Source: a virus
Taxonomy: Duplodnaviria > Heunggongvirae > Uroviricota > Caudoviricetes
DNA length: 64,000 nt
Virus record (IMG/VR): IMGVR_UViG_2029527006_000005
Reading direction: 5' to 3' (one strand)
Shown here: positions 1 to 64,000 of the stretch, one piece after another
Numbering within the stretch: position 1 is the first letter of the stretch
Layout of the letters: every line of letters starts with the position of its first letter
Notes under the pieces: generated by a model
Database searches by the model: none
What the model was told of the DNA's origin: nothing
What the model saw: only the letters and a program-made list of their open reading frames with translations
Position numbers and translations under genes: made by a program

Positions 1-2
1 GA

Positions 3-2330
3 ATTTCAGATGCAGCATCAAATACAATTAATGAACTATCATCAGGATTAGGTGGTCAAGCCAATGAATTAACATATAATACTGTTAGTAAAGGAACATC
101 CGACGAAGTAACAACCGCTTCTGTTAATAAAGCAAAAGCAATTGAAACAAATGTCGATCCTAACCTTACTGGTATGAATCCTAATTCCTCAAACCCTTAT
201 AAAGCAAAAGTAACTGGTGAACGTCCTAAAAACTGGAACAGTGCTGAAGGTGTTTACTCAGATGCTAACCTAAATGATTTTATTGTACCTTATGATAACG
301 CTTTATTAAAATATGACAACTACACTTACCACTTTACTCTATTTGGATTGAGTTCCCCTGAATATCACCTATTCTGGGATAACCCAGATACCGAAGTTAA
401 TAGACATGTAATAGCGGAAAGTGGTGTAACTGGTAGATTTAGTATAGATAGTGTTCAAATTACAACTGCTGGCCCTGCATCACCGGGTTTAACAACAAAC
501 TTCTCATTTAATAACTGCGTAATGGCAATTTCTGAAAATAATGGTATGAGTTTGTTTAATGACCTTGTAGTACTAGCAAATGATCTAGGATATAACAAGT
601 TTATGGACCTACCTCTTATTATGGAAATGGATTTCATCGGTTTCCATCCAGTAACAGGTAAACCAGAACGTATACCGGGTCTAAACCGAAAATGGGCTGT
701 CCGTATTAATACAATTAAAGCTCGTGCAACTGAAAGTGGAGGTACTATTGTTTATGACTTACAAATGACTCGTGCACGTGCTGGATTAGTTGAAAATAAG
801 GATTGGATGCTCAAAGAACCATATACTTGTACTTCTGCAACGTTCGGTGACTTTGTTCAACAAATCCAAGACAAACTTAACAAGATGGCTCAAAAGCAAT
901 ACGGATATCTACAGTACCGTTACGATGAATTTGCTAATGGAATGTATTATGAAATTCACGTTCCTGATGAATTGGCTGCAATGTCAATTAACTACGACAT
1001 GAAACAATCTAAAGAAGTTGGAAATACAGTAAATGGCTCTGATGGTGCTAAAGACTTCTCTTGGGGTGCTGATGTTCCTGTATCTCGTGCATTCGATGAC
1101 GTTTTGGATACATGTATTCCAGTACAATCAAGTACTGACCGCCGTCGCCAATTTGTCAACATTATTCCAGTACAAAAATATGTCGGCTATGATCCAATTC
1201 GTGCAAACTTGGCTTATAAAAATCACTTCTACATTGTTAAGTATAATATTGGTGATGTTGTTAGTGAAGAAGACCTTAAACATGAAAAATTCAACTTCGA
1301 ATACTTCTTTGAAAACGCCGACAAGTATGCGGAACCGGGTAATAATGAACCTAAACTTAATATTAAACGCTACGACTATCAATTTACTGGTCTAAACCAA
1401 GAAATATTGAACCTAGAACTTAAATTCGACCAAGGATTTAACGTAGCAGTAACTCGTAACCCAGATACACAACGAGATATTGAAAACCGTAGTGGTACTC
1501 ACGCCGCTGAGTACATTCAATTGGGTGACACAATTTATGATACCTCTATCCGTACTAACGTAACCGATATGTGGAGTAAATCACAAGATTTAAAAGATGA
1601 ACAAAATAATGGTCGAGTTCTTTCAGATGAAGAACAACGTTTCATACGTGACACTGAAGCAGTAACATCTCAACAAATGAAAGTCGGTCAAGAAGATGAA
1701 CAAAATGAGCTATTTGGATATACTAGTACTGGCCCATCTTATATCGAAGACTACCGAAACGAATATGACATGACTTATGCTGGTACTGAAGGTATTGGTG
1801 GTAAAAATGGTACTATCGATGCTGTTCCTACTGAACCAGAGAACATTAAAACCGCTGTTTCAGGTTCAGAGAACGATAACAGTGGTAGCTATGAAATGGA
1901 TCGCCGTTTAATGCGTGACAACTATTATAACCGTACTTTCTTGAGTAAATTGGATATGAAAGTTGTCGGTGACCCGTTCTGGTTAGGCTGGAGTGACATT
2001 TCATATATGAATTACCTCCAAAAAGCCGTTGCAGGTGAAGATATGGAAGTAGATACTACCGATGTTCACTTTGCTAACTGGATTAACAGTGAAGCATACC
2101 TACTTTTAAACATAAAACCTGTTGTTGCTATCAGTGATAGTACTGGTATTCTAGATTATGATACACCAACAATATTTTCTCAAACTATATACCGTGTAAA
2201 CAAGGTTGTTAGTGATTTTGGTCCTAATGGATCATTCACACAACAACTTACTGGTGGTATAGTAATACGCTCTCTACGTAGACGTGACCAATTAACTGAC
2301 GACGACGAAGGAACCGCAAGCAATGGCTGA
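3..2330 (+). CDS. Putative baseplate hub-like virion protein; 5'-truncated by the window edge
   Basis: The frame of ORF 174..2330 stays open back to position 3 with no stop. C-terminal 'LDMKVVGDPFWL...YRVNKVVSDF..GSFTQQL' resembles gp27/late-control-D hub proteins. Lies directly upstream of the gp5-like spike. Confidence 0.5.
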   Translation: MSDAASNTINELSSGLGGQANELTYNTVSKGTSDEVTTASVNKAKAIETNVDPNLTGMNPNSSNPYKAKVTGERPKNWNSAEGVYSDANLNDFIVPYDNALLKYDNYTYHFTLFGLSSPEYHLFWDNPDTEVNRHVIAESGVTGRFSIDSVQITTAGPASPGLTTNFSFNNCVMAISENNGMSLFNDLVVLANDLGYNKFMDLPLIMEMDFIGFHPVTGKPERIPGLNRKWAVRINTIKARATESGGTIVYDLQMTRARAGLVENKDWMLKEPYTCTSATFGDFVQQIQDKLNKMAQKQYGYLQYRYDEFANGMYYEIHVPDELAAMSINYDMKQSKEVGNTVNGSDGAKDFSWGADVPVSRAFDDVLDTCIPVQSSTDRRRQFVNIIPVQKYVGYDPIRANLAYKNHFYIVKYNIGDVVSEEDLKHEKFNFEYFFENADKYAEPGNNEPKLNIKRYDYQFTGLNQEILNLELKFDQGFNVAVTRNPDTQRDIENRSGTHAAEYIQLGDTIYDTSIRTNVTDMWSKSQDLKDEQNNGRVLSDEEQRFIRDTEAVTSQQMKVGQEDEQNELFGYTSTGPSYIEDYRNEYDMTYAGTEGIGGKNGTIDAVPTEPENIKTAVSGSENDNSGSYEMDRRLMRDNYYNRTFLSKLDMKVVGDPFWLGWSDISYMNYLQKAVAGEDMEVDTTDVHFANWINSEAYLLLNIKPVVAISDSTGILDYDTPTIFSQTIYRVNKVVSDFGPNGSFTQQLTGGIVIRSLRRRDQLTDDDEGTASNG

Positions 2331-4992
2331 TACAAGTAAGATTTTCGCCAAGGATCAGTTGACTAGATTTGATCCTAGCTACCCACAACTAGCAACAGTC
2401 ATGGACAACCGAGATCCAACCAATAGTGGTAAACTAAAGGTCTGGATTCAAGGCTCTCAGAGTGACCGTGACGCAAAAGACTCATGGATTGAGGTAGGAT
2501 ACCTCTCTCCATTCGCAGGACGTACACCGGGTGTTCCCGGTGCTAATTCATACCAACAATTCCCGAAAGGGTATGGCTTTTGGGCTGTACCACCGGATGT
2601 TGGCTGTACTGTAGCTGTAATCTTCATTCAAGGCCGCCAATTCGAAGCATATTGGATTGGCTGCGTATACGATGAACGCATGAACACTATGGTTCCGGGT
2701 ATGGCAACCGAAAACCTACCAAATAGTGGGTATGATATGCCAGTACCTGTTACCGATTATGATCGTAACACAATTCAAACGAATTTGAAAGAAAAATATC
2801 CAAACGTACCAACAATCGAAGGTCTAAAGAAACAAAACCTTCTATATGATGAGGAAAAAGGTGCTGCAAACCGTTCAAGTACTCGTACTATCGCTAGTAC
2901 AGTGTACGGCATGAGTACTCCACGTGGTAACAGCTTCGTTCTTGATGACGGTTTCACCGAAGCCGAATTAAACAGACAAAACTGGAACCAAGACCCAGAC
3001 GGTTACCAAGATACACAAGTTAACAACCCCGTTAATGATACTGCGATCGGTACTCGCAAAAACGAAGGTATAGTACTACGTACTCGTAGTGGTGCTCAAC
3101 TACTTCTTTCAGAAGCAACTGGATCAGTGTTTATTATTAACCGTGATGGTACTGCTCGCATAGAAATGACACCAGAAGGGGATATTATGATTCACGGCGA
3201 TAAAAGTCTTAATGCCCGTATGGGTGAAGACATTAACCTAGTCGCTGGTCGTAATATTAATATACAAGCTGGTGCTGATATGCAATGTAGTGTTGCAGGA
3301 AATACTAAATTGAACCTTATTGGTACTCTAGATGCTAAAATTGGAGGCCAAGTCGTTATTAATGCTGGTGCTGACCTACGCTTAGTAACAGCCGCCACCC
3401 TTCGTGCTCAAGCAGGAAGTAGTGTTAACATAACATCTGGTACTAATACTGCGATTACAGCAGGTAGTAATGTGGATATCGGTGGAACAGTTGTAAACAT
3501 CACTGGCGGTGGTACTAGTCTTACTGTTAAAGCTGGGAGTACAGCAAGTACAGCAGAAATGGGTGCTCCAGACTTCAAAACACCTACTGTTGGACTTAAA
3601 GAACATATTCACTACCACCAATCATTCTCTAGTGCATCAAACCACAGTGATGCTATGGCCCCTCCGGTAAATGGCGGTGGTTCATCAAGTGCGAGTCCCG
3701 CTCAACCAGCAGAACCAGCTAACGATGTGGCTCCAGTGATCCCAGAAGAAACTGAATACGAAGCTGTTCAATATATTAACAGTACTCAAGAAGTTTCACA
3801 AGTGGTTACCCAAGATATGCTTTATTCAAGTGATAGCATGACATATACCCAAACATTCGAAGGTCTTTACATGTTTATGCCTTGTACCGGGACAATTCGT
3901 GAATTTGGTTATTGGGGTAAGAATGTTCCTACACAAGATGGTAACAAAGCTGACCGATATGGATGGACAATACAAACTAAAGGTAATGTAGTAGCTCCAG
4001 ACTTTGGTACTGTTTCACTTGTAGGTAATGGTGGTGTTGTAGTAGCACACATGAGTGGATACAAATCTGTATTCTATGGATTGGAAGTTACAGTACAGAA
4101 CGGAAGTCGAGTACAGAAAGGTGATGTTCTAGGTAATGGTAAAGGTATTATTGAATTCGAAATACGAAGAATTTCTTCTAATCTATTCGGTTTCAGTGGA
4201 ACAGTTGATCCGGGTCTATTCTATAGTACTGTTACTGGTGAAGGGGCCGAAGCCGCAAACCGGGCATTAACTGGTGGACAGCCTAGTAATCCTAATGCTC
4301 CAGCAGCAGATGCTACAACATTCTCAGAAAATAGTGACGAATTAGTTGTAATGACTAAAGTTAAAAGTATTGGTAGTACATATTCCCAGCGTGGTTCAAG
4401 ACATGTCCCTAGACGTAAAACTTCTGCACGTAGACAATCAGTACAAGATGATACTCCAGCTATTTCAATTGGTGTAGTTGATAAGGCAGCTATTGGATGG
4501 AAAGTTGTAGCTACGGACGAAAAATTAGTCAATGATACTATAAACTTTGAAGGTACTATTGCTTATCAAACAAAAGTAGGACACTTCCGAAATGGTAGAT
4601 TCTGGGTATTCCCAGATCCAGTTAAAGGACAAGATATTGGATACGGTCACTTAGTTACTGCAAGCGAACGGGCCAGTGGAGTGTTTAATAACGGTATTAC
4701 ACCAGATGAAGCTAAACAAATCCTAATTAAAGATTTACAAAGATCTGTAGATGGTGCTAAACGCCTATATGCTCAGTACTCGCTACAAACACCTTATTTG
4801 TGCCAGATAGTACTAGTAGAAATGGCATACCAAATGGGACCGGGTGCTCTTGGTAAATTTAAAGGTATGTTCAAAGCACTTCAACAAGGTAATTATAGAC
4901 TAGCTGCTCATCATATTCGTGATTCATTGTGGTACAGACAAACTACTCGCCGTGCTGAAACTATGGCACGTTATATGGAGGCTTGTCAATAA
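2323..4992 (+). CDS. gp5: Baseplate central spike (gp5/VgrG-like) with C-terminal degenerate M23-like and T4-type lysozyme domains
   Basis: N-terminal OB-fold motifs 'DNRDPTNSGKLKVWI' and 'WAVPPDVGCTVAVIF'. G/N/I-rich beta-helix repeats and an 'EHIHYH' tip motif. C-terminal 'FEG...IGYGHL...EMAYQMG...SLWYRQTTRRA' lysozyme. Confidence 0.85.
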   Translation: MADTSKIFAKDQLTRFDPSYPQLATVMDNRDPTNSGKLKVWIQGSQSDRDAKDSWIEVGYLSPFAGRTPGVPGANSYQQFPKGYGFWAVPPDVGCTVAVIFIQGRQFEAYWIGCVYDERMNTMVPGMATENLPNSGYDMPVPVTDYDRNTIQTNLKEKYPNVPTIEGLKKQNLLYDEEKGAANRSSTRTIASTVYGMSTPRGNSFVLDDGFTEAELNRQNWNQDPDGYQDTQVNNPVNDTAIGTRKNEGIVLRTRSGAQLLLSEATGSVFIINRDGTARIEMTPEGDIMIHGDKSLNARMGEDINLVAGRNINIQAGADMQCSVAGNTKLNLIGTLDAKIGGQVVINAGADLRLVTAATLRAQAGSSVNITSGTNTAITAGSNVDIGGTVVNITGGGTSLTVKAGSTASTAEMGAPDFKTPTVGLKEHIHYHQSFSSASNHSDAMAPPVNGGGSSSASPAQPAEPANDVAPVIPEETEYEAVQYINSTQEVSQVVTQDMLYSSDSMTYTQTFEGLYMFMPCTGTIREFGYWGKNVPTQDGNKADRYGWTIQTKGNVVAPDFGTVSLVGNGGVVVAHMSGYKSVFYGLEVTVQNGSRVQKGDVLGNGKGIIEFEIRRISSNLFGFSGTVDPGLFYSTVTGEGAEAANRALTGGQPSNPNAPAADATTFSENSDELVVMTKVKSIGSTYSQRGSRHVPRRKTSARRQSVQDDTPAISIGVVDKAAIGWKVVATDEKLVNDTINFEGTIAYQTKVGHFRNGRFWVFPDPVKGQDIGYGHLVTASERASGVFNNGITPDEAKQILIKDLQRSVDGAKRLYAQYSLQTPYLCQIVLVEMAYQMGPGALGKFKGMFKALQQGNYRLAAHHIRDSLWYRQTTRRAETMARYMEACQ

Positions 4993-5026
4993 ATATTTTA
5001 GGCGACTAAATAAAGGAGAATAAAAT

Positions 5027-5515
5027 ATGAGTTGGACTTTAACCGCTAATGACTCTCAATTCTTTTCAGATGTAAAAATCTATGAAGGATCTAAAGAGTT
5101 CCAAACAGCTAAAGGAATGTTCAAGAATGGAAAATTCTGGACATATAAAGATAGTCTAGGACTACCAACAATCGGCTACGGTCACTTGATTCGTCAAGGT
5201 GAAAACTTCTCTAATGGTCTCACTGAGGCCGAAGCCGAGGCGTTGCTTCAGAAAGATGCACTTAACGCTTATAAAGATGCTAAGTCAATTTATGAACAAT
5301 ATGGTATGAATGGACCAGTCGAACTTCAGCGTGTACTCTGGCAAATGACTTTCCAAATGGGTAAGTCGTCAGTACTCAACTTCCGCAAAGCACTTGTTGC
5401 TATGGGGAAAGGTGACTACAAAACTGCTGGTAGAGAAATGCGTGACTCTAGATGGTATAGACAAACTACCTCTCGTGCAGAAAAAATGGCTCGCATTGTA
5501 GAGGGACTTCAGTAA
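5027..5515 (+). CDS. T4-type (GH24) lysozyme
   Basis: 'YEG...YKDSLGLPTIGYGHL...MTFQMG...SRWYRQTTSRA' with the E/D/T triad present. Strong RBS AAGGAG. Confidence 0.9.
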   Translation: MSWTLTANDSQFFSDVKIYEGSKEFQTAKGMFKNGKFWTYKDSLGLPTIGYGHLIRQGENFSNGLTEAEAEALLQKDALNAYKDAKSIYEQYGMNGPVELQRVLWQMTFQMGKSSVLNFRKALVAMGKGDYKTAGREMRDSRWYRQTTSRAEKMARIVEGLQ

Positions 5516-5524
5516 GGATAATTA

Positions 5525-5917
5525 ATGGCAGTTATATTCAAAGGGTTCTCATCACCCATTGTTGGAAAAACTAAAGTACTATATGACGAAGAACTTGTTA
5601 AGCAAGACCTCCTAAATCATTTTAATACCAGAAAAGGTGAACGGGCTTTCGATGCCGAATACGGCTTCATTGGATGGGATTTCATCTTCGAACTCGACCA
5701 ACCAAGCGTTAAACAAGCACTTGATGATGATGCTCGACGTATAATTGCTCAAGATCCTCGCGTCGAAGTACAACACTTGGAAGTACTGAATACTGAATAC
5801 GGTTACCGTATCAATATTAACCTGTACTATGTTCAATTGGAATCAGTTGAAGACCTAGTAATAGTGTTCGATAGACGTACTAACGAAAAAATGGTAGCTA
5901 TAGCTTCTAACTTTTAA
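5525..5917 (+). CDS. gp25: Baseplate wedge subunit, gp25-like
   Basis: 'LLNHFNTRKGER...EYG...FE...IIAQDPRV' gp25/GPW pattern. Located between spike and gp6. Confidence 0.85.
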   Translation: MAVIFKGFSSPIVGKTKVLYDEELVKQDLLNHFNTRKGERAFDAEYGFIGWDFIFELDQPSVKQALDDDARRIIAQDPRVEVQHLEVLNTEYGYRININLYYVQLESVEDLVIVFDRRTNEKMVAIASNF

Positions 5918-5923
5918 TAAAAA

Positions 5924-5950
5924 GGCATCCGATTGGATGCCTTTCTTTTT
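5924..5950 (+). terminator. Rho-independent terminator
   Basis: GGCATCC-GATT-GGATGCC followed by TTTCTTTTT. Confidence 0.85.
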
Positions 5951-5985
5951 GATAAATATTTCTATACTAATATTCGAGGTACGTA

Positions 5986-6066
5986 ATGACAAAGAAGAAA
6001 ACCTATGATGAAGATCATATTTCAGTACTGAAAGAATACTTTATTAATATAGAATTAAAGGAATAA
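5986..6066 (+). CDS. 26-aa mini-ORF MTKKKTYDEDHISVLKEYFINIELKE (not in ORF track)
   Basis: GAGGT RBS 5 nt before the ATG. Lies downstream of TAAATA (5953-5958). Stop falls 5 nt before the gp6 start. Confidence 0.45.
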   Translation: MTKKKTYDEDHISVLKEYFINIELKE

Positions 6067-6071
6067 TTACT

Positions 6072-9000
6072 ATGTCACAACAAAAAAGACAATCAAATTT
6101 ATACGCCGCCGAGAATTGGAAGCAAGTGTATGAAAGTTTTTATAAAATCAATTTGACAGCCTACGATTTTGACACCATTCGTGAGAGTATGATCAATTAC
6201 TTAAGATTGACCTATCCCGATTCTTTTAATGACTGGATTGAGAATAGTGAATTCATCTTTATACTAGACACTATTTGTATGCTAGGACAAAACTTAGCAT
6301 TCCGAATGGACCTAAACTCTCGTGAAAACTTTTTGGACACAGCGGAACGCCGTGCTTCAGTACTAAAACTAGCGAAGATGATTTCTTACGCACCTAAACG
6401 GGCGTATCCGGGTCGTGGATTAGCTAAGTTAACTGAAATCAAGACAAACCAAGATATACGTAACAGTTACAATGAATCATTGCGTAACAAGACAATTCGT
6501 TGGAACGATCCTGCTGATAATAACTGGTATGAGAACTTTATTTTAGTTATGAACAGTTCATTTATTAGTTCTAACCAGTTTGGTAATCCTGTTAAGAAAA
6601 TTTCTACCAATGGTGTATCGAATCAATTATATCGAATGAACACCATACCTATGAGTGCACCTAGTATTCCATTTACTGCGGTGATCAATGGAACATCGAC
6701 TACATTTGAGGTAGTTAACCCTGATATTAACAGTATTGGTGCTGATGAACGTCACCCTGAACCACAAGATCAAAAATACATCATCTATCGTAATGATGGT
6801 AATGGTTTTGCATCTCCTAACACTGGATTCTTTGTTTACTTCAAGCAGGGAACATTATCTTATACAGATTATCAGTACGATATACGTATTGAAAACCGTA
6901 TACAGAATATTGACACTAACAACATTAATGAGACTGATGTTTGGGTACAAGAAATCAATGAGGATGGTATCGTTCGTTCTAAGTGGACAAAAGTACCGTC
7001 AATGGAGAGTATAGCTTATAACTCGGTAGATCGTCAATTAAAATCTATTTTCTCAGTAACAACCCGCGATAATGATCAGATTACTATTAAATTCCCTGAT
7101 CAACGAAGTGGTGTAGTACCTCGTGGGACATTCCGTGTATGGTATCGTGTGAGTAATGGAGAAACTTATAGTATTAAGACTTCTGATATTCAGAACAAAG
7201 GTATTAAGTACGTTTACCGTACTAAATCACAAACTGATTTCGAAAATAGTACTTTAGACATTAAATTCACGTTGCAGTACGAAACATCTTTGGCACAGAG
7301 TGCAGAAACTATTCAACAGATTAAAGATCGTGCACCACAGATGTATTATACACAAAACCGTTTTGTAAATGGTGAGGATTATAACATTGCACCGTTGATG
7401 TTAGGTAATACCGTACTAAAAGCTAAGGCACTTAATAGAATTTACTCTGGACAGTCCCGATTCATCGATATTAATGACCCTACCGGGAAATATCAAAATA
7501 CTGACGTATTTGCTGATGATGGTGCGATGTATAAAGAGAATAAAACTATTCGTCAGGGTGTTTTATTACCAACTGCTAAATCTAATGAAACTATTATAGT
7601 TGATTCTATTCAGCCTATCATTGGTGACACATCTGTTATTCAGACGTATCAAGAATGGGAGCCTAACACCGTATATCCAACTAATAACCAGCATTGGTCA
7701 CCTGAGTACAATTCATTGTATTCTAAAAATACGTATGGTCGTATTTTGATTAACGGTGAACCAACATCTGCTTATGATGTGGGTACATTAATCAACTTCA
7801 AAAGTAATACAACTTCTGGTTATTGGACAAGTATTGTTGGTCGTGAGGATAATGGTTATTACATTTTATCCAAACCAATTTCGGCTGATATGTTGATTTA
7901 TTCATATTTGAAGCCGTATCGTGTTCAGTTTAATACAGTTGAGATCCAAACTATTTCTGCTATGATGAATCGCAAGACTGATTTTGTTATTATCTATGAT
8001 ACTTCTACACTTTCTTGGATTCCAATTGAGGGTAGTACATCTGAAGCTACTATTCAGTACAATAATGTTACTTATCCAATTTTAGTTCGTGTTCAATACA
8101 CTGCTGAGTCATGGGAATTTGATGGATATGGTGTAAATTATGTATTTGTTGGTGGAGATAAGGTTAAGTTTTACTTTGTAAGTACTAAGAAGATATCTGA
8201 TATCAGTACTGGTACAGTACAAGCCGATAAGATTGACATTTTACCATGTAACAGTGTTCCTGATAACAATTTAGGATTAGGTGTTAATGTTGATTTCCAA
8301 ATTTTGGACACAATTCAGCAAGAAAATGGATATCTTGATGGTTCTCGTGTTATTATAACAAGTCAGGACGTTGATAGCAATGGAATTCCGTTGGAGCCTA
8401 ATCAATTTGCTTCTATTGTTCCTAAATTCACTGGTGAAGATGCTAAAAAGTATGGTGGGTTGTTGGTATTCCGCGAAAACACCGATTTCACGATTGACAT
8501 ATTGAATTTACCGTCAACTAACTTCACAGTACTTGATTCTAGTTGGACATATACTGAGGCACAAGCACAGGCAGAGGTTAACACATATAAACGTCAAGAA
8601 TTTATGCGTAACGTATTAATTCGTAGTACTTCTATGAGTGATTTATATGGTAAGGGTTCAGGATTTACTATTGGTTTCCAATATGATGGTAATTCATATT
8701 TTGTTGAACAGACTGTTGGTAATAACAATGATCGTTTAAACAACTTTATTGCTAACATGATTGAGCCTGATGATACATTTGAGATGACACCGGAAATTGC
8801 GTTTTACCGTGCTATTCAGAATGAGGGCAATTCACAGCTTCCAGCGAATAAAAAATTATCTTTCTATGGATATAAAGAAGTATCTAGTGAGTACTATTTT
8901 GTTTCTAATGCTCGTACCGGAATTATGTTCCATTGGAAGCATTACGCACCTGATGACAACCGAATTGACCCAAGTAAAACAAACTTAATTGATATGTATG

Positions 9001-9536
9001 TTCTAACGAACTCATATAAGACAAACATCGATTTGTGGATTAAGAATGGGGCTAAGGGCATTTTCCCTAAACCACCTACTAGTGTTGAATTGAAGGAAAT
9101 GTTCAAGGATGTTGAACAGAAGATTGTAATTAGTGATAGTATTATTTGGCACAGTGCGAATTATGTTCCTTTATTTGGTGATAGTGCAGATCCTGCATAT
9201 CAGGCTGATATCAAGGTCGTGAAGATTCCTAATAGTACATTAAGTGATGATGAGATACGTCAGAAGGTTATTAGTATAACCAATGATTTCTTTGATATCA
9301 ATTATTGGAACTTTGGTGATACATTCTTCTTCACTGAGTTATGTGCATACATCCACATGCAATTGAGTACTGAGATCAGTACTGTAGTGTTAGTTCCAAA
9401 CAACCCAAATAGTAAGTTTGGTGAATTGTTTGAGATACCATGCCAACCGGATCAGCTTTTTGTAAGTACTGCGACTGTTGATAACGTATCTATTATTAGC
9501 TCACTAGCTAAGAGTAACATCAATATTGGTAATTAA
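6072..9536 (+). CDS. gp6: Baseplate wedge protein, gp6-like
   Basis: 'YDFDTIRESMINYL...FNDW.E.SEF...ENFLDTAERRASVLKLAKMISY' and 'QNRFVNGEDY' are gp6/baseplate-J hallmarks. Confidence 0.85.
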   Translation: MSQQKRQSNLYAAENWKQVYESFYKINLTAYDFDTIRESMINYLRLTYPDSFNDWIENSEFIFILDTICMLGQNLAFRMDLNSRENFLDTAERRASVLKLAKMISYAPKRAYPGRGLAKLTEIKTNQDIRNSYNESLRNKTIRWNDPADNNWYENFILVMNSSFISSNQFGNPVKKISTNGVSNQLYRMNTIPMSAPSIPFTAVINGTSTTFEVVNPDINSIGADERHPEPQDQKYIIYRNDGNGFASPNTGFFVYFKQGTLSYTDYQYDIRIENRIQNIDTNNINETDVWVQEINEDGIVRSKWTKVPSMESIAYNSVDRQLKSIFSVTTRDNDQITIKFPDQRSGVVPRGTFRVWYRVSNGETYSIKTSDIQNKGIKYVYRTKSQTDFENSTLDIKFTLQYETSLAQSAETIQQIKDRAPQMYYTQNRFVNGEDYNIAPLMLGNTVLKAKALNRIYSGQSRFIDINDPTGKYQNTDVFADDGAMYKENKTIRQGVLLPTAKSNETIIVDSIQPIIGDTSVIQTYQEWEPNTVYPTNNQHWSPEYNSLYSKNTYGRILINGEPTSAYDVGTLINFKSNTTSGYWTSIVGREDNGYYILSKPISADMLIYSYLKPYRVQFNTVEIQTISAMMNRKTDFVIIYDTSTLSWIPIEGSTSEATIQYNNVTYPILVRVQYTAESWEFDGYGVNYVFVGGDKVKFYFVSTKKISDISTGTVQADKIDILPCNSVPDNNLGLGVNVDFQILDTIQQENGYLDGSRVIITSQDVDSNGIPLEPNQFASIVPKFTGEDAKKYGGLLVFRENTDFTIDILNLPSTNFTVLDSSWTYTEAQAQAEVNTYKRQEFMRNVLIRSTSMSDLYGKGSGFTIGFQYDGNSYFVEQTVGNNNDRLNNFIANMIEPDDTFEMTPEIAFYRAIQNEGNSQLPANKKLSFYGYKEVSSEYYFVSNARTGIMFHWKHYAPDDNRIDPSKTNLIDMYVLTNSYKTNIDLWIKNGAKGIFPKPPTSVELKEMFKDVEQKIVISDSIIWHSANYVPLFGDSADPAYQADIKVVKIPNSTLSDDEIRQKVISITNDFFDINYWNFGDTFFFTELCAYIHMQLSTEISTVVLVPNNPNSKFGELFEIPCQPDQLFVSTATVDNVSIISSLAKSNINIGN

Positions 9537-9542
9537 TTTAAG

Positions 9543-9568
9543 GGCATCTTCGGATGCCTTTTATTTTT
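9543..9568 (+). terminator. Rho-independent terminator with UUCG loop
   Basis: GGCATC-TTCG-GATGCC followed by TTTTATTTTT. Confidence 0.85.
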
Positions 9569-9576
9569 TATAAATA
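9569..9576 (+). promoter_or_regulatory. T4-type late promoter TATAAATA
   Basis: Exact T4 late consensus about 37 nt upstream of the giant structural gene. Confidence 0.7.
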
Positions 9577-9612
9577 AACCAAACGATGAAATGAATTTTT
9601 ACGGAGAAATAA

Positions 9613-12600
9613 ATGGCTAATGAATTTAAATTCCAGCCCACACAAGTAGCTGATGCTGTTAATAAAAAATTGTTCATAAAAAGATTGCCAGAATGGATGC
9701 AAGGATTGGAACAGATCCAAACTTTTTGTGATGATATTATTCAACAGTGGTTTAATCCTGCTGAACAAGAAATCGTAGATGGCTACATTGGTGATAGTAG
9801 TTCACCTGCGGCTTCCGGTAAGATTTTCATTAAAGAATTAACAGAACAAAGACAAGCATATCAACTTAGTCCTGCGTATGTATCTCGTAATGAAGATTTA
9901 AGCATTCGTAGTCTACAGTTTTACGAAGATCTAGTTGGGTATCTAGACCATTACGGCTGTCTAGCTGATAACCAAGATCGTTTGTTCAATGGTAAGTTCT
10001 ATTCATGGACTCCACCTATTAACCCGAACAAACTAATCAACTTCAGTACTTATCTTTGGGATACACAAAACGAATATGGTATTGCACCGGACTATGTTGT
10101 TATGGAGCGTAACGCACTTAACGGCAATACTTGGTCATTGCAAAACTTCTGGTACACAGTTGGTCAAACACTAGCTGATGGTACTATTTTAACTGATGAA
10201 ATGGCACAGAGTTCACGTTTTGCACGTGCACAGGTTCCAATCATTGAATATAACAAAAACATTGAACTATTAAACTACGGTACAAAATTCCGTGGTGTGG
10301 TTAATTATCTTTCTGATACATTAAAGCCAGAAGATATTGTTAACAAAAACCAATCAGACGGTATTCGTGTTGATGGTTTCGTATTAAAAGCTGGTGACCG
10401 AGTGCTATTCACTAGTATTGGTAACCCCGGCGAAAATAACCGTATCTATAAAGTTTATATTAAGCAAATGGAAAACGGTTCTCGTGTATATGGTCTAGTA
10501 CTAGACGAAGACGAAGAAACTCCAGATCGTCCAAGTGGTGAGCCACATGTGGGTGATGTAGTACTAATCAAATCTGGTACAGTGTATGGTAACACTGCGA
10601 TGTACTGGAACGGTACTATGTGGACTCGTGCACAAGCTAAACCTAGTGTTAACACTTTCCCATTATTCCAACTATACGACCGTAATGGCATTAAATTGAG
10701 TGATGGACAGATCTATCCAAGTTCTAACTTCCAAGGTTCTTCACTATTTGGATTAAAAGTTAACTTCGATTATAATTTTAATAGCATTTATGGAACCAAC
10801 GTTGAGTTAAGTTCATATAACTATTTTGTATTTGAAAACTTCCTTCAGAGTATTCGTTACGAGTTTGATAAACTTGGCGTTGTCACTGAGATTCCGGGTT
10901 TGTATTATTACAACGTAATTGACGAAGTGAATAATGAGTTTACCAATAACCTCAAAACGGATTGGGTTCGTTCGCCTGAATTTTCTAAACAGTTCGTATT
11001 CCAAGTACCGGAAGTTACAAAAACTGCGATGTACCGTGTATTTGATACTGTACAGGAAATGGAAAACTTTGATTCTCCTATCGAAGATATGTTTGCATAT
11101 GTTCGTGAAGTTGACAGTACTTATCGCTATTATAAAGCTGAGAACAGTACTTTCATGGATTGGCACAGAACTCTAGAGCAAGCTGTTTCTTATGATGTGT
11201 ATAATCACAAGTATGAAGTAGCCCAAAAGATTGATCCAAATAATACTGATGAAAGTATTGAAATTAATATCGATGGTATTAAGATTGAAAACTACACAGT
11301 AGAGCTAAACACATCTGGATTGATTGATTTCGTTAATATTGACAGTACTGTGAATATCACAGAGGATTCTGTTGTTTGTATTCGTACATACAGCAAAGAG
11401 AAAGTACCAAATTTCGATCTAGGTGCTTATGAAATTCCTATTAACTTACAAAATAACCCATATAACGAATTTGTTAAGTACATCCATCAGGGTGATTATA
11501 CTCCACATTTCCGTGAAATTGTCCAAAAGAACATTACTCGTGGTACAGTTGATGATTTCAACAACTACGAAGAACGTTTAGAAGCTGGTTTGGTAGACAA
11601 CTCTGTTGGTACTCATATTATTCAGAACGAAGCATCAATGCTTCCACTAATGCTAGATACTGCTAACGAAGACATTGATCTATTTGAAGCATTCATGTTC
11701 TTGCAGTCTGAATACTTCCGTTTCTTAAACAAATTTAACACCCAAATGGTTAATCTATATAATGATGACAAATCCGGGTTCATGGCTAATAGTGCATCGA
11801 ACATCGTGAATGCAATCTTTGATGTAATTAACGTTGGTAAAAATAATACTTTCCCATTCTATTTGGATGGTGTTGGTAGTAGTGCTGGTACTAACCGTAC
11901 CTTTATTCCACCTACTCCACAGTTCATGGGTATCCTAAAAGCGTTTACCCCACAAAAAGCTACGTATATGTACGCTGGTAATGAACTTGGTTGCTATAAT
12001 GTGAGCCACACTGGTATTATTTCTAAAGCATATAAAGTTATCAATGGAATTGATAAAATGGATGATGTTATCTATGAACTTGAAAATCGTATTTTCAATA
12101 GTATTGATAATTCATTCAAAGTTGTAGATTATCTACCACCAATGGATGCTAGTGATATTTTCCCTACTCCATTTAACCCAAGTACTGATTATAATGCAAC
12201 AGAGTACAACACTCTTTTACTACGTGGTTATATTAACTTCATTGCAACCAATGGAATTAGTAATAGTACCCACGAATATGATCCTGCTAACTGGATGACT
12301 TGGAATTACACTGGTACAACTTATGTAATTGATGGTCAACCTACTAATTACCCTGCACGTGGTTCATGGCGTGGAATTTATACCGACATGTTTGGTACAT
12401 ATCGTCCTGCTACTCATCCGTGGGAAATGTTTGGCTTTGGTCAACGTCCTACATGGTGGAACCAAGAGTACGAACCAACAACAGTTCGTATTGGTGAAGG
12501 TGCAACTGATTTCATTACTGTTTATACTGCTGAAGTATATGATGAGAACGGTCAATTAGTACCAAGTGGCCTATGGGATGTTGGTTCACTTAAAGGTGAT

Positions 12601-15600
12601 GCGAGTACTGGTACAATCCTATTCGGAAGTCGTGCTGGTCAGTATAACAAGTACAAACGTTGTGGTAAACAACCGTTTAAACTAACTGTCAGTGGTACTA
12701 CTAGTGGTGGTGAAGACATTTATACATTTGAATTACTTTCCCCTGAAACATTGGGCGTTTTAAGTGGTTCATTAAACCATCGTGCAGAACCTTGGGCTTA
12801 TGGTGACATGGGTGACATGGAATTTACTTACATGAACACTGGTATGTTCCCTTACGATCAAGCACTATTGCTATACCGTGCAAAACCAGCACAGTTTGCG
12901 AACTATTTCTATGACACTCGTGGTAGTACTCTTAAGAAAGTACTAACTGATGACTATCAATTCCTATATGGTGATACTAATCATCGTTTAAACTTCAACA
13001 GTACAACACTAGTTAATGGTGAGAATAATAACCGTGTTATTGGTTACCAAATGGCTATTACTGATTACCTATTGTACCAAAACAAAAACGTAACAACCAA
13101 ATATGGTGATGTATTACGTTCATCTAACATCAACATTGGTCATAAACTTGGTGGTTTCACCAAACAAGATCAACTTAGTTTCTATTCTGAGTCTTTCGGT
13201 CTAATTAGTACTGAAAGTCAACACATCGGTTTAGTTAAAAGCTCTGCTATTCGCAATGAAGTGCTAAGTGCAGTAAAAATCACTTGGACCGGAAGTGCGT
13301 ATCAGATTGATGGTTATGATTTAGTTGGTGCAAACTTTAAAGTTCTAGTTCCTAACAAGAATGGTAAGAAAGTAACTACACAAGTTGGTAATCGTGTTGT
13401 TGTAACGTACATGGATTACACTTCTAACACAAATGAAATCGAATATGGTACTACTTTTAACTCATTCCAAGATGTTTACTCATTCTTGTGTTCATATGGT
13501 AAGTACTTAGAAACTAAAGGCTGGATTTTCGAAGACCAGAACGACGATGGTGTTATCCTTGATTGGGATGAGATTGGTAAAGATTTCCTACTATGGAGTC
13601 AAGAATCTCTAGCACGTGGTGAGTACATTTCAGTATCTCCAAGTACTGCAAGTGCTAAATTCGGTTCAGAATTCGGTTCAGTACAATCTGTTACTCAATT
13701 CAACGGTGGTGTTTGGTCATTACTTGATGATGAGAACGCTGGTATTCGTCCATATGAGATTGAAACTACACGTTTAGGTAGCGTCTTTACCGTTCGTCTA
13801 GCAGATGATGTGGATAAGCGTATGGCGTTGATTCGTTTGAACCTAGTTTCATATGAACATGCTGTAGTGTTTGATGACGTAACTATTTTTGGTGATTCGA
13901 TCTATATTCCAGTATATGGTTCAGTACAAGAGTTAATTCGCATGTACGGTTATGTAACTGGTGGTTGGAATGGTCGTTTAGAAGCACCGGGCTTCATAGT
14001 ACTAGAAGCTGGTACATTACCAGACTTTGAAACCCTAGTAACTGATTTCCAACGCTACTATGATGTTGATGAACCAGTATCGAACGTAAGTCTTCGTGAT
14101 TTAGGTCGTCACTTGATTGGTTATCAGTCCAGAGAATATCTAATCCAAATGATTACGAGCGAACCAGCACGTGTAAACTTCTATAAAGGTTTTATTCGTG
14201 ATAAAGGTTCTAACCAAGTACTAGAACGTGTACTACGTGTATCAAAATCTTATAATACTGATGAATATAAAGCACTACAAGAGTGGGCTTTCAAGATTGG
14301 TGTATATGGTAACCTATATGGTACTAAATCACTACAATTCCGTCTAGTTAACAATGAATTTAAACAGCAACCGCAGTTAATTACGTTTGATGAGAACGCA
14401 ACTTCTAATGGTGATGGTAACAACATTGTGTACTTTGGTAAACAAGGTGCTGACGACCGTTGGGTAACACGTCCGAAAGGTCACTTTGCATTCCCGATGC
14501 GTTCTGGTAAGAGTGAGAACATCAATCTACCGGATATTGGTCCAGTAACACTTGATGAAGTGGACTATAGTACTCGTGATTTTGAAACAGCTTATGCAGA
14601 TCGTCTAGCTTATTATGCAAATAATGGTGAAGTACCTGATTCTGTGTGGATGTTCCACGACATGAACGACACTTGGAACATTTTCAACCTAAACAACACG
14701 AATGTTAAACTAACTAGTATTGTTGCGATTGAGAGTGATGATGGAATGCCAACTACTCACTGTAAGTTAGTACTAAGTGCTGCTCATGGTATGAGCAATG
14801 GTGATTATTTCTACTTCGTAGATGAAACAAACTACATGCCTGACCTATTAGCATCAGAAATGCAGTACTATAGTGCAGGAACAGCAGCAAACGAAATTAT
14901 TGTTCCAGTGAACATTGCAATTGATATGACATTCTCTGCACCGCAGCCAGTATTATATCGTTATGTGTCTCGCTTCGCAACTTCTTCTGCTAAAGATTCC
15001 TATATTAACAAAAAGTATAGTTATGCTGCACCGGAAACTAAACTTTTCGATAAAGCGACAACGTATAACTCTTTAACTAACGTTACTGAATTGTATATTA
15101 ACATTTATGACCCAATCAACGGTGTTCTACCGGGTCCAGCCATGACAAACGTAGGTTTCGTCGGTTCCCATGACCCAGCATTGTATAATAGCAATGGTGA
15201 AGAGGAAATGGCTTGGGGTACTGATAAAGTTGGTCAAGTTTGGTGGGATACCAGAGAAGCATATTTCTTAGATTACACCCGTCCTGTTTATGACACTGAT
15301 GGTAATGTTGATAATGAAGCTACTTTGGATTACAAACGTGTTAATTGGGGCAAATTACTACCACATTCAGAAATTAACATTTATGAGTGGGTTAGTTCTC
15401 CAGTTGAGCCTTATGATTGGGAAAGATATTGTGACGAACAATCTAAATTAAACAAAAATGAAAATTCTTATGTTCCAAGTGGAGAAGCATTAGAAGAAAA
15501 CTATAGTCAGTTCGTCGTGTACGATACTGCATCACAAACTTATGTGAATAGATATTTCTTCTGGGTGAAGAATAGCATTTATGTACCACAAGTTAAGAAT

Positions 15601-18600
15601 CGTGATAAATCATGTCAAGAAATTGCACGTATTATCAAGAATCCATTAACTTTAAGTACTCCTTGGTATTCTCCAATCTCTGAAACTTCATTTATCATGT
15701 CTGACATGCAATATGAAGTAACTGATGACAAGAGTATTCTAACTATTAACTACAAAGAAGATCACGACGATGTTATTAAACACGAACAGTATCAACTTTG
15801 TAAAGAAGGAGATAATTACAACTTCAACCCTGAGATTTGGAATTCACTTTGGAATTCACTAATTGGTCAAGAACCATTAGCGAACGGGAAAGTACAGGAA
15901 TTGCATTACCCAGAAACCGAATTAGGTTTAGGATCATCTAAAGTATGGTTTAAAGATATTATCGAAGCTCGTAGAACATTTGTTGACGCAGCTAACGAGG
16001 TATACAGCCATATTAACATCACAACCAATAGCGTTGTAATGAATGATGTGTTTAATGTTAAGACTACAGAAGTTAACCCTAATGAAGTTGGCTTTAAAGT
16101 ACTAACATATAACAATGAATTGGTTATTGCAACTAATGAAGATAAGTTCCTAGAGAACGATGCTGTATTAGTTAGCACAAATGGCACATTGCCATCACCA
16201 CTCTCAAGTACAAGTGTGTATTTCGTACACTTTGATGAAAACGGTTATATTCATCTAATGAACAACCCAAGTACATCTGGTTCAGCGATTACTATTACCT
16301 TGGAAAACAGAGGTGAAGGTCAACATAGTATGATTAAGCAAACTGATTATATTGAATCACTAGGAACTTCCCTAGACATGACTCAGTACTGGTCATTAGC
16401 TGATTGGTATGATGTTGGCTATGATGAAAATACTGAATATACTTCAGAAATTTCTCTAACTGTAGCTGATACGAAGAATTACCAAGTTGGTGATATTATT
16501 CGTGTAACTGATGCAGATGGTGTTTGGACATTGTACCGCCGTGATAGCTCACGTAACCTATTAATTTGGACAGCGATTGGTCGTCAGAACAGTACTGTTA
16601 AATTAAACAATCAATTGTATAACAACTACTCTCAATATAACGAAGATGGTTCTTTATCTAACGTTGAAATAAACGTTCGCAAAGCCCTAGCCTTGTTTAA
16701 GAATTCATTTGATGGATATCAGAGTCAGATTGTTTTCGATATGGTTAAGTATGTTCACGTTGAGCAAACTGTTGTTGATTGGGTATTCAAAACATCTTAC
16801 ATCTACATTGTAGGTTTGGATCAGTCTCTTAAACAGAACTATTCAAACAGTGAAGATTTAATTGGACAAATCGTGGCGTACTTTGAAGAAGTTAAACCAT
16901 ACAGAACTAAGATTCGTTCTCAAATTGAACAGAAAACATCTGACAGTGATGAAATCAATGGTATCATGAATGATTTAGATCCTAACGGATATATCTATCG
17001 TGATGGTAAATGGGTTAAAACTCAAGCTGACATTTGGGATTATGAGTATGCACAATTTAACACTACCACTAACAAGTGGGAAATTCATGGTTCTCTACCT
17101 GCTGACTTCGAGTTACCAAATAGACGTTTCCAAGAAATTGATGTTATTATGCATTACGATAATGTTCAATGTAAACCTGATGAAAATATGCCAGATGCAT
17201 TAGAATTAGAAACAGCAAATAACGCATACCAAAGTAATGAACAAGACTTTTTAAGTAAAGGGAGTCATTACAAACTTCAACGCTATACATATACAGTTCC
17301 AGTTGCAAACCAACTAGATATTGAAAATGCTATCAGTACTGAATTAGTCAAAACCTATCCTACGTTCAACATGGGAAGTGGTCTAGATGTTGGTCTACGT
17401 GAAATGTACAATACTCTAATGAACGATGCCGCTGCTTCTAACCAATTTACGGCTGATGTAATTACTGCGACAAACAAAGTTCTAGCAAGTGATGAATCCG
17501 TTGATGTTATGCAGAAGTACAGAATGTACAACACTCTTTCTAACCGCTTGAGAGTTTACACTAATTACGACATTGATTCAATCGAAGAACAAGTTGGTTG
17601 TCCATTTAAAGGCATTTCAATCGATGATAACCCAAATACTCGCCTACCGTTAGGTTTTGCGGCAAGTAATGGAGAAAACTTTGGTTATGTAATGCACTCG
17701 GTGGAACTATTCAATAAGTTTATGGCTATGGCTAAAGAAGCTCATCCAGAATATACACATGATGAATTGTATTACTATCTAGAATATGAATACGGTTTAT
17801 ACTGCTGGCAGGTTATGACCTCACCAGATGAAGATGGGAATGTTTCTGATGATTTCTATCGCGACACGGTTCAAGTACTAACAGCGATGAGAAGTACTTA
17901 CTATAAAGATGACCTCGATCATTATGCGTTTGCAGAAGCAATTCTAAACAACCATGATGTTGATGCATACTGTATGGTAATGATTCCACGTAAAATGGTA
18001 TTTGTTCGCAATGAAGCGAATGAATATCTAGATGTGCCGTTTGACCAAAGTCTCGAAGACTTCATGGAAGAACAGTTCATTAGTGAAGGTAATAACGTAT
18101 TCTTAGCTGAAGTTAACCTTAATGATTTACCGATGGATCAAAACAATCCATTGTACTCTGATTATCAAAAAATCATGACTGCATATAACGACAGAGAATA
18201 TTATGATGATATGAATTCTTTCGATAACCTTGCATTTGAATCTCAAACAAAACGTGTAGAACGAATTGCAAAAGATTTAGTGAATGCAACGCAAGATTCT
18301 TACTTCATGGACATTTCGGAGTTAAACCCGAATAAACAAAATATGTCTCAGTTACGTTTTACTATTGATGGTTATTCATATGATGAAGATAACATGCCGC
18401 AGTTGAAAAACCAAGGCAACTTCCAAGTTGAAGGTTATGTTACTCTAAACCCATATAATAAATCTGAAGTACTAGTGAGTATTCCTAGATACGAAGAAGC
18501 AATTGCCTTAATGGATAGAACTAACATGTATCATGACGAAATCAAGTACTCCAACCACGTTTATGACATTACTAACATCAATGGTGTTGTTCGTCTAGGA

Positions 18601-19638
18601 AGTGGACATGGCTTAAAAGTTGGTGATAGTGTTGCAGTCTTTACCCCAGATGGTGATGATTATGCAGCTAACGCAGTTGATGGTACATTCGTTACTATTC
18701 TAACCTCTGCATCTATTCGTACTGGTAACAGACCACGAATCTTTAAAGTAGGGGCAGTTAATGGCGATGTGGTAACTATCACCGGATTGGTGTTTAGCAA
18801 TACTTATACGCATTCAAGCGATAGATGGTTACGTGGTGCTCCATACACCAGTGTCAATATCGTGCGTGTAACGTCCTTCACGGACTCCAGTTTTGCGACC
18901 TCATCCCACGTCAAATATGCTGCTGATCGCTCTTATGCGGTCGATGCGATGGATTATGACGTGTTCTATGATGTTATGTTGGAAGGTGGAAGCTATACTG
19001 ATAATCTTCCAAAAGATGATTATGATGTGTGGTATGTTTCTAACGAAATCTTTGATGAAAATGGTGTAGAAGTTGATCACGGATATTATCAACCGATTTA
19101 CGGACAAGGTGTTCTTAGTGAGCTAGTTCGTTCTAAACTTGATGATTCACTTCAAATCTATGTTTATGAATATAATACCAGTACCATCAAACCAGTACTT
19201 GTACCTGAAACGGAAACGTCAGATGCATATTGGACATACGCTTTAACAGTGGTTGATGGGGTTTACATTCAAACAAACAGTAGATGTACTGTTGTCCTAA
19301 ACGATAGTGTTGAGAACATCACGTATGTTTCTAAACCTACCGCAGTTGGTCAAGTTACCGTAAATGGTTCTGTTGTTAGTGGTGTTTCTGCTAGTAAAGA
19401 CGATGTAATTGAAATGAATTCTCAGCTAATGCTAATGCGTTCAAATGGTCATGCACTATTTGGATACAAAGGAAGTGCAGAGAACTATTATCCTACTCCG
19501 TTTAGTGATAGTGGTTTGAATTTAGGAAAAGAAAGTAAAATGGATATGTATGCAAATAACTATCCGGTTATACCGTTGAGTACTTATACTTCTTCTCTAC
19601 AAATTCCGGGAACAATTCTAGCAACGTTGCTTAAATGA
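9613..19638 (+). CDS. Giant (3341 aa) virion structural protein, probably baseplate wedge (gp7-position)
   Basis: Uninterrupted 10-kb ORF after gp6, with a late promoter and GGAG RBS. Y/W/N/D-rich; no enzymatic motif recognised. Confidence 0.6.
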   Translation: MANEFKFQPTQVADAVNKKLFIKRLPEWMQGLEQIQTFCDDIIQQWFNPAEQEIVDGYIGDSSSPAASGKIFIKELTEQRQAYQLSPAYVSRNEDLSIRSLQFYEDLVGYLDHYGCLADNQDRLFNGKFYSWTPPINPNKLINFSTYLWDTQNEYGIAPDYVVMERNALNGNTWSLQNFWYTVGQTLADGTILTDEMAQSSRFARAQVPIIEYNKNIELLNYGTKFRGVVNYLSDTLKPEDIVNKNQSDGIRVDGFVLKAGDRVLFTSIGNPGENNRIYKVYIKQMENGSRVYGLVLDEDEETPDRPSGEPHVGDVVLIKSGTVYGNTAMYWNGTMWTRAQAKPSVNTFPLFQLYDRNGIKLSDGQIYPSSNFQGSSLFGLKVNFDYNFNSIYGTNVELSSYNYFVFENFLQSIRYEFDKLGVVTEIPGLYYYNVIDEVNNEFTNNLKTDWVRSPEFSKQFVFQVPEVTKTAMYRVFDTVQEMENFDSPIEDMFAYVREVDSTYRYYKAENSTFMDWHRTLEQAVSYDVYNHKYEVAQKIDPNNTDESIEINIDGIKIENYTVELNTSGLIDFVNIDSTVNITEDSVVCIRTYSKEKVPNFDLGAYEIPINLQNNPYNEFVKYIHQGDYTPHFREIVQKNITRGTVDDFNNYEERLEAGLVDNSVGTHIIQNEASMLPLMLDTANEDIDLFEAFMFLQSEYFRFLNKFNTQMVNLYNDDKSGFMANSASNIVNAIFDVINVGKNNTFPFYLDGVGSSAGTNRTFIPPTPQFMGILKAFTPQKATYMYAGNELGCYNVSHTGIISKAYKVINGIDKMDDVIYELENRIFNSIDNSFKVVDYLPPMDASDIFPTPFNPSTDYNATEYNTLLLRGYINFIATNGISNSTHEYDPANWMTWNYTGTTYVIDGQPTNYPARGSWRGIYTDMFGTYRPATHPWEMFGFGQRPTWWNQEYEPTTVRIGEGATDFITVYTAEVYDENGQLVPSGLWDVGSLKGDASTGTILFGSRAGQYNKYKRCGKQPFKLTVSGTTSGGEDIYTFELLSPETLGVLSGSLNHRAEPWAYGDMGDMEFTYMNTGMFPYDQALLLYRAKPAQFANYFYDTRGSTLKKVLTDDYQFLYGDTNHRLNFNSTTLVNGENNNRVIGYQMAITDYLLYQNKNVTTKYGDVLRSSNINIGHKLGGFTKQDQLSFYSESFGLISTESQHIGLVKSSAIRNEVLSAVKITWTGSAYQIDGYDLVGANFKVLVPNKNGKKVTTQVGNRVVVTYMDYTSNTNEIEYGTTFNSFQDVYSFLCSYGKYLETKGWIFEDQNDDGVILDWDEIGKDFLLWSQESLARGEYISVSPSTASAKFGSEFGSVQSVTQFNGGVWSLLDDENAGIRPYEIETTRLGSVFTVRLADDVDKRMALIRLNLVSYEHAVVFDDVTIFGDSIYIPVYGSVQELIRMYGYVTGGWNGRLEAPGFIVLEAGTLPDFETLVTDFQRYYDVDEPVSNVSLRDLGRHLIGYQSREYLIQMITSEPARVNFYKGFIRDKGSNQVLERVLRVSKSYNTDEYKALQEWAFKIGVYGNLYGTKSLQFRLVNNEFKQQPQLITFDENATSNGDGNNIVYFGKQGADDRWVTRPKGHFAFPMRSGKSENINLPDIGPVTLDEVDYSTRDFETAYADRLAYYANNGEVPDSVWMFHDMNDTWNIFNLNNTNVKLTSIVAIESDDGMPTTHCKLVLSAAHGMSNGDYFYFVDETNYMPDLLASEMQYYSAGTAANEIIVPVNIAIDMTFSAPQPVLYRYVSRFATSSAKDSYINKKYSYAAPETKLFDKATTYNSLTNVTELYINIYDPINGVLPGPAMTNVGFVGSHDPALYNSNGEEEMAWGTDKVGQVWWDTREAYFLDYTRPVYDTDGNVDNEATLDYKRVNWGKLLPHSEINIYEWVSSPVEPYDWERYCDEQSKLNKNENSYVPSGEALEENYSQFVVYDTASQTYVNRYFFWVKNSIYVPQVKNRDKSCQEIARIIKNPLTLSTPWYSPISETSFIMSDMQYEVTDDKSILTINYKEDHDDVIKHEQYQLCKEGDNYNFNPEIWNSLWNSLIGQEPLANGKVQELHYPETELGLGSSKVWFKDIIEARRTFVDAANEVYSHINITTNSVVMNDVFNVKTTEVNPNEVGFKVLTYNNELVIATNEDKFLENDAVLVSTNGTLPSPLSSTSVYFVHFDENGYIHLMNNPSTSGSAITITLENRGEGQHSMIKQTDYIESLGTSLDMTQYWSLADWYDVGYDENTEYTSEISLTVADTKNYQVGDIIRVTDADGVWTLYRRDSSRNLLIWTAIGRQNSTVKLNNQLYNNYSQYNEDGSLSNVEINVRKALALFKNSFDGYQSQIVFDMVKYVHVEQTVVDWVFKTSYIYIVGLDQSLKQNYSNSEDLIGQIVAYFEEVKPYRTKIRSQIEQKTSDSDEINGIMNDLDPNGYIYRDGKWVKTQADIWDYEYAQFNTTTNKWEIHGSLPADFELPNRRFQEIDVIMHYDNVQCKPDENMPDALELETANNAYQSNEQDFLSKGSHYKLQRYTYTVPVANQLDIENAISTELVKTYPTFNMGSGLDVGLREMYNTLMNDAAASNQFTADVITATNKVLASDESVDVMQKYRMYNTLSNRLRVYTNYDIDSIEEQVGCPFKGISIDDNPNTRLPLGFAASNGENFGYVMHSVELFNKFMAMAKEAHPEYTHDELYYYLEYEYGLYCWQVMTSPDEDGNVSDDFYRDTVQVLTAMRSTYYKDDLDHYAFAEAILNNHDVDAYCMVMIPRKMVFVRNEANEYLDVPFDQSLEDFMEEQFISEGNNVFLAEVNLNDLPMDQNNPLYSDYQKIMTAYNDREYYDDMNSFDNLAFESQTKRVERIAKDLVNATQDSYFMDISELNPNKQNMSQLRFTIDGYSYDEDNMPQLKNQGNFQVEGYVTLNPYNKSEVLVSIPRYEEAIALMDRTNMYHDEIKYSNHVYDITNINGVVRLGSGHGLKVGDSVAVFTPDGDDYAANAVDGTFVTILTSASIRTGNRPRIFKVGAVNGDVVTITGLVFSNTYTHSSDRWLRGAPYTSVNIVRVTSFTDSSFATSSHVKYAADRSYAVDAMDYDVFYDVMLEGGSYTDNLPKDDYDVWYVSNEIFDENGVEVDHGYYQPIYGQGVLSELVRSKLDDSLQIYVYEYNTSTIKPVLVPETETSDAYWTYALTVVDGVYIQTNSRCTVVLNDSVENITYVSKPTAVGQVTVNGSVVSGVSASKDDVIEMNSQLMLMRSNGHALFGYKGSAENYYPTPFSDSGLNLGKESKMDMYANNYPVIPLSTYTSSLQIPGTILATLLK

Positions 19639-19644
19639 TAAAAC

Positions 19645-19672
19645 AAAAAGGAGCCTTTCGGCTCCTTTTTTT
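19645..19672. terminator. Bidirectional terminator between convergent genes
   Basis: AAAAAGGAGCC-TTTC-GGCTCCTTTTTTT. The same stem-loop occurs at 37298-37328. Confidence 0.9.
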
Positions 19673-21941
19673 ATTTCACGATAACAATCTTATCGTCTTG
19701 TACGCCGAACTCGACAACCCCACCATTTTGTAGTGAGCCACATAGCATTTCTTTTGCTAGTGGTAAGCGAATGTTCTGCTCAATGGTACGCTTCATAGGA
19801 CGTGCACCCATACCGCGTTGTACGCCGTTTTTAGCCAACCAAGCACGTGCATCATCATTTAGTTCTACAACCACGCCACGACCCGCTACGGCTTCAGAAA
19901 CCTGACTCATGAACTTGTCAATAACGTTGTCAATTGCCTGTGGTGATAGGTCTTTGAACTTCACGATTGCATCAATACGGTTACGGAACTCAGGTGGTAG
20001 GAATTCTTTGATAGCTTTATCCTGACCAGTTTCAGTTGAACCCATATTCATGCTGCGTTTACCAGCATCAGCAGCACCCAAGTTAGTAGTCATAATAACA
20101 GTTACGTTATTGAAGAAAACAGTCTTGCCCTTAGAACCAGTTAGACGACCTTCATCTAGTACCTGAAGGAAGGTTAGTAGTACTTTAGGGTGTGCCTTTT
20201 CAATCTCATCTAGAAGAAGAATTGCATTTGGATGCTGTTCTACTTGGTCTAGAAGTAGGCCGTTACCAGTGTCATGACCAACATAGCCGGGAGGTGAACC
20301 AATTAGTTTTGCAACGGTATGTTCTTGAGAGAACTCAGACATATCGAAACGAATTAGTTTAGAACCCATTGCATCTGCTAGTGCTTTGGTAATTTCAGTC
20401 TTACCAGTACCGGATGGTCCAACAAACATGAACGCACCTTGTACGCTAGAAGCATCACGTAGGCCAGCACGAGCTACCATTACGTTATCAACTAGTGTAT
20501 TAACTGCTTCTTCCTGACCGAACACACGATTACGTAGCATTTCTGGTAGTTCAATCATACGAGTACTTTCAGTACAAGCAACTACAGAAAGATCTAGGTT
20601 TGCGATACCTGCAACAACTTCTTCGATATCTTTACGTGTTACTACTAGATCAGTACCAGTTTTAGTACGATTCTTCGCCGCTGAAGCATCTAGTAGATCG
20701 ATTGCCTTATCAGGATAACGGCGGTTCTGTAGGAACTTCTTAGATAGCTCCATGATAGCACTCATCGCTTCTTCTGTATAGGTTACGCCGTGGAATTCTT
20801 CGTATTTGGATTTGATACCATTTACGATTTGAGTAGTTTCCTCGAACGTTGGTTCTGATACGTCAATTTTCATGAAACGACGAGATAGTGCACCGTCTTT
20901 TTCAATGTGCTGACGATATTCATCATAAGTGGTCGCCCCAATAACACTAATTTCACCACGTGATAGTGCTGGTTTGATTAGGTTGCTCATATCCATAGTA
21001 CCGGAAGATGAAGAACCTGCACCCATGATAGTGTGAATTTCATCGATGAATACGATGGTGTTTTCACGAGTTTTAATTTCTTTTAGGAAATTATCTACAC
21101 GTTCTTCGAATTCGCCGCGATACTTAGTACCAGCAGTGAACGAACCCATGTTTAGAGAAAGAATGGTTAGATCTTTCATGTGTTCTGGAACGTTACCATC
21201 AACGATAGCTTGTGCTAGACCGTCAATAATTTGTGTTTTACCAACACCAGCTTCACCAGCTAGGCATGGGTTCTTTTTGGTACGACGAGAAAGAGTTTCT
21301 ACTAGTGCAAGTAGTTCTTTTTCACGTCCAATCATTGGATCTAGTTTACCTTCACGAGCTAGCTCAGTTAGGTTGGTAGTGTAGTCTTCAATAGACTTCT
21401 TACCAGATGATGGTTGCTGTTGAGCCACACGGCCTCCTTTCTGTTCGGTTTTAACACTCTGGGTCAAATCTACATCGGCACGTCTTTCGCTTACGTACTT
21501 CTGAAGTGAACGTGCTACTTCAGTGCGGGTCAACGACTGCTCTTTAAGAGCTACTTCTAGTGCTGTGTTGGAGAACGATAAGCACTCGAATAGTACAAAG
21601 AACCCTTCAACCGTAAAATCATCATTTTTTAATTGTTCGATTACTGATTGTTTTTGTAGTTCATACATTACACGAGTTACTAGTACTGAAACTGGTACTT
21701 GCTCATCTCCAATTGCTTCTTTCACTGATAGTGGAAGCTGTGGTGGTGGAACTTCACGAAGGTAACCTTCGATACGCTGACTTAGTTGGTCAGTATCAAT
21801 TGAAAACGTTTCTAGTGCTGTTTTCACACTGTCAACTTTAAGAGCGATTGCACTTAGATGGTCAATCGTCATGAACTCATGGCCTAGGCTACGTGCAAAG
21901 GCTTTACTATCGTCATATAAATCTTGAAAACTGTAACTCAT
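19671..21941 (-). CDS. clpA: ClpA-like Hsp100 AAA+ ATPase
   Basis: Two Walker A motifs (GEAGVGKT, GPSGTGKT) plus 'GTKYRGEFEER', 'RFDMSEF', 'LIGSPPGYVG' and 'GARP'. No ClpB M-domain. Start reassigned to MSYSFQD (ATG at 21941, GGAG RBS). Confidence 0.9.
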   Translation of the reverse strand: MSYSFQDLYDDSKAFARSLGHEFMTIDHLSAIALKVDSVKTALETFSIDTDQLSQRIEGYLREVPPPQLPLSVKEAIGDEQVPVSVLVTRVMYELQKQSVIEQLKNDDFTVEGFFVLFECLSFSNTALEVALKEQSLTRTEVARSLQKYVSERRADVDLTQSVKTEQKGGRVAQQQPSSGKKSIEDYTTNLTELAREGKLDPMIGREKELLALVETLSRRTKKNPCLAGEAGVGKTQIIDGLAQAIVDGNVPEHMKDLTILSLNMGSFTAGTKYRGEFEERVDNFLKEIKTRENTIVFIDEIHTIMGAGSSSSGTMDMSNLIKPALSRGEISVIGATTYDEYRQHIEKDGALSRRFMKIDVSEPTFEETTQIVNGIKSKYEEFHGVTYTEEAMSAIMELSKKFLQNRRYPDKAIDLLDASAAKNRTKTGTDLVVTRKDIEEVVAGIANLDLSVVACTESTRMIELPEMLRNRVFGQEEAVNTLVDNVMVARAGLRDASSVQGAFMFVGPSGTGKTEITKALADAMGSKLIRFDMSEFSQEHTVAKLIGSPPGYVGHDTGNGLLLDQVEQHPNAILLLDEIEKAHPKVLLTFLQVLDEGRLTGSKGKTVFFNNVTVIMTTNLGAADAGKRSMNMGSTETGQDKAIKEFLPPEFRNRIDAIVKFKDLSPQAIDNVIDKFMSQVSEAVAGRGVVVELNDDARAWLAKNGVQRGMGARPMKRTIEQNIRLPLAKEMLCGSLQNGGVVEFGVQDDKIVIVK

Positions 21942-21978
21942 AAGTGCTCTCCTATTGAAATTTTGCACGACATAATAA

Positions 21979-22007
21979 ATTATATCACAAAAAAACTGAT
22001 TTGTCCC
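21979..22007 (-). promoter_or_regulatory. GGGACA-N17-TATAAT promoter (copy 1), upstream of clpA
   Basis: Minus strand GGGACA-AATCAGTTTTTTTGTGA-TATAAT. Confidence 0.8.
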
Positions 22008-22014
22008 AAAAAAG

Positions 22015-22020
22015 TAAATA
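22015..22020 (+). promoter_or_regulatory. Late promoter core TAAATA
   Basis: 30 nt upstream of the neck gene, back-to-back with the clpA promoter. Confidence 0.55.
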
Positions 22021-22049
22021 CAAATATATAAACATTTTGGAGACAACAA

Positions 22050-23546
22050 ATGGCATATAGCATGTGGAAAAAAGGCCGTCACGATGACTATAAATTCATC
22101 GACGGTGCAATTGCCGACCAATACAACATGGGTGGAACCGATATGTGGTTGTACTGTTACATTGGTCCTAAGAAAAATACGGGTACTGACCCTTCATTAC
22201 CAGATTCTACAGGAAACACTATCGATGTGTCAAGCATTAGTGATTTAATCTTTGGTGAAACTCCAGATCGTGCATACAATCTAGAAGCTCTCACCCTTCC
22301 AGTAGTTTATCAAATACAAGAAGCAACACCTGACCTAAAAATTCCGGGATTGTTCTTCAACTTCAACACAATGGACATTACATTGCATTATAACACAATG
22401 ATGCAGCGTGTAGGAAGAAAAATTATACCCGGAGATGTAATTGAACTACCTAACTTACGTGACTTCGATGTTATGGGTAAAGATAGTGGCTTAAACCGCT
22501 TCTACGTTGTACAGGATGCGTTCAGAACGTCTGAGGGTTACTCAGTGACATGGCAGCATCATATTTTTAAGATACGTGTAAAACCGCTTACAGACAGTCC
22601 TGAGTATGCTGACCTCATCGGAGGTGGTAACAACAACTTCCCGGACGATCCTGATGATCCAAACAACGGTAATGGTAACAGTACTAGTGATGGTGGCGAA
22701 AATAGTGATTACGGCAACGAGCTAGAAATAATGAATCGCATTATTATGCAAGCTGATGACGAAGTACCTTACATTCACTACACTAACGAACACCTTTACA
22801 ACGATAGAGTGGATTTATACAGTGAAGCACGTGAAATCTTCCGTGGAACAACATTCCCTAAGAAACCGTCAAAGAACATGTTCTTCTGGAAAGAGACTTT
22901 ACCATTACTTCTTGAGAAAGTCAACACTGAATGGGAAGAAGTTCCAACAAAATACGGTCCAGATTTCCCAAAACGTCCAAAAGATGGAGATTTCTTCATG
23001 CAAGAAGATCCTGCATCAATTTGTGGCTATACACTGTATCAGTACTTAAAATCTGATAAACGTTGGCTCGTTTGTGACCTTGAATACACCAAAGACCGCA
23101 AGGAAGACACCGATTCTGCCGATTTCTATGTATTATACACAACTCCTGAACTTTTTCAAGTACAAGATGACAATAAAACGTGGATTCTCGCTGATCAAGA
23201 ACACCAGAAGTTCTTCGTGTCCAAGGAAGTCATTGAAAACATCTACAACCCTGAAGATTGGCGTGAAGAAATTCCCCCAGCACGTGGAACTGTAGGCGAA
23301 GGAACAACTTTCCCTAGTGATCCAGAGGATAATGAGTACTTTTACCGTACTGACTATACTCCAGTTACTTTATGGAAGTATTCTGAAGAATCTCACTCTT
23401 GGAAACAGTTCAACTACGGTGGACGTAAGCCTTGGACGGGTGCAGATCAGTATATGACAGGTTTCTTGAACTCACCAGACCGTGTTCCATTGCAAGATGC
23501 AGTAAAACCAAACATTGTGTACAGAGTACATAAGGATAAAAAATAA
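22050..23546 (+). CDS. Putative neck/head-closure protein (gp14-like N-terminal domain)
   Basis: N-terminal 'DLIFGE.PDRAY...ITLHYN.M...GRKI.PGDVIELP' pattern. Sits immediately upstream of the gp15-like gene. Confidence 0.55.
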   Translation: MAYSMWKKGRHDDYKFIDGAIADQYNMGGTDMWLYCYIGPKKNTGTDPSLPDSTGNTIDVSSISDLIFGETPDRAYNLEALTLPVVYQIQEATPDLKIPGLFFNFNTMDITLHYNTMMQRVGRKIIPGDVIELPNLRDFDVMGKDSGLNRFYVVQDAFRTSEGYSVTWQHHIFKIRVKPLTDSPEYADLIGGGNNNFPDDPDDPNNGNGNSTSDGGENSDYGNELEIMNRIIMQADDEVPYIHYTNEHLYNDRVDLYSEAREIFRGTTFPKKPSKNMFFWKETLPLLLEKVNTEWEEVPTKYGPDFPKRPKDGDFFMQEDPASICGYTLYQYLKSDKRWLVCDLEYTKDRKEDTDSADFYVLYTTPELFQVQDDNKTWILADQEHQKFFVSKEVIENIYNPEDWREEIPPARGTVGEGTTFPSDPEDNEYFYRTDYTPVTLWKYSEESHSWKQFNYGGRKPWTGADQYMTGFLNSPDRVPLQDAVKPNIVYRVHKDKK

Positions 23547-24883
23547 TGAAAGTAGAATATTACTACGATGGACAGTTTCACCGTGTTCTAATGCACTTGA
23601 TTAGACTTTTCGGAGACTTTCAAGTACGTTTTGGCTCCGATGATGAAGGAAATCCAAAGTACCGCAAAGTACCAGTACGCTATGCAGACATTTCTCGCAT
23701 GGCTCAGTACATTATTAACGGAAATAGTGAAAACGTAGCTAAAAGTTCACCTATGATGACTATTAGTGTTGATTCATTCACTATGGCACGTAAGGATATT
23801 CGCTCACACTGGTCACAAAACATAGTACTAGGTACTAATGAGTCACCTGCACAGAACGAATATAACCATACATTAGCAGATCAGTACAGGGTTGAGCGTT
23901 TCAACCCGGTTCCGTGGGATTTGACCTTCAGTTTAAACATCTGGACAACACTTCTTACTACTAAAATGGAACTTTTAGAACAACTAGCGTGTCTTTTTGC
24001 ACCTTCAGTGACGTTACAGACCTCCGAGAACCCGTTAGATTGGTGTTCACTCACTGATGTTGAACTATTGGACACGACTTTTAGCTCAAGAGCTATGCCT
24101 CAAGGCACTGACACTGACTTAGATATTGCCACAATGACATTCAAATGTCAAATTTGGATGAGTTTACCTGCAAAAGTGACAAAACCAAAACTAATTGAGC
24201 AAATTGTTACTAATATGCAAATCGCAAACACTGAAGAGAACTTTATTCTAAGTGACTTCAATGATATTGTGGTTGATGTGTTCACTCCTAAGAATATGGG
24301 AATACTTGTAGACAAAGTTGATAGTGGAGATAAGAGTACTGAAATGTACGAATTAACGCTAGTTAGCCAAGGATTAAATACAATATCAGCGAATGGTAGA
24401 ATCTATTCGTGGGATGTATATTTTGACTATTTGGACAAGGCTCATAAGGATAAACAGAAACAAATTCGTTTCTTAACGTCCATTGAAGATCCTACGCCAA
24501 TTAAAAGTGAAGTAATAAGCATTGGTAAAGACGAAAGTGCTAATAAACTTTTAGTACAGGTTGATTCATCAATCTATACTTCTAAATTTGGTATACAATC
24601 CTTTATTATCGAGGATAATCAATTGAGTAAAGCTATTCCAGAACAGGTTTACGTTAACGTATCTGAAAGGAATATTAATTACAAGAAAAGTATTATACCT
24701 CCAAACTATGCTGCTGTCATTACAAATGATGGTGCACAACTAATAGAACCTTCCACAATCGAAGGGTACATTTATAACACCGATGACCAAAGCTACTATC
24801 GTTATAATCGAGAGTTCGGGTGGCATCAGGTCATTATGAATAAGTACCGTGCTGGTTACTGGAGAATTGGTTTTAAAGAGTAA
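23546..24883 (+). CDS. gp15: Tail terminator / sheath stabiliser, gp15-like
   Basis: 'YYYDGQ...LFGDFQV...KVPVRYAD...PVPWDL.F.L.IW....K.ELLEQ...F.PS' gp15 pattern. Confidence 0.75.
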   Translation: MKVEYYYDGQFHRVLMHLIRLFGDFQVRFGSDDEGNPKYRKVPVRYADISRMAQYIINGNSENVAKSSPMMTISVDSFTMARKDIRSHWSQNIVLGTNESPAQNEYNHTLADQYRVERFNPVPWDLTFSLNIWTTLLTTKMELLEQLACLFAPSVTLQTSENPLDWCSLTDVELLDTTFSSRAMPQGTDTDLDIATMTFKCQIWMSLPAKVTKPKLIEQIVTNMQIANTEENFILSDFNDIVVDVFTPKNMGILVDKVDSGDKSTEMYELTLVSQGLNTISANGRIYSWDVYFDYLDKAHKDKQKQIRFLTSIEDPTPIKSEVISIGKDESANKLLVQVDSSIYTSKFGIQSFIIEDNQLSKAIPEQVYVNVSERNINYKKSIIPPNYAAVITNDGAQLIEPSTIEGYIYNTDDQSYYRYNREFGWHQVIMNKYRAGYWRIGFKE

Positions 24884-24892
24884 GGAGAACTT

Positions 24893-25354
24893 ATGACAAA
24901 CGAAGCTGTGGGTGCGATATTTCTCGCCAAGAGTACTGGACGGATGATGCTTAATCTACGTTCGGACTCGGTGACGTACTCAAACAATTGGGGCTTCGTT
25001 GGTGGGAAGATAGAACATCATGAAAGCCCTATACAAGCATTACACCGTGAGATTGAAGAAGAACTAGGAACATCTGTTCCTGATATTGAAGATATCATTC
25101 CTTTTGATGTTTTCTGTACTAAGAATGGAAAATTCAAGTACTATTCATTCATCATTGTATTGCCTGACGAATTTATTCCTGATCTAAATGATGAAAGTGC
25201 TGGCTATGCTTGGGTTAAAATTGGCAACTGGCCTAAACCACTACATCCTGGGGCGAAGAGTACACTCTACAATCCTACAATTGTTCATGACTTTAATTCT
25301 TTATGGGATTCCATAAAAAATGGCAAACCATTCTTGAATAGTTTGCCGATATAA
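24893..25354 (+). CDS. Nudix hydrolase
   Basis: Nudix box 'GGKIEHHESPIQALHREIEEELG'. Confidence 0.9.
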   Translation: MTNEAVGAIFLAKSTGRMMLNLRSDSVTYSNNWGFVGGKIEHHESPIQALHREIEEELGTSVPDIEDIIPFDVFCTKNGKFKYYSFIIVLPDEFIPDLNDESAGYAWVKIGNWPKPLHPGAKSTLYNPTIVHDFNSLWDSIKNGKPFLNSLPI

Positions 25355-25390
25355 AAAAAGGTAGCCCTGTGGCTACCTTTTTGTTTTTTT
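25354..25390. terminator. Bidirectional terminator
   Basis: AAAAAAGGTAGCC-CTGT-GGCTACCTTTTT between convergent genes. Confidence 0.9.
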
Positions 25391-26493
25391 TATACACCTA
25401 CAGGTGGAACACCTGTGAGTTTGATGAATACTGACCATTGAGTTAATTTAGTCTGTCCAGCACTTAAACCAGTAATGTTGCCATCAATACGAATACCTAA
25501 ATGCTTAGGACTGTTTAATGATGCTAATACATAGTTTTCACAATCAGCTTGTGTTGTACCATTTGCACCCGGCAATGAAACATCAACACCGTTAATATTA
25601 ACGTTAACGTTCCAAGTTGATTGAGTACTATCGATTGTATCAATAATCTGAGTTAGGTTAGCAACCTGACGTGGATCTGGAATTTGCGAAGCGGTTGTTG
25701 TACCCGGAACAAAGTTTCCTTGGTTATTTACATACCACGATCCTTTAATTAGCCATGTCTTGTAGTTCTGTGGAATAGACACTACTTCACCTTCGATTAG
25801 GTTAACTTCGCGAGCAATAATTTTTAGTTCATAAAAATAATTTGACCCGAATTGGAATACACCATCACCATTCTGGAATACGGTATAACCGAACTCATTA
25901 ACATCACTTGCTGCACCTACGTTGAAATACGAAATTGGTTTAGTATTTTGTGATTGTGTAAATGACACATACTTAGTACCAGAATCATATTGAATATCAA
26001 GTAAAGATTCGAACTGTTTATTTTGTGGACGAGAAGTTTGAATTTCACGCCATTCTTTGTCCTTCATTAGTACACGAAGGGAATCACCATTATTAGTTAG
26101 AACCATTCTACCCATGATTGAGTTAGAACCATCTGGAACTGTGTTAAACACTGTGATCATTGGGATAGCAGCCCAATCAAGCTCGGTTGCAGGATTACTT
26201 GCATCAGGTTGGCGAGCATTATCAACTAATGAAATAAGTAGTTCACCAATACCAGAAGTATATCTGTACCAGATTTGTCCAGTAACGGAACCTTTTGGTG
26301 CTAATTGACCTGCAAAGTTTTCTGCTTGCCAAAGGGCGTTTTCGTTCCATGCCTGACCGTAGCCTACTTTATTTCTCCCAACCAAGTTAATTGGTGTTGG
26401 GTTTTGGTTTGGTTGGTTAGGACCAAGTACTGAGTTATTTGGGATCGTCGCGAAGATCTTCCCATTACTTCTATAAATTGAATAGTTAATCAT
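25390..26493 (-). CDS. Putative virion (baseplate/fibre-attachment) protein
   Basis: 'NLVGRN..GYG...NEN....ENFA....P....GQIWY' resembles a module in jumbo-phage tail proteins. Part of a late-promoter operon. Confidence 0.5.
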   Translation of the reverse strand: MINYSIYRSNGKIFATIPNNSVLGPNQPNQNPTPINLVGRNKVGYGQAWNENALWQAENFAGQLAPKGSVTGQIWYRYTSGIGELLISLVDNARQPDASNPATELDWAAIPMITVFNTVPDGSNSIMGRMVLTNNGDSLRVLMKDKEWREIQTSRPQNKQFESLLDIQYDSGTKYVSFTQSQNTKPISYFNVGAASDVNEFGYTVFQNGDGVFQFGSNYFYELKIIAREVNLIEGEVVSIPQNYKTWLIKGSWYVNNQGNFVPGTTTASQIPDPRQVANLTQIIDTIDSTQSTWNVNVNINGVDVSLPGANGTTQADCENYVLASLNSPKHLGIRIDGNITGLSAGQTKLTQWSVFIKLTGVPPVGV

Positions 26494-26502
26494 TTATTAT
26501 CC

Positions 26503-27111
26503 TTACTGTAGTTGAACACGGACTGTGTATTTCACTTGTAAAACACGGTTTGCACTTTTTTCTACAGGATGGAAAATGATATGAGTTAGTGGTAAACCAT
26601 TGTTACCATCAGTATATAAACCTAATTCATCAAATACATACTTGCCATCCATATTAGTACTGGAGCTTGTATTTTGGTCGGATGGTTCACCCAATCCTAG
26701 AGTACAAACACAGATAATATCGGTATAGACTTGTCCGGGAATGTGCATAGTAGTGATGTTATTGTATTGTGAATCGATACCTGCGTTTACACGTGGGTTA
26801 ATTTTTTTAGCATATGTTTCTGAATATAGTCCACCAAACGAAGTTACACGTGGAGTTTTGTAAGTTACACGACCAGTACTTAATACGACTGTACCACCGT
26901 TACCGAAACGCATTTCTGAAATAGCACCAATATTGATACCTAAGCTATCGACGTTATTTGCTAATGCATCAGCGATTGCACGGCTCATATTTTCAGGGTG
27001 AATTGCGTTTGCTTTATCTAGAAGTACTTTAGTATTTTCTGGATCAGTTACGTCCGTAATTAGTACGTGTCCTTTAACGAACAATTTCGGTTGTTCAATT
27101 TTGGATTCCAT
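26503..27111 (-). CDS. Putative baseplate/tail-fibre attachment protein
   Basis: 'YVFDELGLY...THIIFHPVEKS.NR...V.Y.VR' resembles tail-collar/fibre N-terminal domains. Confidence 0.5.
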   Translation of the reverse strand: MESKIEQPKLFVKGHVLITDVTDPENTKVLLDKANAIHPENMSRAIADALANNVDSLGINIGAISEMRFGNGGTVVLSTGRVTYKTPRVTSFGGLYSETYAKKINPRVNAGIDSQYNNITTMHIPGQVYTDIICVCTLGLGEPSDQNTSSSTNMDGKYVFDELGLYTDGNNGLPLTHIIFHPVEKSANRVLQVKYTVRVQLQ

Positions 27112-27120
27112 TTCTTTTCC

Positions 27121-27618
27121 TTAATAGTTTATTTGGATTTCTTCAATTTTTCCTGCCATACGTTTTTGGAAGTCGGAAGGATCGTGACTGATGTAGTTAC
27201 GGTCAATACCAACACGAAGGTAAGTGAAGTTTCCTGTTAATGATTCTGCGAATGTACCAGTAACGCCGTGCTTAGTCATAAGTGCACCAGTGTTTGAATT
27301 ATAAATTCGAGTATCGGTAAATTCCATATAATATTTACAACTTTCTGTGAATTTGATTGGGAACCAATCTTCTTCTTGTGGATCGCTCGCTAGAGTTGCT
27401 TCAACGTATATACGTCCGACGAATTCACGCAAAGTGAAAGCGATTGTATGCAATCCTGTAGTACTTCCCCAATAACCACCTGCTGGTAAGTTTTGGGTAA
27501 CTTCATTCCAATAATAGTTATCATTGGATGGATACCAGCTATCGGAATCTTGATAATCGATCCATACGCCTGTTTTATCCTTTCTTCTGTAAAGAAAATT
27601 CTTTGATCTTAGAGCCAT
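27121..27618 (-). CDS. Hypothetical (probably virion) protein
   Basis: 165-aa ORF with GAGG RBS. TAAATA on the minus strand at 27651-27656. Confidence 0.6.
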   Translation of the reverse strand: MALRSKNFLYRRKDKTGVWIDYQDSDSWYPSNDNYYWNEVTQNLPAGGYWGSTTGLHTIAFTLREFVGRIYVEATLASDPQEEDWFPIKFTESCKYYMEFTDTRIYNSNTGALMTKHGVTGTFAESLTGNFTYLRVGIDRNYISHDPSDFQKRMAGKIEEIQINY

Positions 27619-27650
27619 TTGTCTGTAGTCCTCTTAAATGAACTTTTAGT

Positions 27651-27689
27651 TATTTATTGGAAGTCAAATGTTATTTTACCTGATAAATA
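27651..27689. promoter_or_regulatory. Divergent pair of TAAATA late promoters
   Basis: TAAATA on minus (27651-27656) and plus (27684-27689), each about 35 nt from a divergent ATG. Confidence 0.6.
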
Positions 27690-27723
27690 TCTGTAATATG
27701 ACATAACTCATAAGGAAATACAT

Positions 27724-28845
27724 ATGACAATTTCATTCAATAATGGGTCAAGTAGTTCTTGTAATAGTGCTGGTGCAAAGTTCCACATTAACAGTGCTGG
27801 TCACTTAATTGTAACTTATGCAGATAACACTATCGAAGACTTAGGACAAGTTGTTGGACATGATGGTGCAAATGGTACAAACTTCTATCCAAACCTAATT
27901 GGTTTTGAAGTTCCTGATGAAAACTTTGAAATAGATCAACCGATCGGCTGGACGTACTTAAGTCTTGCGAACGGCAAAGCTATTTTATACTTTAAAACAT
28001 CAGCACCGGGCGTAACTCCTGCAACATGGAACCAATCTGAATTTGGTCGTGGTCCAAAAGGTGACTCTGGTCGTCCTTTCACCATTGACGGTTCAGGAAC
28101 AACTTTACCAACCGATCCTCAGATTCTAGTAGATGAATATACTTTCTACAACACAGAAGATGGTAATATCTACATTTATGATTTGGATACAACTTCTTGG
28201 CGTGGACCATTCCCATTCCGTGGGCCTCAAGGTTTACGTGGTCGTTTTATCATCGACTCACAAGGTACAGACTTCCCATCAATCACAGATCTACCATTAG
28301 ATTATACATTCTATAATACCCAAACAGGCTTTTTGTACTATGTAGAAGAAGATTCAGTAACTCACCAGAAACAATGGAGTCCCGGTATTGAATTCCGTGG
28401 TCCACAAGGTATTCAGGGTGAAAGTATCAAAGGTGATCCGGGTCAAAATGGTAAAGACATTAAAGTTATCGTTAATGACATTGATACAAGCTATACAAAC
28501 GCATTACTAGTAATTGGGACTTGTCCTGCTGGTTATGTTGTTACAAATATTCAATTAGATGTTCTTCAACCATATGAAGGTGATGTGTCAGAAATGCTCG
28601 TTCGCTTTGGTGGTACTGCACAATCTGAATTGGACGGTACAGTTATCGCTCCATATGATTATTTTGATATTCAAACTCAACAACGTTATATCGTTGATGA
28701 AGTAAATCACGAACCTAGTGATAAAGATGAAATCATTTCTTGTATTTTCAACGAATCCGTAAATAACAGCACAACTGGTAAGATTCATGTCATCGTAACG
28801 ATTGCATTCCAATCCCCAATTGAACCGATTTCAGACCATATCTAA
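27724..28845 (+). CDS. Fibre-like protein with short collagen-like G-X-Y stretches
   Basis: GPKGDSG, GPQGLRG and GPQGIQGESIKGDPGQNG alternate with a repeated 'YTFYNT..G..Y.Y' module. Confidence 0.6.
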   Translation: MTISFNNGSSSSCNSAGAKFHINSAGHLIVTYADNTIEDLGQVVGHDGANGTNFYPNLIGFEVPDENFEIDQPIGWTYLSLANGKAILYFKTSAPGVTPATWNQSEFGRGPKGDSGRPFTIDGSGTTLPTDPQILVDEYTFYNTEDGNIYIYDLDTTSWRGPFPFRGPQGLRGRFIIDSQGTDFPSITDLPLDYTFYNTQTGFLYYVEEDSVTHQKQWSPGIEFRGPQGIQGESIKGDPGQNGKDIKVIVNDIDTSYTNALLVIGTCPAGYVVTNIQLDVLQPYEGDVSEMLVRFGGTAQSELDGTVIAPYDYFDIQTQQRYIVDEVNHEPSDKDEIISCIFNESVNNSTTGKIHVIVTIAFQSPIEPISDHI

Positions 28846-28855
28846 GGAGATATAA

Positions 28856-29731
28856 ATGGCAATTTTTTCAAACCTAGACGGAACTATGAAAAAATCGTTT
28901 ATTCTTGGTAAGAATGGTGGACGATTCACATATGATGATACCCAAAGTACTATTAAAGTACAAAACTACCAAGGAAACAGATTAATTCCGATTAGTGCGG
29001 CAGACCCTATTGAGCCTTCGCACTTAGTAACACTAGGATATTTTAATACTCACGGTGGCGGTGGAACAGGTAACCCTATTCTACGCGGCACGTCAGAACC
29101 AGATGTAGGTCTTGGATCTGATGGGGATTTATATGTCCAAGTAGACGATACTAGTATCGTTCAAATCTTCATTAAAGATAATGGGATTTGGAAACCTTTT
29201 ACTAAACCAGTACCACCTCAAGATTCCGATTATGTAACTGCACATACTGTTCAACCCACCGATTTTAATGGCTCCGGCAGTACTTATACATATGTATTAC
29301 CTGTGAGTGTTCATAATCGTGGTGCTGGCGTTCTAGTGCAAATACAGGATTCAACTGGTAACAGCGTACAAACTGAAGTACTGCTCGATAATATCGGGAA
29401 TATTACTTTAGTTACAACTGAAAGACCAACCGAGTACTTAACAATTAAACTTATAGGAGCAACTACTATGACTACACCGTATAGTAATACAATCAACAAG
29501 TCCCAATGGGTGCAGAGTGGAGATATGTTTGTACTTTCAGTACCAGCTACTACACATGGGCAAGAACCGGGTCCACTATATATCGCGATTTATGAAAACG
29601 TGGTAGACGGTGCAACTGGCGTTCCTCCTTTCACACTCGTAACTACCGACAGCACTATCGATAGCTCTGGGAATGTCTCATTCAAATCTTATGCCCCATT
29701 CAGCGGTAAAGTCGTTATTAGCGGAAAATAA
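28856..29731 (+). CDS. Tail fibre-associated protein
   Basis: 'GTSEPDVGLGSDGDLY' fibre motif and two C-terminal beta-rich repeats. Confidence 0.5.
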   Translation: MAIFSNLDGTMKKSFILGKNGGRFTYDDTQSTIKVQNYQGNRLIPISAADPIEPSHLVTLGYFNTHGGGGTGNPILRGTSEPDVGLGSDGDLYVQVDDTSIVQIFIKDNGIWKPFTKPVPPQDSDYVTAHTVQPTDFNGSGSTYTYVLPVSVHNRGAGVLVQIQDSTGNSVQTEVLLDNIGNITLVTTERPTEYLTIKLIGATTMTTPYSNTINKSQWVQSGDMFVLSVPATTHGQEPGPLYIAIYENVVDGATGVPPFTLVTTDSTIDSSGNVSFKSYAPFSGKVVISGK

Positions 29732-29737
29732 TATTAA

Positions 29738-29770
29738 TGTCCAGAACTACAAGGTTCTGGATATTTTCTC
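29738..29770 (+). terminator. Terminator-like hairpin
   Basis: ATGTCCAGAAC-TACAAG-GTTCTGGATAT followed by TTTCTC. A TAAATA follows at 29782-29787. Confidence 0.6.
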
Positions 29771-29829
29771 ATATTATCCAATAAATACACGTAACAATAA
29801 TAGTTCAACAATTCCAACGGAGGGATTAC

Positions 29830-32800
29830 ATGTACTCTATTAAAACTGATCTAGGCGTTTCTGGCAACGGTACGATTGACAAAGATCTTCTTGTAAAAGG
29901 CAACGCAGTTGTTAAAGGAAATCTTAAAGTTGAAGGTACAGTTGACTTTGCTAACGCAACGTTCACACAGATCACAGTAACAGGTGATGCAAATCTCGCT
30001 AATATCGTATCTACCGGAACTTCTTCACTTACAAACGTGAATGTTTCTGGTAATACTGTACTAGGTGATGCAAGTACTGATACTGTAACTGTTAATGCAA
30101 CAAGCACATTCGCTTCTCCTGTTGTATTACAAGGTAACGTAACACAACAATCTGGAACTGCTTCGTTCAAAGCAACTTCAGCCGATTCACTAACTGTAGC
30201 TGGTGTTTCTACTCTAAACGGCAACCTAAACATGGGTGCTGGCACAAAAGCTACAATGAAAGACCTAGAAACCGATACTCTAAAAGTAAATGGTAACTCT
30301 ATTCTAGGCGGTACACTAGCGGTAACTGGTACTTCTACCTTCGGTGACGTTGTTATCAACGGTACTCTATCTGGTACGTACACAATGGACGCTGGTAACT
30401 TTAACAGTATTAAAGTAGCACAACTAAGTGATCTAAACAACGTTAATATCAAAGGATCTACTACTCTAACTGGTAACTTAACTGGTACTAACAGTACTAT
30501 TTCTATCAACCACGTTCGTATGCTTGGCTCAGATGCAATCGTTGATTTCGCATATAATGACCCACTACGTCCTACTGATATTAAATCAAGTATTGAACCT
30601 TACCAAATCAGTTCTAACAACTTTGTTGCTAAAAGTGTTAAGTCCGACTCCGCAGATATTGGTGTTGTTGGTGGTACTTCTGGTCTACACGCAATCGGTC
30701 GTGCAACTATTGATTACCTAAACATTACTGGTAACAGTACTATTGGCGACCAAACTCAACTAGCAGTACAGGGTAAATCAGTATTCACTGGTAAAACTAC
30801 AGTTGGTGATCTAGAAATCACTGGCTCCGTAACAGGTCTAACTTTCTCTGATCTAACTGTTGATTCACTAACTGTAACTGGTGCTTCTAACCTACAAGGT
30901 GTAACTGTTGGTGGTAACATTACTGGTTCTTCATCTAGTATTTCTAAATTCGCAACCTTTACTGTTGCTGATGGTACTGCTGGAAACCACGGTATTATTC
31001 AATTTGATTATTCTGATTCAGCACGTCCTAATGACATTAAATCAAGTATCGAACCATATAAAGTAAGTACAACAGATGTAGCTGCTAAGAACGTTGTTTC
31101 TGATGCTGCAACCATCGGTGTTGTTGGTGGTACTTCTGGTCTACATGCTCTAGGTAAAGCTACAATTGATTACCTAAAAATTGCTGGTAACAGTACTATC
31201 GGTACTGCATCTCCACAACTAGAAGTAACTGGTAAATCCATCCTAGGTGATGTTGACTTTACAGGTACTGTAACTGGTCTAACAGTTGATGTTTCCGGTC
31301 AAGATCTAACACCTAACTCTGTAGTTGCTACTGCTGCTGTTACTGGTGATACACTATCGTCTGTTACTACAACTTCGGTTGGTACAAATCTAACAGTTGG
31401 TGGTACTTCTGTACTAACTGGTAAACTAACCGCTCCAGCGGCTGATTTCTCTGGTGACATTAACGTAACTGGTCAAACAGTAACCGTTAAAGATCTAGTT
31501 GTAACTGGTACTACTACTGGCGTAACTGCTGAAGCTGACGTTGATGGGCTAGATATCGCTCCTAACTCTGTAGCTGTAACAACAACTCTAGATGTAACTG
31601 GCAAATCAACTCTTGGTGAAGTTGAAACTGGTGCTACAACTCTAGCATCTGCAACCGTAACTGGTGCAACTACTTTAGCTGGCGTTACTGCTTCTGCACT
31701 AACTACAACTACTTTAGATGTAACTGGTGCAACAACACTAGCTGGCGTAACTGCATCTACTCTAACTGTCCCAACTGTTGCTGGTACTAAAACAACCTTC
31801 ACTGGTGACGTAGAAGTTCAAGGTACATTTACTCCTGCTGCAATCGATTTAAGTACTACTGATGTAGCTGCTAAGTCAATCACTACAACTGGTGATGCAA
31901 ACGTAGGTGGAAACCTAGTAGTAACTGGAACAGTAGATCTAACTGCTGCTGATGTAAGTGTTAAATCACTAACAACTCCGGGAGTTGTAACTTCTACTGA
32001 TGCGACAAATCCAAGTACTCTACCAGTACTAAACAGTACATCTCTAACTGCAACTAATGCAGATATCACAGACCTAACCGTAACTGGAAAATCTGTTGTT
32101 GGTGCTGTAACTTCTAGTGGTAAAGTAACTGCTGTTTCTGTTGAAACTGCAACAATCGCAAATGCTGCTGGTATTACACTAGCTAACGATGCAACTGCTG
32201 CTGGTGACCTAACAGTTCAAGGAACACTTGTTCTAGCTGGTGGTTTAGACCTATCCGATGTTGATATTACTTCTAAGTCTATTACGACTACTGAAGGTGC
32301 AACAATCGGTGGTAACCTATCTGTTGCTGGTACAGTTGACCTAAGTGGTGCTGATGTTACTGCTCTAAGTTTTGTAAGTACTGATGCTGATAAAACTAAC
32401 ACATTCCCTAAACTACAATCTTCTGATTCTACTTTGGGTGCTGCGAAATCAACAACTCTAAACGTAACTGGTGTAAGTACCCTAGCTGGTGTTACTGCAA
32501 CTACTCTAGATGTTACTGGTGCAAGTACATTTGCTGGCGTAACCGCAAGTGATGTAGCTACCACTACACTAGATGTTTCTGGTTCTGCTGCGTTTGATGG
32601 TGGTATTACTTCTGGTAATTCTCAAGTTGAAATCCTTAAAAATACTTCTGTAACTGGTGATCTAAGCGTTTCTGGAACACTAACTGCTGGTGTTATCGAC
32701 CTAAGTACTACTGACGTAACTGTTAAGTCTCTTAACTCACTTGGTAATGCTCACGTTGTTGGTGACCTAACTGTTGATGGTCAATTTGACCTAAGCTCTA

Positions 32801-34590
32801 CTAACCTAGCTGCTCTATCTCTAGCGAGTTCTGGTAACACAACTGTTGGTGCTGACCTAGTTCTAACCACAGGTAACATTACTGGTTCACCAAAAGTTTC
32901 TGGTACACTAAACGTAACAGGTGCGACAACCCTAGCTGGTGTTACAACTGGTGCGGCTACACTAAACTCTGCTACAGTAACATCTACTTTAGGTGTAACA
33001 GGTGCGACAACTCTAGCTGGTCTAACCGCTGGTGCTACTGGTGTAACAACCCTAGCAAGTTCAGGTAAAGCAACTCTTAACTCACTAGAAGTAACAAATG
33101 CTTCAGTAATGAAAGGTGACCTAACTGTTGAAGGCACTCTATTACCACAAGGTGGTCTAGATTTATCTGGTGCAGACATTTCTGCAAATAGTCTAGAACT
33201 AGCTGCTGGTGCTACTGTTGGTACTACTCTAGCTGTAACTACTGATGCAACTGTTGGTGGAACTCTAACTGTAACTGGTGCAAGTACTTTAGCTGCTGTA
33301 ACAGCAACTTCCGTAACTGGCTCTGGTGCTGGTAAGTTCGATACCGTAACCTCTGATAATGGTCTAACCGTTACTGCTGGTGGTGCAACTGTAACTGCTG
33401 GTGACCTAACCGTGACTGCTGGGAACATTGTTCAAAGTGGTGCGGCGAGTGCAACTGCTTCATTCAAGAAAACTGCTACTACAAACCTACATGTAGGTTC
33501 ACTAGTATGGGATGAAAGTAAGTACATTGCTGAAGTTGGTGGTGCTGTTCATATTAGTGGTGATCTAGACGTTGATGGTACTATTAACGCTGCGATTAAC
33601 TTAACTGGTCGTGATATTGCTCCACGTAGTATTGCAACTTCACAAGATATTACAGTTGGTACTACACTAGATGTAACTGGTCAGGCAACAATGGCATCTG
33701 CTATTATCGGTGAAGATGGTTCCCCTAACAACAACCTACAAGTTAACGGAAACGTTGTTTGTACTGGAAACTTTACTGTTCAGGGTCTAATCATTGGTAC
33801 ACTAGATCAGTCTACTTCTGATATTACAGTTAAGTCTGTAACAGCGACTACTTTCGTTAAAGGGGCAACTCTAGAAAGTACTGGTATCGCTACTATCGGT
33901 GGTAAACTAACCGTTAGTGCTGGTGGTGCTGCTGTAACTGGTGGAACTACATCTGATACACTAACTACTACTGGTATCGCAACTATTGGTGGTAAGTTGA
34001 CTGTTAGTGCTGGTGGTGCTGCTGTAACTGGTGGTCTAGCTTCTGATACTCTAACTGTAACTGGTCTAAGTACTCTAGCTGCTGTTAACGCAACTAACGT
34101 ATCTGCAAGTGGAACTCTAGCTGTAACCGGAACTTCTGCCTTTACTGGTAAAGTAACTGCTGCTGACCTAGAAAGTACTGGCACAATCACTGCTAATAAC
34201 TTAACTGTTACTGGTACATTGACTACTGATATTGCTGACCTAGTAACTGAATCTGTAACTACCAATCGTTATGCTGTTAAAGCTAAAGCAATGGAAAGTG
34301 TTGGTGCAACTTGGACTCCAGATGGTTCTAGTAACGTTTATAACATTACTCTAACTGCTGCATCCTTGACTATCCCATCATTCCCATACACTGTTGGTGA
34401 AGCTGGTTCTTGGTTCATCTATGTTACACAAGATGCTACTGGTGGTCGTACTATTAACTGGAACGCACCATTCGGTGTTGTTGGTGATAGTGAAATTAAC
34501 GGTACTGAAAACTCTGTATCCATCTGTCAAGTTGTTTACAGCGGTGTTGGTGACCGTCTAGATGTGTTCATTGCACAACGTAACCTATAA
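29830..34590 (+). CDS. Long T/G/V-rich beta-repeat fibre protein (1586 aa)
   Basis: Pervasive 'L.VTG..TL' repeats and a C-terminal 'QDATGGRTINW' domain. Followed by a putative fibre chaperone. Confidence 0.7.
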   Translation: MYSIKTDLGVSGNGTIDKDLLVKGNAVVKGNLKVEGTVDFANATFTQITVTGDANLANIVSTGTSSLTNVNVSGNTVLGDASTDTVTVNATSTFASPVVLQGNVTQQSGTASFKATSADSLTVAGVSTLNGNLNMGAGTKATMKDLETDTLKVNGNSILGGTLAVTGTSTFGDVVINGTLSGTYTMDAGNFNSIKVAQLSDLNNVNIKGSTTLTGNLTGTNSTISINHVRMLGSDAIVDFAYNDPLRPTDIKSSIEPYQISSNNFVAKSVKSDSADIGVVGGTSGLHAIGRATIDYLNITGNSTIGDQTQLAVQGKSVFTGKTTVGDLEITGSVTGLTFSDLTVDSLTVTGASNLQGVTVGGNITGSSSSISKFATFTVADGTAGNHGIIQFDYSDSARPNDIKSSIEPYKVSTTDVAAKNVVSDAATIGVVGGTSGLHALGKATIDYLKIAGNSTIGTASPQLEVTGKSILGDVDFTGTVTGLTVDVSGQDLTPNSVVATAAVTGDTLSSVTTTSVGTNLTVGGTSVLTGKLTAPAADFSGDINVTGQTVTVKDLVVTGTTTGVTAEADVDGLDIAPNSVAVTTTLDVTGKSTLGEVETGATTLASATVTGATTLAGVTASALTTTTLDVTGATTLAGVTASTLTVPTVAGTKTTFTGDVEVQGTFTPAAIDLSTTDVAAKSITTTGDANVGGNLVVTGTVDLTAADVSVKSLTTPGVVTSTDATNPSTLPVLNSTSLTATNADITDLTVTGKSVVGAVTSSGKVTAVSVETATIANAAGITLANDATAAGDLTVQGTLVLAGGLDLSDVDITSKSITTTEGATIGGNLSVAGTVDLSGADVTALSFVSTDADKTNTFPKLQSSDSTLGAAKSTTLNVTGVSTLAGVTATTLDVTGASTFAGVTASDVATTTLDVSGSAAFDGGITSGNSQVEILKNTSVTGDLSVSGTLTAGVIDLSTTDVTVKSLNSLGNAHVVGDLTVDGQFDLSSTNLAALSLASSGNTTVGADLVLTTGNITGSPKVSGTLNVTGATTLAGVTTGAATLNSATVTSTLGVTGATTLAGLTAGATGVTTLASSGKATLNSLEVTNASVMKGDLTVEGTLLPQGGLDLSGADISANSLELAAGATVGTTLAVTTDATVGGTLTVTGASTLAAVTATSVTGSGAGKFDTVTSDNGLTVTAGGATVTAGDLTVTAGNIVQSGAASATASFKKTATTNLHVGSLVWDESKYIAEVGGAVHISGDLDVDGTINAAINLTGRDIAPRSIATSQDITVGTTLDVTGQATMASAIIGEDGSPNNNLQVNGNVVCTGNFTVQGLIIGTLDQSTSDITVKSVTATTFVKGATLESTGIATIGGKLTVSAGGAAVTGGTTSDTLTTTGIATIGGKLTVSAGGAAVTGGLASDTLTVTGLSTLAAVNATNVSASGTLAVTGTSAFTGKVTAADLESTGTITANNLTVTGTLTTDIADLVTESVTTNRYAVKAKAMESVGATWTPDGSSNVYNITLTAASLTIPSFPYTVGEAGSWFIYVTQDATGGRTINWNAPFGVVGDSEINGTENSVSICQVVYSGVGDRLDVFIAQRNL
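30544..31203 (+). repeat. Internal duplication of about 68 codons (30544-30747 and 31000-31203)
   Basis: 'RP.DIKSSIEPY...IGVVGGTSGLHA.G.ATIDYL.I.GNSTIG' occurs twice, offset 456 nt. Confidence 0.9.
33880..34059 (+). repeat. Tandem 90-bp repeat, 2 copies
   Basis: 'TGIATIGGKLTVSAGGAAVTGG..SDTLT' occurs twice with near-identical DNA. Confidence 0.9.
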
Positions 34591-34614
34591 TAGTAAACTA
34601 AGGAGAATAAATCA

Positions 34615-35247
34615 ATGATTTATGTAGCAGTAACTAAAAACGAATCAGGTGAATATGAAATTCTTAAAACCCTAACAAGCGTTATCAACCAACGTAGCCA
34701 TATTACTGGCACTACAATTGGTAACGTAACCTACCTAGACGCCGCAGGGCGTCTAGAACATGGCTTCTGGGAACAGGAAGATTTATACATCGATACTGGT
34801 GAATTCAAAGAATTTGATCGTAAAGAAGTTGAGTTTGATGATGTTGACGCTCGTGTAACCAATTCATATTTCTATAAACTAATGGATCTAGCTATAATTC
34901 GTGATGAAATGAAAAATCGTGTTCGTTCTTACCGTTCACAATTATCAACAAGTCAATACACTAAAGATGACAAAGTTTATGACATTTCTTCAGAAGGTCG
35001 TTTGGAACTACAAGGTCTAGTACTAGAATCTTTACTTGATTCTACTATTCAAAGTGTTTCAATGCGTTTACCAAGTGGTGAAGATGTAGAATTAACTGTA
35101 GCAGATCTTAAAGCTCTCTACCTTGAAATTGCATTATACCGCGATGGCTTGTTTGATACCGAAGCCCAACTTATGAGTGCAATTGATGCAGCGGCTGACT
35201 ACGAAGCAATTCGTGCAGCAGCAGTATGGGGCGACCAACCTCTCTAA
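34615..35247 (+). CDS. Putative tail fibre assembly protein (DUF4376-like C-terminus)
   Basis: Follows the fibre gene. C-terminal 'VELTVADLKAL......F..E..L...IDAA...AI.A..W'. Confidence 0.55.
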   Translation: MIYVAVTKNESGEYEILKTLTSVINQRSHITGTTIGNVTYLDAAGRLEHGFWEQEDLYIDTGEFKEFDRKEVEFDDVDARVTNSYFYKLMDLAIIRDEMKNRVRSYRSQLSTSQYTKDDKVYDISSEGRLELQGLVLESLLDSTIQSVSMRLPSGEDVELTVADLKALYLEIALYRDGLFDTEAQLMSAIDAAADYEAIRAAAVWGDQPL

Positions 35248-35250
35248 AAC

Positions 35251-35280
35251 AAAAAAGACCGCTTAAGCGGTCTTTTTTAT
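35251..35280 (+). terminator. Rho-independent terminator
   Basis: AAAAAAGACCGC-TTAA-GCGGTCTTTTTT. Confidence 0.9.
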
Positions 35281-35346
35281 TACCTACAACAAATGAGCTA
35301 TTATAGGGTAAATAATGATATATGAGCATATTCTGAGGAATTTTTA

Positions 35347-37296
35347 ATGACAAGTATACAAACAATTAAAGGTGCTAATGGCGTTATTATTAGTAGTAAT
35401 GCATTTTTAGAAATGCCAAAAGCTCCAACAAAAGTAACACAAGATCCTATCCGTAAAGGTATGTTTCGATATAACTTAGCATGGAAAGCGTTCGAAGGTG
35501 TTATAGATTTCGATGATGGTACTGTAGCTTATAGACGTTTTGCACAACTGGATTCAAATGGACGATTACTTACTTCACAACTACCAGATAACGTAACAAG
35601 TGGGATGGTTTATGCAGGTACTTATGATGCATATCAAGATGATATCGATCCTCCATTTACATATGCAGCACTACCAGCACCATCAACTACAATGAGTGGT
35701 AATTATTACATCTCTCGTGGTATTATGGACCAAGCAACCAAACACTTGGCAGCTAACCCAACATCAAGTGCTTTTGTTATCTTTACACCAACTAATGCGA
35801 TGGGTAACTGGACACAAATAAAATATTATGTTGGTAAAGATCCAAGTACTGGTACAAATACAATAGTAACTTATGCATTTGCACGTATCATCGTTGGTAG
35901 TATTCCAACAACTGGTCACGCTGGCCTAATTGCATTAGCTAATGGTAACGCAGAACTAACCGCAGCTTTTACTAACGTAAACAACCCTTCAATTGAATTG
36001 GGTTTGTGTGATTCGGATTGGATTATTTTCTCCAATACTAGTGTTCAACGTTTACGTCAAAACCGTGTCAGTATTATGGCATCTTCTGTGTCATATGACA
36101 ATACCATTATCGCTTCAGTTAAACGTCAGTTCGTTACTAGCAACAGTACAGCACAAGGTGTCATAGATAACCTCGCTATATACGGCCTACGACGCACAGG
36201 CGACTCCATGACGAACGATGGGACTGCTGGTGCAGGTCGCCTAGGGGTAACGTATGGTACTGCCACAGCCCCTTCTATCGCGTTTAATGACGGTAACAGC
36301 GATCCTGATTTGAATAGTGGTATGATTCCGAGTCAATGGACTGATACCAGTACTGGTATTTTCCGTCAAGCCGCTGGTAGTATAGGTTTTTCTAGTACAG
36401 GTGTTGAAAAGGTTCGTATTAATAGTATTGGTATGATTCTTTTACAGGCAGGTAACGTAAACGTTGCTACTAATCCTGCATTCCAATTCCAAGGTGCAGG
36501 TAACACAGTAAACTCTGGTATTTCTGGAATAAACAACACCATCACATTTAGTGTAAATGGAAAGAATCAAGTTGAGATTAAAGATGCGTCATCATTATTC
36601 CACGGTTCAGTTACAATCGATACTAATTTATTAGTGAGTGGTAATGCTACAGTAAATGGTAATGGTTCTATTTTAGGAAATACAATTTTAGGTGATGCAT
36701 CTAGTGATACACTAACCGTAAATGCTACTAGTACATTCCAAGCTAATACCGTGTTCAATGGAACATCGAATAGATTCAAGAATATTAATATGATGCCTAG
36801 TGGTGTCTTTACATTTGAAGGTACTAACCCTACTGCCATTGTACAAGAAGCTACTAACTTAAGATTGAATATGTCTGCATTTTCTGATGTAACAATCAAC
36901 GATGGTTCAACTGTTCGTACTAAAGTAAACCGTTATGGTGTTAAACTTCCAGTACTAAATCCTATTGACAACGCAGTTGGTGAGGATGGTATGATTGCAT
37001 ACAGTTCTCAACGTAATACCGTTATGCAAAAAGCAAATGGTCAATGGACCACCGTTTCAGGTGGTGGCGTTGAGCAAGCCTTTACTACTTCTTCATGGGT
37101 ATTGAGTGGTTCATTCTACACTTATACAATTACTGGTACAAATATTCAAAGTGTTGAAGTACAAGAACAAATAGGTTCAAACTTTAATATCGTTGAGGTT
37201 GACAGTGTTGTAATTTCACCAACAAACGCAGTTCTTTCGATTCCATCTTCACCAGATGTTCGATTTGCTGGTCGAGCTATTATAACATATAGATAA
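35347..37296 (+). CDS. Tail fibre-like protein (649 aa)
   Basis: 'GTATAPSIAF...TGIFR...IGFS..G' fibre motif. Shares 'GNT.LGDAS.DT.TVNATSTF' with the 1586-aa fibre. TAAATA at 35309-35314. Confidence 0.6.
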   Translation: MTSIQTIKGANGVIISSNAFLEMPKAPTKVTQDPIRKGMFRYNLAWKAFEGVIDFDDGTVAYRRFAQLDSNGRLLTSQLPDNVTSGMVYAGTYDAYQDDIDPPFTYAALPAPSTTMSGNYYISRGIMDQATKHLAANPTSSAFVIFTPTNAMGNWTQIKYYVGKDPSTGTNTIVTYAFARIIVGSIPTTGHAGLIALANGNAELTAAFTNVNNPSIELGLCDSDWIIFSNTSVQRLRQNRVSIMASSVSYDNTIIASVKRQFVTSNSTAQGVIDNLAIYGLRRTGDSMTNDGTAGAGRLGVTYGTATAPSIAFNDGNSDPDLNSGMIPSQWTDTSTGIFRQAAGSIGFSSTGVEKVRINSIGMILLQAGNVNVATNPAFQFQGAGNTVNSGISGINNTITFSVNGKNQVEIKDASSLFHGSVTIDTNLLVSGNATVNGNGSILGNTILGDASSDTLTVNATSTFQANTVFNGTSNRFKNINMMPSGVFTFEGTNPTAIVQEATNLRLNMSAFSDVTINDGSTVRTKVNRYGVKLPVLNPIDNAVGEDGMIAYSSQRNTVMQKANGQWTTVSGGGVEQAFTTSSWVLSGSFYTYTITGTNIQSVEVQEQIGSNFNIVEVDSVVISPTNAVLSIPSSPDVRFAGRAIITYR

Positions 37297-37297
37297 T

Positions 37298-37328
37298 AAA
37301 AAAAGGAGCCTTTCGGCTCCTTTCTTTT
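37298..37328. terminator. Bidirectional terminator at the strand switch
   Basis: AAAAAAGGAGCC-TTTC-GGCTCCTTTCTTTT. Confidence 0.9.
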
Positions 37329-38260
37329 TAAATTGCCATTGGTGCTTTGATAGTTGCATCTGGATTATAATTTTCAAGTTTGAAAGAATCCATAGTAAAG
37401 CAGTCAATGTCGGTGATGGTTTTATCAATCCATAATGTAGGTAGTTCTTTTGGTTCACGCTGTAGTTGTTCTTTAACTGCGTCCAAATGGTTTGCATAAA
37501 TGTGGCAATCACCACCAATCCAAATAAACTCACCAACCTCTAGACCACAAACTTGTGCTAGCATATGAGTTAGTAGAGAATAACTTGCAATGTTAAATGG
37601 TACACCCAAGAATAAATCCGCACTGCGTTGATATAGAGTACAAGATAGCTTTCCATCAACTACAAAGAACTGAGAGAATGAGTGACATGGTGGTAGTGCC
37701 ATTTTATCCAAATCACCAACATTCCATGCGGATAGAATGTGACGGCGACCGTATGGATCATTCTGTAGACCATCGATTAGTACTGCAATTTGGTCAATAA
37801 CACGTTTCATTACATATAAACCACTAACAGTTTGCTCAACCATATTGTATCCTAGTTCAGTGTGTTTTACCACTTCACCATAGATAGAAGGTAGAATAAC
37901 TACATCTTCCCATTCACGCCATTGCTTGCCATATACTGGCCCTAGTTTACCATTATTGTATCCTAGTGCACGACCTTGATTTTCATAGTTGTCAGTCCAG
38001 ATTGTACGTTTAGCTTCATCACGAGTACCGTAAAGAATTTCACAAAGGCGGCGTTCATCTTGTGAACCTTCAAGGAACCATAGTAGTTCTGAAGACATTG
38101 CTTTCCACGCTAAACGTTTGGTAGTTGTTGCTGGAAAACCTTTTTGGAGATCAAAACGCATTTGTTGACCAATTAGTTTATAGGTTCCTGTGCCAGTACG
38201 GTCAGCACTGTATTTCCCTTCTTCAAGTACTTTCTTGTATAGTTCGTGTAATTGTTGCAT
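37328..38260 (-). CDS. thyA: Thymidylate synthase
   Basis: 'DRTGTG', 'ELLWFL.G', 'LGPVYGKQWR', 'MALPPCH' and 'YQRSAD.FLGVPFNIASY'. No intron. Confidence 0.97.
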   Translation of the reverse strand: MQQLHELYKKVLEEGKYSADRTGTGTYKLIGQQMRFDLQKGFPATTTKRLAWKAMSSELLWFLEGSQDERRLCEILYGTRDEAKRTIWTDNYENQGRALGYNNGKLGPVYGKQWREWEDVVILPSIYGEVVKHTELGYNMVEQTVSGLYVMKRVIDQIAVLIDGLQNDPYGRRHILSAWNVGDLDKMALPPCHSFSQFFVVDGKLSCTLYQRSADLFLGVPFNIASYSLLTHMLAQVCGLEVGEFIWIGGDCHIYANHLDAVKEQLQREPKELPTLWIDKTITDIDCFTMDSFKLENYNPDATIKAPMAI

Positions 38261-38549
38261 TTTCTTTCCTTAGTTTATAAATCTCTTCCTTGAGACATTT
38301 GATAGTATAATGACTATCTTCAAGTTGTTGTTTGAAATTGTACCGAATATCGGACATTTCAGCTTCCATTCTTTGGTTTTCTGCATCAGTACCATCAACT
38401 GTGCCTTTCTCGTAACCTTCTTCTAGGCCACGCTCGTAACCTTCTTTTTCTGCTGCTTCTGAACCGTCTTTATGACCATCAGCATATCCTTCATTGAATC
38501 CATCGTGTTTACCAGATTCATATCCAGCATCCCAATTTTCATCTTGCAT
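38223..38549 (-). CDS. Hypothetical protein with G(Y/F)xxG repeats and a C-terminal coiled coil
   Basis: 'GYESGKHDGFNEGYADGHKDG..GYERGLEEGYEKG'. Start reassigned to MQDENW (GAGG RBS). Confidence 0.6.
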   Translation of the reverse strand: MQDENWDAGYESGKHDGFNEGYADGHKDGSEAAEKEGYERGLEEGYEKGTVDGTDAENQRMEAEMSDIRYNFKQQLEDSHYTIKCLKEEIYKLRKENATITRTIQEST

Positions 38550-38556
38550 AATTACC

Positions 38557-39147
38557 TCATTTGAAATAAGTACAGAAACTATCCATATCAATTTTGGTTG
38601 CAGACCTAGAACCAATACCTGTCCATCTACCATGTGGTTCAGGCACTTCCTTAACTTCTACGAAAGTTTTAGTACTGCAATCGTAAATGTAAGGTTTGTT
38701 ATCTAGTAGGTTGTAGATATAGATTTCTGGGTTTTCGCACGAGTCGATGTACATTTGAACAGCCCAAGCCGTTCCACCATCAACTTCATCAGGTGCAGTA
38801 ATTTTAGCTAATGCGTAGATTCTTTCTGATACTGCGATCTGGAAAGAGTTACGAGCTAAAAGGTTATAAACGTATGAGTTCTTTGGTGGAACTTTACGTC
38901 TTAGTTTTACATTTGCCATGCATAGTTTTGAGAATACTACATCATCTGATAGTATTTCGTTAGGTAGTTCCACAACTGTTGCTTCGTCTACGTGGTACTT
39001 GTGTCCTTTGAAGGAGAAGTGAATTTCTTCATGACCTTTCCAAGAAGCCCACAAACCAAAAAGGCGGTCAGCTCCCGCTGCACCGCCGCTATAACAAACG
39101 TTTTGGAACTCTAACAAACAGTTAGTGAGTTCGGTTATCGTCATCAT
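38557..39147 (-). CDS. SLOG (DprA/YpsA-like) nucleotide-binding fold protein
   Basis: 'SGGAAGAD...ARN....SE....GGTAWAV' follows the SLOG motif order. Start uncertain. Confidence 0.55.
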   Translation of the reverse strand: MMTITELTNCLLEFQNVCYSGGAAGADRLFGLWASWKGHEEIHFSFKGHKYHVDEATVVELPNEILSDDVVFSKLCMANVKLRRKVPPKNSYVYNLLARNSFQIAVSERIYALAKITAPDEVDGGTAWAVQMYIDSCENPEIYIYNLLDNKPYIYDCSTKTFVEVKEVPEPHGRWTGIGSRSATKIDMDSFCTYFK

Positions 39148-39439
39148 TTGAATCCAATTTGTTAAGTAAATCTTTAAGTTTATCATCTTCCAACGAGAAA
39201 CTAGTTTCTAGTGCAGCTAGTAGAACAGCAGATACTTTAATAAGGGATTCTCTGAATTCTTCAAAAGAAACGTGTTTATCTGGTCGAGAGGCAGATTCAA
39301 AAAGATAGTATCCAGCAAGTGCTGTCCAATCATTTTTGGTCTTTAGAGTATCAGATAGAGTCGTTGGTGACTCTATCTGTCTTTGTCTCTCTTCGATAAT
39401 CAAGTTAATGATATCTTCGCGAGTAATCTTATTTTTCAC
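39122..39439 (-). CDS. Small helical protein, possibly MazG-like
   Basis: 'IIEERQRQ...DW.......L.E......FRESLIKVSAVLLAALE'. Confidence 0.35.
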   Translation of the reverse strand: MKNKITREDIINLIIEERQRQIESPTTLSDTLKTKNDWTALAGYYLFESASRPDKHVSFEEFRESLIKVSAVLLAALETSFSLEDDKLKDLLNKLDSNDDDNRTH

Positions 39440-40073
39440 TACGTTCTTTTAGTGCTTTCTTTAGAATTTCGATTGCTTTAGTCTGAGAAGTACCATCAGG
39501 AATGGTGATGGTTAGTGGCTGATTAGGATCAGCTTCAATCACTTGTACTTGAGGACGAAGTGAAGGTTCTAGGCTATAAGCACGTTCGAAAGTTTCTTTA
39601 GCTAGTTGTTCATACTGTGCTGCATCGGCAAGTAGTTTACCAACAATACCACCAGTTTCGGTGAATTGGGTTTCTGATTTATCCCAAGGGTTAAAATCTT
39701 TTACTTTACCATCAGTATAAGTGGATTGTGCTACTAACTGATCATTTAGTACATCAAGTGCAATTTTAGCACCATTGCCGATGTGCATATCAATATCAGT
39801 AGTTTTTAGTTTACGTAGGTAACCTAGATTATGTAGAACGTCTAGCATTTTACGACCATCTAGTACTCCAACTTTGTCCATAACGTCCCATAGTTCTAGG
39901 GATGCTTGACCGCGACCCATTACTAGGTCAACAACAAAGTTCGCATATTGTTCTGGTAGAGAATCTTGATAAATTACCAAGCAATCATTTACTGAATCAG
40001 GTAGTTGTCTCCAAACAATGAAAACACGTGAGCCAGTGGAACGGACAACACCGCAGTGACGAGTAACAGCCAT
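39429..40073 (-). CDS. Hypothetical protein
   Basis: Start reassigned to MAVTRHCG (GGGG RBS). Codon usage matches the other phage genes. Confidence 0.65.
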   Translation of the reverse strand: MAVTRHCGVVRSTGSRVFIVWRQLPDSVNDCLVIYQDSLPEQYANFVVDLVMGRGQASLELWDVMDKVGVLDGRKMLDVLHNLGYLRKLKTTDIDMHIGNGAKIALDVLNDQLVAQSTYTDGKVKDFNPWDKSETQFTETGGIVGKLLADAAQYEQLAKETFERAYSLEPSLRPQVQVIEADPNQPLTITIPDGTSQTKAIEILKKALKERSEK

Positions 40074-40074
40074 A

Positions 40075-40332
40075 TTATTCCCCTTTATTATCTGCGGCGG
40101 TATCTTGTGCTTCAACTTCTTTGTCAGCAGCTTCAGCAGCTTCAACTTGAGCGTTATGCTGTTCGATTAGCTGGTTAGCAACTGTGATGAAACGAGCAAC
40201 AACAGGGGTTACTTCTACTAGGTCTTCTACGGAGAAAGCATTAGCTTTAACTGCTTGTTCCATGATTTTTGCAGCGTTGATGATATCAACGATATCAATG
40301 GAAATTCCGGTTGGTTGATTTTCAGTACTCAT
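40075..40332 (-). CDS. Hypothetical protein
   Basis: Start MSTENQ with GGAG RBS. First gene after promoter copy 2. Confidence 0.65.
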   Translation of the reverse strand: MSTENQPTGISIDIVDIINAAKIMEQAVKANAFSVEDLVEVTPVVARFITVANQLIEQHNAQVEAAEAADKEVEAQDTAADNKGE

Positions 40333-40371
40333 AATTTTATACACTCCATGTATTATTTTGTCTTACAACTT

Positions 40372-40400
40372 ATTATATCACATTTTTCTTGCTTTGTCCC
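40372..40400 (-). promoter_or_regulatory. GGGACA-N17-TATAAT promoter (copy 2)
   Basis: Minus strand GGGACA-AAGCAAGAAAAATGTGA-TATAAT. Confidence 0.8.
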
Positions 40401-40411
40401 AAGAAAAACGC

Positions 40412-40436
40412 AAAAGGCACAATCAATGTGCCTTTT
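40412..40436 (-). terminator. Terminator after the vWA gene
   Basis: AAAAGGCACA-ATCAA-TGTGCCTTTT. Confidence 0.8.
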
Positions 40437-40445
40437 ATTTACTTC

Positions 40446-41873
40446 TTAACGAGTTTTAGCTTTTTCGGCTTCCCACTCGTAGTGTACAGTTTCACCAAAT
40501 GGTGCTTCTTTCTTAGGGTTAGAGTGAATCACAAAAAGAGTTTTGCAATAATCAGGGTCACCCCAAGAGTTCCAAGGTTCACCATCAGTAAACATGATTA
40601 GCTGTTTAGGCTTATAATCATCTTGCTTCATGTGTTCCCAAACTGCTTGGAAATCAGTACCACCACCACCATGAATTGGGTATTCTAGAATCTTCTTCTC
40701 GTCACCAGTTTTATAGTCTTTTACGGTGTATACTGCTGTATCAAATGTCATGATACGGATTTTGAATTGTTTGAATTGCTTAGTGATACCTAGTACTTCA
40801 CCAATGAAGTCTTTTAGCATTTCAGTACTAATAGACCCAGAGGCATCTAGTGCAATTGCAATATCAATATCTTCGTCAGGCTTTAGGCCGGGGAAGATAG
40901 GACAACCATAGAACGAACCCGATGTACCGAAACCAGTACTCCAAGAACGGCGGCTAGGTGTCATAAAGGATGCATCACTCTTCATCCACGACCGTAGTGT
41001 ACGAGCTAGTTTAGCTCTCCAGTCGATTTTAGGCTCTTGGAAGTCTTTAATCATACGCTGAATCTCAGCAGGTGCATTACCAGCACGTGCAGCATTCATC
41101 ATTGCGGTTTTAAAGTCTTCCATATATTCTTTGCGTTTGTCGCCGTCGATTGGATTACCTTCAGCATCTTTTGCTTTCCCCTCGTCAGGGATATCATGCT
41201 GGTCTACAGTACCCCCGCCGCCAAATGTACCACGGAACTTGCCTTGACCTTTGCCGCTTCCACCTTGGCCTTGTCCATCACCTTCACCGTCGCCATCACC
41301 TTCCCCATCGCCTTCGCCTTGGTTCTGCTGTGCTTCTTCTAGGATGATAGTGTAAATTTCTTCAGCCGTTTTACCATCATATTTTTTGTCAAATAGCCAA
41401 GTATCTTGGATTTGACCAATTTTTTCACGGACTAGAATCTGGTTAATTGCGTAGTCTGCTGCTACGTTCCATGCTTTAGGATCACGGTTACCACGGCGTA
41501 GGAAGTGGTCATAAGCACAGTGTAGGATTTCATGGCAAATTACAGCAATTAGGTTCTGGTCCGATAGACCATTCATTGAACTCGCTACTTGCTCATCCGT
41601 GATATCTGGAATTGCATCGCGAAGTTTCTTTTCGTACTCAGCACGTTTGGATTCATCCTGTAGACCCATAACGAATTCTACGTTATAGAACAAGTGACGA
41701 CCATCAACTGCCATTGTACGACACCAAGTATTATTCGGTACTGGACGTAGACGTGAAGCTAGTACACCAAAGAATGGATTACCAAGCATCAAAGAAGTAC
41801 GAGCAAGAATCATACGGTTGATACATTCTTTTAGTACTTCAGGAGCTACATCAAGATTATTAGTAGTGGACAT
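40446..41873 (-). CDS. HEXXH metallopeptidase-like + vWA domain protein (DUF2201-like)
   Basis: 'HEILH...WNVAADY.IN', a Gly/acidic linker, MIDAS 'DASGS', 'GGGGTDF' and 'FTDG'. Confidence 0.85.
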   Translation of the reverse strand: MSTTNNLDVAPEVLKECINRMILARTSLMLGNPFFGVLASRLRPVPNNTWCRTMAVDGRHLFYNVEFVMGLQDESKRAEYEKKLRDAIPDITDEQVASSMNGLSDQNLIAVICHEILHCAYDHFLRRGNRDPKAWNVAADYAINQILVREKIGQIQDTWLFDKKYDGKTAEEIYTIILEEAQQNQGEGDGEGDGDGEGDGQGQGGSGKGQGKFRGTFGGGGTVDQHDIPDEGKAKDAEGNPIDGDKRKEYMEDFKTAMMNAARAGNAPAEIQRMIKDFQEPKIDWRAKLARTLRSWMKSDASFMTPSRRSWSTGFGTSGSFYGCPIFPGLKPDEDIDIAIALDASGSISTEMLKDFIGEVLGITKQFKQFKIRIMTFDTAVYTVKDYKTGDEKKILEYPIHGGGGTDFQAVWEHMKQDDYKPKQLIMFTDGEPWNSWGDPDYCKTLFVIHSNPKKEAPFGETVHYEWEAEKAKTR

Positions 41874-41896
41874 ATCAAAATTCCTCTTGTTGGATT

Positions 41897-41922
41897 AAAA
41901 GAGGATGGCAACTGCCATCCTC
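41897..41922 (-). terminator. Strong terminator between the AAA and vWA genes
   Basis: Minus strand GAGGATGGC-AGTT-GCCATCCTC-TTTT. Confidence 0.8.
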
Positions 41923-41929
41923 ATACTTC

Positions 41930-43258
41930 TTAGTTTAGAGTACGTGCACGACGTACTAGGTCTTGGTAGCGTTTTACGAACTCTTGGAACGCTGGTACTT
42001 CTTTGTAAGATAGTTGAACACGTGCTTGGGTTAGTGTACGGATTGCTAGTACAGCTAGTTCAGCAGAGTATTCAGAGAAGTTCTTCTCTAGGAAGATGAT
42101 GAAGTTGTTCGCTAGGCGAGACCACTCTTCAACTTCGATTTTCTTCTCTTGTTTTTGCTCGTACAAATCAATGATTTTGTACACTAGGTTTAGGGAGATG
42201 AAGTAGTTAGAAGAAATATCTAGCCCTTCTGGTAGTACTTTAATCTCACCGTTTAGGATTTTCATGGTATCTGGTAGTTTAGATACGTTTTCCACATACT
42301 CGATGTAGGAGATAGCAACACCTTCACCAACACGCCCTGCAATCATAGCACGATATACAGCTTTGTCAATGGAACCATCGTTGCAATCTTCGAAGTCTGC
42401 TACACGTTCCCAAGAGCGTGGAGAAGTACCACCAGAGTGAGATGGATCAGTTGGGCTTAGGGTGTTGAAGTTCTTGCTACCAGTGTTGCTGATAAACGCT
42501 ACAGTTGCTGCGTTTAGGCGGTTTGGAATTGCGTAATCGTCAATCCAATCCTGATGGTTAGGTTCCATCTCAATGTGAGTCATACGGTCACGTAGTGGAG
42601 TTGCTAGGGTAAAGGTTACACCACCATCGTTCTCACGGTTACCCGCTGCTAGGATTAGACAGGTCTTAGGTAGCTTCATTTCCCCAACACAGCGGTCTAG
42701 GATTAGCTGGTAAGATGCTGCCTGTACAATTGGCATTGCGGAGTTGATTTCATCAAATAGAATCACACCTTTCCAATCAGCAGATAGTTTTAGTACTTTT
42801 GGTGCAGCCCACACAACCGCAGTTTCAGCGATGTAATCTTGTACATCTTTTAGCTGAGATTCGATTAGGTTCACACCGTCCATGCCAACAAACACTTTCT
42901 CTGGTACTGGAATACCACGTAGGTCAGTTGGGTCAATCTGAGATAGACGGAAGTCGATGAAGTTACTATCTTGGTCGATTAGTTTAGCATCGAATGCACG
43001 TAGTTCACGCTCGAACTGTGCTTTTTGTGCAGCATCAGTTTCTTGCTCAATTTGAGCTTTCATGAACTCTAGTTTAGCTAGATTGTCTTTACGTAGTGGA
43101 TAGTTTTCATCTGCATATTGACGAGCAATTGCGGATTTACCAATACCGGGTGCACCCCAAATCATTAGACTATCTGTAGTTTTATCAGCAAGTGCCATTG
43201 CTTTCTTGGTTTGCTTAGGAGATAGGGTAATGTTTAGGATATCGTTAGTTTTGCTCAT
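41930..43258 (-). CDS. MoxR/dynein-related AAA+ ATPase
   Basis: Walker A GAPGIGKS, 'DPTDLRGIP', Walker B 'LFDEIN', 'AAGN', 'LRDR' and 'SPRSW'. Confidence 0.88.
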   Translation of the reverse strand: MSKTNDILNITLSPKQTKKAMALADKTTDSLMIWGAPGIGKSAIARQYADENYPLRKDNLAKLEFMKAQIEQETDAAQKAQFERELRAFDAKLIDQDSNFIDFRLSQIDPTDLRGIPVPEKVFVGMDGVNLIESQLKDVQDYIAETAVVWAAPKVLKLSADWKGVILFDEINSAMPIVQAASYQLILDRCVGEMKLPKTCLILAAGNRENDGGVTFTLATPLRDRMTHIEMEPNHQDWIDDYAIPNRLNAATVAFISNTGSKNFNTLSPTDPSHSGGTSPRSWERVADFEDCNDGSIDKAVYRAMIAGRVGEGVAISYIEYVENVSKLPDTMKILNGEIKVLPEGLDISSNYFISLNLVYKIIDLYEQKQEKKIEVEEWSRLANNFIIFLEKNFSEYSAELAVLAIRTLTQARVQLSYKEVPAFQEFVKRYQDLVRRARTLN

Positions 43259-43404
43259 ATGTTATTTCCTCATTTGGATTATAAAAAAGTACTTCATCGT
43301 TTAAGTTACGTTTGACGCTTATCCATAAGCAAAAGAGAAGGCACTGCGTTACTCATAACTTAGTGCCTTGTTAGTATTCCGTACTGTTCTCTTAATATGC
43401 GTTT

Positions 43405-43433
43405 ATTATATCACATAATGTTTCGTTTGTCCC
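43405..43433 (-). promoter_or_regulatory. GGGACA-N17-TATAAT promoter (copy 3), upstream of the AAA gene
   Basis: Minus strand GGGACA-AACGAAACATTATGTGA-TATAAT. Confidence 0.8.
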
Positions 43434-43451
43434 AAGATTTTTTAAATCTTT

Positions 43452-43826
43452 TTACATGTAAACCGCAAAGAGTTTTTGAAAGTCGTCGCAGCAGAATGTT
43501 AACTGCGTTACAACCATCATGTCCGAGATGTATATGTCATAACCATTGACATAATACGGACTAGTGCAAATGCGATCCATTGATGTATACACAACCGAAT
43601 TTCTATCTTCCCGTTTTAAAGGGACTTTCACAAATTCGTACAGTTCCTTACCGTTACAGATATCAAACCCGAATTTGCTTAATCTTAGACCGCCACCAGT
43701 CCTGAAGTTCTCAAAAATTGACATAAGGAGCATTCGATCAGTAATTTCAGCTTCGCTTTCATATACATCTCTTACCTTCTCCAGTACTTCATTTTGATAT
43801 TCAGTGCTGTTGGTCTTTGGGATCAT
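43452..43826 (-). CDS. Hypothetical protein
   Basis: 124-aa ORF at the end of a minus-strand operon. Confidence 0.6.
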   Translation of the reverse strand: MIPKTNSTEYQNEVLEKVRDVYESEAEITDRMLLMSIFENFRTGGGLRLSKFGFDICNGKELYEFVKVPLKREDRNSVVYTSMDRICTSPYYVNGYDIYISDMMVVTQLTFCCDDFQKLFAVYM

Positions 43827-43827
43827 T

Positions 43828-44256
43828 TTAAATCCCTACAAAACCATGTCTAGCTGCATATGACTGACCTTTGGGGTTATCATAGTTCTGCTTTCCATCT
43901 TTATCAATTTTCGGACCCATACCCTGAGTGCCATATTCGTCACCCGGAATGTTCGGGAACGGGCTATCTTCTTCGACAACTTCTTCATCGCCTAGTTGAT
44001 GTTCATCAGTATACTCGTCTTCGTGTAGAATGTCACGCACTTTTTTCAATTTATCTAAAAATTTATCGTAGTCTTCAACTTCTTCACCAGCCATCGAATC
44101 GATGCAGTGGCGTAGACAACCTACGATATCTTTTAAAAGTTCTTGTGGGGAAAGGGATTCTTCCCCTTCCACCTCAACTTCTTCTTCGGACTCTACTTCT
44201 TCATTATCTAATATTTCGTCGATACTTTCAAGTAGTTCTCTGTAATTATTTGTCAC
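43828..44256 (-). CDS. Acidic hypothetical protein
   Basis: Probable GTG start at 44256 with GGAGG RBS, overlapping the upstream stop. Confidence 0.6.
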   Translation of the reverse strand: MTNNYRELLESIDEILDNEEVESEEEVEVEGEESLSPQELLKDIVGCLRHCIDSMAGEEVEDYDKFLDKLKKVRDILHEDEYTDEHQLGDEEVVEEDSPFPNIPGDEYGTQGMGPKIDKDGKQNYDNPKGQSYAARHGFVGI

Positions 44257-45292
44257 TGAGACCTCCAAGGAAGCGTTCGTACTTAGCTGCAATGCTTTCG
44301 TAGATATCTTCAGCGGTTTCTTCATCTTCTGGGTCGTCGTTATCAGCATCAACTTCTTCTGATTCACGAACGTTGTTTAGAAGTGGGTTATCACCTAGAG
44401 CAGTTCGCTTGTGACGATAGTTATGGCGAGAGTTCTCAATGCCATCATTATCGAATGCATGTGGATCTGGCTCATTTTGTAGTTCTTCTTGCATTGTACG
44501 CTTCCAGTAGTACTGGTTTCCTGAAGGAACAACAATGAAGTGATCTCCTTCAACGCCGTTAGTACGCTGGGATGCATCTTGCACTGCGTCACGTTCAGTA
44601 GCGAATGGACCAAATTTGTTACCTTCAACAGATTGGTTATTATCTTCTTCTAATGATAGATCAGGTAGAATCTGAGCACTTTCACCTAGTTCTGAAGCAG
44701 CAGCTTCTTCTTCGGCATCATCAAGATCTGTATCTTCTTTAGCTTCAGCATTAACAAAATCTTCAGCAGCAGAATCATCTTCAAGTACTAGAGATTCACC
44801 GATACCAGCAAGTTCAGACATACGACCCATGTCAAACATATCGTCGCCGTCATCGTCAAGTTCCATGCTCACGTCATCAAAACCGACTTCATCACCTAAT
44901 TCTACTTCATCTTCAAACTCTGAGGATGATTCTACGCTAGGTTGTCCCGTCATGTCAAGCGACATTTCACTTTCTTCATCATCTGCACCGAAATCAGATA
45001 CAGTACCAGCAAGATCATCAATCGCTGCACTTAGATCACCAGCACCATCAGCCGGGGAAGCAGGTGACATTGCATCTTCAGGATTCATAATAGGCTGAGT
45101 CTCTTCACCACCAATACTATCAAAGTCCATTGGTTTAAGTGGAGCAAGACCACCACCCATACCACCAACTGAACCAGTATTGGTTTCTGCTTGCCCTGCT
45201 AAGGCAAGCATACGTGATAGAGTTTCGAAATCTTCTGATTCTAGTCCGTTAACATCAAGTTTAATTGATGCTTCATTAATTTTTTTAGTCAT
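44246..45292 (-). CDS. Highly acidic protein, possible head core/scaffold protein
   Basis: D/E-rich low complexity, with two 'RM..LAG' motifs and many I/L-x-E sites. Confidence 0.5.
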   Translation of the reverse strand: MTKKINEASIKLDVNGLESEDFETLSRMLALAGQAETNTGSVGGMGGGLAPLKPMDFDSIGGEETQPIMNPEDAMSPASPADGAGDLSAAIDDLAGTVSDFGADDEESEMSLDMTGQPSVESSSEFEDEVELGDEVGFDDVSMELDDDGDDMFDMGRMSELAGIGESLVLEDDSAAEDFVNAEAKEDTDLDDAEEEAAASELGESAQILPDLSLEEDNNQSVEGNKFGPFATERDAVQDASQRTNGVEGDHFIVVPSGNQYYWKRTMQEELQNEPDPHAFDNDGIENSRHNYRHKRTALGDNPLLNNVRESEEVDADNDDPEDEETAEDIYESIAAKYERFLGGLSDK

Positions 45293-45309
45293 TTTTTTAA
45301 TCCTTGTGA

Positions 45310-46305
45310 TTACTCATCTCTATTATTTAATGATTGTATAATCTGCTTAACTTTATCTGCATCACCAGATAGCATAATGTCAGCAGCCATAAGTGAAAGT
45401 TTGTCAGCCCGACTAAGCAACATCATAATCTTACGTGCTTGTGGATGTGCTTTGATTTTATCCGCTAAACCTTTGAGTTTATCACCTTCTTTTCGGTCAT
45501 CCTCTTTAGCATCGTTATCATCAACCGCCTTTTCCTGATCTACTTTTTCTTCTTCATGACGATCTTCAGGATTAGCAGTACTGGTATCATCTACCTCAGA
45601 ATCTACGTCATCGCGAATTTTATCATTTTCTTCTTTATGATCATCTTTCTTAGCTACGATATCATCTTTTGCTTTTGATGCCATACCTTTAGGTAACATT
45701 TTACCATCAGCACTAATGAAACGATCATCACCAACATAGGTATATTCTTTACCTTTACTGGAGGTCCAAGTACTTTTACCAATTTTTAGTTCGCTTGAAC
45801 TATTTTCGTCTTCAATTTTACGAATAGCTGCTTGTTCTAATGGACGAGCAGCCGAAATATTAACTTTAAGTCTAGGTTGGGAACCACTAATATACCATTC
45901 CCCACCTTTCTTGTAATATGATTTACCTTTACCAGATACGTATACATAACCGTCTGGAACAGAAGCTAGTGGTTCATCACCATCTGCTTCCATTATAGAA
46001 TGACTAATGCTAAGGCTTTCAGCGATAACATTACCGTTTTGAGTAAATTTACCTTCACCGATAAAAGTATAATCCGCACCTTTATGCTTATATACGTTAC
46101 CAATTTTCATACTAGAAGATGAATTATGTTCAACAATTTGTTTTTGAGCACTTACATACATATTTGAGTACTTTGAAGGGTCAATCATTTGCATAGAAGA
46201 GTTATTAAACCATAACCCTTCAACAAACACATATTTTGAACCAGTATGCGACGTGTAAACATAGCCATTCGGAACCAATGAGTTGTTACCGAAAAAATTT
46301 AGCAT
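45310..46305 (-). CDS. Hypothetical protein with a duplicated beta-rich module
   Basis: 'VP.GYVY.S..G..Y...G.W...NSSS..KIG.......G..YT..G...F...G' occurs twice. Confidence 0.65.
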   Translation of the reverse strand: MLNFFGNNSLVPNGYVYTSHTGSKYVFVEGLWFNNSSMQMIDPSKYSNMYVSAQKQIVEHNSSSSMKIGNVYKHKGADYTFIGEGKFTQNGNVIAESLSISHSIMEADGDEPLASVPDGYVYVSGKGKSYYKKGGEWYISGSQPRLKVNISAARPLEQAAIRKIEDENSSSELKIGKSTWTSSKGKEYTYVGDDRFISADGKMLPKGMASKAKDDIVAKKDDHKEENDKIRDDVDSEVDDTSTANPEDRHEEEKVDQEKAVDDNDAKEDDRKEGDKLKGLADKIKAHPQARKIMMLLSRADKLSLMAADIMLSGDADKVKQIIQSLNNRDE

Positions 46306-46318
46306 TATATATCTCCTA

Positions 46319-46864
46319 TTAACTTAGTAGACGTAGAAGTTGTTCACGTTCAGCAGAACTAAGTCCAGAAAGAATACCTTCTAAACCACCAGCTTGTGGT
46401 TGAGGTTGACCTTGCGGCTGTCCCTGTGGTTCACTTTGAGGTTGTCCTTGAGGCTGACCTTGGGGTTGTTCCTGTGGTTGTTCTTCAGGTTGGAATTCGT
46501 TCATATATTCACGAACCGCTGATAATAGAGCTTGACCAACATCTTTAGGAGAAAAACTTCTACGTTCATTATTACCCAAGAATTTTGGGTCTAATTTATT
46601 TCCTTTGAAAAAGGCAACAACATCACCATATGGTACAGATTGTTGTGCTTTACCATATTTACGCCCAATGTAACGCTTGAAATCCATCCATAGTTTATTA
46701 GCTTCTGCCCCAACTTCAGCAGCACCCTGTTCAATTTGACCTGAACCAAAAGCACCTTTTACTTTACCCTTCGCAGAGTCAATCGCTGATTGTGTTCTTG
46801 AATAAGGACGTTCATTAATTGTTTGACGGTCACTACCATCAAACATCTCTTCTAACATGCTCAT
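46319..46864 (-). CDS. Hypothetical protein with a QPQG repeat tract
   Basis: 'QPEEQPQEQPQGQPQGQPQSEPQGQPQGQPQPQ' at about 46394-46492. Confidence 0.65.
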   Translation of the reverse strand: MSMLEEMFDGSDRQTINERPYSRTQSAIDSAKGKVKGAFGSGQIEQGAAEVGAEANKLWMDFKRYIGRKYGKAQQSVPYGDVVAFFKGNKLDPKFLGNNERRSFSPKDVGQALLSAVREYMNEFQPEEQPQEQPQGQPQGQPQSEPQGQPQGQPQPQAGGLEGILSGLSSAEREQLLRLLS

Positions 46865-46866
46865 TA

Positions 46867-47409
46867 TTAATCCTTCTTACCGTTAAAGCCAGCAGCAAAG
46901 TACTTGGCAAAGTTATCACTCTTTTTAGCTAGATTTTCTAAAGCATCTTTAACAGCAGTATCAGCACGTTCTTGACCAGCTAATTCTGCACTATCGGGTT
47001 CTGGTTCACCGAATGGTTGCCCTAGAGTTGGTTCGTACTCGTCAAAGTCGATATCTTCTAGTTCTTGTTCATATTCTAATTCAATTGGTTCACCCTTACC
47101 ACGAACTTTGATATAAGCCTCAGTCCATTTTAATAGGTTGCCAATTTCATAGCGTAGTACTTCAGTTTGAACTCCACGATTACATGTAAAGTCAAACATC
47201 CAAATTTCACCACAATCTAACTCGTAAAAGTCTAGTGGTTTTTCTTGGAACATTAATTTTTTTAGGCCACCAACTTCAACCGCATCGTAGCGATCCATAA
47301 GACGAGCAGTAATCTTTGCTAGATCTTCTTTAGTTGGTTCCATTGCAAATTTCACTCTGTATTCATATTCAGGAGTGAGAGATGTTAAGATTGTCTGTAG
47401 TTTATTCAT
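46867..47409 (-). CDS. Hypothetical protein
   Basis: 180-aa ORF with GGAG RBS. Confidence 0.65.
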   Translation of the reverse strand: MNKLQTILTSLTPEYEYRVKFAMEPTKEDLAKITARLMDRYDAVEVGGLKKLMFQEKPLDFYELDCGEIWMFDFTCNRGVQTEVLRYEIGNLLKWTEAYIKVRGKGEPIELEYEQELEDIDFDEYEPTLGQPFGEPEPDSAELAGQERADTAVKDALENLAKKSDNFAKYFAAGFNGKKD

Positions 47410-47437
47410 TATTAACTCCGGGTCACAGTAGTTTAAT

Positions 47438-49541
<2,104 letters not shown>

Positions 49542-49550
49542 AACCTCTCC

Positions 49551-50324
49551 TTATAACCCTGCTGAACCGAAAATCTTATCTAGAATATCGAGTCCTTGGT
49601 TAACGTTATCAGGTAGTAATGAATTAATTCTTGAACTATACATTTCTTCAATAGTATCGTACTGTACTACGTTATCTGGCTTAATAGTAATTTTCATCGT
49701 TACTGGTGAAGATGAACTATAATCTAGTGAGTCATAGTTAATCTCTTGAATAACACAACCGACGCATACAAAGTACTCCATGATTCCATCATTATTATAT
49801 GAAGAACCACCAATAAATTGGTCTACTGCGTTGGTTAAGCCTTGGTTGTTAGTTAATGCGGTTGCAACATCTGTAATGGTGTCACGACCTAAATTTGTTA
49901 AGGTATCTTCAGCATTTCTACCATTAAGCATTTGGATAATTACTCCGAATTTATATCCTGAATATTCTTGTTCAGAACGTGCCGTAATTCTTCGTGGGAA
50001 GTCCAATTGTTTTTGGAGTTGTCTTGATAGAGCTTTTGCGGATTCATTACCTACTGAATCTCTAATAGTGAGTACTATCGGATTCCAGTTATGCTTAGTT
50101 ACATATGACGTATTAGTGGTGAACATATGTAATTGTTGAGTGTTGAACGACACGGTTGGTCTATCTACTTGATCCACATCTAGAGCAATGTGATCACGTT
50201 CATTTATATCAGTACCGAAGTTATAAACAATCACTCTGAATTTATATTTTGCTTTTGGCTGAAGCATTGTTTTGTTTCTTCCACTTGGTAGAGGAACGCC
50301 ATATTTGTTTAGCATGTTTGCCAT
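49551..50324 (-). CDS. Tail tube protein paralogue 2
   Basis: Start MANMLNKYG. Shares 'QPKAKYKFRV', 'RDSVGN' and 'DYSSS.P' with the 50409 gene. Has its own TAAATA at 50359-50364. Confidence 0.75.
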   Translation of the reverse strand: MANMLNKYGVPLPSGRNKTMLQPKAKYKFRVIVYNFGTDINERDHIALDVDQVDRPTVSFNTQQLHMFTTNTSYVTKHNWNPIVLTIRDSVGNESAKALSRQLQKQLDFPRRITARSEQEYSGYKFGVIIQMLNGRNAEDTLTNLGRDTITDVATALTNNQGLTNAVDQFIGGSSYNNDGIMEYFVCVGCVIQEINYDSLDYSSSSPVTMKITIKPDNVVQYDTIEEMYSSRINSLLPDNVNQGLDILDKIFGSAGL

Positions 50325-50368
50325 AAAGTAACCCCTATTTAATTTTTGGATCATACATTATTTAGCAT

Positions 50369-50397
50369 AAAAAAAGCCCCAGACGAATCTAGGGCTA
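50369..50397 (-). terminator. Terminator after the major tube gene
   Basis: Minus strand AGCCCTAGA-TTCG-TCTGGGGCT-TTTTTT. Confidence 0.8.
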
Positions 50398-50408
50398 TGA
50401 TCTTTAAA

Positions 50409-51095
50409 TTAGTTATTAAAGAAGTTACTATCAGTAAGAGAAGTCGTACTGATTGCGGTTTGTGCACCAGAGATGGTACTTGCGTTAGCAGGTGTACCGT
50501 TACCAGTTACATCGTCACCTAGAGGTAGACCAGTTGGGCCAAGTAGAGCACACGCATCCGGTTGGATGGTGACAGAGATTACTTGTGGATCAGAACTTGA
50601 ATAGTCCCAATCACCAAAGTTTGTATCAGCGATGAAACAACCTTGGCATACCCATGTATTTTGCGTACCTTGATAAAGGTTAGTAGTAGTTTCACTGTTT
50701 GAACCGTCGAGTACTTGAATCCACATTTCAAACTTGAACTGTACGTCAGCAATACGAGATTCCTGTGTGTAGTAGTTAAATTCTTTACGCATTTGATTAT
50801 ACAATGCTTTTAAAGATGAGTTACCTACGGAGTCACGGAAAGCTAGTTCGATTTCACTCCAAGTGTACTTACCTTTGTAGTGTGCACTACTGTTATAACT
50901 GTGTACAGTTACGTTTTCATGCGATACGTGCGGTGAAGCTACTGTATTAGTATCGATTGTAATAAAATCACCATCTTCCGCAGCACCGAAGCCGAAGAAA
51001 ATTACACGAAACTTGTATTTCGCTTTAGGCTGTTTCATTGCAATACGACCACCACCAGCTAGTGGAACACCATATTTATCCAACATATTTGCCAT
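50409..51095 (-). CDS. gp19: Tail tube protein, gp19-like
   Basis: Directly downstream of the sheath gene. 'KYKFRV.F...GK..W..I...FRD...W...GCF......DY' pattern. TAAATA at 51131-51136. Confidence 0.8.
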   Translation of the reverse strand: MANMLDKYGVPLAGGGRIAMKQPKAKYKFRVIFFGFGAAEDGDFITIDTNTVASPHVSHENVTVHSYNSSAHYKGKYTWSEIELAFRDSVGNSSLKALYNQMRKEFNYYTQESRIADVQFKFEMWIQVLDGSNSETTTNLYQGTQNTWVCQGCFIADTNFGDWDYSSSDPQVISVTIQPDACALLGPTGLPLGDDVTGNGTPANASTISGAQTAISTTSLTDSNFFNN

Positions 51096-51165
51096 ATTGT
51101 TCTCCCAAAATTGGAATTATATCTTTAATATATTTATTAGAAAAGATTCCATCATCGGAGTTACA

Positions 51166-51193
51166 AAAAAGTAAAGGGGCTAAAAGCCCCTTT
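51166..51193 (-). terminator. Terminator after the sheath gene
   Basis: AAAGGGGCT-AAA-AGCCCCTTT with an A-tract on the + strand. Confidence 0.75.
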
Positions 51194-51203
51194 GGATGTA
51201 TTG

Positions 51204-53855
51204 TTATGCCGAAGCAGTTTTCTCAATACGGATTGGAATGTAGATAAAGTTAATACTACGTACTGGCTGGATTGCGATATCCATCCACAATTCGTTTCTA
51301 TCGATACGAGTTGGGGTGTTGTTGGATTCGTCACAAACAACTAGGAAGTCGTATAGACCGTTTAGTTGTAGAATCTCAGCTAGGAAACTGTTAACTACGC
51401 CTGTGAACTCTTGACGAGTACTTGCAGTGTTTAGACGGAACAAGAACGGATCAGCAAGAATCTCTAGTTGGCGACGGATGTAAACTACTAGACGAGCTAC
51501 GTTTACACGGCTTAGAGCACTACCTTCATCAGCAGCTAGTGTTTTATCACCAAATACTAATAGACCACGGCTTGGACGCATTGCAATCGGGTTAATCTTG
51601 TTAACGTACATAGTGTCACGTTGACCGTTGTTATATACTACTGGAGAGTATTCACCTTCGTCATTAATGTAACCTACAGAAGCAGCGTTACTTACAACAC
51701 CACGTTGAGTACCAGCAGGTGGGAACCAAACATAAGAAACAGAGTCACTATATGCATAGGTACGCATCGCGATTGTACTACCCGGTACTGCAACTTCTTC
51801 ACCATCAACGTTAGTACTTAAGCACCAACCCATGTACTGTGCAGCGTAAGCATAAGCAGTAGTACGACCAATGTCACCATTACTTGGAGCATTGTTTGCG
51901 TTGGTAGCCCATTCTTGAATGGAAGTAGCAACTGGTTTTAGACGTGCTGGAACATCAGTTACAATGAAAGCAGTTTCTTTACGATCAGTGTTTAGTGTTA
52001 CGAACTCATCAAGTAGTTCTACATAACCCGGTGAACACATTAGGTTAAAGTCAATAAACTCAGAACGAATTGCTTCGTTACCAACGATTACCGCAGCTAG
52101 TGCTTCTACAATGATTTGACGCTGTGCGTGACGACCGAATAGACCGCTACCATCAATTGCAACACCACTAACAACTTTCCATTTACCATCAACCATTTGT
52201 TTAACAACACCTTCGGTGTTACCCATGTCAACAGCGAGCATACCATTTTGATAAAGGTTTGCACTTGGAACTTCGTCGTTGAAGTCTTCGTAGATCATAC
52301 CGTTTAGAGTACTTTGATCTGCTGGATCAAGTTTAACCCACTCACCACGTACATTACGGTAGAAGTTATAACCATCAACACCTTGTGATAGCGGGAGTAC
52401 CCAGAAATCACGGTCAGCGGCAGGTTCATCAACTTGTAGATACATGTTGTTATTTTGGATTAGATCCCAATCTTCAGTACTTAGGTTAGCTACATAAAGA
52501 GTTACTTGTAGATTATCAGAGTTGCTGAAATCGTACCAGTAAGTACCATCTGCTGCTTTAGCACGTGGAGCACTTGATGCAACACGAAGAATCTGTGGGT
52601 TAACTAGAGAATAGTTACTACTATCAACGGTTAGTTTAGCAATGTTAGTTGCATCAAACGTAGATTCACCACTTTGTACAGTTTTGAAGCTATAACCAAG
52701 TTTGTTACTAATAACAACACCGTTGCTTTGTACAGAGAAAGAGAAGCCATCGTTGATTAGTTGAGCAACACGGTTAAGACTTGCAACGATAGTAGCAGAG
52801 TTCTTAATTTGTCCAGTTGGAACAACTAGCACTTTAACAGATTTGTTTAGGTAACTTAAAGTTAGGAAACAATCAGCTTGTGCAATATCTAGACTAATTT
52901 CACCAACTGGAGTAGCAGGAGCACTCGTAGTAACTAGGTTACCAGTTTTGGTGTATAGTGAGAAACTATAACTATCCCAATCGAATAGTGCAGCGAAATA
53001 AGCATTACTTGATACGCCAGTTTTAGATTCGATTTCGTAGAATGAACTACCAGTGAAGGTTTCAACTGGAACCCATACTTTAGTTAGAGAAGCATAACGC
53101 TTAACAACAAAGCGAGTACCGAAGTAGTTAGAACCATTCTTAACATAACCGTCACGAATCCAGATATCACCTACGTGAATAGCAGAACCAGTTGGCACTT
53201 TGTTAATTGGTGATAGATACGTTTCTACTTGTACTAGACCAGCACTTTCAAATTTGTATACTAGCATCTGTCCAGTACTTGGAACATGACGGATTAGTAG
53301 ATCATCGACGTTTAGACCGACAGTACTTACATCACCGATTAGTTCAGCACTAACGATGCGAACTGGTTTTAAAGTCCAGTCATAAAAACTTTGTGGGTTA
53401 GCTACATTAGCAACATATGCTTCAACTTGCGTTTCAAATGTATCTAGCCATAGAGTACCATTTGGAACATCACCAGTAGGTTCAGTGCCAGATGGTTGTA
53501 GTTGGTTAAGGTCAAGGTCAGCACGTACTACATACGCACGGTTAGCAATCCCCATATAGCTGTATAGACCGTGGAGGCCATACTCGTTTAGCTCATCACC
53601 TTGAACTACGGAACCTAAATGCTTTTGGAACACTGGTGTGCCAAACATATCTAGGGCGTTTTTTTGTGAGGTAATAAGTTGTAACTTACCTGCGTTTGCA
53701 GCTAACGTACCAGAAGCGATAGCAGAACTACCGGGAACTAGCTTGTCTTGTGCAGTTGCGATTACGAAAAGTGGCACAGTTCCGGGTGCGGATTGTGCAG
53801 AAATCGATTCGTCTGTTACGGTTACACTTACACCGGGTGATAATAAATCAGCCAT
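51204..53855 (-). CDS. gp18: Tail sheath protein, gp18-like
   Basis: 'LSPGVSV...DES', 'WFPPAG..RG', 'INPI', 'GDKT', 'RVNVARL' and 'VVCDESNNTP..IDRNEL'. TAAATA at 53902-53907. Confidence 0.95.
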   Translation of the reverse strand: MADLLSPGVSVTVTDESISAQSAPGTVPLFVIATAQDKLVPGSSAIASGTLAANAGKLQLITSQKNALDMFGTPVFQKHLGSVVQGDELNEYGLHGLYSYMGIANRAYVVRADLDLNQLQPSGTEPTGDVPNGTLWLDTFETQVEAYVANVANPQSFYDWTLKPVRIVSAELIGDVSTVGLNVDDLLIRHVPSTGQMLVYKFESAGLVQVETYLSPINKVPTGSAIHVGDIWIRDGYVKNGSNYFGTRFVVKRYASLTKVWVPVETFTGSSFYEIESKTGVSSNAYFAALFDWDSYSFSLYTKTGNLVTTSAPATPVGEISLDIAQADCFLTLSYLNKSVKVLVVPTGQIKNSATIVASLNRVAQLINDGFSFSVQSNGVVISNKLGYSFKTVQSGESTFDATNIAKLTVDSSNYSLVNPQILRVASSAPRAKAADGTYWYDFSNSDNLQVTLYVANLSTEDWDLIQNNNMYLQVDEPAADRDFWVLPLSQGVDGYNFYRNVRGEWVKLDPADQSTLNGMIYEDFNDEVPSANLYQNGMLAVDMGNTEGVVKQMVDGKWKVVSGVAIDGSGLFGRHAQRQIIVEALAAVIVGNEAIRSEFIDFNLMCSPGYVELLDEFVTLNTDRKETAFIVTDVPARLKPVATSIQEWATNANNAPSNGDIGRTTAYAYAAQYMGWCLSTNVDGEEVAVPGSTIAMRTYAYSDSVSYVWFPPAGTQRGVVSNAASVGYINDEGEYSPVVYNNGQRDTMYVNKINPIAMRPSRGLLVFGDKTLAADEGSALSRVNVARLVVYIRRQLEILADPFLFRLNTASTRQEFTGVVNSFLAEILQLNGLYDFLVVCDESNNTPTRIDRNELWMDIAIQPVRSINFIYIPIRIEKTASA

Positions 53856-53939
53856 TTAAAATCCTCCAAATTAATTGGTTTTCGAATATTCGTTATACCA
53901 TTATTTATTGGAGGATAGAAACTTAGGTGTAGAAAGTAG

Positions 53940-54572
53940 TTAGTTTTGGTCGTTGATGCCGTGAAGTATCCATTCGGCCTGTAATTGTAATTTTTCTAAA
54001 GTACTGTCATTTTTAACTACATAATGTGGCTTATTGATACCAATCCAAGCCCATTCGGAACTATGGATATCATTCAATGATTCAGGTTTTTCACAACCCC
54101 TTACATTGTAGGTATAAGCATCAGCATACCATGATGGCAAATCTCTCTGTACTTCGATAATAGTACCACCATTAGCACGGATCATTCGTAATTCATTGGG
54201 GAAACGACAATCAGTAATGATAATGTTACCTTCTACTTCCATCATATCTTTTTCTAGGCTGAAAACCCAGATATCATTATGGAAGTGCTTGCGAAGTACA
54301 TCAGTTCCATAATTTTGTAGTACCCAACGCGGGGATACACAATCTAATTCAAGACGTTTACACCAGAATGGGTCTGGTAGTTCTCGAATTGCTCTGGACT
54401 CATCAGTAGTACCTTCTAGCATTTCACGATCCCAACCAAAGATAGCTGCTACCGAATCTTTTAGGTTAGTTGCAAAGGACATACGTTGATATCCACCTTC
54501 GATGAAGGTTTTAGCAAAGGTATCTTTCCCAGAACCAATGCATCCATTTATTGCTACGATATTTCTTTCCAT
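53940..54572 (-). CDS. Deoxynucleoside monophosphate kinase (T4 gp1-like)
   Basis: 'GCIGSGKDT', 'SFA..LKD', 'PR..LQ..GTD..R', 'ITDCRF.NE' and 'HSSE'. Start reassigned to MERNIV. Confidence 0.9.
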   Translation of the reverse strand: MERNIVAINGCIGSGKDTFAKTFIEGGYQRMSFATNLKDSVAAIFGWDREMLEGTTDESRAIRELPDPFWCKRLELDCVSPRWVLQNYGTDVLRKHFHNDIWVFSLEKDMMEVEGNIIITDCRFPNELRMIRANGGTIIEVQRDLPSWYADAYTYNVRGCEKPESLNDIHSSEWAWIGINKPHYVVKNDSTLEKLQLQAEWILHGINDQN

Positions 54573-54583
54573 GTTATACCTAT

Positions 54584-54613
54584 AAAAAAAGGAAGTGACC
54601 ATAAGCCACTTCC
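54584..54613 (-). terminator. Terminator after gp13
   Basis: Minus strand GGAAGTGG...TCACTTCC-TTTTTTT. Confidence 0.7.
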
Positions 54614-54621
54614 GTATTTGT

Positions 54622-55410
54622 TTATCCAATTATGAAACCTAATGGCATTCCACCATCTTTATAGTTACGCAATTGTTGTTCTAATTTTTCTTGTAATGCA
54701 AAACCTTCTTGACGTAAAGTGTCACCATCCATTGAGAATGTACCTTGTGGTCCGGGTAGTGTTGCAAACTTAGAACGGTTTGTACCCAACATAATCTTAG
54801 CTTCTGCTAAAGTCCAGTCACGAATCCAAGGATAGGACATTTGTTGACGGAATAGCATTTCTTCAGGAACGTTTTGGAACACATGTAGTAGTACTTCTTC
54901 TGTTCCACGAATATCACGGTCAATGATTAGTTTCTTGTTAACGGAGTTCCATTGGAAGATGATTTCACGACCAAATAGACGTGCAACCGTTTCATCAAAC
55001 TGGTGATATAGATCGTATGTTAGTAATCCACCACCTGTTGCACCACGCACAGCACTAAGCAAATAAGTATTACTATATGCTAGTGAGAATGGGTCAACTG
55101 TTGAACCTTCACCACTTACTACACCGTTACCACGGCGATAGATTCTGCGAACAATTTCAACTTCAGTAGGTAGTACATACACTGACTCAGAAGGGTATAA
55201 TTTCATATGTAAAAATGCTTCTTCTTTTGAAGCACTTGACCATGCACGATAGTTTTCTACAGCATTATCAATCGCAATTTCAAGCTGCCCGTCAGTAATT
55301 TCAACGTTTACTGCACCAGCACCTAACATTTGCGTGATTTTATCTTTTAGTTTTTCTCGGTGGTCAAACTGTGGTGATTCTGGATCACCGCCTTGATAAT
55401 CATAAGACAT
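54622..55410 (-). CDS. gp13: Neck protein, gp13-like
   Basis: 'LG...VNVE.TD.QL...ID.A...W...T.A..K...G.N.SKF..LPG....DG'. TATAAATA at 55441-55448. Confidence 0.85.
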   Translation of the reverse strand: MSYDYQGGDPESPQFDHREKLKDKITQMLGAGAVNVEITDGQLEIAIDNAVENYRAWSSASKEEAFLHMKLYPSESVYVLPTEVEIVRRIYRRGNGVVSGEGSTVDPFSLAYSNTYLLSAVRGATGGGLLTYDLYHQFDETVARLFGREIIFQWNSVNKKLIIDRDIRGTEEVLLHVFQNVPEEMLFRQQMSYPWIRDWTLAEAKIMLGTNRSKFATLPGPQGTFSMDGDTLRQEGFALQEKLEQQLRNYKDGGMPLGFIIG

Positions 55411-55461
55411 AAAGAACCCCTATAATTGTATTATCTACAATATTTATAGGGGTTGAGATCA

Positions 55462-55839
55462 TTACGCTTCAGTACAGTTCTGTAGATGGAAGTCTAGGCG
55501 ATCACCAGCAAAGGGACCAAGTACTAGAACGCTTTCACCATCACCATAACCACTGGCTGGAACCGTTTCTAGACTAACCGCTTGGTATTCGATACTATCT
55601 AGCTCTAGACGCTCATCGGCGTAGAATACGCGAATTACGCCATCATTCTCGGAAACCCATTTCTCATAGGTTTCTTTGAACTGCTTAGTTTCGAATGAAC
55701 CCAAGTTGTTTGCTTTACCGGGTGTATATTGTGCTAGTAGTACTTGAGTACCACGAACAAGTTCTTTTGCAACTACATCTGGGGATGTGCCTTTTAGAAT
55801 TACAATTGCTTGATAAATGCTTGGGTTAGTCTGGTTCAT
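55462..55839 (-). CDS. Degenerate peptidyl-tRNA hydrolase 2 (Pth2)-fold protein
   Basis: Layout 'QAIVI...W......V....L..I...A......VLVLGP....LD' matches Pth2, but the GK/AQ and DAG.T motifs are missing. Confidence 0.35.
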   Translation of the reverse strand: MNQTNPSIYQAIVILKGTSPDVVAKELVRGTQVLLAQYTPGKANNLGSFETKQFKETYEKWVSENDGVIRVFYADERLELDSIEYQAVSLETVPASGYGDGESVLVLGPFAGDRLDFHLQNCTEA

Positions 55840-55848
55840 TATTACCTC

Positions 55849-56172
55849 TTATTTGGCTACGACAATCTTGTTGTCAGGAACGAAAATCTGTGATTTAGGT
55901 TCAGCGGCAGCTTCTAGTGCAGCAATGTATGCTTGTGCTAGACCAGCTTCAGGAGTACTAATAGAAATAATGTTATATTTCATGAATACTACTTCAGAAT
56001 CTAGATCACTAATACCGCCGAGGTAGTCATTAATCGCTAGATCATGAGTTTCTGGGTCAGTACCTAGAATTGCTGGATTGGTCACGATGATTTGTTCATC
56101 ATTGTGTGCTTGCATAACTGCTAGTACTGGACCCATACCGTTGATGTTTAGTAGTTTAACATTCGTTGTCAT
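55849..56172 (-). CDS. Hypothetical protein
   Basis: ATG at 56172 with AAGGA RBS. Confidence 0.6.
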   Translation of the reverse strand: MTTNVKLLNINGMGPVLAVMQAHNDEQIIVTNPAILGTDPETHDLAINDYLGGISDLDSEVVFMKYNIISISTPEAGLAQAYIAALEAAAEPKSQIFVPDNKIVVAK

Positions 56173-56197
56173 TTTTGTCAATCCTTTGATTTATTTT

Positions 56198-56671
56198 TTA
56201 TTTCAATATGTATAGATGTTTAGATGCATTTGTAATGCGGTGGTCAATGATTTCCGATATCACATCCCAGCACCCGCCGCCTAAGTCTGCCCCAATTTTA
56301 GGGAAGTGGAGATTTGTGCATCTCCCCGTTTCAGCGATAAAATCATTCATGTCTTTGAAGACAGTATCAATCGCATCATAGCTAACGTATTTTTCACCGT
56401 CATAGCCATAAAATTCCTGAGTAATAGCATTCGCGATTAGTAAATTTTGATTAGCTAAGTAGTATACAGTACTTCCAAGTTTTAAACCTTCAGTTTCATG
56501 TACTTTTTTGTATTCTTCATATGCAGCAGGATAACGTTCACGAAGTTCTTTAGCAAACCCGGAACCCATACGACCTTGTGCATTACAACCATGTACTATA
56601 ATATGTAAATGGTCAGAGTTAACTGATAAACTGTACTTATCAAATAAATTACCATACGATGAATGTATCAT
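56198..56671 (-). CDS. Macrodomain (ADP-ribose processing) protein
   Basis: 'IVHGCNAQGRMGSGFA...PKIGADLGGG.W'. Confidence 0.88.
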   Translation of the reverse strand: MIHSSYGNLFDKYSLSVNSDHLHIIVHGCNAQGRMGSGFAKELRERYPAAYEEYKKVHETEGLKLGSTVYYLANQNLLIANAITQEFYGYDGEKYVSYDAIDTVFKDMNDFIAETGRCTNLHFPKIGADLGGGCWDVISEIIDHRITNASKHLYILK

Positions 56672-56685
56672 AATATCCTCAGATG

Positions 56686-56715
56686 AAAAAAGGACTCTTG
56701 TTCAGGAGTCCTTTT
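56686..56715 (-). terminator. Terminator
   Basis: AAAAAAGGACTCTTG-TT-CAGGAGTCCTTTT. Confidence 0.8.
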
Positions 56716-56723
56716 AATTATTA

Positions 56724-56966
56724 TTATTCAGTTCCAAAACGTAAACGTTTTAGTTCTTTGCGATGTTTTCTGGCTGTTGTACTTTTGTGGAGGCGATTAC
56801 TTTTTTCTGTTGATTTTGTTAGATACCAATCATCTTCTGGAACTTCATAGTCACAGAATCCATTCTCGGTAATAGTACCTAAAAATGCCGACTTCCGAGG
56901 AATTGCGGTTACTTTAGGTTGACTCTCAAAGATGCCTTGAGCTAATTTTTCACGAAAACTAAGCAT
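56724..56966 (-). CDS. Small basic hypothetical protein
   Basis: Start MLSFREK with GGAG RBS. Confidence 0.55.
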   Translation of the reverse strand: MLSFREKLAQGIFESQPKVTAIPRKSAFLGTITENGFCDYEVPEDDWYLTKSTEKSNRLHKSTTARKHRKELKRLRFGTE

Positions 56967-57012
56967 AGTGTTTCTCCCAAATTTTTTAACATGAAGGATT
57001 GTTCCTTCATAA

Positions 57013-57261
57013 TTATTTATTGTTGGTTTTTTGAAGAAAATCAACAACCTCTTGTGGGGAACATACCTTGAAAACTTCTTCTAGTAAAGCATCATACTCC
57101 GCTTTACGTTCACTGTACTTACGTAGTGCAGCCATTCTCTTACGGGTAGCTGTCTCAATACCATCTACATCAAGAGGCTGGAAATCAACCCCTAGACGCT
57201 TTGCTAGTTCTTCTGCACGAGAAGTACATTTAGTATGAAAATCACTGATCGTTTGAGTCAT
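57013..57261 (-). CDS. Hypothetical protein
   Basis: Start MTQTISD overlaps the glutaredoxin 3' end. Confidence 0.55.
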   Translation of the reverse strand: MTQTISDFHTKCTSRAEELAKRLGVDFQPLDVDGIETATRKRMAALRKYSERKAEYDALLEEVFKVCSPQEVVDFLQKTNNK

Positions 57262-57508
57262 CTTGTTTCTCACTTTTTGCTTTGAGGAATTTAATGAACT
57301 CAGTACATCCACCAACGTACTCATCATCCACAAAAATTTGTGGTACAGTACTAACTGGCTTACCAACAATTTCGATTAGATCGTCTTTTGTCATACCAGT
57401 ACTTTCCATATCGATAAATTCCATATCGAATTTGTTCTGGACGCAAATATCTTTTGCTGTGGTGCAATAAGGGCAACCAACTGAACGACCATAAATTTTT
57501 ACTTTCAT
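57242..57508 (-). CDS. Glutaredoxin
   Basis: CPYC active site and 'TVPQIF......GG'. Confidence 0.93.
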   Translation of the reverse strand: MKVKIYGRSVGCPYCTTAKDICVQNKFDMEFIDMESTGMTKDDLIEIVGKPVSTVPQIFVDDEYVGGCTEFIKFLKAKSEKQDDSNDQ

Positions 57509-57509
57509 C

Positions 57510-57950
57510 TTATCTTCCTTTCTTCTTCTGGAACTGCTTCACAGCTTTTACAATACTGCTACACATTCGCTTGGTCAAATACAATTCACAGTCTTCTACA
57601 TCAATGTATTTGAACTTATCAAGTTCAGGCTTTGTTTGACCGTACTTATTTGTGTAAGTACTAATACATTTTAGTTCTTTCGGTTCTGGCTTATATTTAG
57701 CGGTGTAATAAAATAATATAAGACGTTTTCCTTTTCTATACGATACATCACCAATCAAAAGGAGATCTTTTTCATCAATCTTAAAACTGGTTTCTTCATA
57801 ACACTCCCGAACAGCCGCTTCTGCATAGCTTTCTTCACCTTCAGCTTTTCCTTTAGGTAAATCCCAATGCTCTTGTCCAGTAGTGTGACCTATAAGTATC
57901 TGACCATCACGATAAAAAATTATTCCGCATGTGTATCGCATATTTTTCAT
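57510..57950 (-). CDS. Nudix hydrolase
   Basis: 'WDLPKGKAEGEESYAEAAVRECYEET'. Confidence 0.9.
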   Translation of the reverse strand: MKNMRYTCGIIFYRDGQILIGHTTGQEHWDLPKGKAEGEESYAEAAVRECYEETSFKIDEKDLLLIGDVSYRKGKRLILFYYTAKYKPEPKELKCISTYTNKYGQTKPELDKFKYIDVEDCELYLTKRMCSSIVKAVKQFQKKKGR

Positions 57951-57975
57951 CTCAATTAAATCATCAGATACCTAT

Positions 57976-58004
57976 AGTATATCACATTTTTTTCATTTTG
58001 TCCC
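57976..58004 (-). promoter_or_regulatory. GGGACA-N17-TATACT promoter (copy 4)
   Basis: Minus strand GGGACA-AAATGAAAAAAATGTGA-TATACT. Confidence 0.75.
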
Positions 58005-58008
58005 GATT

Positions 58009-59133
58009 TTATGCGAACATTTTAGCGACTTCAACCGTGCGTAGGTTTGCAACGTAAGAACGGATATTCTTAGGCTCTAGCTCACCATCTTTTACCATCT
58101 GATCAATGTCGCCAATAACAGTACCTTCATACTTGTCATAAACCTTGACGATTAGTTCTTCTAGTTCACCATCAACGGTACGTTGAATGTTGAAGTATTC
58201 TAGTACTTTGTATAGGAACTCTTCACCGCCTTGGTTATGAATGTTCATTCTGGATAGTACATCTACCATTTGCTCAGGAGTCTTCTTCCTGAAGGTTTTG
58301 ATCTCATCACCGAAAGTTTCAATGAATTTGTGGAACTTCACAAAACGTGCAGGTAGTTTAATCTGACCAACAGTGTAGTCTTTCTTTACATCAGCCGTTG
58401 TACGGGATAGTAGGTAAGACCACATGAAATCCGCACTGTACGCCTCTGTGCTCATCGTAGCAAACTTATTGATAGCTTCACCGTCATCTTTATTGAAGCT
58501 CTCTAAGCCCGGTAGAATGCGTTTAATCGCACCCCATCCCTTTAGCTGAAAGATGAATGTACTTGGTAGACGCTCGGATAGTGCTTTCTCAAACTCAACG
58601 TAAACGCGTTCTGGTGTTAGAGAATCAATCTCACCTTTTTTAACCATTTCCATTACCATAGCTTCAGTACTTTCATGTACTGTAAAATCACTATAACGAG
58701 TAGCAAAACGTGCTAGACGTAGTACACGTAGTGGATCTTCAGCAAAGTGTGGGCTGACATGACGTAGTACTTTTGCTTGTAGGTCGGCTTTACCATTATA
58801 CGGGTCAACGTGTTTCTGGAATACCGGATCGTAAGCAATTGCGTTGATGGTTAGATCGCGACGGAATAGGTCTTGCTCTAGAGTAACACCTTCAGTCTCT
58901 ACAGTGAAACCTTTGTATCCAGTTCCAGATTTACGCTCAACACGAGCTAGTGCATACTCATCACCTGCTGGGGATAGGAATACCGGGAAATCTGCTCCTA
59001 CTTGTTGATATCCCTGTGAGATTAGATATTGAATATCACGCTCTTTTGCACCAACAAGTACATAATCTTTGTCTTTAGGTTTTAGGCCAAGTAGTTTGTC
59101 ACGAACGAAGCCACCTACGATATATTTTTTCAT
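58009..59133 (-). CDS. cca: tRNA nucleotidyltransferase (CCA-adding enzyme)
   Basis: 'VGGFVRD.LLG....DKD', 'VGADFPVF', 'EYALAR.ERK', 'RRDLTINA', 'EDPLRVLR' and 'ERV..E'. Confidence 0.93.
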   Translation of the reverse strand: MKKYIVGGFVRDKLLGLKPKDKDYVLVGAKERDIQYLISQGYQQVGADFPVFLSPAGDEYALARVERKSGTGYKGFTVETEGVTLEQDLFRRDLTINAIAYDPVFQKHVDPYNGKADLQAKVLRHVSPHFAEDPLRVLRLARFATRYSDFTVHESTEAMVMEMVKKGEIDSLTPERVYVEFEKALSERLPSTFIFQLKGWGAIKRILPGLESFNKDDGEAINKFATMSTEAYSADFMWSYLLSRTTADVKKDYTVGQIKLPARFVKFHKFIETFGDEIKTFRKKTPEQMVDVLSRMNIHNQGGEEFLYKVLEYFNIQRTVDGELEELIVKVYDKYEGTVIGDIDQMVKDGELEPKNIRSYVANLRTVEVAKMFA

Positions 59134-59387
59134 TTATCACCCCTATTCCAGAATTTGTCCCATAGCGATTGTTCTTTCTTTTCGGCTTCTTCTTTTCTGC
59201 GTTTTCCACCATTGTATGCATCAGCGATATCAGATGGTAATAACCCAGCAGGTTTCTCATCAAAATTACGCCAACCATATTTGTCTTTCGGTGGGTAATA
59301 GTCATCATATGGTGTACCATCACCGCCTAAGCCCCAATCTTCTTCTAGTACTGCAATCATATTAGCTACTCCATAAGAAACCATCAC
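59130..59387 (-). CDS. Hypothetical protein
   Basis: Overlaps flanking genes in the operon. Start uncertain. Confidence 0.5.
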   Translation of the reverse strand: MMVSYGVANMIAVLEEDWGLGGDGTPYDDYYPPKDKYGWRNFDEKPAGLLPSDIADAYNGGKRRKEEAEKKEQSLWDKFWNRGDK

Positions 59388-59787
59388 AGGCTTCGATAAT
59401 TTCTTTCACAAGTTGATAGTTTGAGTATTCTACACTAAGAAGGTTTTCAACGCAAGACTCTTGGAAGAATTCTTCCTCTGATTCAATATCTGAACGGATC
59501 GCTGCCTCGTTTTTCGATTCACAGGTTTTCGCGAAATGGTTAATTCCAAAGAAGTGTACAAATATAAATTTATTACTATAGATATAAAATGCCAGCCCAT
59601 TCGGGTCTTTAGCGTAATCCACTTCATCTTCTACTAATGCAATATTAATAGTAATTCTGTGTGACATGGTATTGATGTAAAATTCAGTCAATTCATCAAC
59701 TCTAATCCACTCATCTGGATCGTAGTCCAATCCAACTTTCTTAATATAGTTCAGTACTGAACGTAAATTCTCATTATTGATTAGCAT
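59362..59787 (-). CDS. Hypothetical protein
   Basis: 141-aa ORF with GGAG RBS. Confidence 0.6.
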   Translation of the reverse strand: MLINNENLRSVLNYIKKVGLDYDPDEWIRVDELTEFYINTMSHRITINIALVEDEVDYAKDPNGLAFYIYSNKFIFVHFFGINHFAKTCESKNEAAIRSDIESEEEFFQESCVENLLSVEYSNYQLVKEIIEACDGFLWSS

Positions 59788-59799
59788 CAGTTCTCCAAT

Positions 59800-59829
59800 A
59801 AAAAAAGGACACTCACTTGAATGTCCTTT
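59800..59829 (-). terminator. Terminator after hpf
   Basis: AAAAAAAGGACAC...ATGTCCTTT inverted repeat. Confidence 0.7.
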
Positions 59830-59837
59830 ATTCTACT

Positions 59838-60158
59838 TTACTCTTCCGTATCTGTCAAGTCAATTTTTTCATGACGTTTGGAAAGTTCTTTTCCTTTCTG
59901 ACGTGCTAACATGGTTTCCACATTTTCAAATGCAATGGTAATACAATCATACATGTCATGACCTTGTGTACCACCTGTAATGCTTTTACCAACAACAATA
60001 ACATCAACGTCGAATTCATCATGTTTGATTACTTTTAGATTGACTTTAAGATTAAGGTCGTTCTTAGTGTTGAATTTATCCAATTTTGCCGCACAGTGCT
60101 CAACATGCTCACGTAGTGCTTCGGTTACTTCAGTATTGATACCTTGAATATTAATCAT
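59838..60158 (-). CDS. hpf: Ribosome hibernation factor HPF/RaiA (S30AE)
   Basis: 'INIQG.N.EVTEALREHV......LDKF...DMY..I......E..L.R.K.K'. Start MINIQG with AGGAG RBS. Confidence 0.8.
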   Translation of the reverse strand: MINIQGINTEVTEALREHVEHCAAKLDKFNTKNDLNLKVNLKVIKHDEFDVDVIVVGKSITGGTQGHDMYDCITIAFENVETMLARQKGKELSKRHEKIDLTDTEE

Positions 60159-60168
60159 ACACAACTCC

Positions 60169-61092
60169 TTATAGGGAACTAAGAAGGATTTCAGCACGGT
60201 TTCCAACTTGTTTGAACCATAGTGAACCTTCTATTTCTTTTTTGAACTTACGAGGGTTTTCGTTCTTTACACTATTCCACAATTTCGTGAATTTGTCAAG
60301 TTTATCGACACCCATAGTGAAAGCCATCTCGTATAAAATACGCTGTTGCTCTTTTGTGAGATTTACAGCATTTTTCCGTTGCAATAGTAAAGTGAAGTCA
60401 TTGTAAGTACGGGTCATATCTTTCTTTAGTAGCTGTTTAGCTTCATAATCAGAAATACCTTTTTTGTACTTTATTGCGTCGGAATCCTTTTTACCTAAGT
60501 AATGTCCATATCCGATGGTATAGTTGCCTTTAACATCTTTATAAGGATAGAACTTAGAATTTTTGTATGACGGACCAACTGTACCGCCAAGTAATTTGCG
60601 TTTTATCACAGCTTGAGATTCTTTCGAACCTTCAGCTTGTTTGATATAATCTACTACTTCTTTATCAAGATGATCGAAGTGAATAGTTACATCAGGTAGA
60701 ATAACAGACTTCAAATCATTCTCATTAGGTAAATGTACTGGTTTACTAACATGTAGTACTTTGATTCCCGAATTAACACGTTTAAACACGTCAATGTACG
60801 GGTACATTTCAACATTCTCTGGCTTAAACTTTTGAGCGATTACCCAAAACGTATCCTTTGACTGTACAATATACTGTTTTCTGCTTTCCGTCTTATACAC
60901 AGTTGCTTTTTGAATCGGCAATGTGGTAACGGGCGGTTGCTTTTGAATTTGAATAACTTGTGGTTTTATTTGTACACCTGAATTTGATGACGGTGTACTA
61001 TCATTGTGTTTATAACCAATATATCCAATAGCTCCAGCCACTAACAGAAAACTTATTAAAACATAAGTTTTGAGTTGTTGGAACGCTCTCAC
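60169..61092 (-). CDS. Membrane-anchored LysM-like + T4-type lysozyme (endolysin candidate)
   Basis: GTG start with AGGAG RBS and an N-terminal hydrophobic helix. 'YIVQSKDTFWVIA' LysM-like segment. 'AEG...YKDVKGNYTIGYGH...EMAF.MG...SLW.KQV..RA' lysozyme. Confidence 0.8.
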   Translation of the reverse strand: MRAFQQLKTYVLISFLLVAGAIGYIGYKHNDSTPSSNSGVQIKPQVIQIQKQPPVTTLPIQKATVYKTESRKQYIVQSKDTFWVIAQKFKPENVEMYPYIDVFKRVNSGIKVLHVSKPVHLPNENDLKSVILPDVTIHFDHLDKEVVDYIKQAEGSKESQAVIKRKLLGGTVGPSYKNSKFYPYKDVKGNYTIGYGHYLGKKDSDAIKYKKGISDYEAKQLLKKDMTRTYNDFTLLLQRKNAVNLTKEQQRILYEMAFTMGVDKLDKFTKLWNSVKNENPRKFKKEIEGSLWFKQVGNRAEILLSSL

Positions 61093-61189
61093 TGGTTTCT
61101 CCTATGTTATGGAAACTCCGCACATCTGGACTCAGTTGAGGCCATGTTTGCACAAAGCCTCGTTGGACTTCCTACAATAGTCTATTTGA

Positions 61190-61771
61190 CTACTTCGAAA
61201 CATTGTTTAATGAATCTATGTGAATCGCTTTAAGAAGCTCATCACTCGATGTAAGAATTATAGCACCAATCTCTTCATCAGTGCAAGTACTAATTCCTGC
61301 ATCCATGAACCGTTCGATGTTTTGTTGAACAAAAAACGGGACATTCTTTTCTAAGTGCTCGGTAAATCGAGAATCACTCAGTAAAATTGTGTGCATTTTT
61401 GGTAACACAGTTTTAAAACCACGTCGCACACATGTATGTATGATACTCTCTAATTGTGCAAGATCCATATAGGTTGCTAGAGATAATGATTGAAATGCCA
61501 TGTCAAATGGTGACATTGGGGGAGGCATTTCTCGACAAATTACTTCAATAACACCAACAGTCAAATCGTTAACATCAAACTCAGGTCTTGAAACGGTTCG
61601 TAGTGATTCTAGTACCATATAAGATATAGAGGATAATGCAGTCTCATATGAGGGAAACGACATGTCCGGTAGTGTTTTGTCATGTACTGAAAAAATAGGA
61701 TAGCCACTAGAAGAAGAAATACCTTCTATTGGCATACCCTTGTACATAACACAATAACGATATTTAGTCAT
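61190..61771 (-). CDS. Hypothetical protein
   Basis: Start MTKYRY overlaps the upstream stop. Confidence 0.55.
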   Translation of the reverse strand: MTKYRYCVMYKGMPIEGISSSSGYPIFSVHDKTLPDMSFPSYETALSSISYMVLESLRTVSRPEFDVNDLTVGVIEVICREMPPPMSPFDMAFQSLSLATYMDLAQLESIIHTCVRRGFKTVLPKMHTILLSDSRFTEHLEKNVPFFVQQNIERFMDAGISTCTDEEIGAIILTSSDELLKAIHIDSLNNVSK

Positions 61772-62180
61772 AGTGTGTTCTTCCAATTGTGAAGTGGAAA
61801 GTATATTTAGATTGTAATCCTAGCTCTGCTCGTATCTTCCGAAAGAACGGGACTTCAAAATCTATAAAACAGTACAATCCAGCTTTCTTTGGATCTTTCT
61901 TCACATGAATGTACGGATAGTATCGTATCTTAACAACTTTACCATCATACTTTTTCCACACATCAGCGTTTGGTGGTTTTTCACCACGAACAATACTAAC
62001 ATGTGCTCCCCAAGAAGGGTCAGCTAAAGGAATGTGTAAATCAGTTCTAACAAAGTACTGGTAGTACTTAACTAACTCTTGGGGCAATTCTAGAATACAC
62101 CAGAAATCCGTGTTCTTTTTCATACCAGAACGTGGAGGGTCGTATCTAATCACCCCTTCGATTTCAATGTATTCTTGCAT
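61764..62180 (-). CDS. 2H phosphoesterase family protein
   Basis: Two HxS/T motifs, 'AHVSIV' and 'FHFTIG', about 68 aa apart in a 138-aa protein. Confidence 0.7.
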   Translation of the reverse strand: MQEYIEIEGVIRYDPPRSGMKKNTDFWCILELPQELVKYYQYFVRTDLHIPLADPSWGAHVSIVRGEKPPNADVWKKYDGKVVKIRYYPYIHVKKDPKKAGLYCFIDFEVPFFRKIRAELGLQSKYTFHFTIGRTHYD

Positions 62181-62181
62181 T

Positions 62182-62322
62182 TTATAATCCGAATATCTGA
62201 AGTAGGGAATATAAGAATAGCACAGTTACCGCACCTAATGCAACTGTTAAGATTGGATTCATTTTCAACGACACTTGAAAGTTCAAGTAAGAAGCGAAAA
62301 GAAAATTACGAACATGTTTCAT
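62182..62322 (-). CDS. 46-aa membrane peptide (not in ORF track)
   Basis: MKHVRNFLFASYLNFQVSLKMNPILTVALGAVTVLFLYSLLQIFGL, with AAGGA RBS. Stop lies 1 nt before the 2H gene ATG. Confidence 0.65.
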   Translation of the reverse strand: MKHVRNFLFASYLNFQVSLKMNPILTVALGAVTVLFLYSLLQIFGL

Positions 62323-62338
62323 ATTTAGTCCTTGAATG

Positions 62339-62363
62339 AAAAAGCCCCAATTTTCATGGGGCT
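62339..62363 (-). terminator. Terminator after the TROVE-like gene
   Basis: Minus strand AGCCCCA-TGAAAAT-TGGGGCT-TTTT. Confidence 0.8.
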
Positions 62364-62370
62364 ATGTTAC

Positions 62371-63894
62371 TTATCCGATGACCTTGTAGCGTGGTACATC
62401 AATCGCTGCAAGCATAATAGATACTGGATCTACTTGCTCACCTGATAGGATGGCTTTTAGAATTGCTGGACTAAAACCAGAAACCATTGCAGTTCCAGTT
62501 TCATCGAAGGTAACAGGGTTGTTACCAACACGACCATTTAGGTTCCAGAATACTACGTTAGGTAGTTTGTAACCAGCAGAAGCAAAAGCAGCTTTCGCAT
62601 ACTCATGGGCTGTTACATCCCAATTCCCTTCGTTTCCACCACCGTAAGTACAGTTGAATTCCATATCACTATAGATAATCATGTACTCAGGCATATCTTC
62701 TTGTGGTACATTTTGCTTCACAGCAACTTCTAGTACCTTTTCAAATGCCTTACCAATGTCAGTACTGCCACCCCAATATTCGTAACCTTCGTAATGACGT
62801 AGATCATAATACTTCTGATAAATGTCTTTACCTTCGAGTACAAATAGTTGTGGTTCTTCACTGAAGGTCAAGAATACATCCTTGAATGCACCCTTTTGCT
62901 TATCAGCAGTATAAAGAGATAGAGACATAGCTACATCTAAGCAGCTTAGTGATCCGGTTCCACCAGCAGAACAGCCCATAGAACCACTAGTATCACACAT
63001 TGGTAGAATACTAGCACCGTTTAGGAAATCTGGTAGTGCATCCCACTGGCCGATTAGTACATTGTCACGATTGCAATTGTTGAACTTAGTAGTAATGTCG
63101 TAAGGGAACAATGCTCCCGCATTTACCTTGACTTCACCACTTGCAACTTTCTCTCCGAACGCAGTGAAACGTTCTTCATCGTTACGCATAAATGCAGCAC
63201 GATAACGGTTCATTGCTACTGATGGTACATGTGAGTACTCAATTGATGACCAATCACGTGCACACATGTTCTGCTCTACGGTAGAACTTAGTGAGGAAAG
63301 TAGCTTGCGGTACTGTTTCTCGTTCAAGTTCATTACTTGCATTAGTTCACGTGCAATTGTATTGTTTGCAATACGGTTCTGGTTCGCTACTGTATCCTTA
63401 GATACATTACCGTTTTTGTCTTTCTTTAGCTTATAGATGCGTGGCATCCATTTAGCACAAAGAGCATTACCAGCACGAAGATGTGCTTCGATGGTACGAT
63501 ACGCATCTAGTTTTACCTGTGGGTTGGTAAAGATTAGTAGATCATCCCAACGACCATACTCTGCGAGTACTGGAATGATTTCAGAAAGATCATCTTGATG
63601 ATTTTCTTCCAAGAAACGAAGAATCTGACGAGTCGTTTCACGCTCACCTGCACCACCACGTACATCACGAACCCATAGGGTCATTTGTAGGGTTAGTTTA
63701 CGGTTAGCGGCATACGCCTTTTCAAACGCAGTTTGGAATGTGGAGAAATCCTTACCACGTACTGCACCAAGGATCGCGAAGAGATCAACCAATGGGTTCA
63801 ATGAACTCGCATGGGATACTGCACCGTTAGCGGTTACGCCTACGTTATCTTCAGCTTTGGTGTTTACATTTTGGACTGCATCTTTGAATGACAT
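62371..63894 (-). CDS. DUF2828 / Ro60(TROVE)-like protein with C-terminal vWA domain
   Basis: 'RDVRGGAGER', 'EYGRWDDL', 'AKWMPR', MIDAS 'DTSGSM', 'SDMEF', 'VFWNL' and 'SGFS'. Confidence 0.8.
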   Translation of the reverse strand: MSFKDAVQNVNTKAEDNVGVTANGAVSHASSLNPLVDLFAILGAVRGKDFSTFQTAFEKAYAANRKLTLQMTLWVRDVRGGAGERETTRQILRFLEENHQDDLSEIIPVLAEYGRWDDLLIFTNPQVKLDAYRTIEAHLRAGNALCAKWMPRIYKLKKDKNGNVSKDTVANQNRIANNTIARELMQVMNLNEKQYRKLLSSLSSTVEQNMCARDWSSIEYSHVPSVAMNRYRAAFMRNDEERFTAFGEKVASGEVKVNAGALFPYDITTKFNNCNRDNVLIGQWDALPDFLNGASILPMCDTSGSMGCSAGGTGSLSCLDVAMSLSLYTADKQKGAFKDVFLTFSEEPQLFVLEGKDIYQKYYDLRHYEGYEYWGGSTDIGKAFEKVLEVAVKQNVPQEDMPEYMIIYSDMEFNCTYGGGNEGNWDVTAHEYAKAAFASAGYKLPNVVFWNLNGRVGNNPVTFDETGTAMVSGFSPAILKAILSGEQVDPVSIMLAAIDVPRYKVIG

Positions 63895-63955
63895 ATATTC
63901 TTCCTCTCAGAAATGGATAATTTGTTTGAGTGTTGACTCATTTCTTAATAACTTA

Positions 63956-63984
63956 ATTATATCACATAAAAAGCGGTTTGTCCC
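63956..63984 (-). promoter_or_regulatory. GGGACA-N17-TATAAT promoter (copy 5)
   Basis: Minus strand GGGACA-AACCGCTTTTTATGTGA-TATAAT. Confidence 0.8.
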
Positions 63985-64000
63985 AAGTTTTTGAAACAAA

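Follow-up and report, generated by a model that had tools for sequence, protein, structure and literature searches.

AGTACT is a selected, frame-independent palindrome iterated along the chromosomes of RaK2-like jumbo phages

Introduction

Among the closest described counterparts of the word examined here is HIP1 (GCGATCGC) of cyanobacteria. Like HIP1, AGTACT is a short palindrome and the commonest word of its length, occurs independently of reading frame in both genes and spacers, and is conserved above neutral expectation without an established function. Unlike HIP1, it is a hexamer with graded flanks, is found in phages rather than cells, is built into early promoters, and has no reported cognate methylation, one of its carriers (Munch) giving no match to the three methyltransferase families searched. 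Of the properties that characterize HIP1-type words, top-word status, frame independence with non-coding presence, and conservation were all found for AGTACT, and the association with a cognate methyltransferase proposed for HIP1 was not.

AGTACT also resembles Chi (GCTGGTGG), KOPS, DUS/USS and the Chi-rich lambdoid phages, in that a genome-wide, selected word separates classes of DNA by its density. Chi, KOPS and DUS/USS are, however, polar and non-palindromic and are read by RecBCD, FtsK and ComP, respectively, whereas AGTACT is symmetric and its reader only putative; unlike Chi-type words, it is rare in the host and not copied from it. The SlmA-binding sites of E. coli (consensus GTGAGTACTCAC), which are read by a dimeric protein, share with AGTACT the core and the character of a palindrome distributed over the chromosome. 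TF1 of Bacillus phage SPO1, an HU-type protein encoded by the phage, has a preference for phage DNA and binds at sites that overlap early promoters, although what it recognises is DNA with hydroxymethyluracil and no particular sequence. The logic proposed below for AGTACT, an abundant binder selective for the phage chromosome with sites at early promoters, would resemble that of TF1, with a reader that is putative.

Results

AGTACT is the commonest hexamer of the window

The window (the whole 64-kb stretch of viral DNA analysed) belongs to a RaK2-like jumbo myovirus with 84% identity to Salmonella phage Munch, and represents the structural-gene region of a Munch/fENko-Kae01-type member of the RaK2-like clade. 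Exact matching gave 148 AGTACT sites, compared with 21.1 expected from base composition alone, 24.8 ± 4.1 in dinucleotide shuffles (n = 100, maximum 36) and 70.7 under a third-order Markov model. AGTACT ranked first among all 4096 hexamers, the runner-up having 82 copies; it is also the top hexamer in Munch, GAP32 and the small provirus G001, and joint top in RaK2. The original prediction had described a HIP-like iterated palindrome from 15 sites starting between 569 and 6024, every one of which proved to be an exact AGTACT. Its frame assignments (AGT-ACT at 1131, xxA-GTA-CTx at 569, xAG-TAC-Txx at 4775) were right, its placement of site 43288 between genes agreed with our gene models, and its estimate of ~37% G+C was near the measured 38.7%.

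According to ORF-based gene models, 145 of the 148 sites lie within ORFs, on both coding strands and in three frames (76, 19 and 50 in frames 0, 1 and 2), and three are intergenic. When synonymous codons were shuffled with the protein sequence and the per-gene codon usage held fixed, 42.5 ± 6.0 genic sites were expected against the 145 observed (z = 17.2), and the observed/expected ratio was 3.1, 4.0 and 3.7 in frames 0, 1 and 2. Site density was higher outside long ORFs (3.5–4.3/kb) than inside them (2.3–2.6/kb). The prediction that codon bias would be insufficient was therefore borne out; neither a ratio near 1 after codon control nor enrichment confined to a single frame, either of which would have spoken against it, was seen.

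The sites are spaced a little more evenly than chance placement would give. The coefficient of variation of the spacing was 0.69 in the window, compared with 0.99 ± 0.08 under random placement, and block-wise values were 0.83–0.94 against a null of 0.98 ± 0.03, with control words at 0.99 or above. About 80% or more of the sites lie inside genes, along whose length they are evenly distributed. A search of the jumbo genomes for large clusters of the kind expected at an origin or pac site found none beyond tandem promoters. Coordinates of individual features are collected in Table 1.

Table 1. The AGTACT array and individual AGTACT features of the window.
Feature	Position	Strand	Details
Array of 148 AGTACT palindromes	569–63571	.	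Mean spacing 429 bp, largest gap 1539 bp
Intergenic AGTACT, TTCAGTACTGAA, full 12-bp palindrome	6024–6029	.	Between ORF end 5917 and ORF start 6072
Close site pair, 12 bp apart	9366–9383	.	Within ORF 6072–9536
Promoter-like AGTACT-TTTT-TATAAT (intergenic site 43288)	43278–43293	-	-10-like box 19 nt upstream of ATG 43258 of AAA-ATPase gene 41930–43258
Intergenic AGTACT	57398–57403	.	Between ORFs 57013–57369 and 57510–57950 (our gene model)

The word is strand-symmetric and graded around GTAC

On sense strands the half-words AGTAC and GTACT were nearly equal in number (3632 and 3689, respectively). A motif acting at the RNA level is rejected because of this symmetry, and a polar identity word of the Chi/KOPS type does not fit a palindrome with strand-symmetric half-words. 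The excess is thus a feature of the DNA itself, not of reading frame or strand.

The hexamer is the core of a longer preferred form. C at -1 and G at +6 were enriched 1.6- to 2.6-fold in each frame, together with T at -3/-4 and A at +8/+9, so that the best form, graded and with frame-independent flanks, is (TT)CAGTACTG(AA). RaK2 contains 247 copies of CAGTACTG and 34 exact copies of TTCAGTACTGAA; the preference for CAGTACTG differs between subclades, RaK2 showing it strongly and Munch less so. The least favoured flanks were G at -1 (0.04–0.21) and C at +6 (0.03–0.09), and GAGTACTC was the rarest 8-mer context. The favoured flanks are therefore opposite to those that SlmA needs, and a SlmA site is rejected.

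Around GTAC the enrichment rises stepwise: BGTACV occurred at about expectation, half-sites with one correct flank (AGTACV or BGTACT) at ~2.7-fold and sites with both at 7-fold, bare GTAC being without enrichment. The two flank effects multiply (275 × 265/511 = 142.6 against 148 observed in the window); given GTAC, the 5' A and the 3' T are independent, with a whole-genome joint excess of just 1.1- to 1.16-fold. Variants of AGTACT at the outer positions were enriched 1.5- to 3.6-fold and those at inner positions 0.2- to 2.2-fold, mostly near 1, and the information is maximal at the palindrome centre, GTAC. This pattern is graded in the manner of a binding-site weight matrix.

AGTACT sites are conserved beyond the encoded protein

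Where amino acids are conserved, AGTACT was kept at 65 of 100 sites in comparison with Munch (44.6 expected, z = 4.1) and at 32 of 43 with GAP32 (14.5 expected, z = 5.6; 5.3–5.6 across tests); comparison with RaK2 gave no signal. In 8/8 comparisons, 6/8 at p < 0.05, a given codon (ACT, AGT, GTA or TAC) was likelier to be retained when it lay in the motif than when it lay elsewhere. AGTACT sites are therefore under selection, synonymous positions included, in line with the selected mark that was one of the readings originally offered.

The excess is restricted to the RaK2-like clade among the reference genomes

All ten RaK2-like genomes tested carried 850–1356 AGTACT sites each (850 in Munch), against 130–200 copies of the reversed control word. 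The word was depleted relative to control in the outgroup jumbo phages PA5oct (15 vs 40), Atu_ph07 (25 vs 82) and RsoM2USA (62 vs 176), in T4 (29 vs 51) and in E. coli K-12 (400 per 4.64 Mb vs 1147); relative to these genomes the excess is confined to the clade, and its density in clade DNA is 27- to 40-fold above that in K-12 DNA. The G+C content of AGTACT-rich phages is 32–41%, and that of T4 ~35%. Whole clade genomes are 7- to 8-fold enriched in AGTACT while 16–27 other palindromic hexamers are absent; avoidance of a ScaI/Eco255I-type restriction target is rejected, since the word is enriched, not depleted. We conclude that selection on DNA keeps AGTACT at about one copy per 300–430 bp, chromosome-wide, in RaK2-like jumbo phages. 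Our literature search found no publication describing this excess.

AGTACT brackets early promoters in the relatives

Early promoters of the relatives carry a pair of AGTACT copies that bracket their -35 and -10 boxes, in the layout aaaAGTACTTGACA-N~12-AGTACT(g/t)TATAAT. RaK2 has 19 AGTACT pairs at exactly 20 bp, compared with 2.5 expected; GAP32 and Munch share the paired layout at 20–23 bp, which gives 11–19 double-site promoters per relative genome, and the AGTACT(T/G)TATAAT arrangement recurs in all three phages. The promoter-like element of the window (Table 1) is the single-site version of these promoters.

RpoD-like early promoters have been described for CBB/GAP32 (PMC5259590), in an account that mentions neither AGTACT nor a genome-wide excess. 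The AGTACT-flanked promoters are those sigma70-type early promoters, with a UP-like A-tract; besides them, the promoter-stem-loop cassettes of T4-like phages count among the likenesses. The fixed positions could derive partly from common descent of duplicated promoter cassettes. Fixed placement at -35/-10 is also found for operators of promoter-specific repressors, but an operator set would be largely confined to regulatory regions, and most AGTACT sites are genic.

Methylation with biased repair is not supported as the origin of the sites

The prediction had offered, among other readings, a methylase target with biased repair, and this part fared badly. The reading that AGTACT is a methyltransferase target kept in place through VSP-like biased repair, the mechanism proposed for HIP1, draws on that analogy and on a gene for a ~290-aa C5-methyltransferase (PF00145) in RaK2, GAP32, CBB and Hallingskeid, four of the five genomes searched. 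Against it, native-versus-WGA nanopore sequencing of Hallingskeid and Kaldavass reported modification only at GATC, CCWGG and TGCAT (PMC11780129), one of these two clade members carrying 1313 AGTACT sites. PF01555 matched only GAP32 and CBB, PF02086 matched no genome searched, and Munch, without a match to any of the three families, yet has 850 sites. The deamination neighbours AGTATT and AATACT, one-step precursors of the word, were not depleted (observed/expected 1.0–1.3), and AGTACT itself is depleted in host DNA, on which the same repair systems act. The explanation is largely refuted, and we regard it as very improbable.

The word recurs in small proviruses with no detected common DNA-binding gene

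An unrelated family of ~31-kb proviruses carries the same word and flanks, with AGTACT at 4.5/kb. A tblastn comparison of all ORFs of a complete, AGTACT-rich 31-kb provirus with three jumbo genomes and the window matched no more than a lysozyme and an AP2-like gene that is mobile and sporadic, and no DNA-binding gene common to both groups was detected. Complete E. coli genomes gave no match to the family; its nearest terminase (40% identity) is that of phage DCP80, which is not AGTACT-rich. Pfam searches for a reader gave nothing above cut-off for RHH_1, and PrlF only in GAP32, CBB and XbC2.

None of the titles and abstracts listed in a literature search was relevant to CAGTACTG. A contig search with triple CAGTACTG returned, among the matches listed, Porphyromonas, Bacteroidales and Actinomycetota at only ~1 site/kb, and no enteric hits. 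One contig locus very dense in CAGTACTG matches neither the jumbo nor the provirus group. E. coli K-12 has 78 copies of CAGTACTG against 60 of a control word and therefore no signal of a host transcription-factor regulon. A gyrase site is likewise rejected, the published E. coli motif being a degenerate ~130-bp pattern (PMC6379681) as opposed to a sharp hexamer.

Discussion

We tentatively favour, with considerable reserve, the reading that the AGTACT array provides docking sites for a putative two-fold-symmetric DNA-binding protein. Docking would be weak to moderate at each site; the dimeric reader, encoded by the phage or by its host, would act over the whole phage chromosome, and the density contrast with K-12 would concentrate it on phage DNA. 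Since AGTACT abuts the -35 and -10 boxes of host-type early promoters in the relatives, early transcription is probably gated by the reader as well, for which covering these boxes would be the simplest means. The operator of a specific repressor is normally avoided elsewhere in the genome, so that ~900 extra sites would require an abundant reader. Several points weigh against the dimer: GTAC-centred information is more typical of enzymes and beta-ribbon proteins than of helix-turn-helix dimers, the Pfam and shared-gene searches found no reader protein, and the provirus family has the same word and flanks although tblastn shows only the lysozyme and the AP2-like gene in common with the jumbo phages. 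A DNA-organising or packaging protein site and a self-recognition tag, both suggested originally, are compatible with the data. In a broader version, which we consider unlikely, the array would be a sequence-encoded 'phage DNA' mark, a code common to the small proviruses, whose reader uses the density contrast so that transcription control, protection, replication or packaging is targeted to viral DNA.

Because the flanks are independent, strand-by-strand reading, with the pentamer 5'-AGTAC-3' as the unit, agrees with the data equally well. A DNA-tracking machine (a helicase-nuclease that the word attenuates as Chi does RecBCD, a loader of primase or helicase, or a packaging motor, for example) would read the pentamer on either strand, and the palindrome would simply serve both strands simultaneously. 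The small joint excess, the enrichment of half-sites over bare GTAC and the uniform coverage of genes with spacing slightly more even than by chance all agree with such reading, and the occurrence of the word in two unrelated phage groups with no detectable common DNA-binding gene would suit a host machine. It leaves the fixed placement beside -35/-10 unexplained, the extended flanks show symmetry whatever the frame, and the known examples, Chi and KOPS, are polar and non-palindromic; we know of no such enzyme for AGTACT or AGTAC, and give this possibility a small but appreciable chance. A role as physical punctuation, with the flexible GTAC/TA step selected without any sequence-specific reader, for bendability in packaging or for breaking H-NS-type silencing filaments on AT-rich phage DNA, seems to us decidedly doubtful. 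Most other palindromes have been purged from these low-G+C phages, which may leave AGTACT as the sole safe symmetric word, and the even spread of sites and the fruitless reader searches are in keeping with this. The word is nevertheless very specific, inner-position neighbours of similar composition being mostly unenriched; T4 and the outgroup jumbo phages have no excess; and the subclade-dependent preference for CAGTACTG looks like co-evolving protein specificity. That the array has no function and simply follows from codon or dicodon usage, avoidance of restriction sites or neutral mutational bias is contradicted by the data and scarcely credible. The codons AGT, ACT and GTA are indeed preferred, pentamer counts in a maximal-order Markov model predict 142.6 sites, and the genome is strongly shaped by palindrome avoidance; however, enrichment persists in all frames at z = 17 with protein and codon usage controlled, is stronger in non-coding DNA, and is accompanied by context-dependent synonymous conservation, with no precursor word depleted. 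Purged GTAC-containing palindromes, expected at ~8 each in the window, cannot supply >120 extra AGTACT sites.

HIP1-type iterated palindromes have gone without explanation for decades in cyanobacteria, organisms that are hard to manipulate. The AGTACT signal occurs in culturable phages of E. coli, Klebsiella and Salmonella. Each genome has ~900 sites, presence or absence of the signal follows a clear phylogenetic boundary, and the word has a fixed place in early promoters; simple experiments could therefore reveal its reader. Should AGTACT serve phage DNA as a self mark, sequence would offer another means than modified bases of distinguishing the viral genome from that of the host, and would play the role that base modification has in T4. 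Recoding or synthesising jumbo phages that are therapeutic candidates while ignoring AGTACT could cripple them.

Excess of AGTACT in the window

Exact counting found 148 AGTACT sites in the 64,000 nt, and all 15 start positions listed in the original prediction of an iterated, HIP-like palindrome are among them. AGTACT is the top hexamer of the window (the second-ranked has 82 copies), and its count exceeds every expectation calculated: 21 (zero-order), 25 (first-order), 71 (third-order) and, from dinucleotide-preserving shuffles, 24.8 ± 4.1 (never above 36). The sites are spaced 429 bp apart on average, more regularly than random (CV 0.69 versus 0.99 ± 0.08). Gene models built from ORFs cover 95% of the window; by these, codon phases 0, 1 and 2 contain 76, 19 and 50 sites, and 3 sites are intergenic. 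When synonymous codons were shuffled inside each gene, which keeps protein sequences and per-gene codon usage, 42.5 ± 6.0 sites were expected (z = 17), and the excess was 3.1-, 4.0- and 3.7-fold in phases 0, 1 and 2, respectively. As had been anticipated, the ratio stays far from 1 after coding control, and enrichment is not confined to one frame.

Spread of the trait through the clade

The window comes from a RaK2-like jumbo myovirus and covers its structural-gene region, with genes for the sheath, the tube and the baseplate hub, for a 3341-aa protein and for fibres. Nucleotide identity is 84% to Salmonella phage Munch, PHA46, 7t3, SE_PL and Klebsiella phage fENko-Kae01, and ~70% to CBB, GAP32, 121Q-type coliphages and others; the tail sheath protein shares 67% identity with its RaK2 counterpart. 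Whole genomes were counted with the reversed word as control. AGTACT ranks first among hexamers in Munch and GAP32 and joint first in RaK2, and its density in clade phage DNA is 27-40 times that of E. coli K-12 DNA. Outgroup jumbo phages, which share only the sheath (38-56% identity), are depleted in AGTACT, not enriched; the trait therefore arises at the base of the RaK2-like clade.

Counts of AGTACT and of the reversed control word in whole genomes
Genome	AGTACT	Reversed word
Munch	850	149
RaK2	937	142
GAP32	1011	169
CBB	1235	187
Hallingskeid	1313	200
XbC2	1105	186
XaC1	1356	130
121Q	903	134
fENko-Kae01	941	150
PA5oct (outgroup)	15	40
Atu_ph07 (outgroup)	25	82
RsoM2USA (outgroup)	62	176
T4	29	51
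E. coli K-12 (4.64 Mb)	400	1147

A graded, symmetric signal in DNA

Strand and flanks were examined in the complete Munch, RaK2 and GAP32 genomes, pooled, with coding sites oriented by gene. The half-words AGTAC and GTACT were almost equally frequent on the sense strand (3632 and 3689). C at -1 and G at +6 were preferred 1.6-2.6-fold over codon-position background in all three phases, and T (-3/-4) and A (+8/+9) less strongly, so that the full preferred form is the 12-bp palindrome TTCAGTACTGAA. RaK2 shows the extended preference most strongly (247 CAGTACTG and 34 exact 12-mers); in Munch and the window it is less marked. Density is 3.5-4.3/kb outside long ORFs versus 2.3-2.6/kb within, and two- to three-fold higher in the early-gene/terminal-repeat region; apart from dips at ribosome-binding sites and at stop codons, the profile along genes is flat. 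The AGTACT signal thus resides in DNA, not in RNA or protein.

GTAC with neither flank occurs at about expectation, with one correct flank ~2.7-fold and with both 7-fold above it. The flanks multiply: 275 x 265 / 511 predicts 142.6 sites in the window versus 148 observed, and the surplus over this product in whole genomes is just 1.1-1.16-fold. One-mismatch variants are enriched 1.5-3.6-fold at the outer positions and 0.2- to 2.2-fold, mostly near expectation, at the four inner positions. This grading looks like a binding-energy matrix and unlike the all-or-none way in which restriction or modification enzymes recognise a site.

Selection on sites

Among aligned window sites, 68 of 142 were retained in Munch (45.1 expected, z 4.1) and 35 of 102 in GAP32 (15.8 expected, z 5.3); turnover is nevertheless substantial, and at the distance of RaK2 no retention signal was observed. 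At positions with identical encoded amino acids, the hexamer was kept in 65 of 100 cases in Munch (44.6 expected) and 32 of 43 in GAP32 (14.5 expected). The codons ACT, AGT, GTA and TAC were more conserved within AGTACT than elsewhere in all eight comparisons (six at p < 0.05). Block-wise spacing was mildly under-dispersed in all three genomes (CVs 0.83-0.94 versus 0.98 ± 0.03 under the null; control words, 0.99 or more), and a horizontally mobile AP2-like gene of Munch contains no AGTACT. Together these observations suggest that many sites, and also the way in which they cover the genome, are under weak purifying selection.

Promoters

RaK2 has 19 AGTACT pairs at exactly 20 bp (2.5 expected), and their sequences follow one recurrent host-type promoter pattern, aaaAGTACTTGACA-N~12-(c)AGTACT(g)TATAAT. 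The early regions of GAP32 and Munch show the same double-site layout at 20-23 bp. These are the RpoD-like early promoters known from CBB and GAP32, whose description leaves AGTACT unmentioned (PMC5259590). If a protein occupied one of the two copies, it would overlap with the -35 contact or the extended -10 contact. A site originally noted as intergenic does lie upstream of a gene, in a single-copy promoter-like element (table below). Double-site promoters hold just 2-4% of all AGTACT sites and therefore do not explain the genome-wide excess.

Other promoter-like boxes occur in the window. TGTGATATAAT is probably a second promoter class; its mutually overlapping 12-mers occur 22-26 times in Munch. 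T4-late-type TATAAATA boxes were also found.

Coordinates of features in the window and in provirus G001
Feature	Position	Strand	Context
Five CAGTACTG-type sites within ~105 bp	G001, L248 4017-4122 = L093 756-861		between two convergent genes
AGTACT-TTTT-TATAAT, single copy	43288	-	-10-like box 19 nt before ATG of AAA-ATPase gene 41930-43258
TGTGATATAAT, extended -10-like box	21979, 40372, 43405, 63956	-	precedes minus-strand genes in 3/4 cases
TATAAATA box	9569	+	44 nt upstream of 3341-aa protein gene start (9613)
TATAAATA box	55441	-	31 nt upstream of start, gene 54622-55410
Lysozyme-like domain	5027-5515	+	
Lysozyme-like domain	4546-4965	+	C-terminus of baseplate-hub ORF 2323-4992
Lysozyme-like domain	60181-60669	-	
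1586-aa fibre-like ORF	29830-34590	+	'long tail fiber' in Munch
ClpB-type double AAA+ chaperone	19671-22121	-	cargo-like, amid structural genes
AAA ATPase adjoining DUF2201 metallopeptidase/VWA protein	40446-43258	-	cargo-like, amid structural genes
DUF2828/DUF7788 protein	62371-63894	-	cargo-like, amid structural genes
Chi octamer GCTGGTGG	32236, 33376, 33919, 34009	+	
Chi octamer GCTGGTGG	46386, 51052, 62960	-	

A second carrier

An IMG/VR pattern scan for three CAGTACTG copies in close proximity yielded a family of ~31-33-kb proviruses that is unrelated to the jumbo phages. One of them, G001 (complete sequence, 31,128 bp, 41.6% G+C), has 140 AGTACT sites (4.5/kb, 14.6 times expectation), mostly in the CAGTACTG form, as its top hexamer; four relatives have 88-140 versus 8-11 control words. 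Its five-site cluster is perhaps an array dedicated to binding, resembling a centromere, a pac site or an origin. G001 encodes a lambda-type terminase and an HK97-type capsid. When tblastn was run with all its ORFs against the window and the Munch, RaK2 and GAP32 genomes, only a 154-aa lysozyme and a sporadic AP2-like mobile gene matched, and no common DNA-binding protein was found. A single homologous phage-encoded protein recognising the word is therefore less likely; a host-encoded one, a small fast-evolving protein or an explanation that needs none may apply instead. The window's three paralogous lysozyme-like domains share 30-39% identity with the G001 lysozyme, whose gene contains no AGTACT.

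Other sequence features

Of the 64 palindromic hexamers, 26 do not occur in the window at all (each 3-21 expected); 16-27 are absent from the whole ~350-kb Munch, RaK2 and GAP32 genomes. None of them contains the tetramer GCGC (215-353 expected per genome). The purge is nearly all-or-none, with EcoRI, EcoRV, XbaI, NdeI and ClaI sites normal in number. G001 lacks GCGC and 24 palindromic hexamers, an almost identical set. The 10-mer TGTAACTGGT has 10 of its 12 plus-strand window copies inside the fibre-like ORF, indicating an internally repeated peptide motif. Leucine codon choice in the window's coding regions is unusual, with CTA at 43% and CTG at 1% of Leu codons; the CTG trinucleotide is nevertheless over-represented overall, in other phases. 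The window has seven E. coli Chi octamers, and the sub-words CTGGTG, GCTGGT and TGGTGG rank among its most over-represented hexamers, probably a Gly/Ala codon effect.

Interpretation of the word

Methylation with biased repair, suggested originally, found no support, and we consider it very improbable. N6/N4 methyltransferases were found by Pfam searches of five genomes in GAP32 and CBB only, a ~290-aa C5 enzyme in four, Munch being the exception, and D12-class enzymes in none. In a published comparison of native with whole-genome-amplified nanopore reads from two clade members, the modified motifs reported were GATC and CCWGG for Hallingskeid and GATC, CCWGG and TGCAT for Kaldavass, and no nick-associated motif was reported for either (PMC11780129); with 1313 AGTACT sites in Hallingskeid, modification at the word should be easily detected in such reads. 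No transition precursor of AGTACT was depleted, so that the expected signature of very-short-patch-type repair is missing. A coding or mutational by-product, given the excess over synonymous shuffles and the retention at amino-acid-identical positions, is equally hard to credit.

A tracking enzyme reading AGTAC strand-wise would match the independence of the flanks just as well as a symmetric protein; we regard it as possible, if unlikely. A role as a 'self-tag' is doubtful, and a purely physical role, ranked less likely, quite improbable. Three points are solid: AGTACT is in excess, the signal lies at the DNA level, and selection maintains it. Tentatively, we favour recognition of the word by a putative two-fold-symmetric DNA-binding protein, because the flanks are graded, symmetric and tuned by subclade and the early-promoter placement is operator-like.
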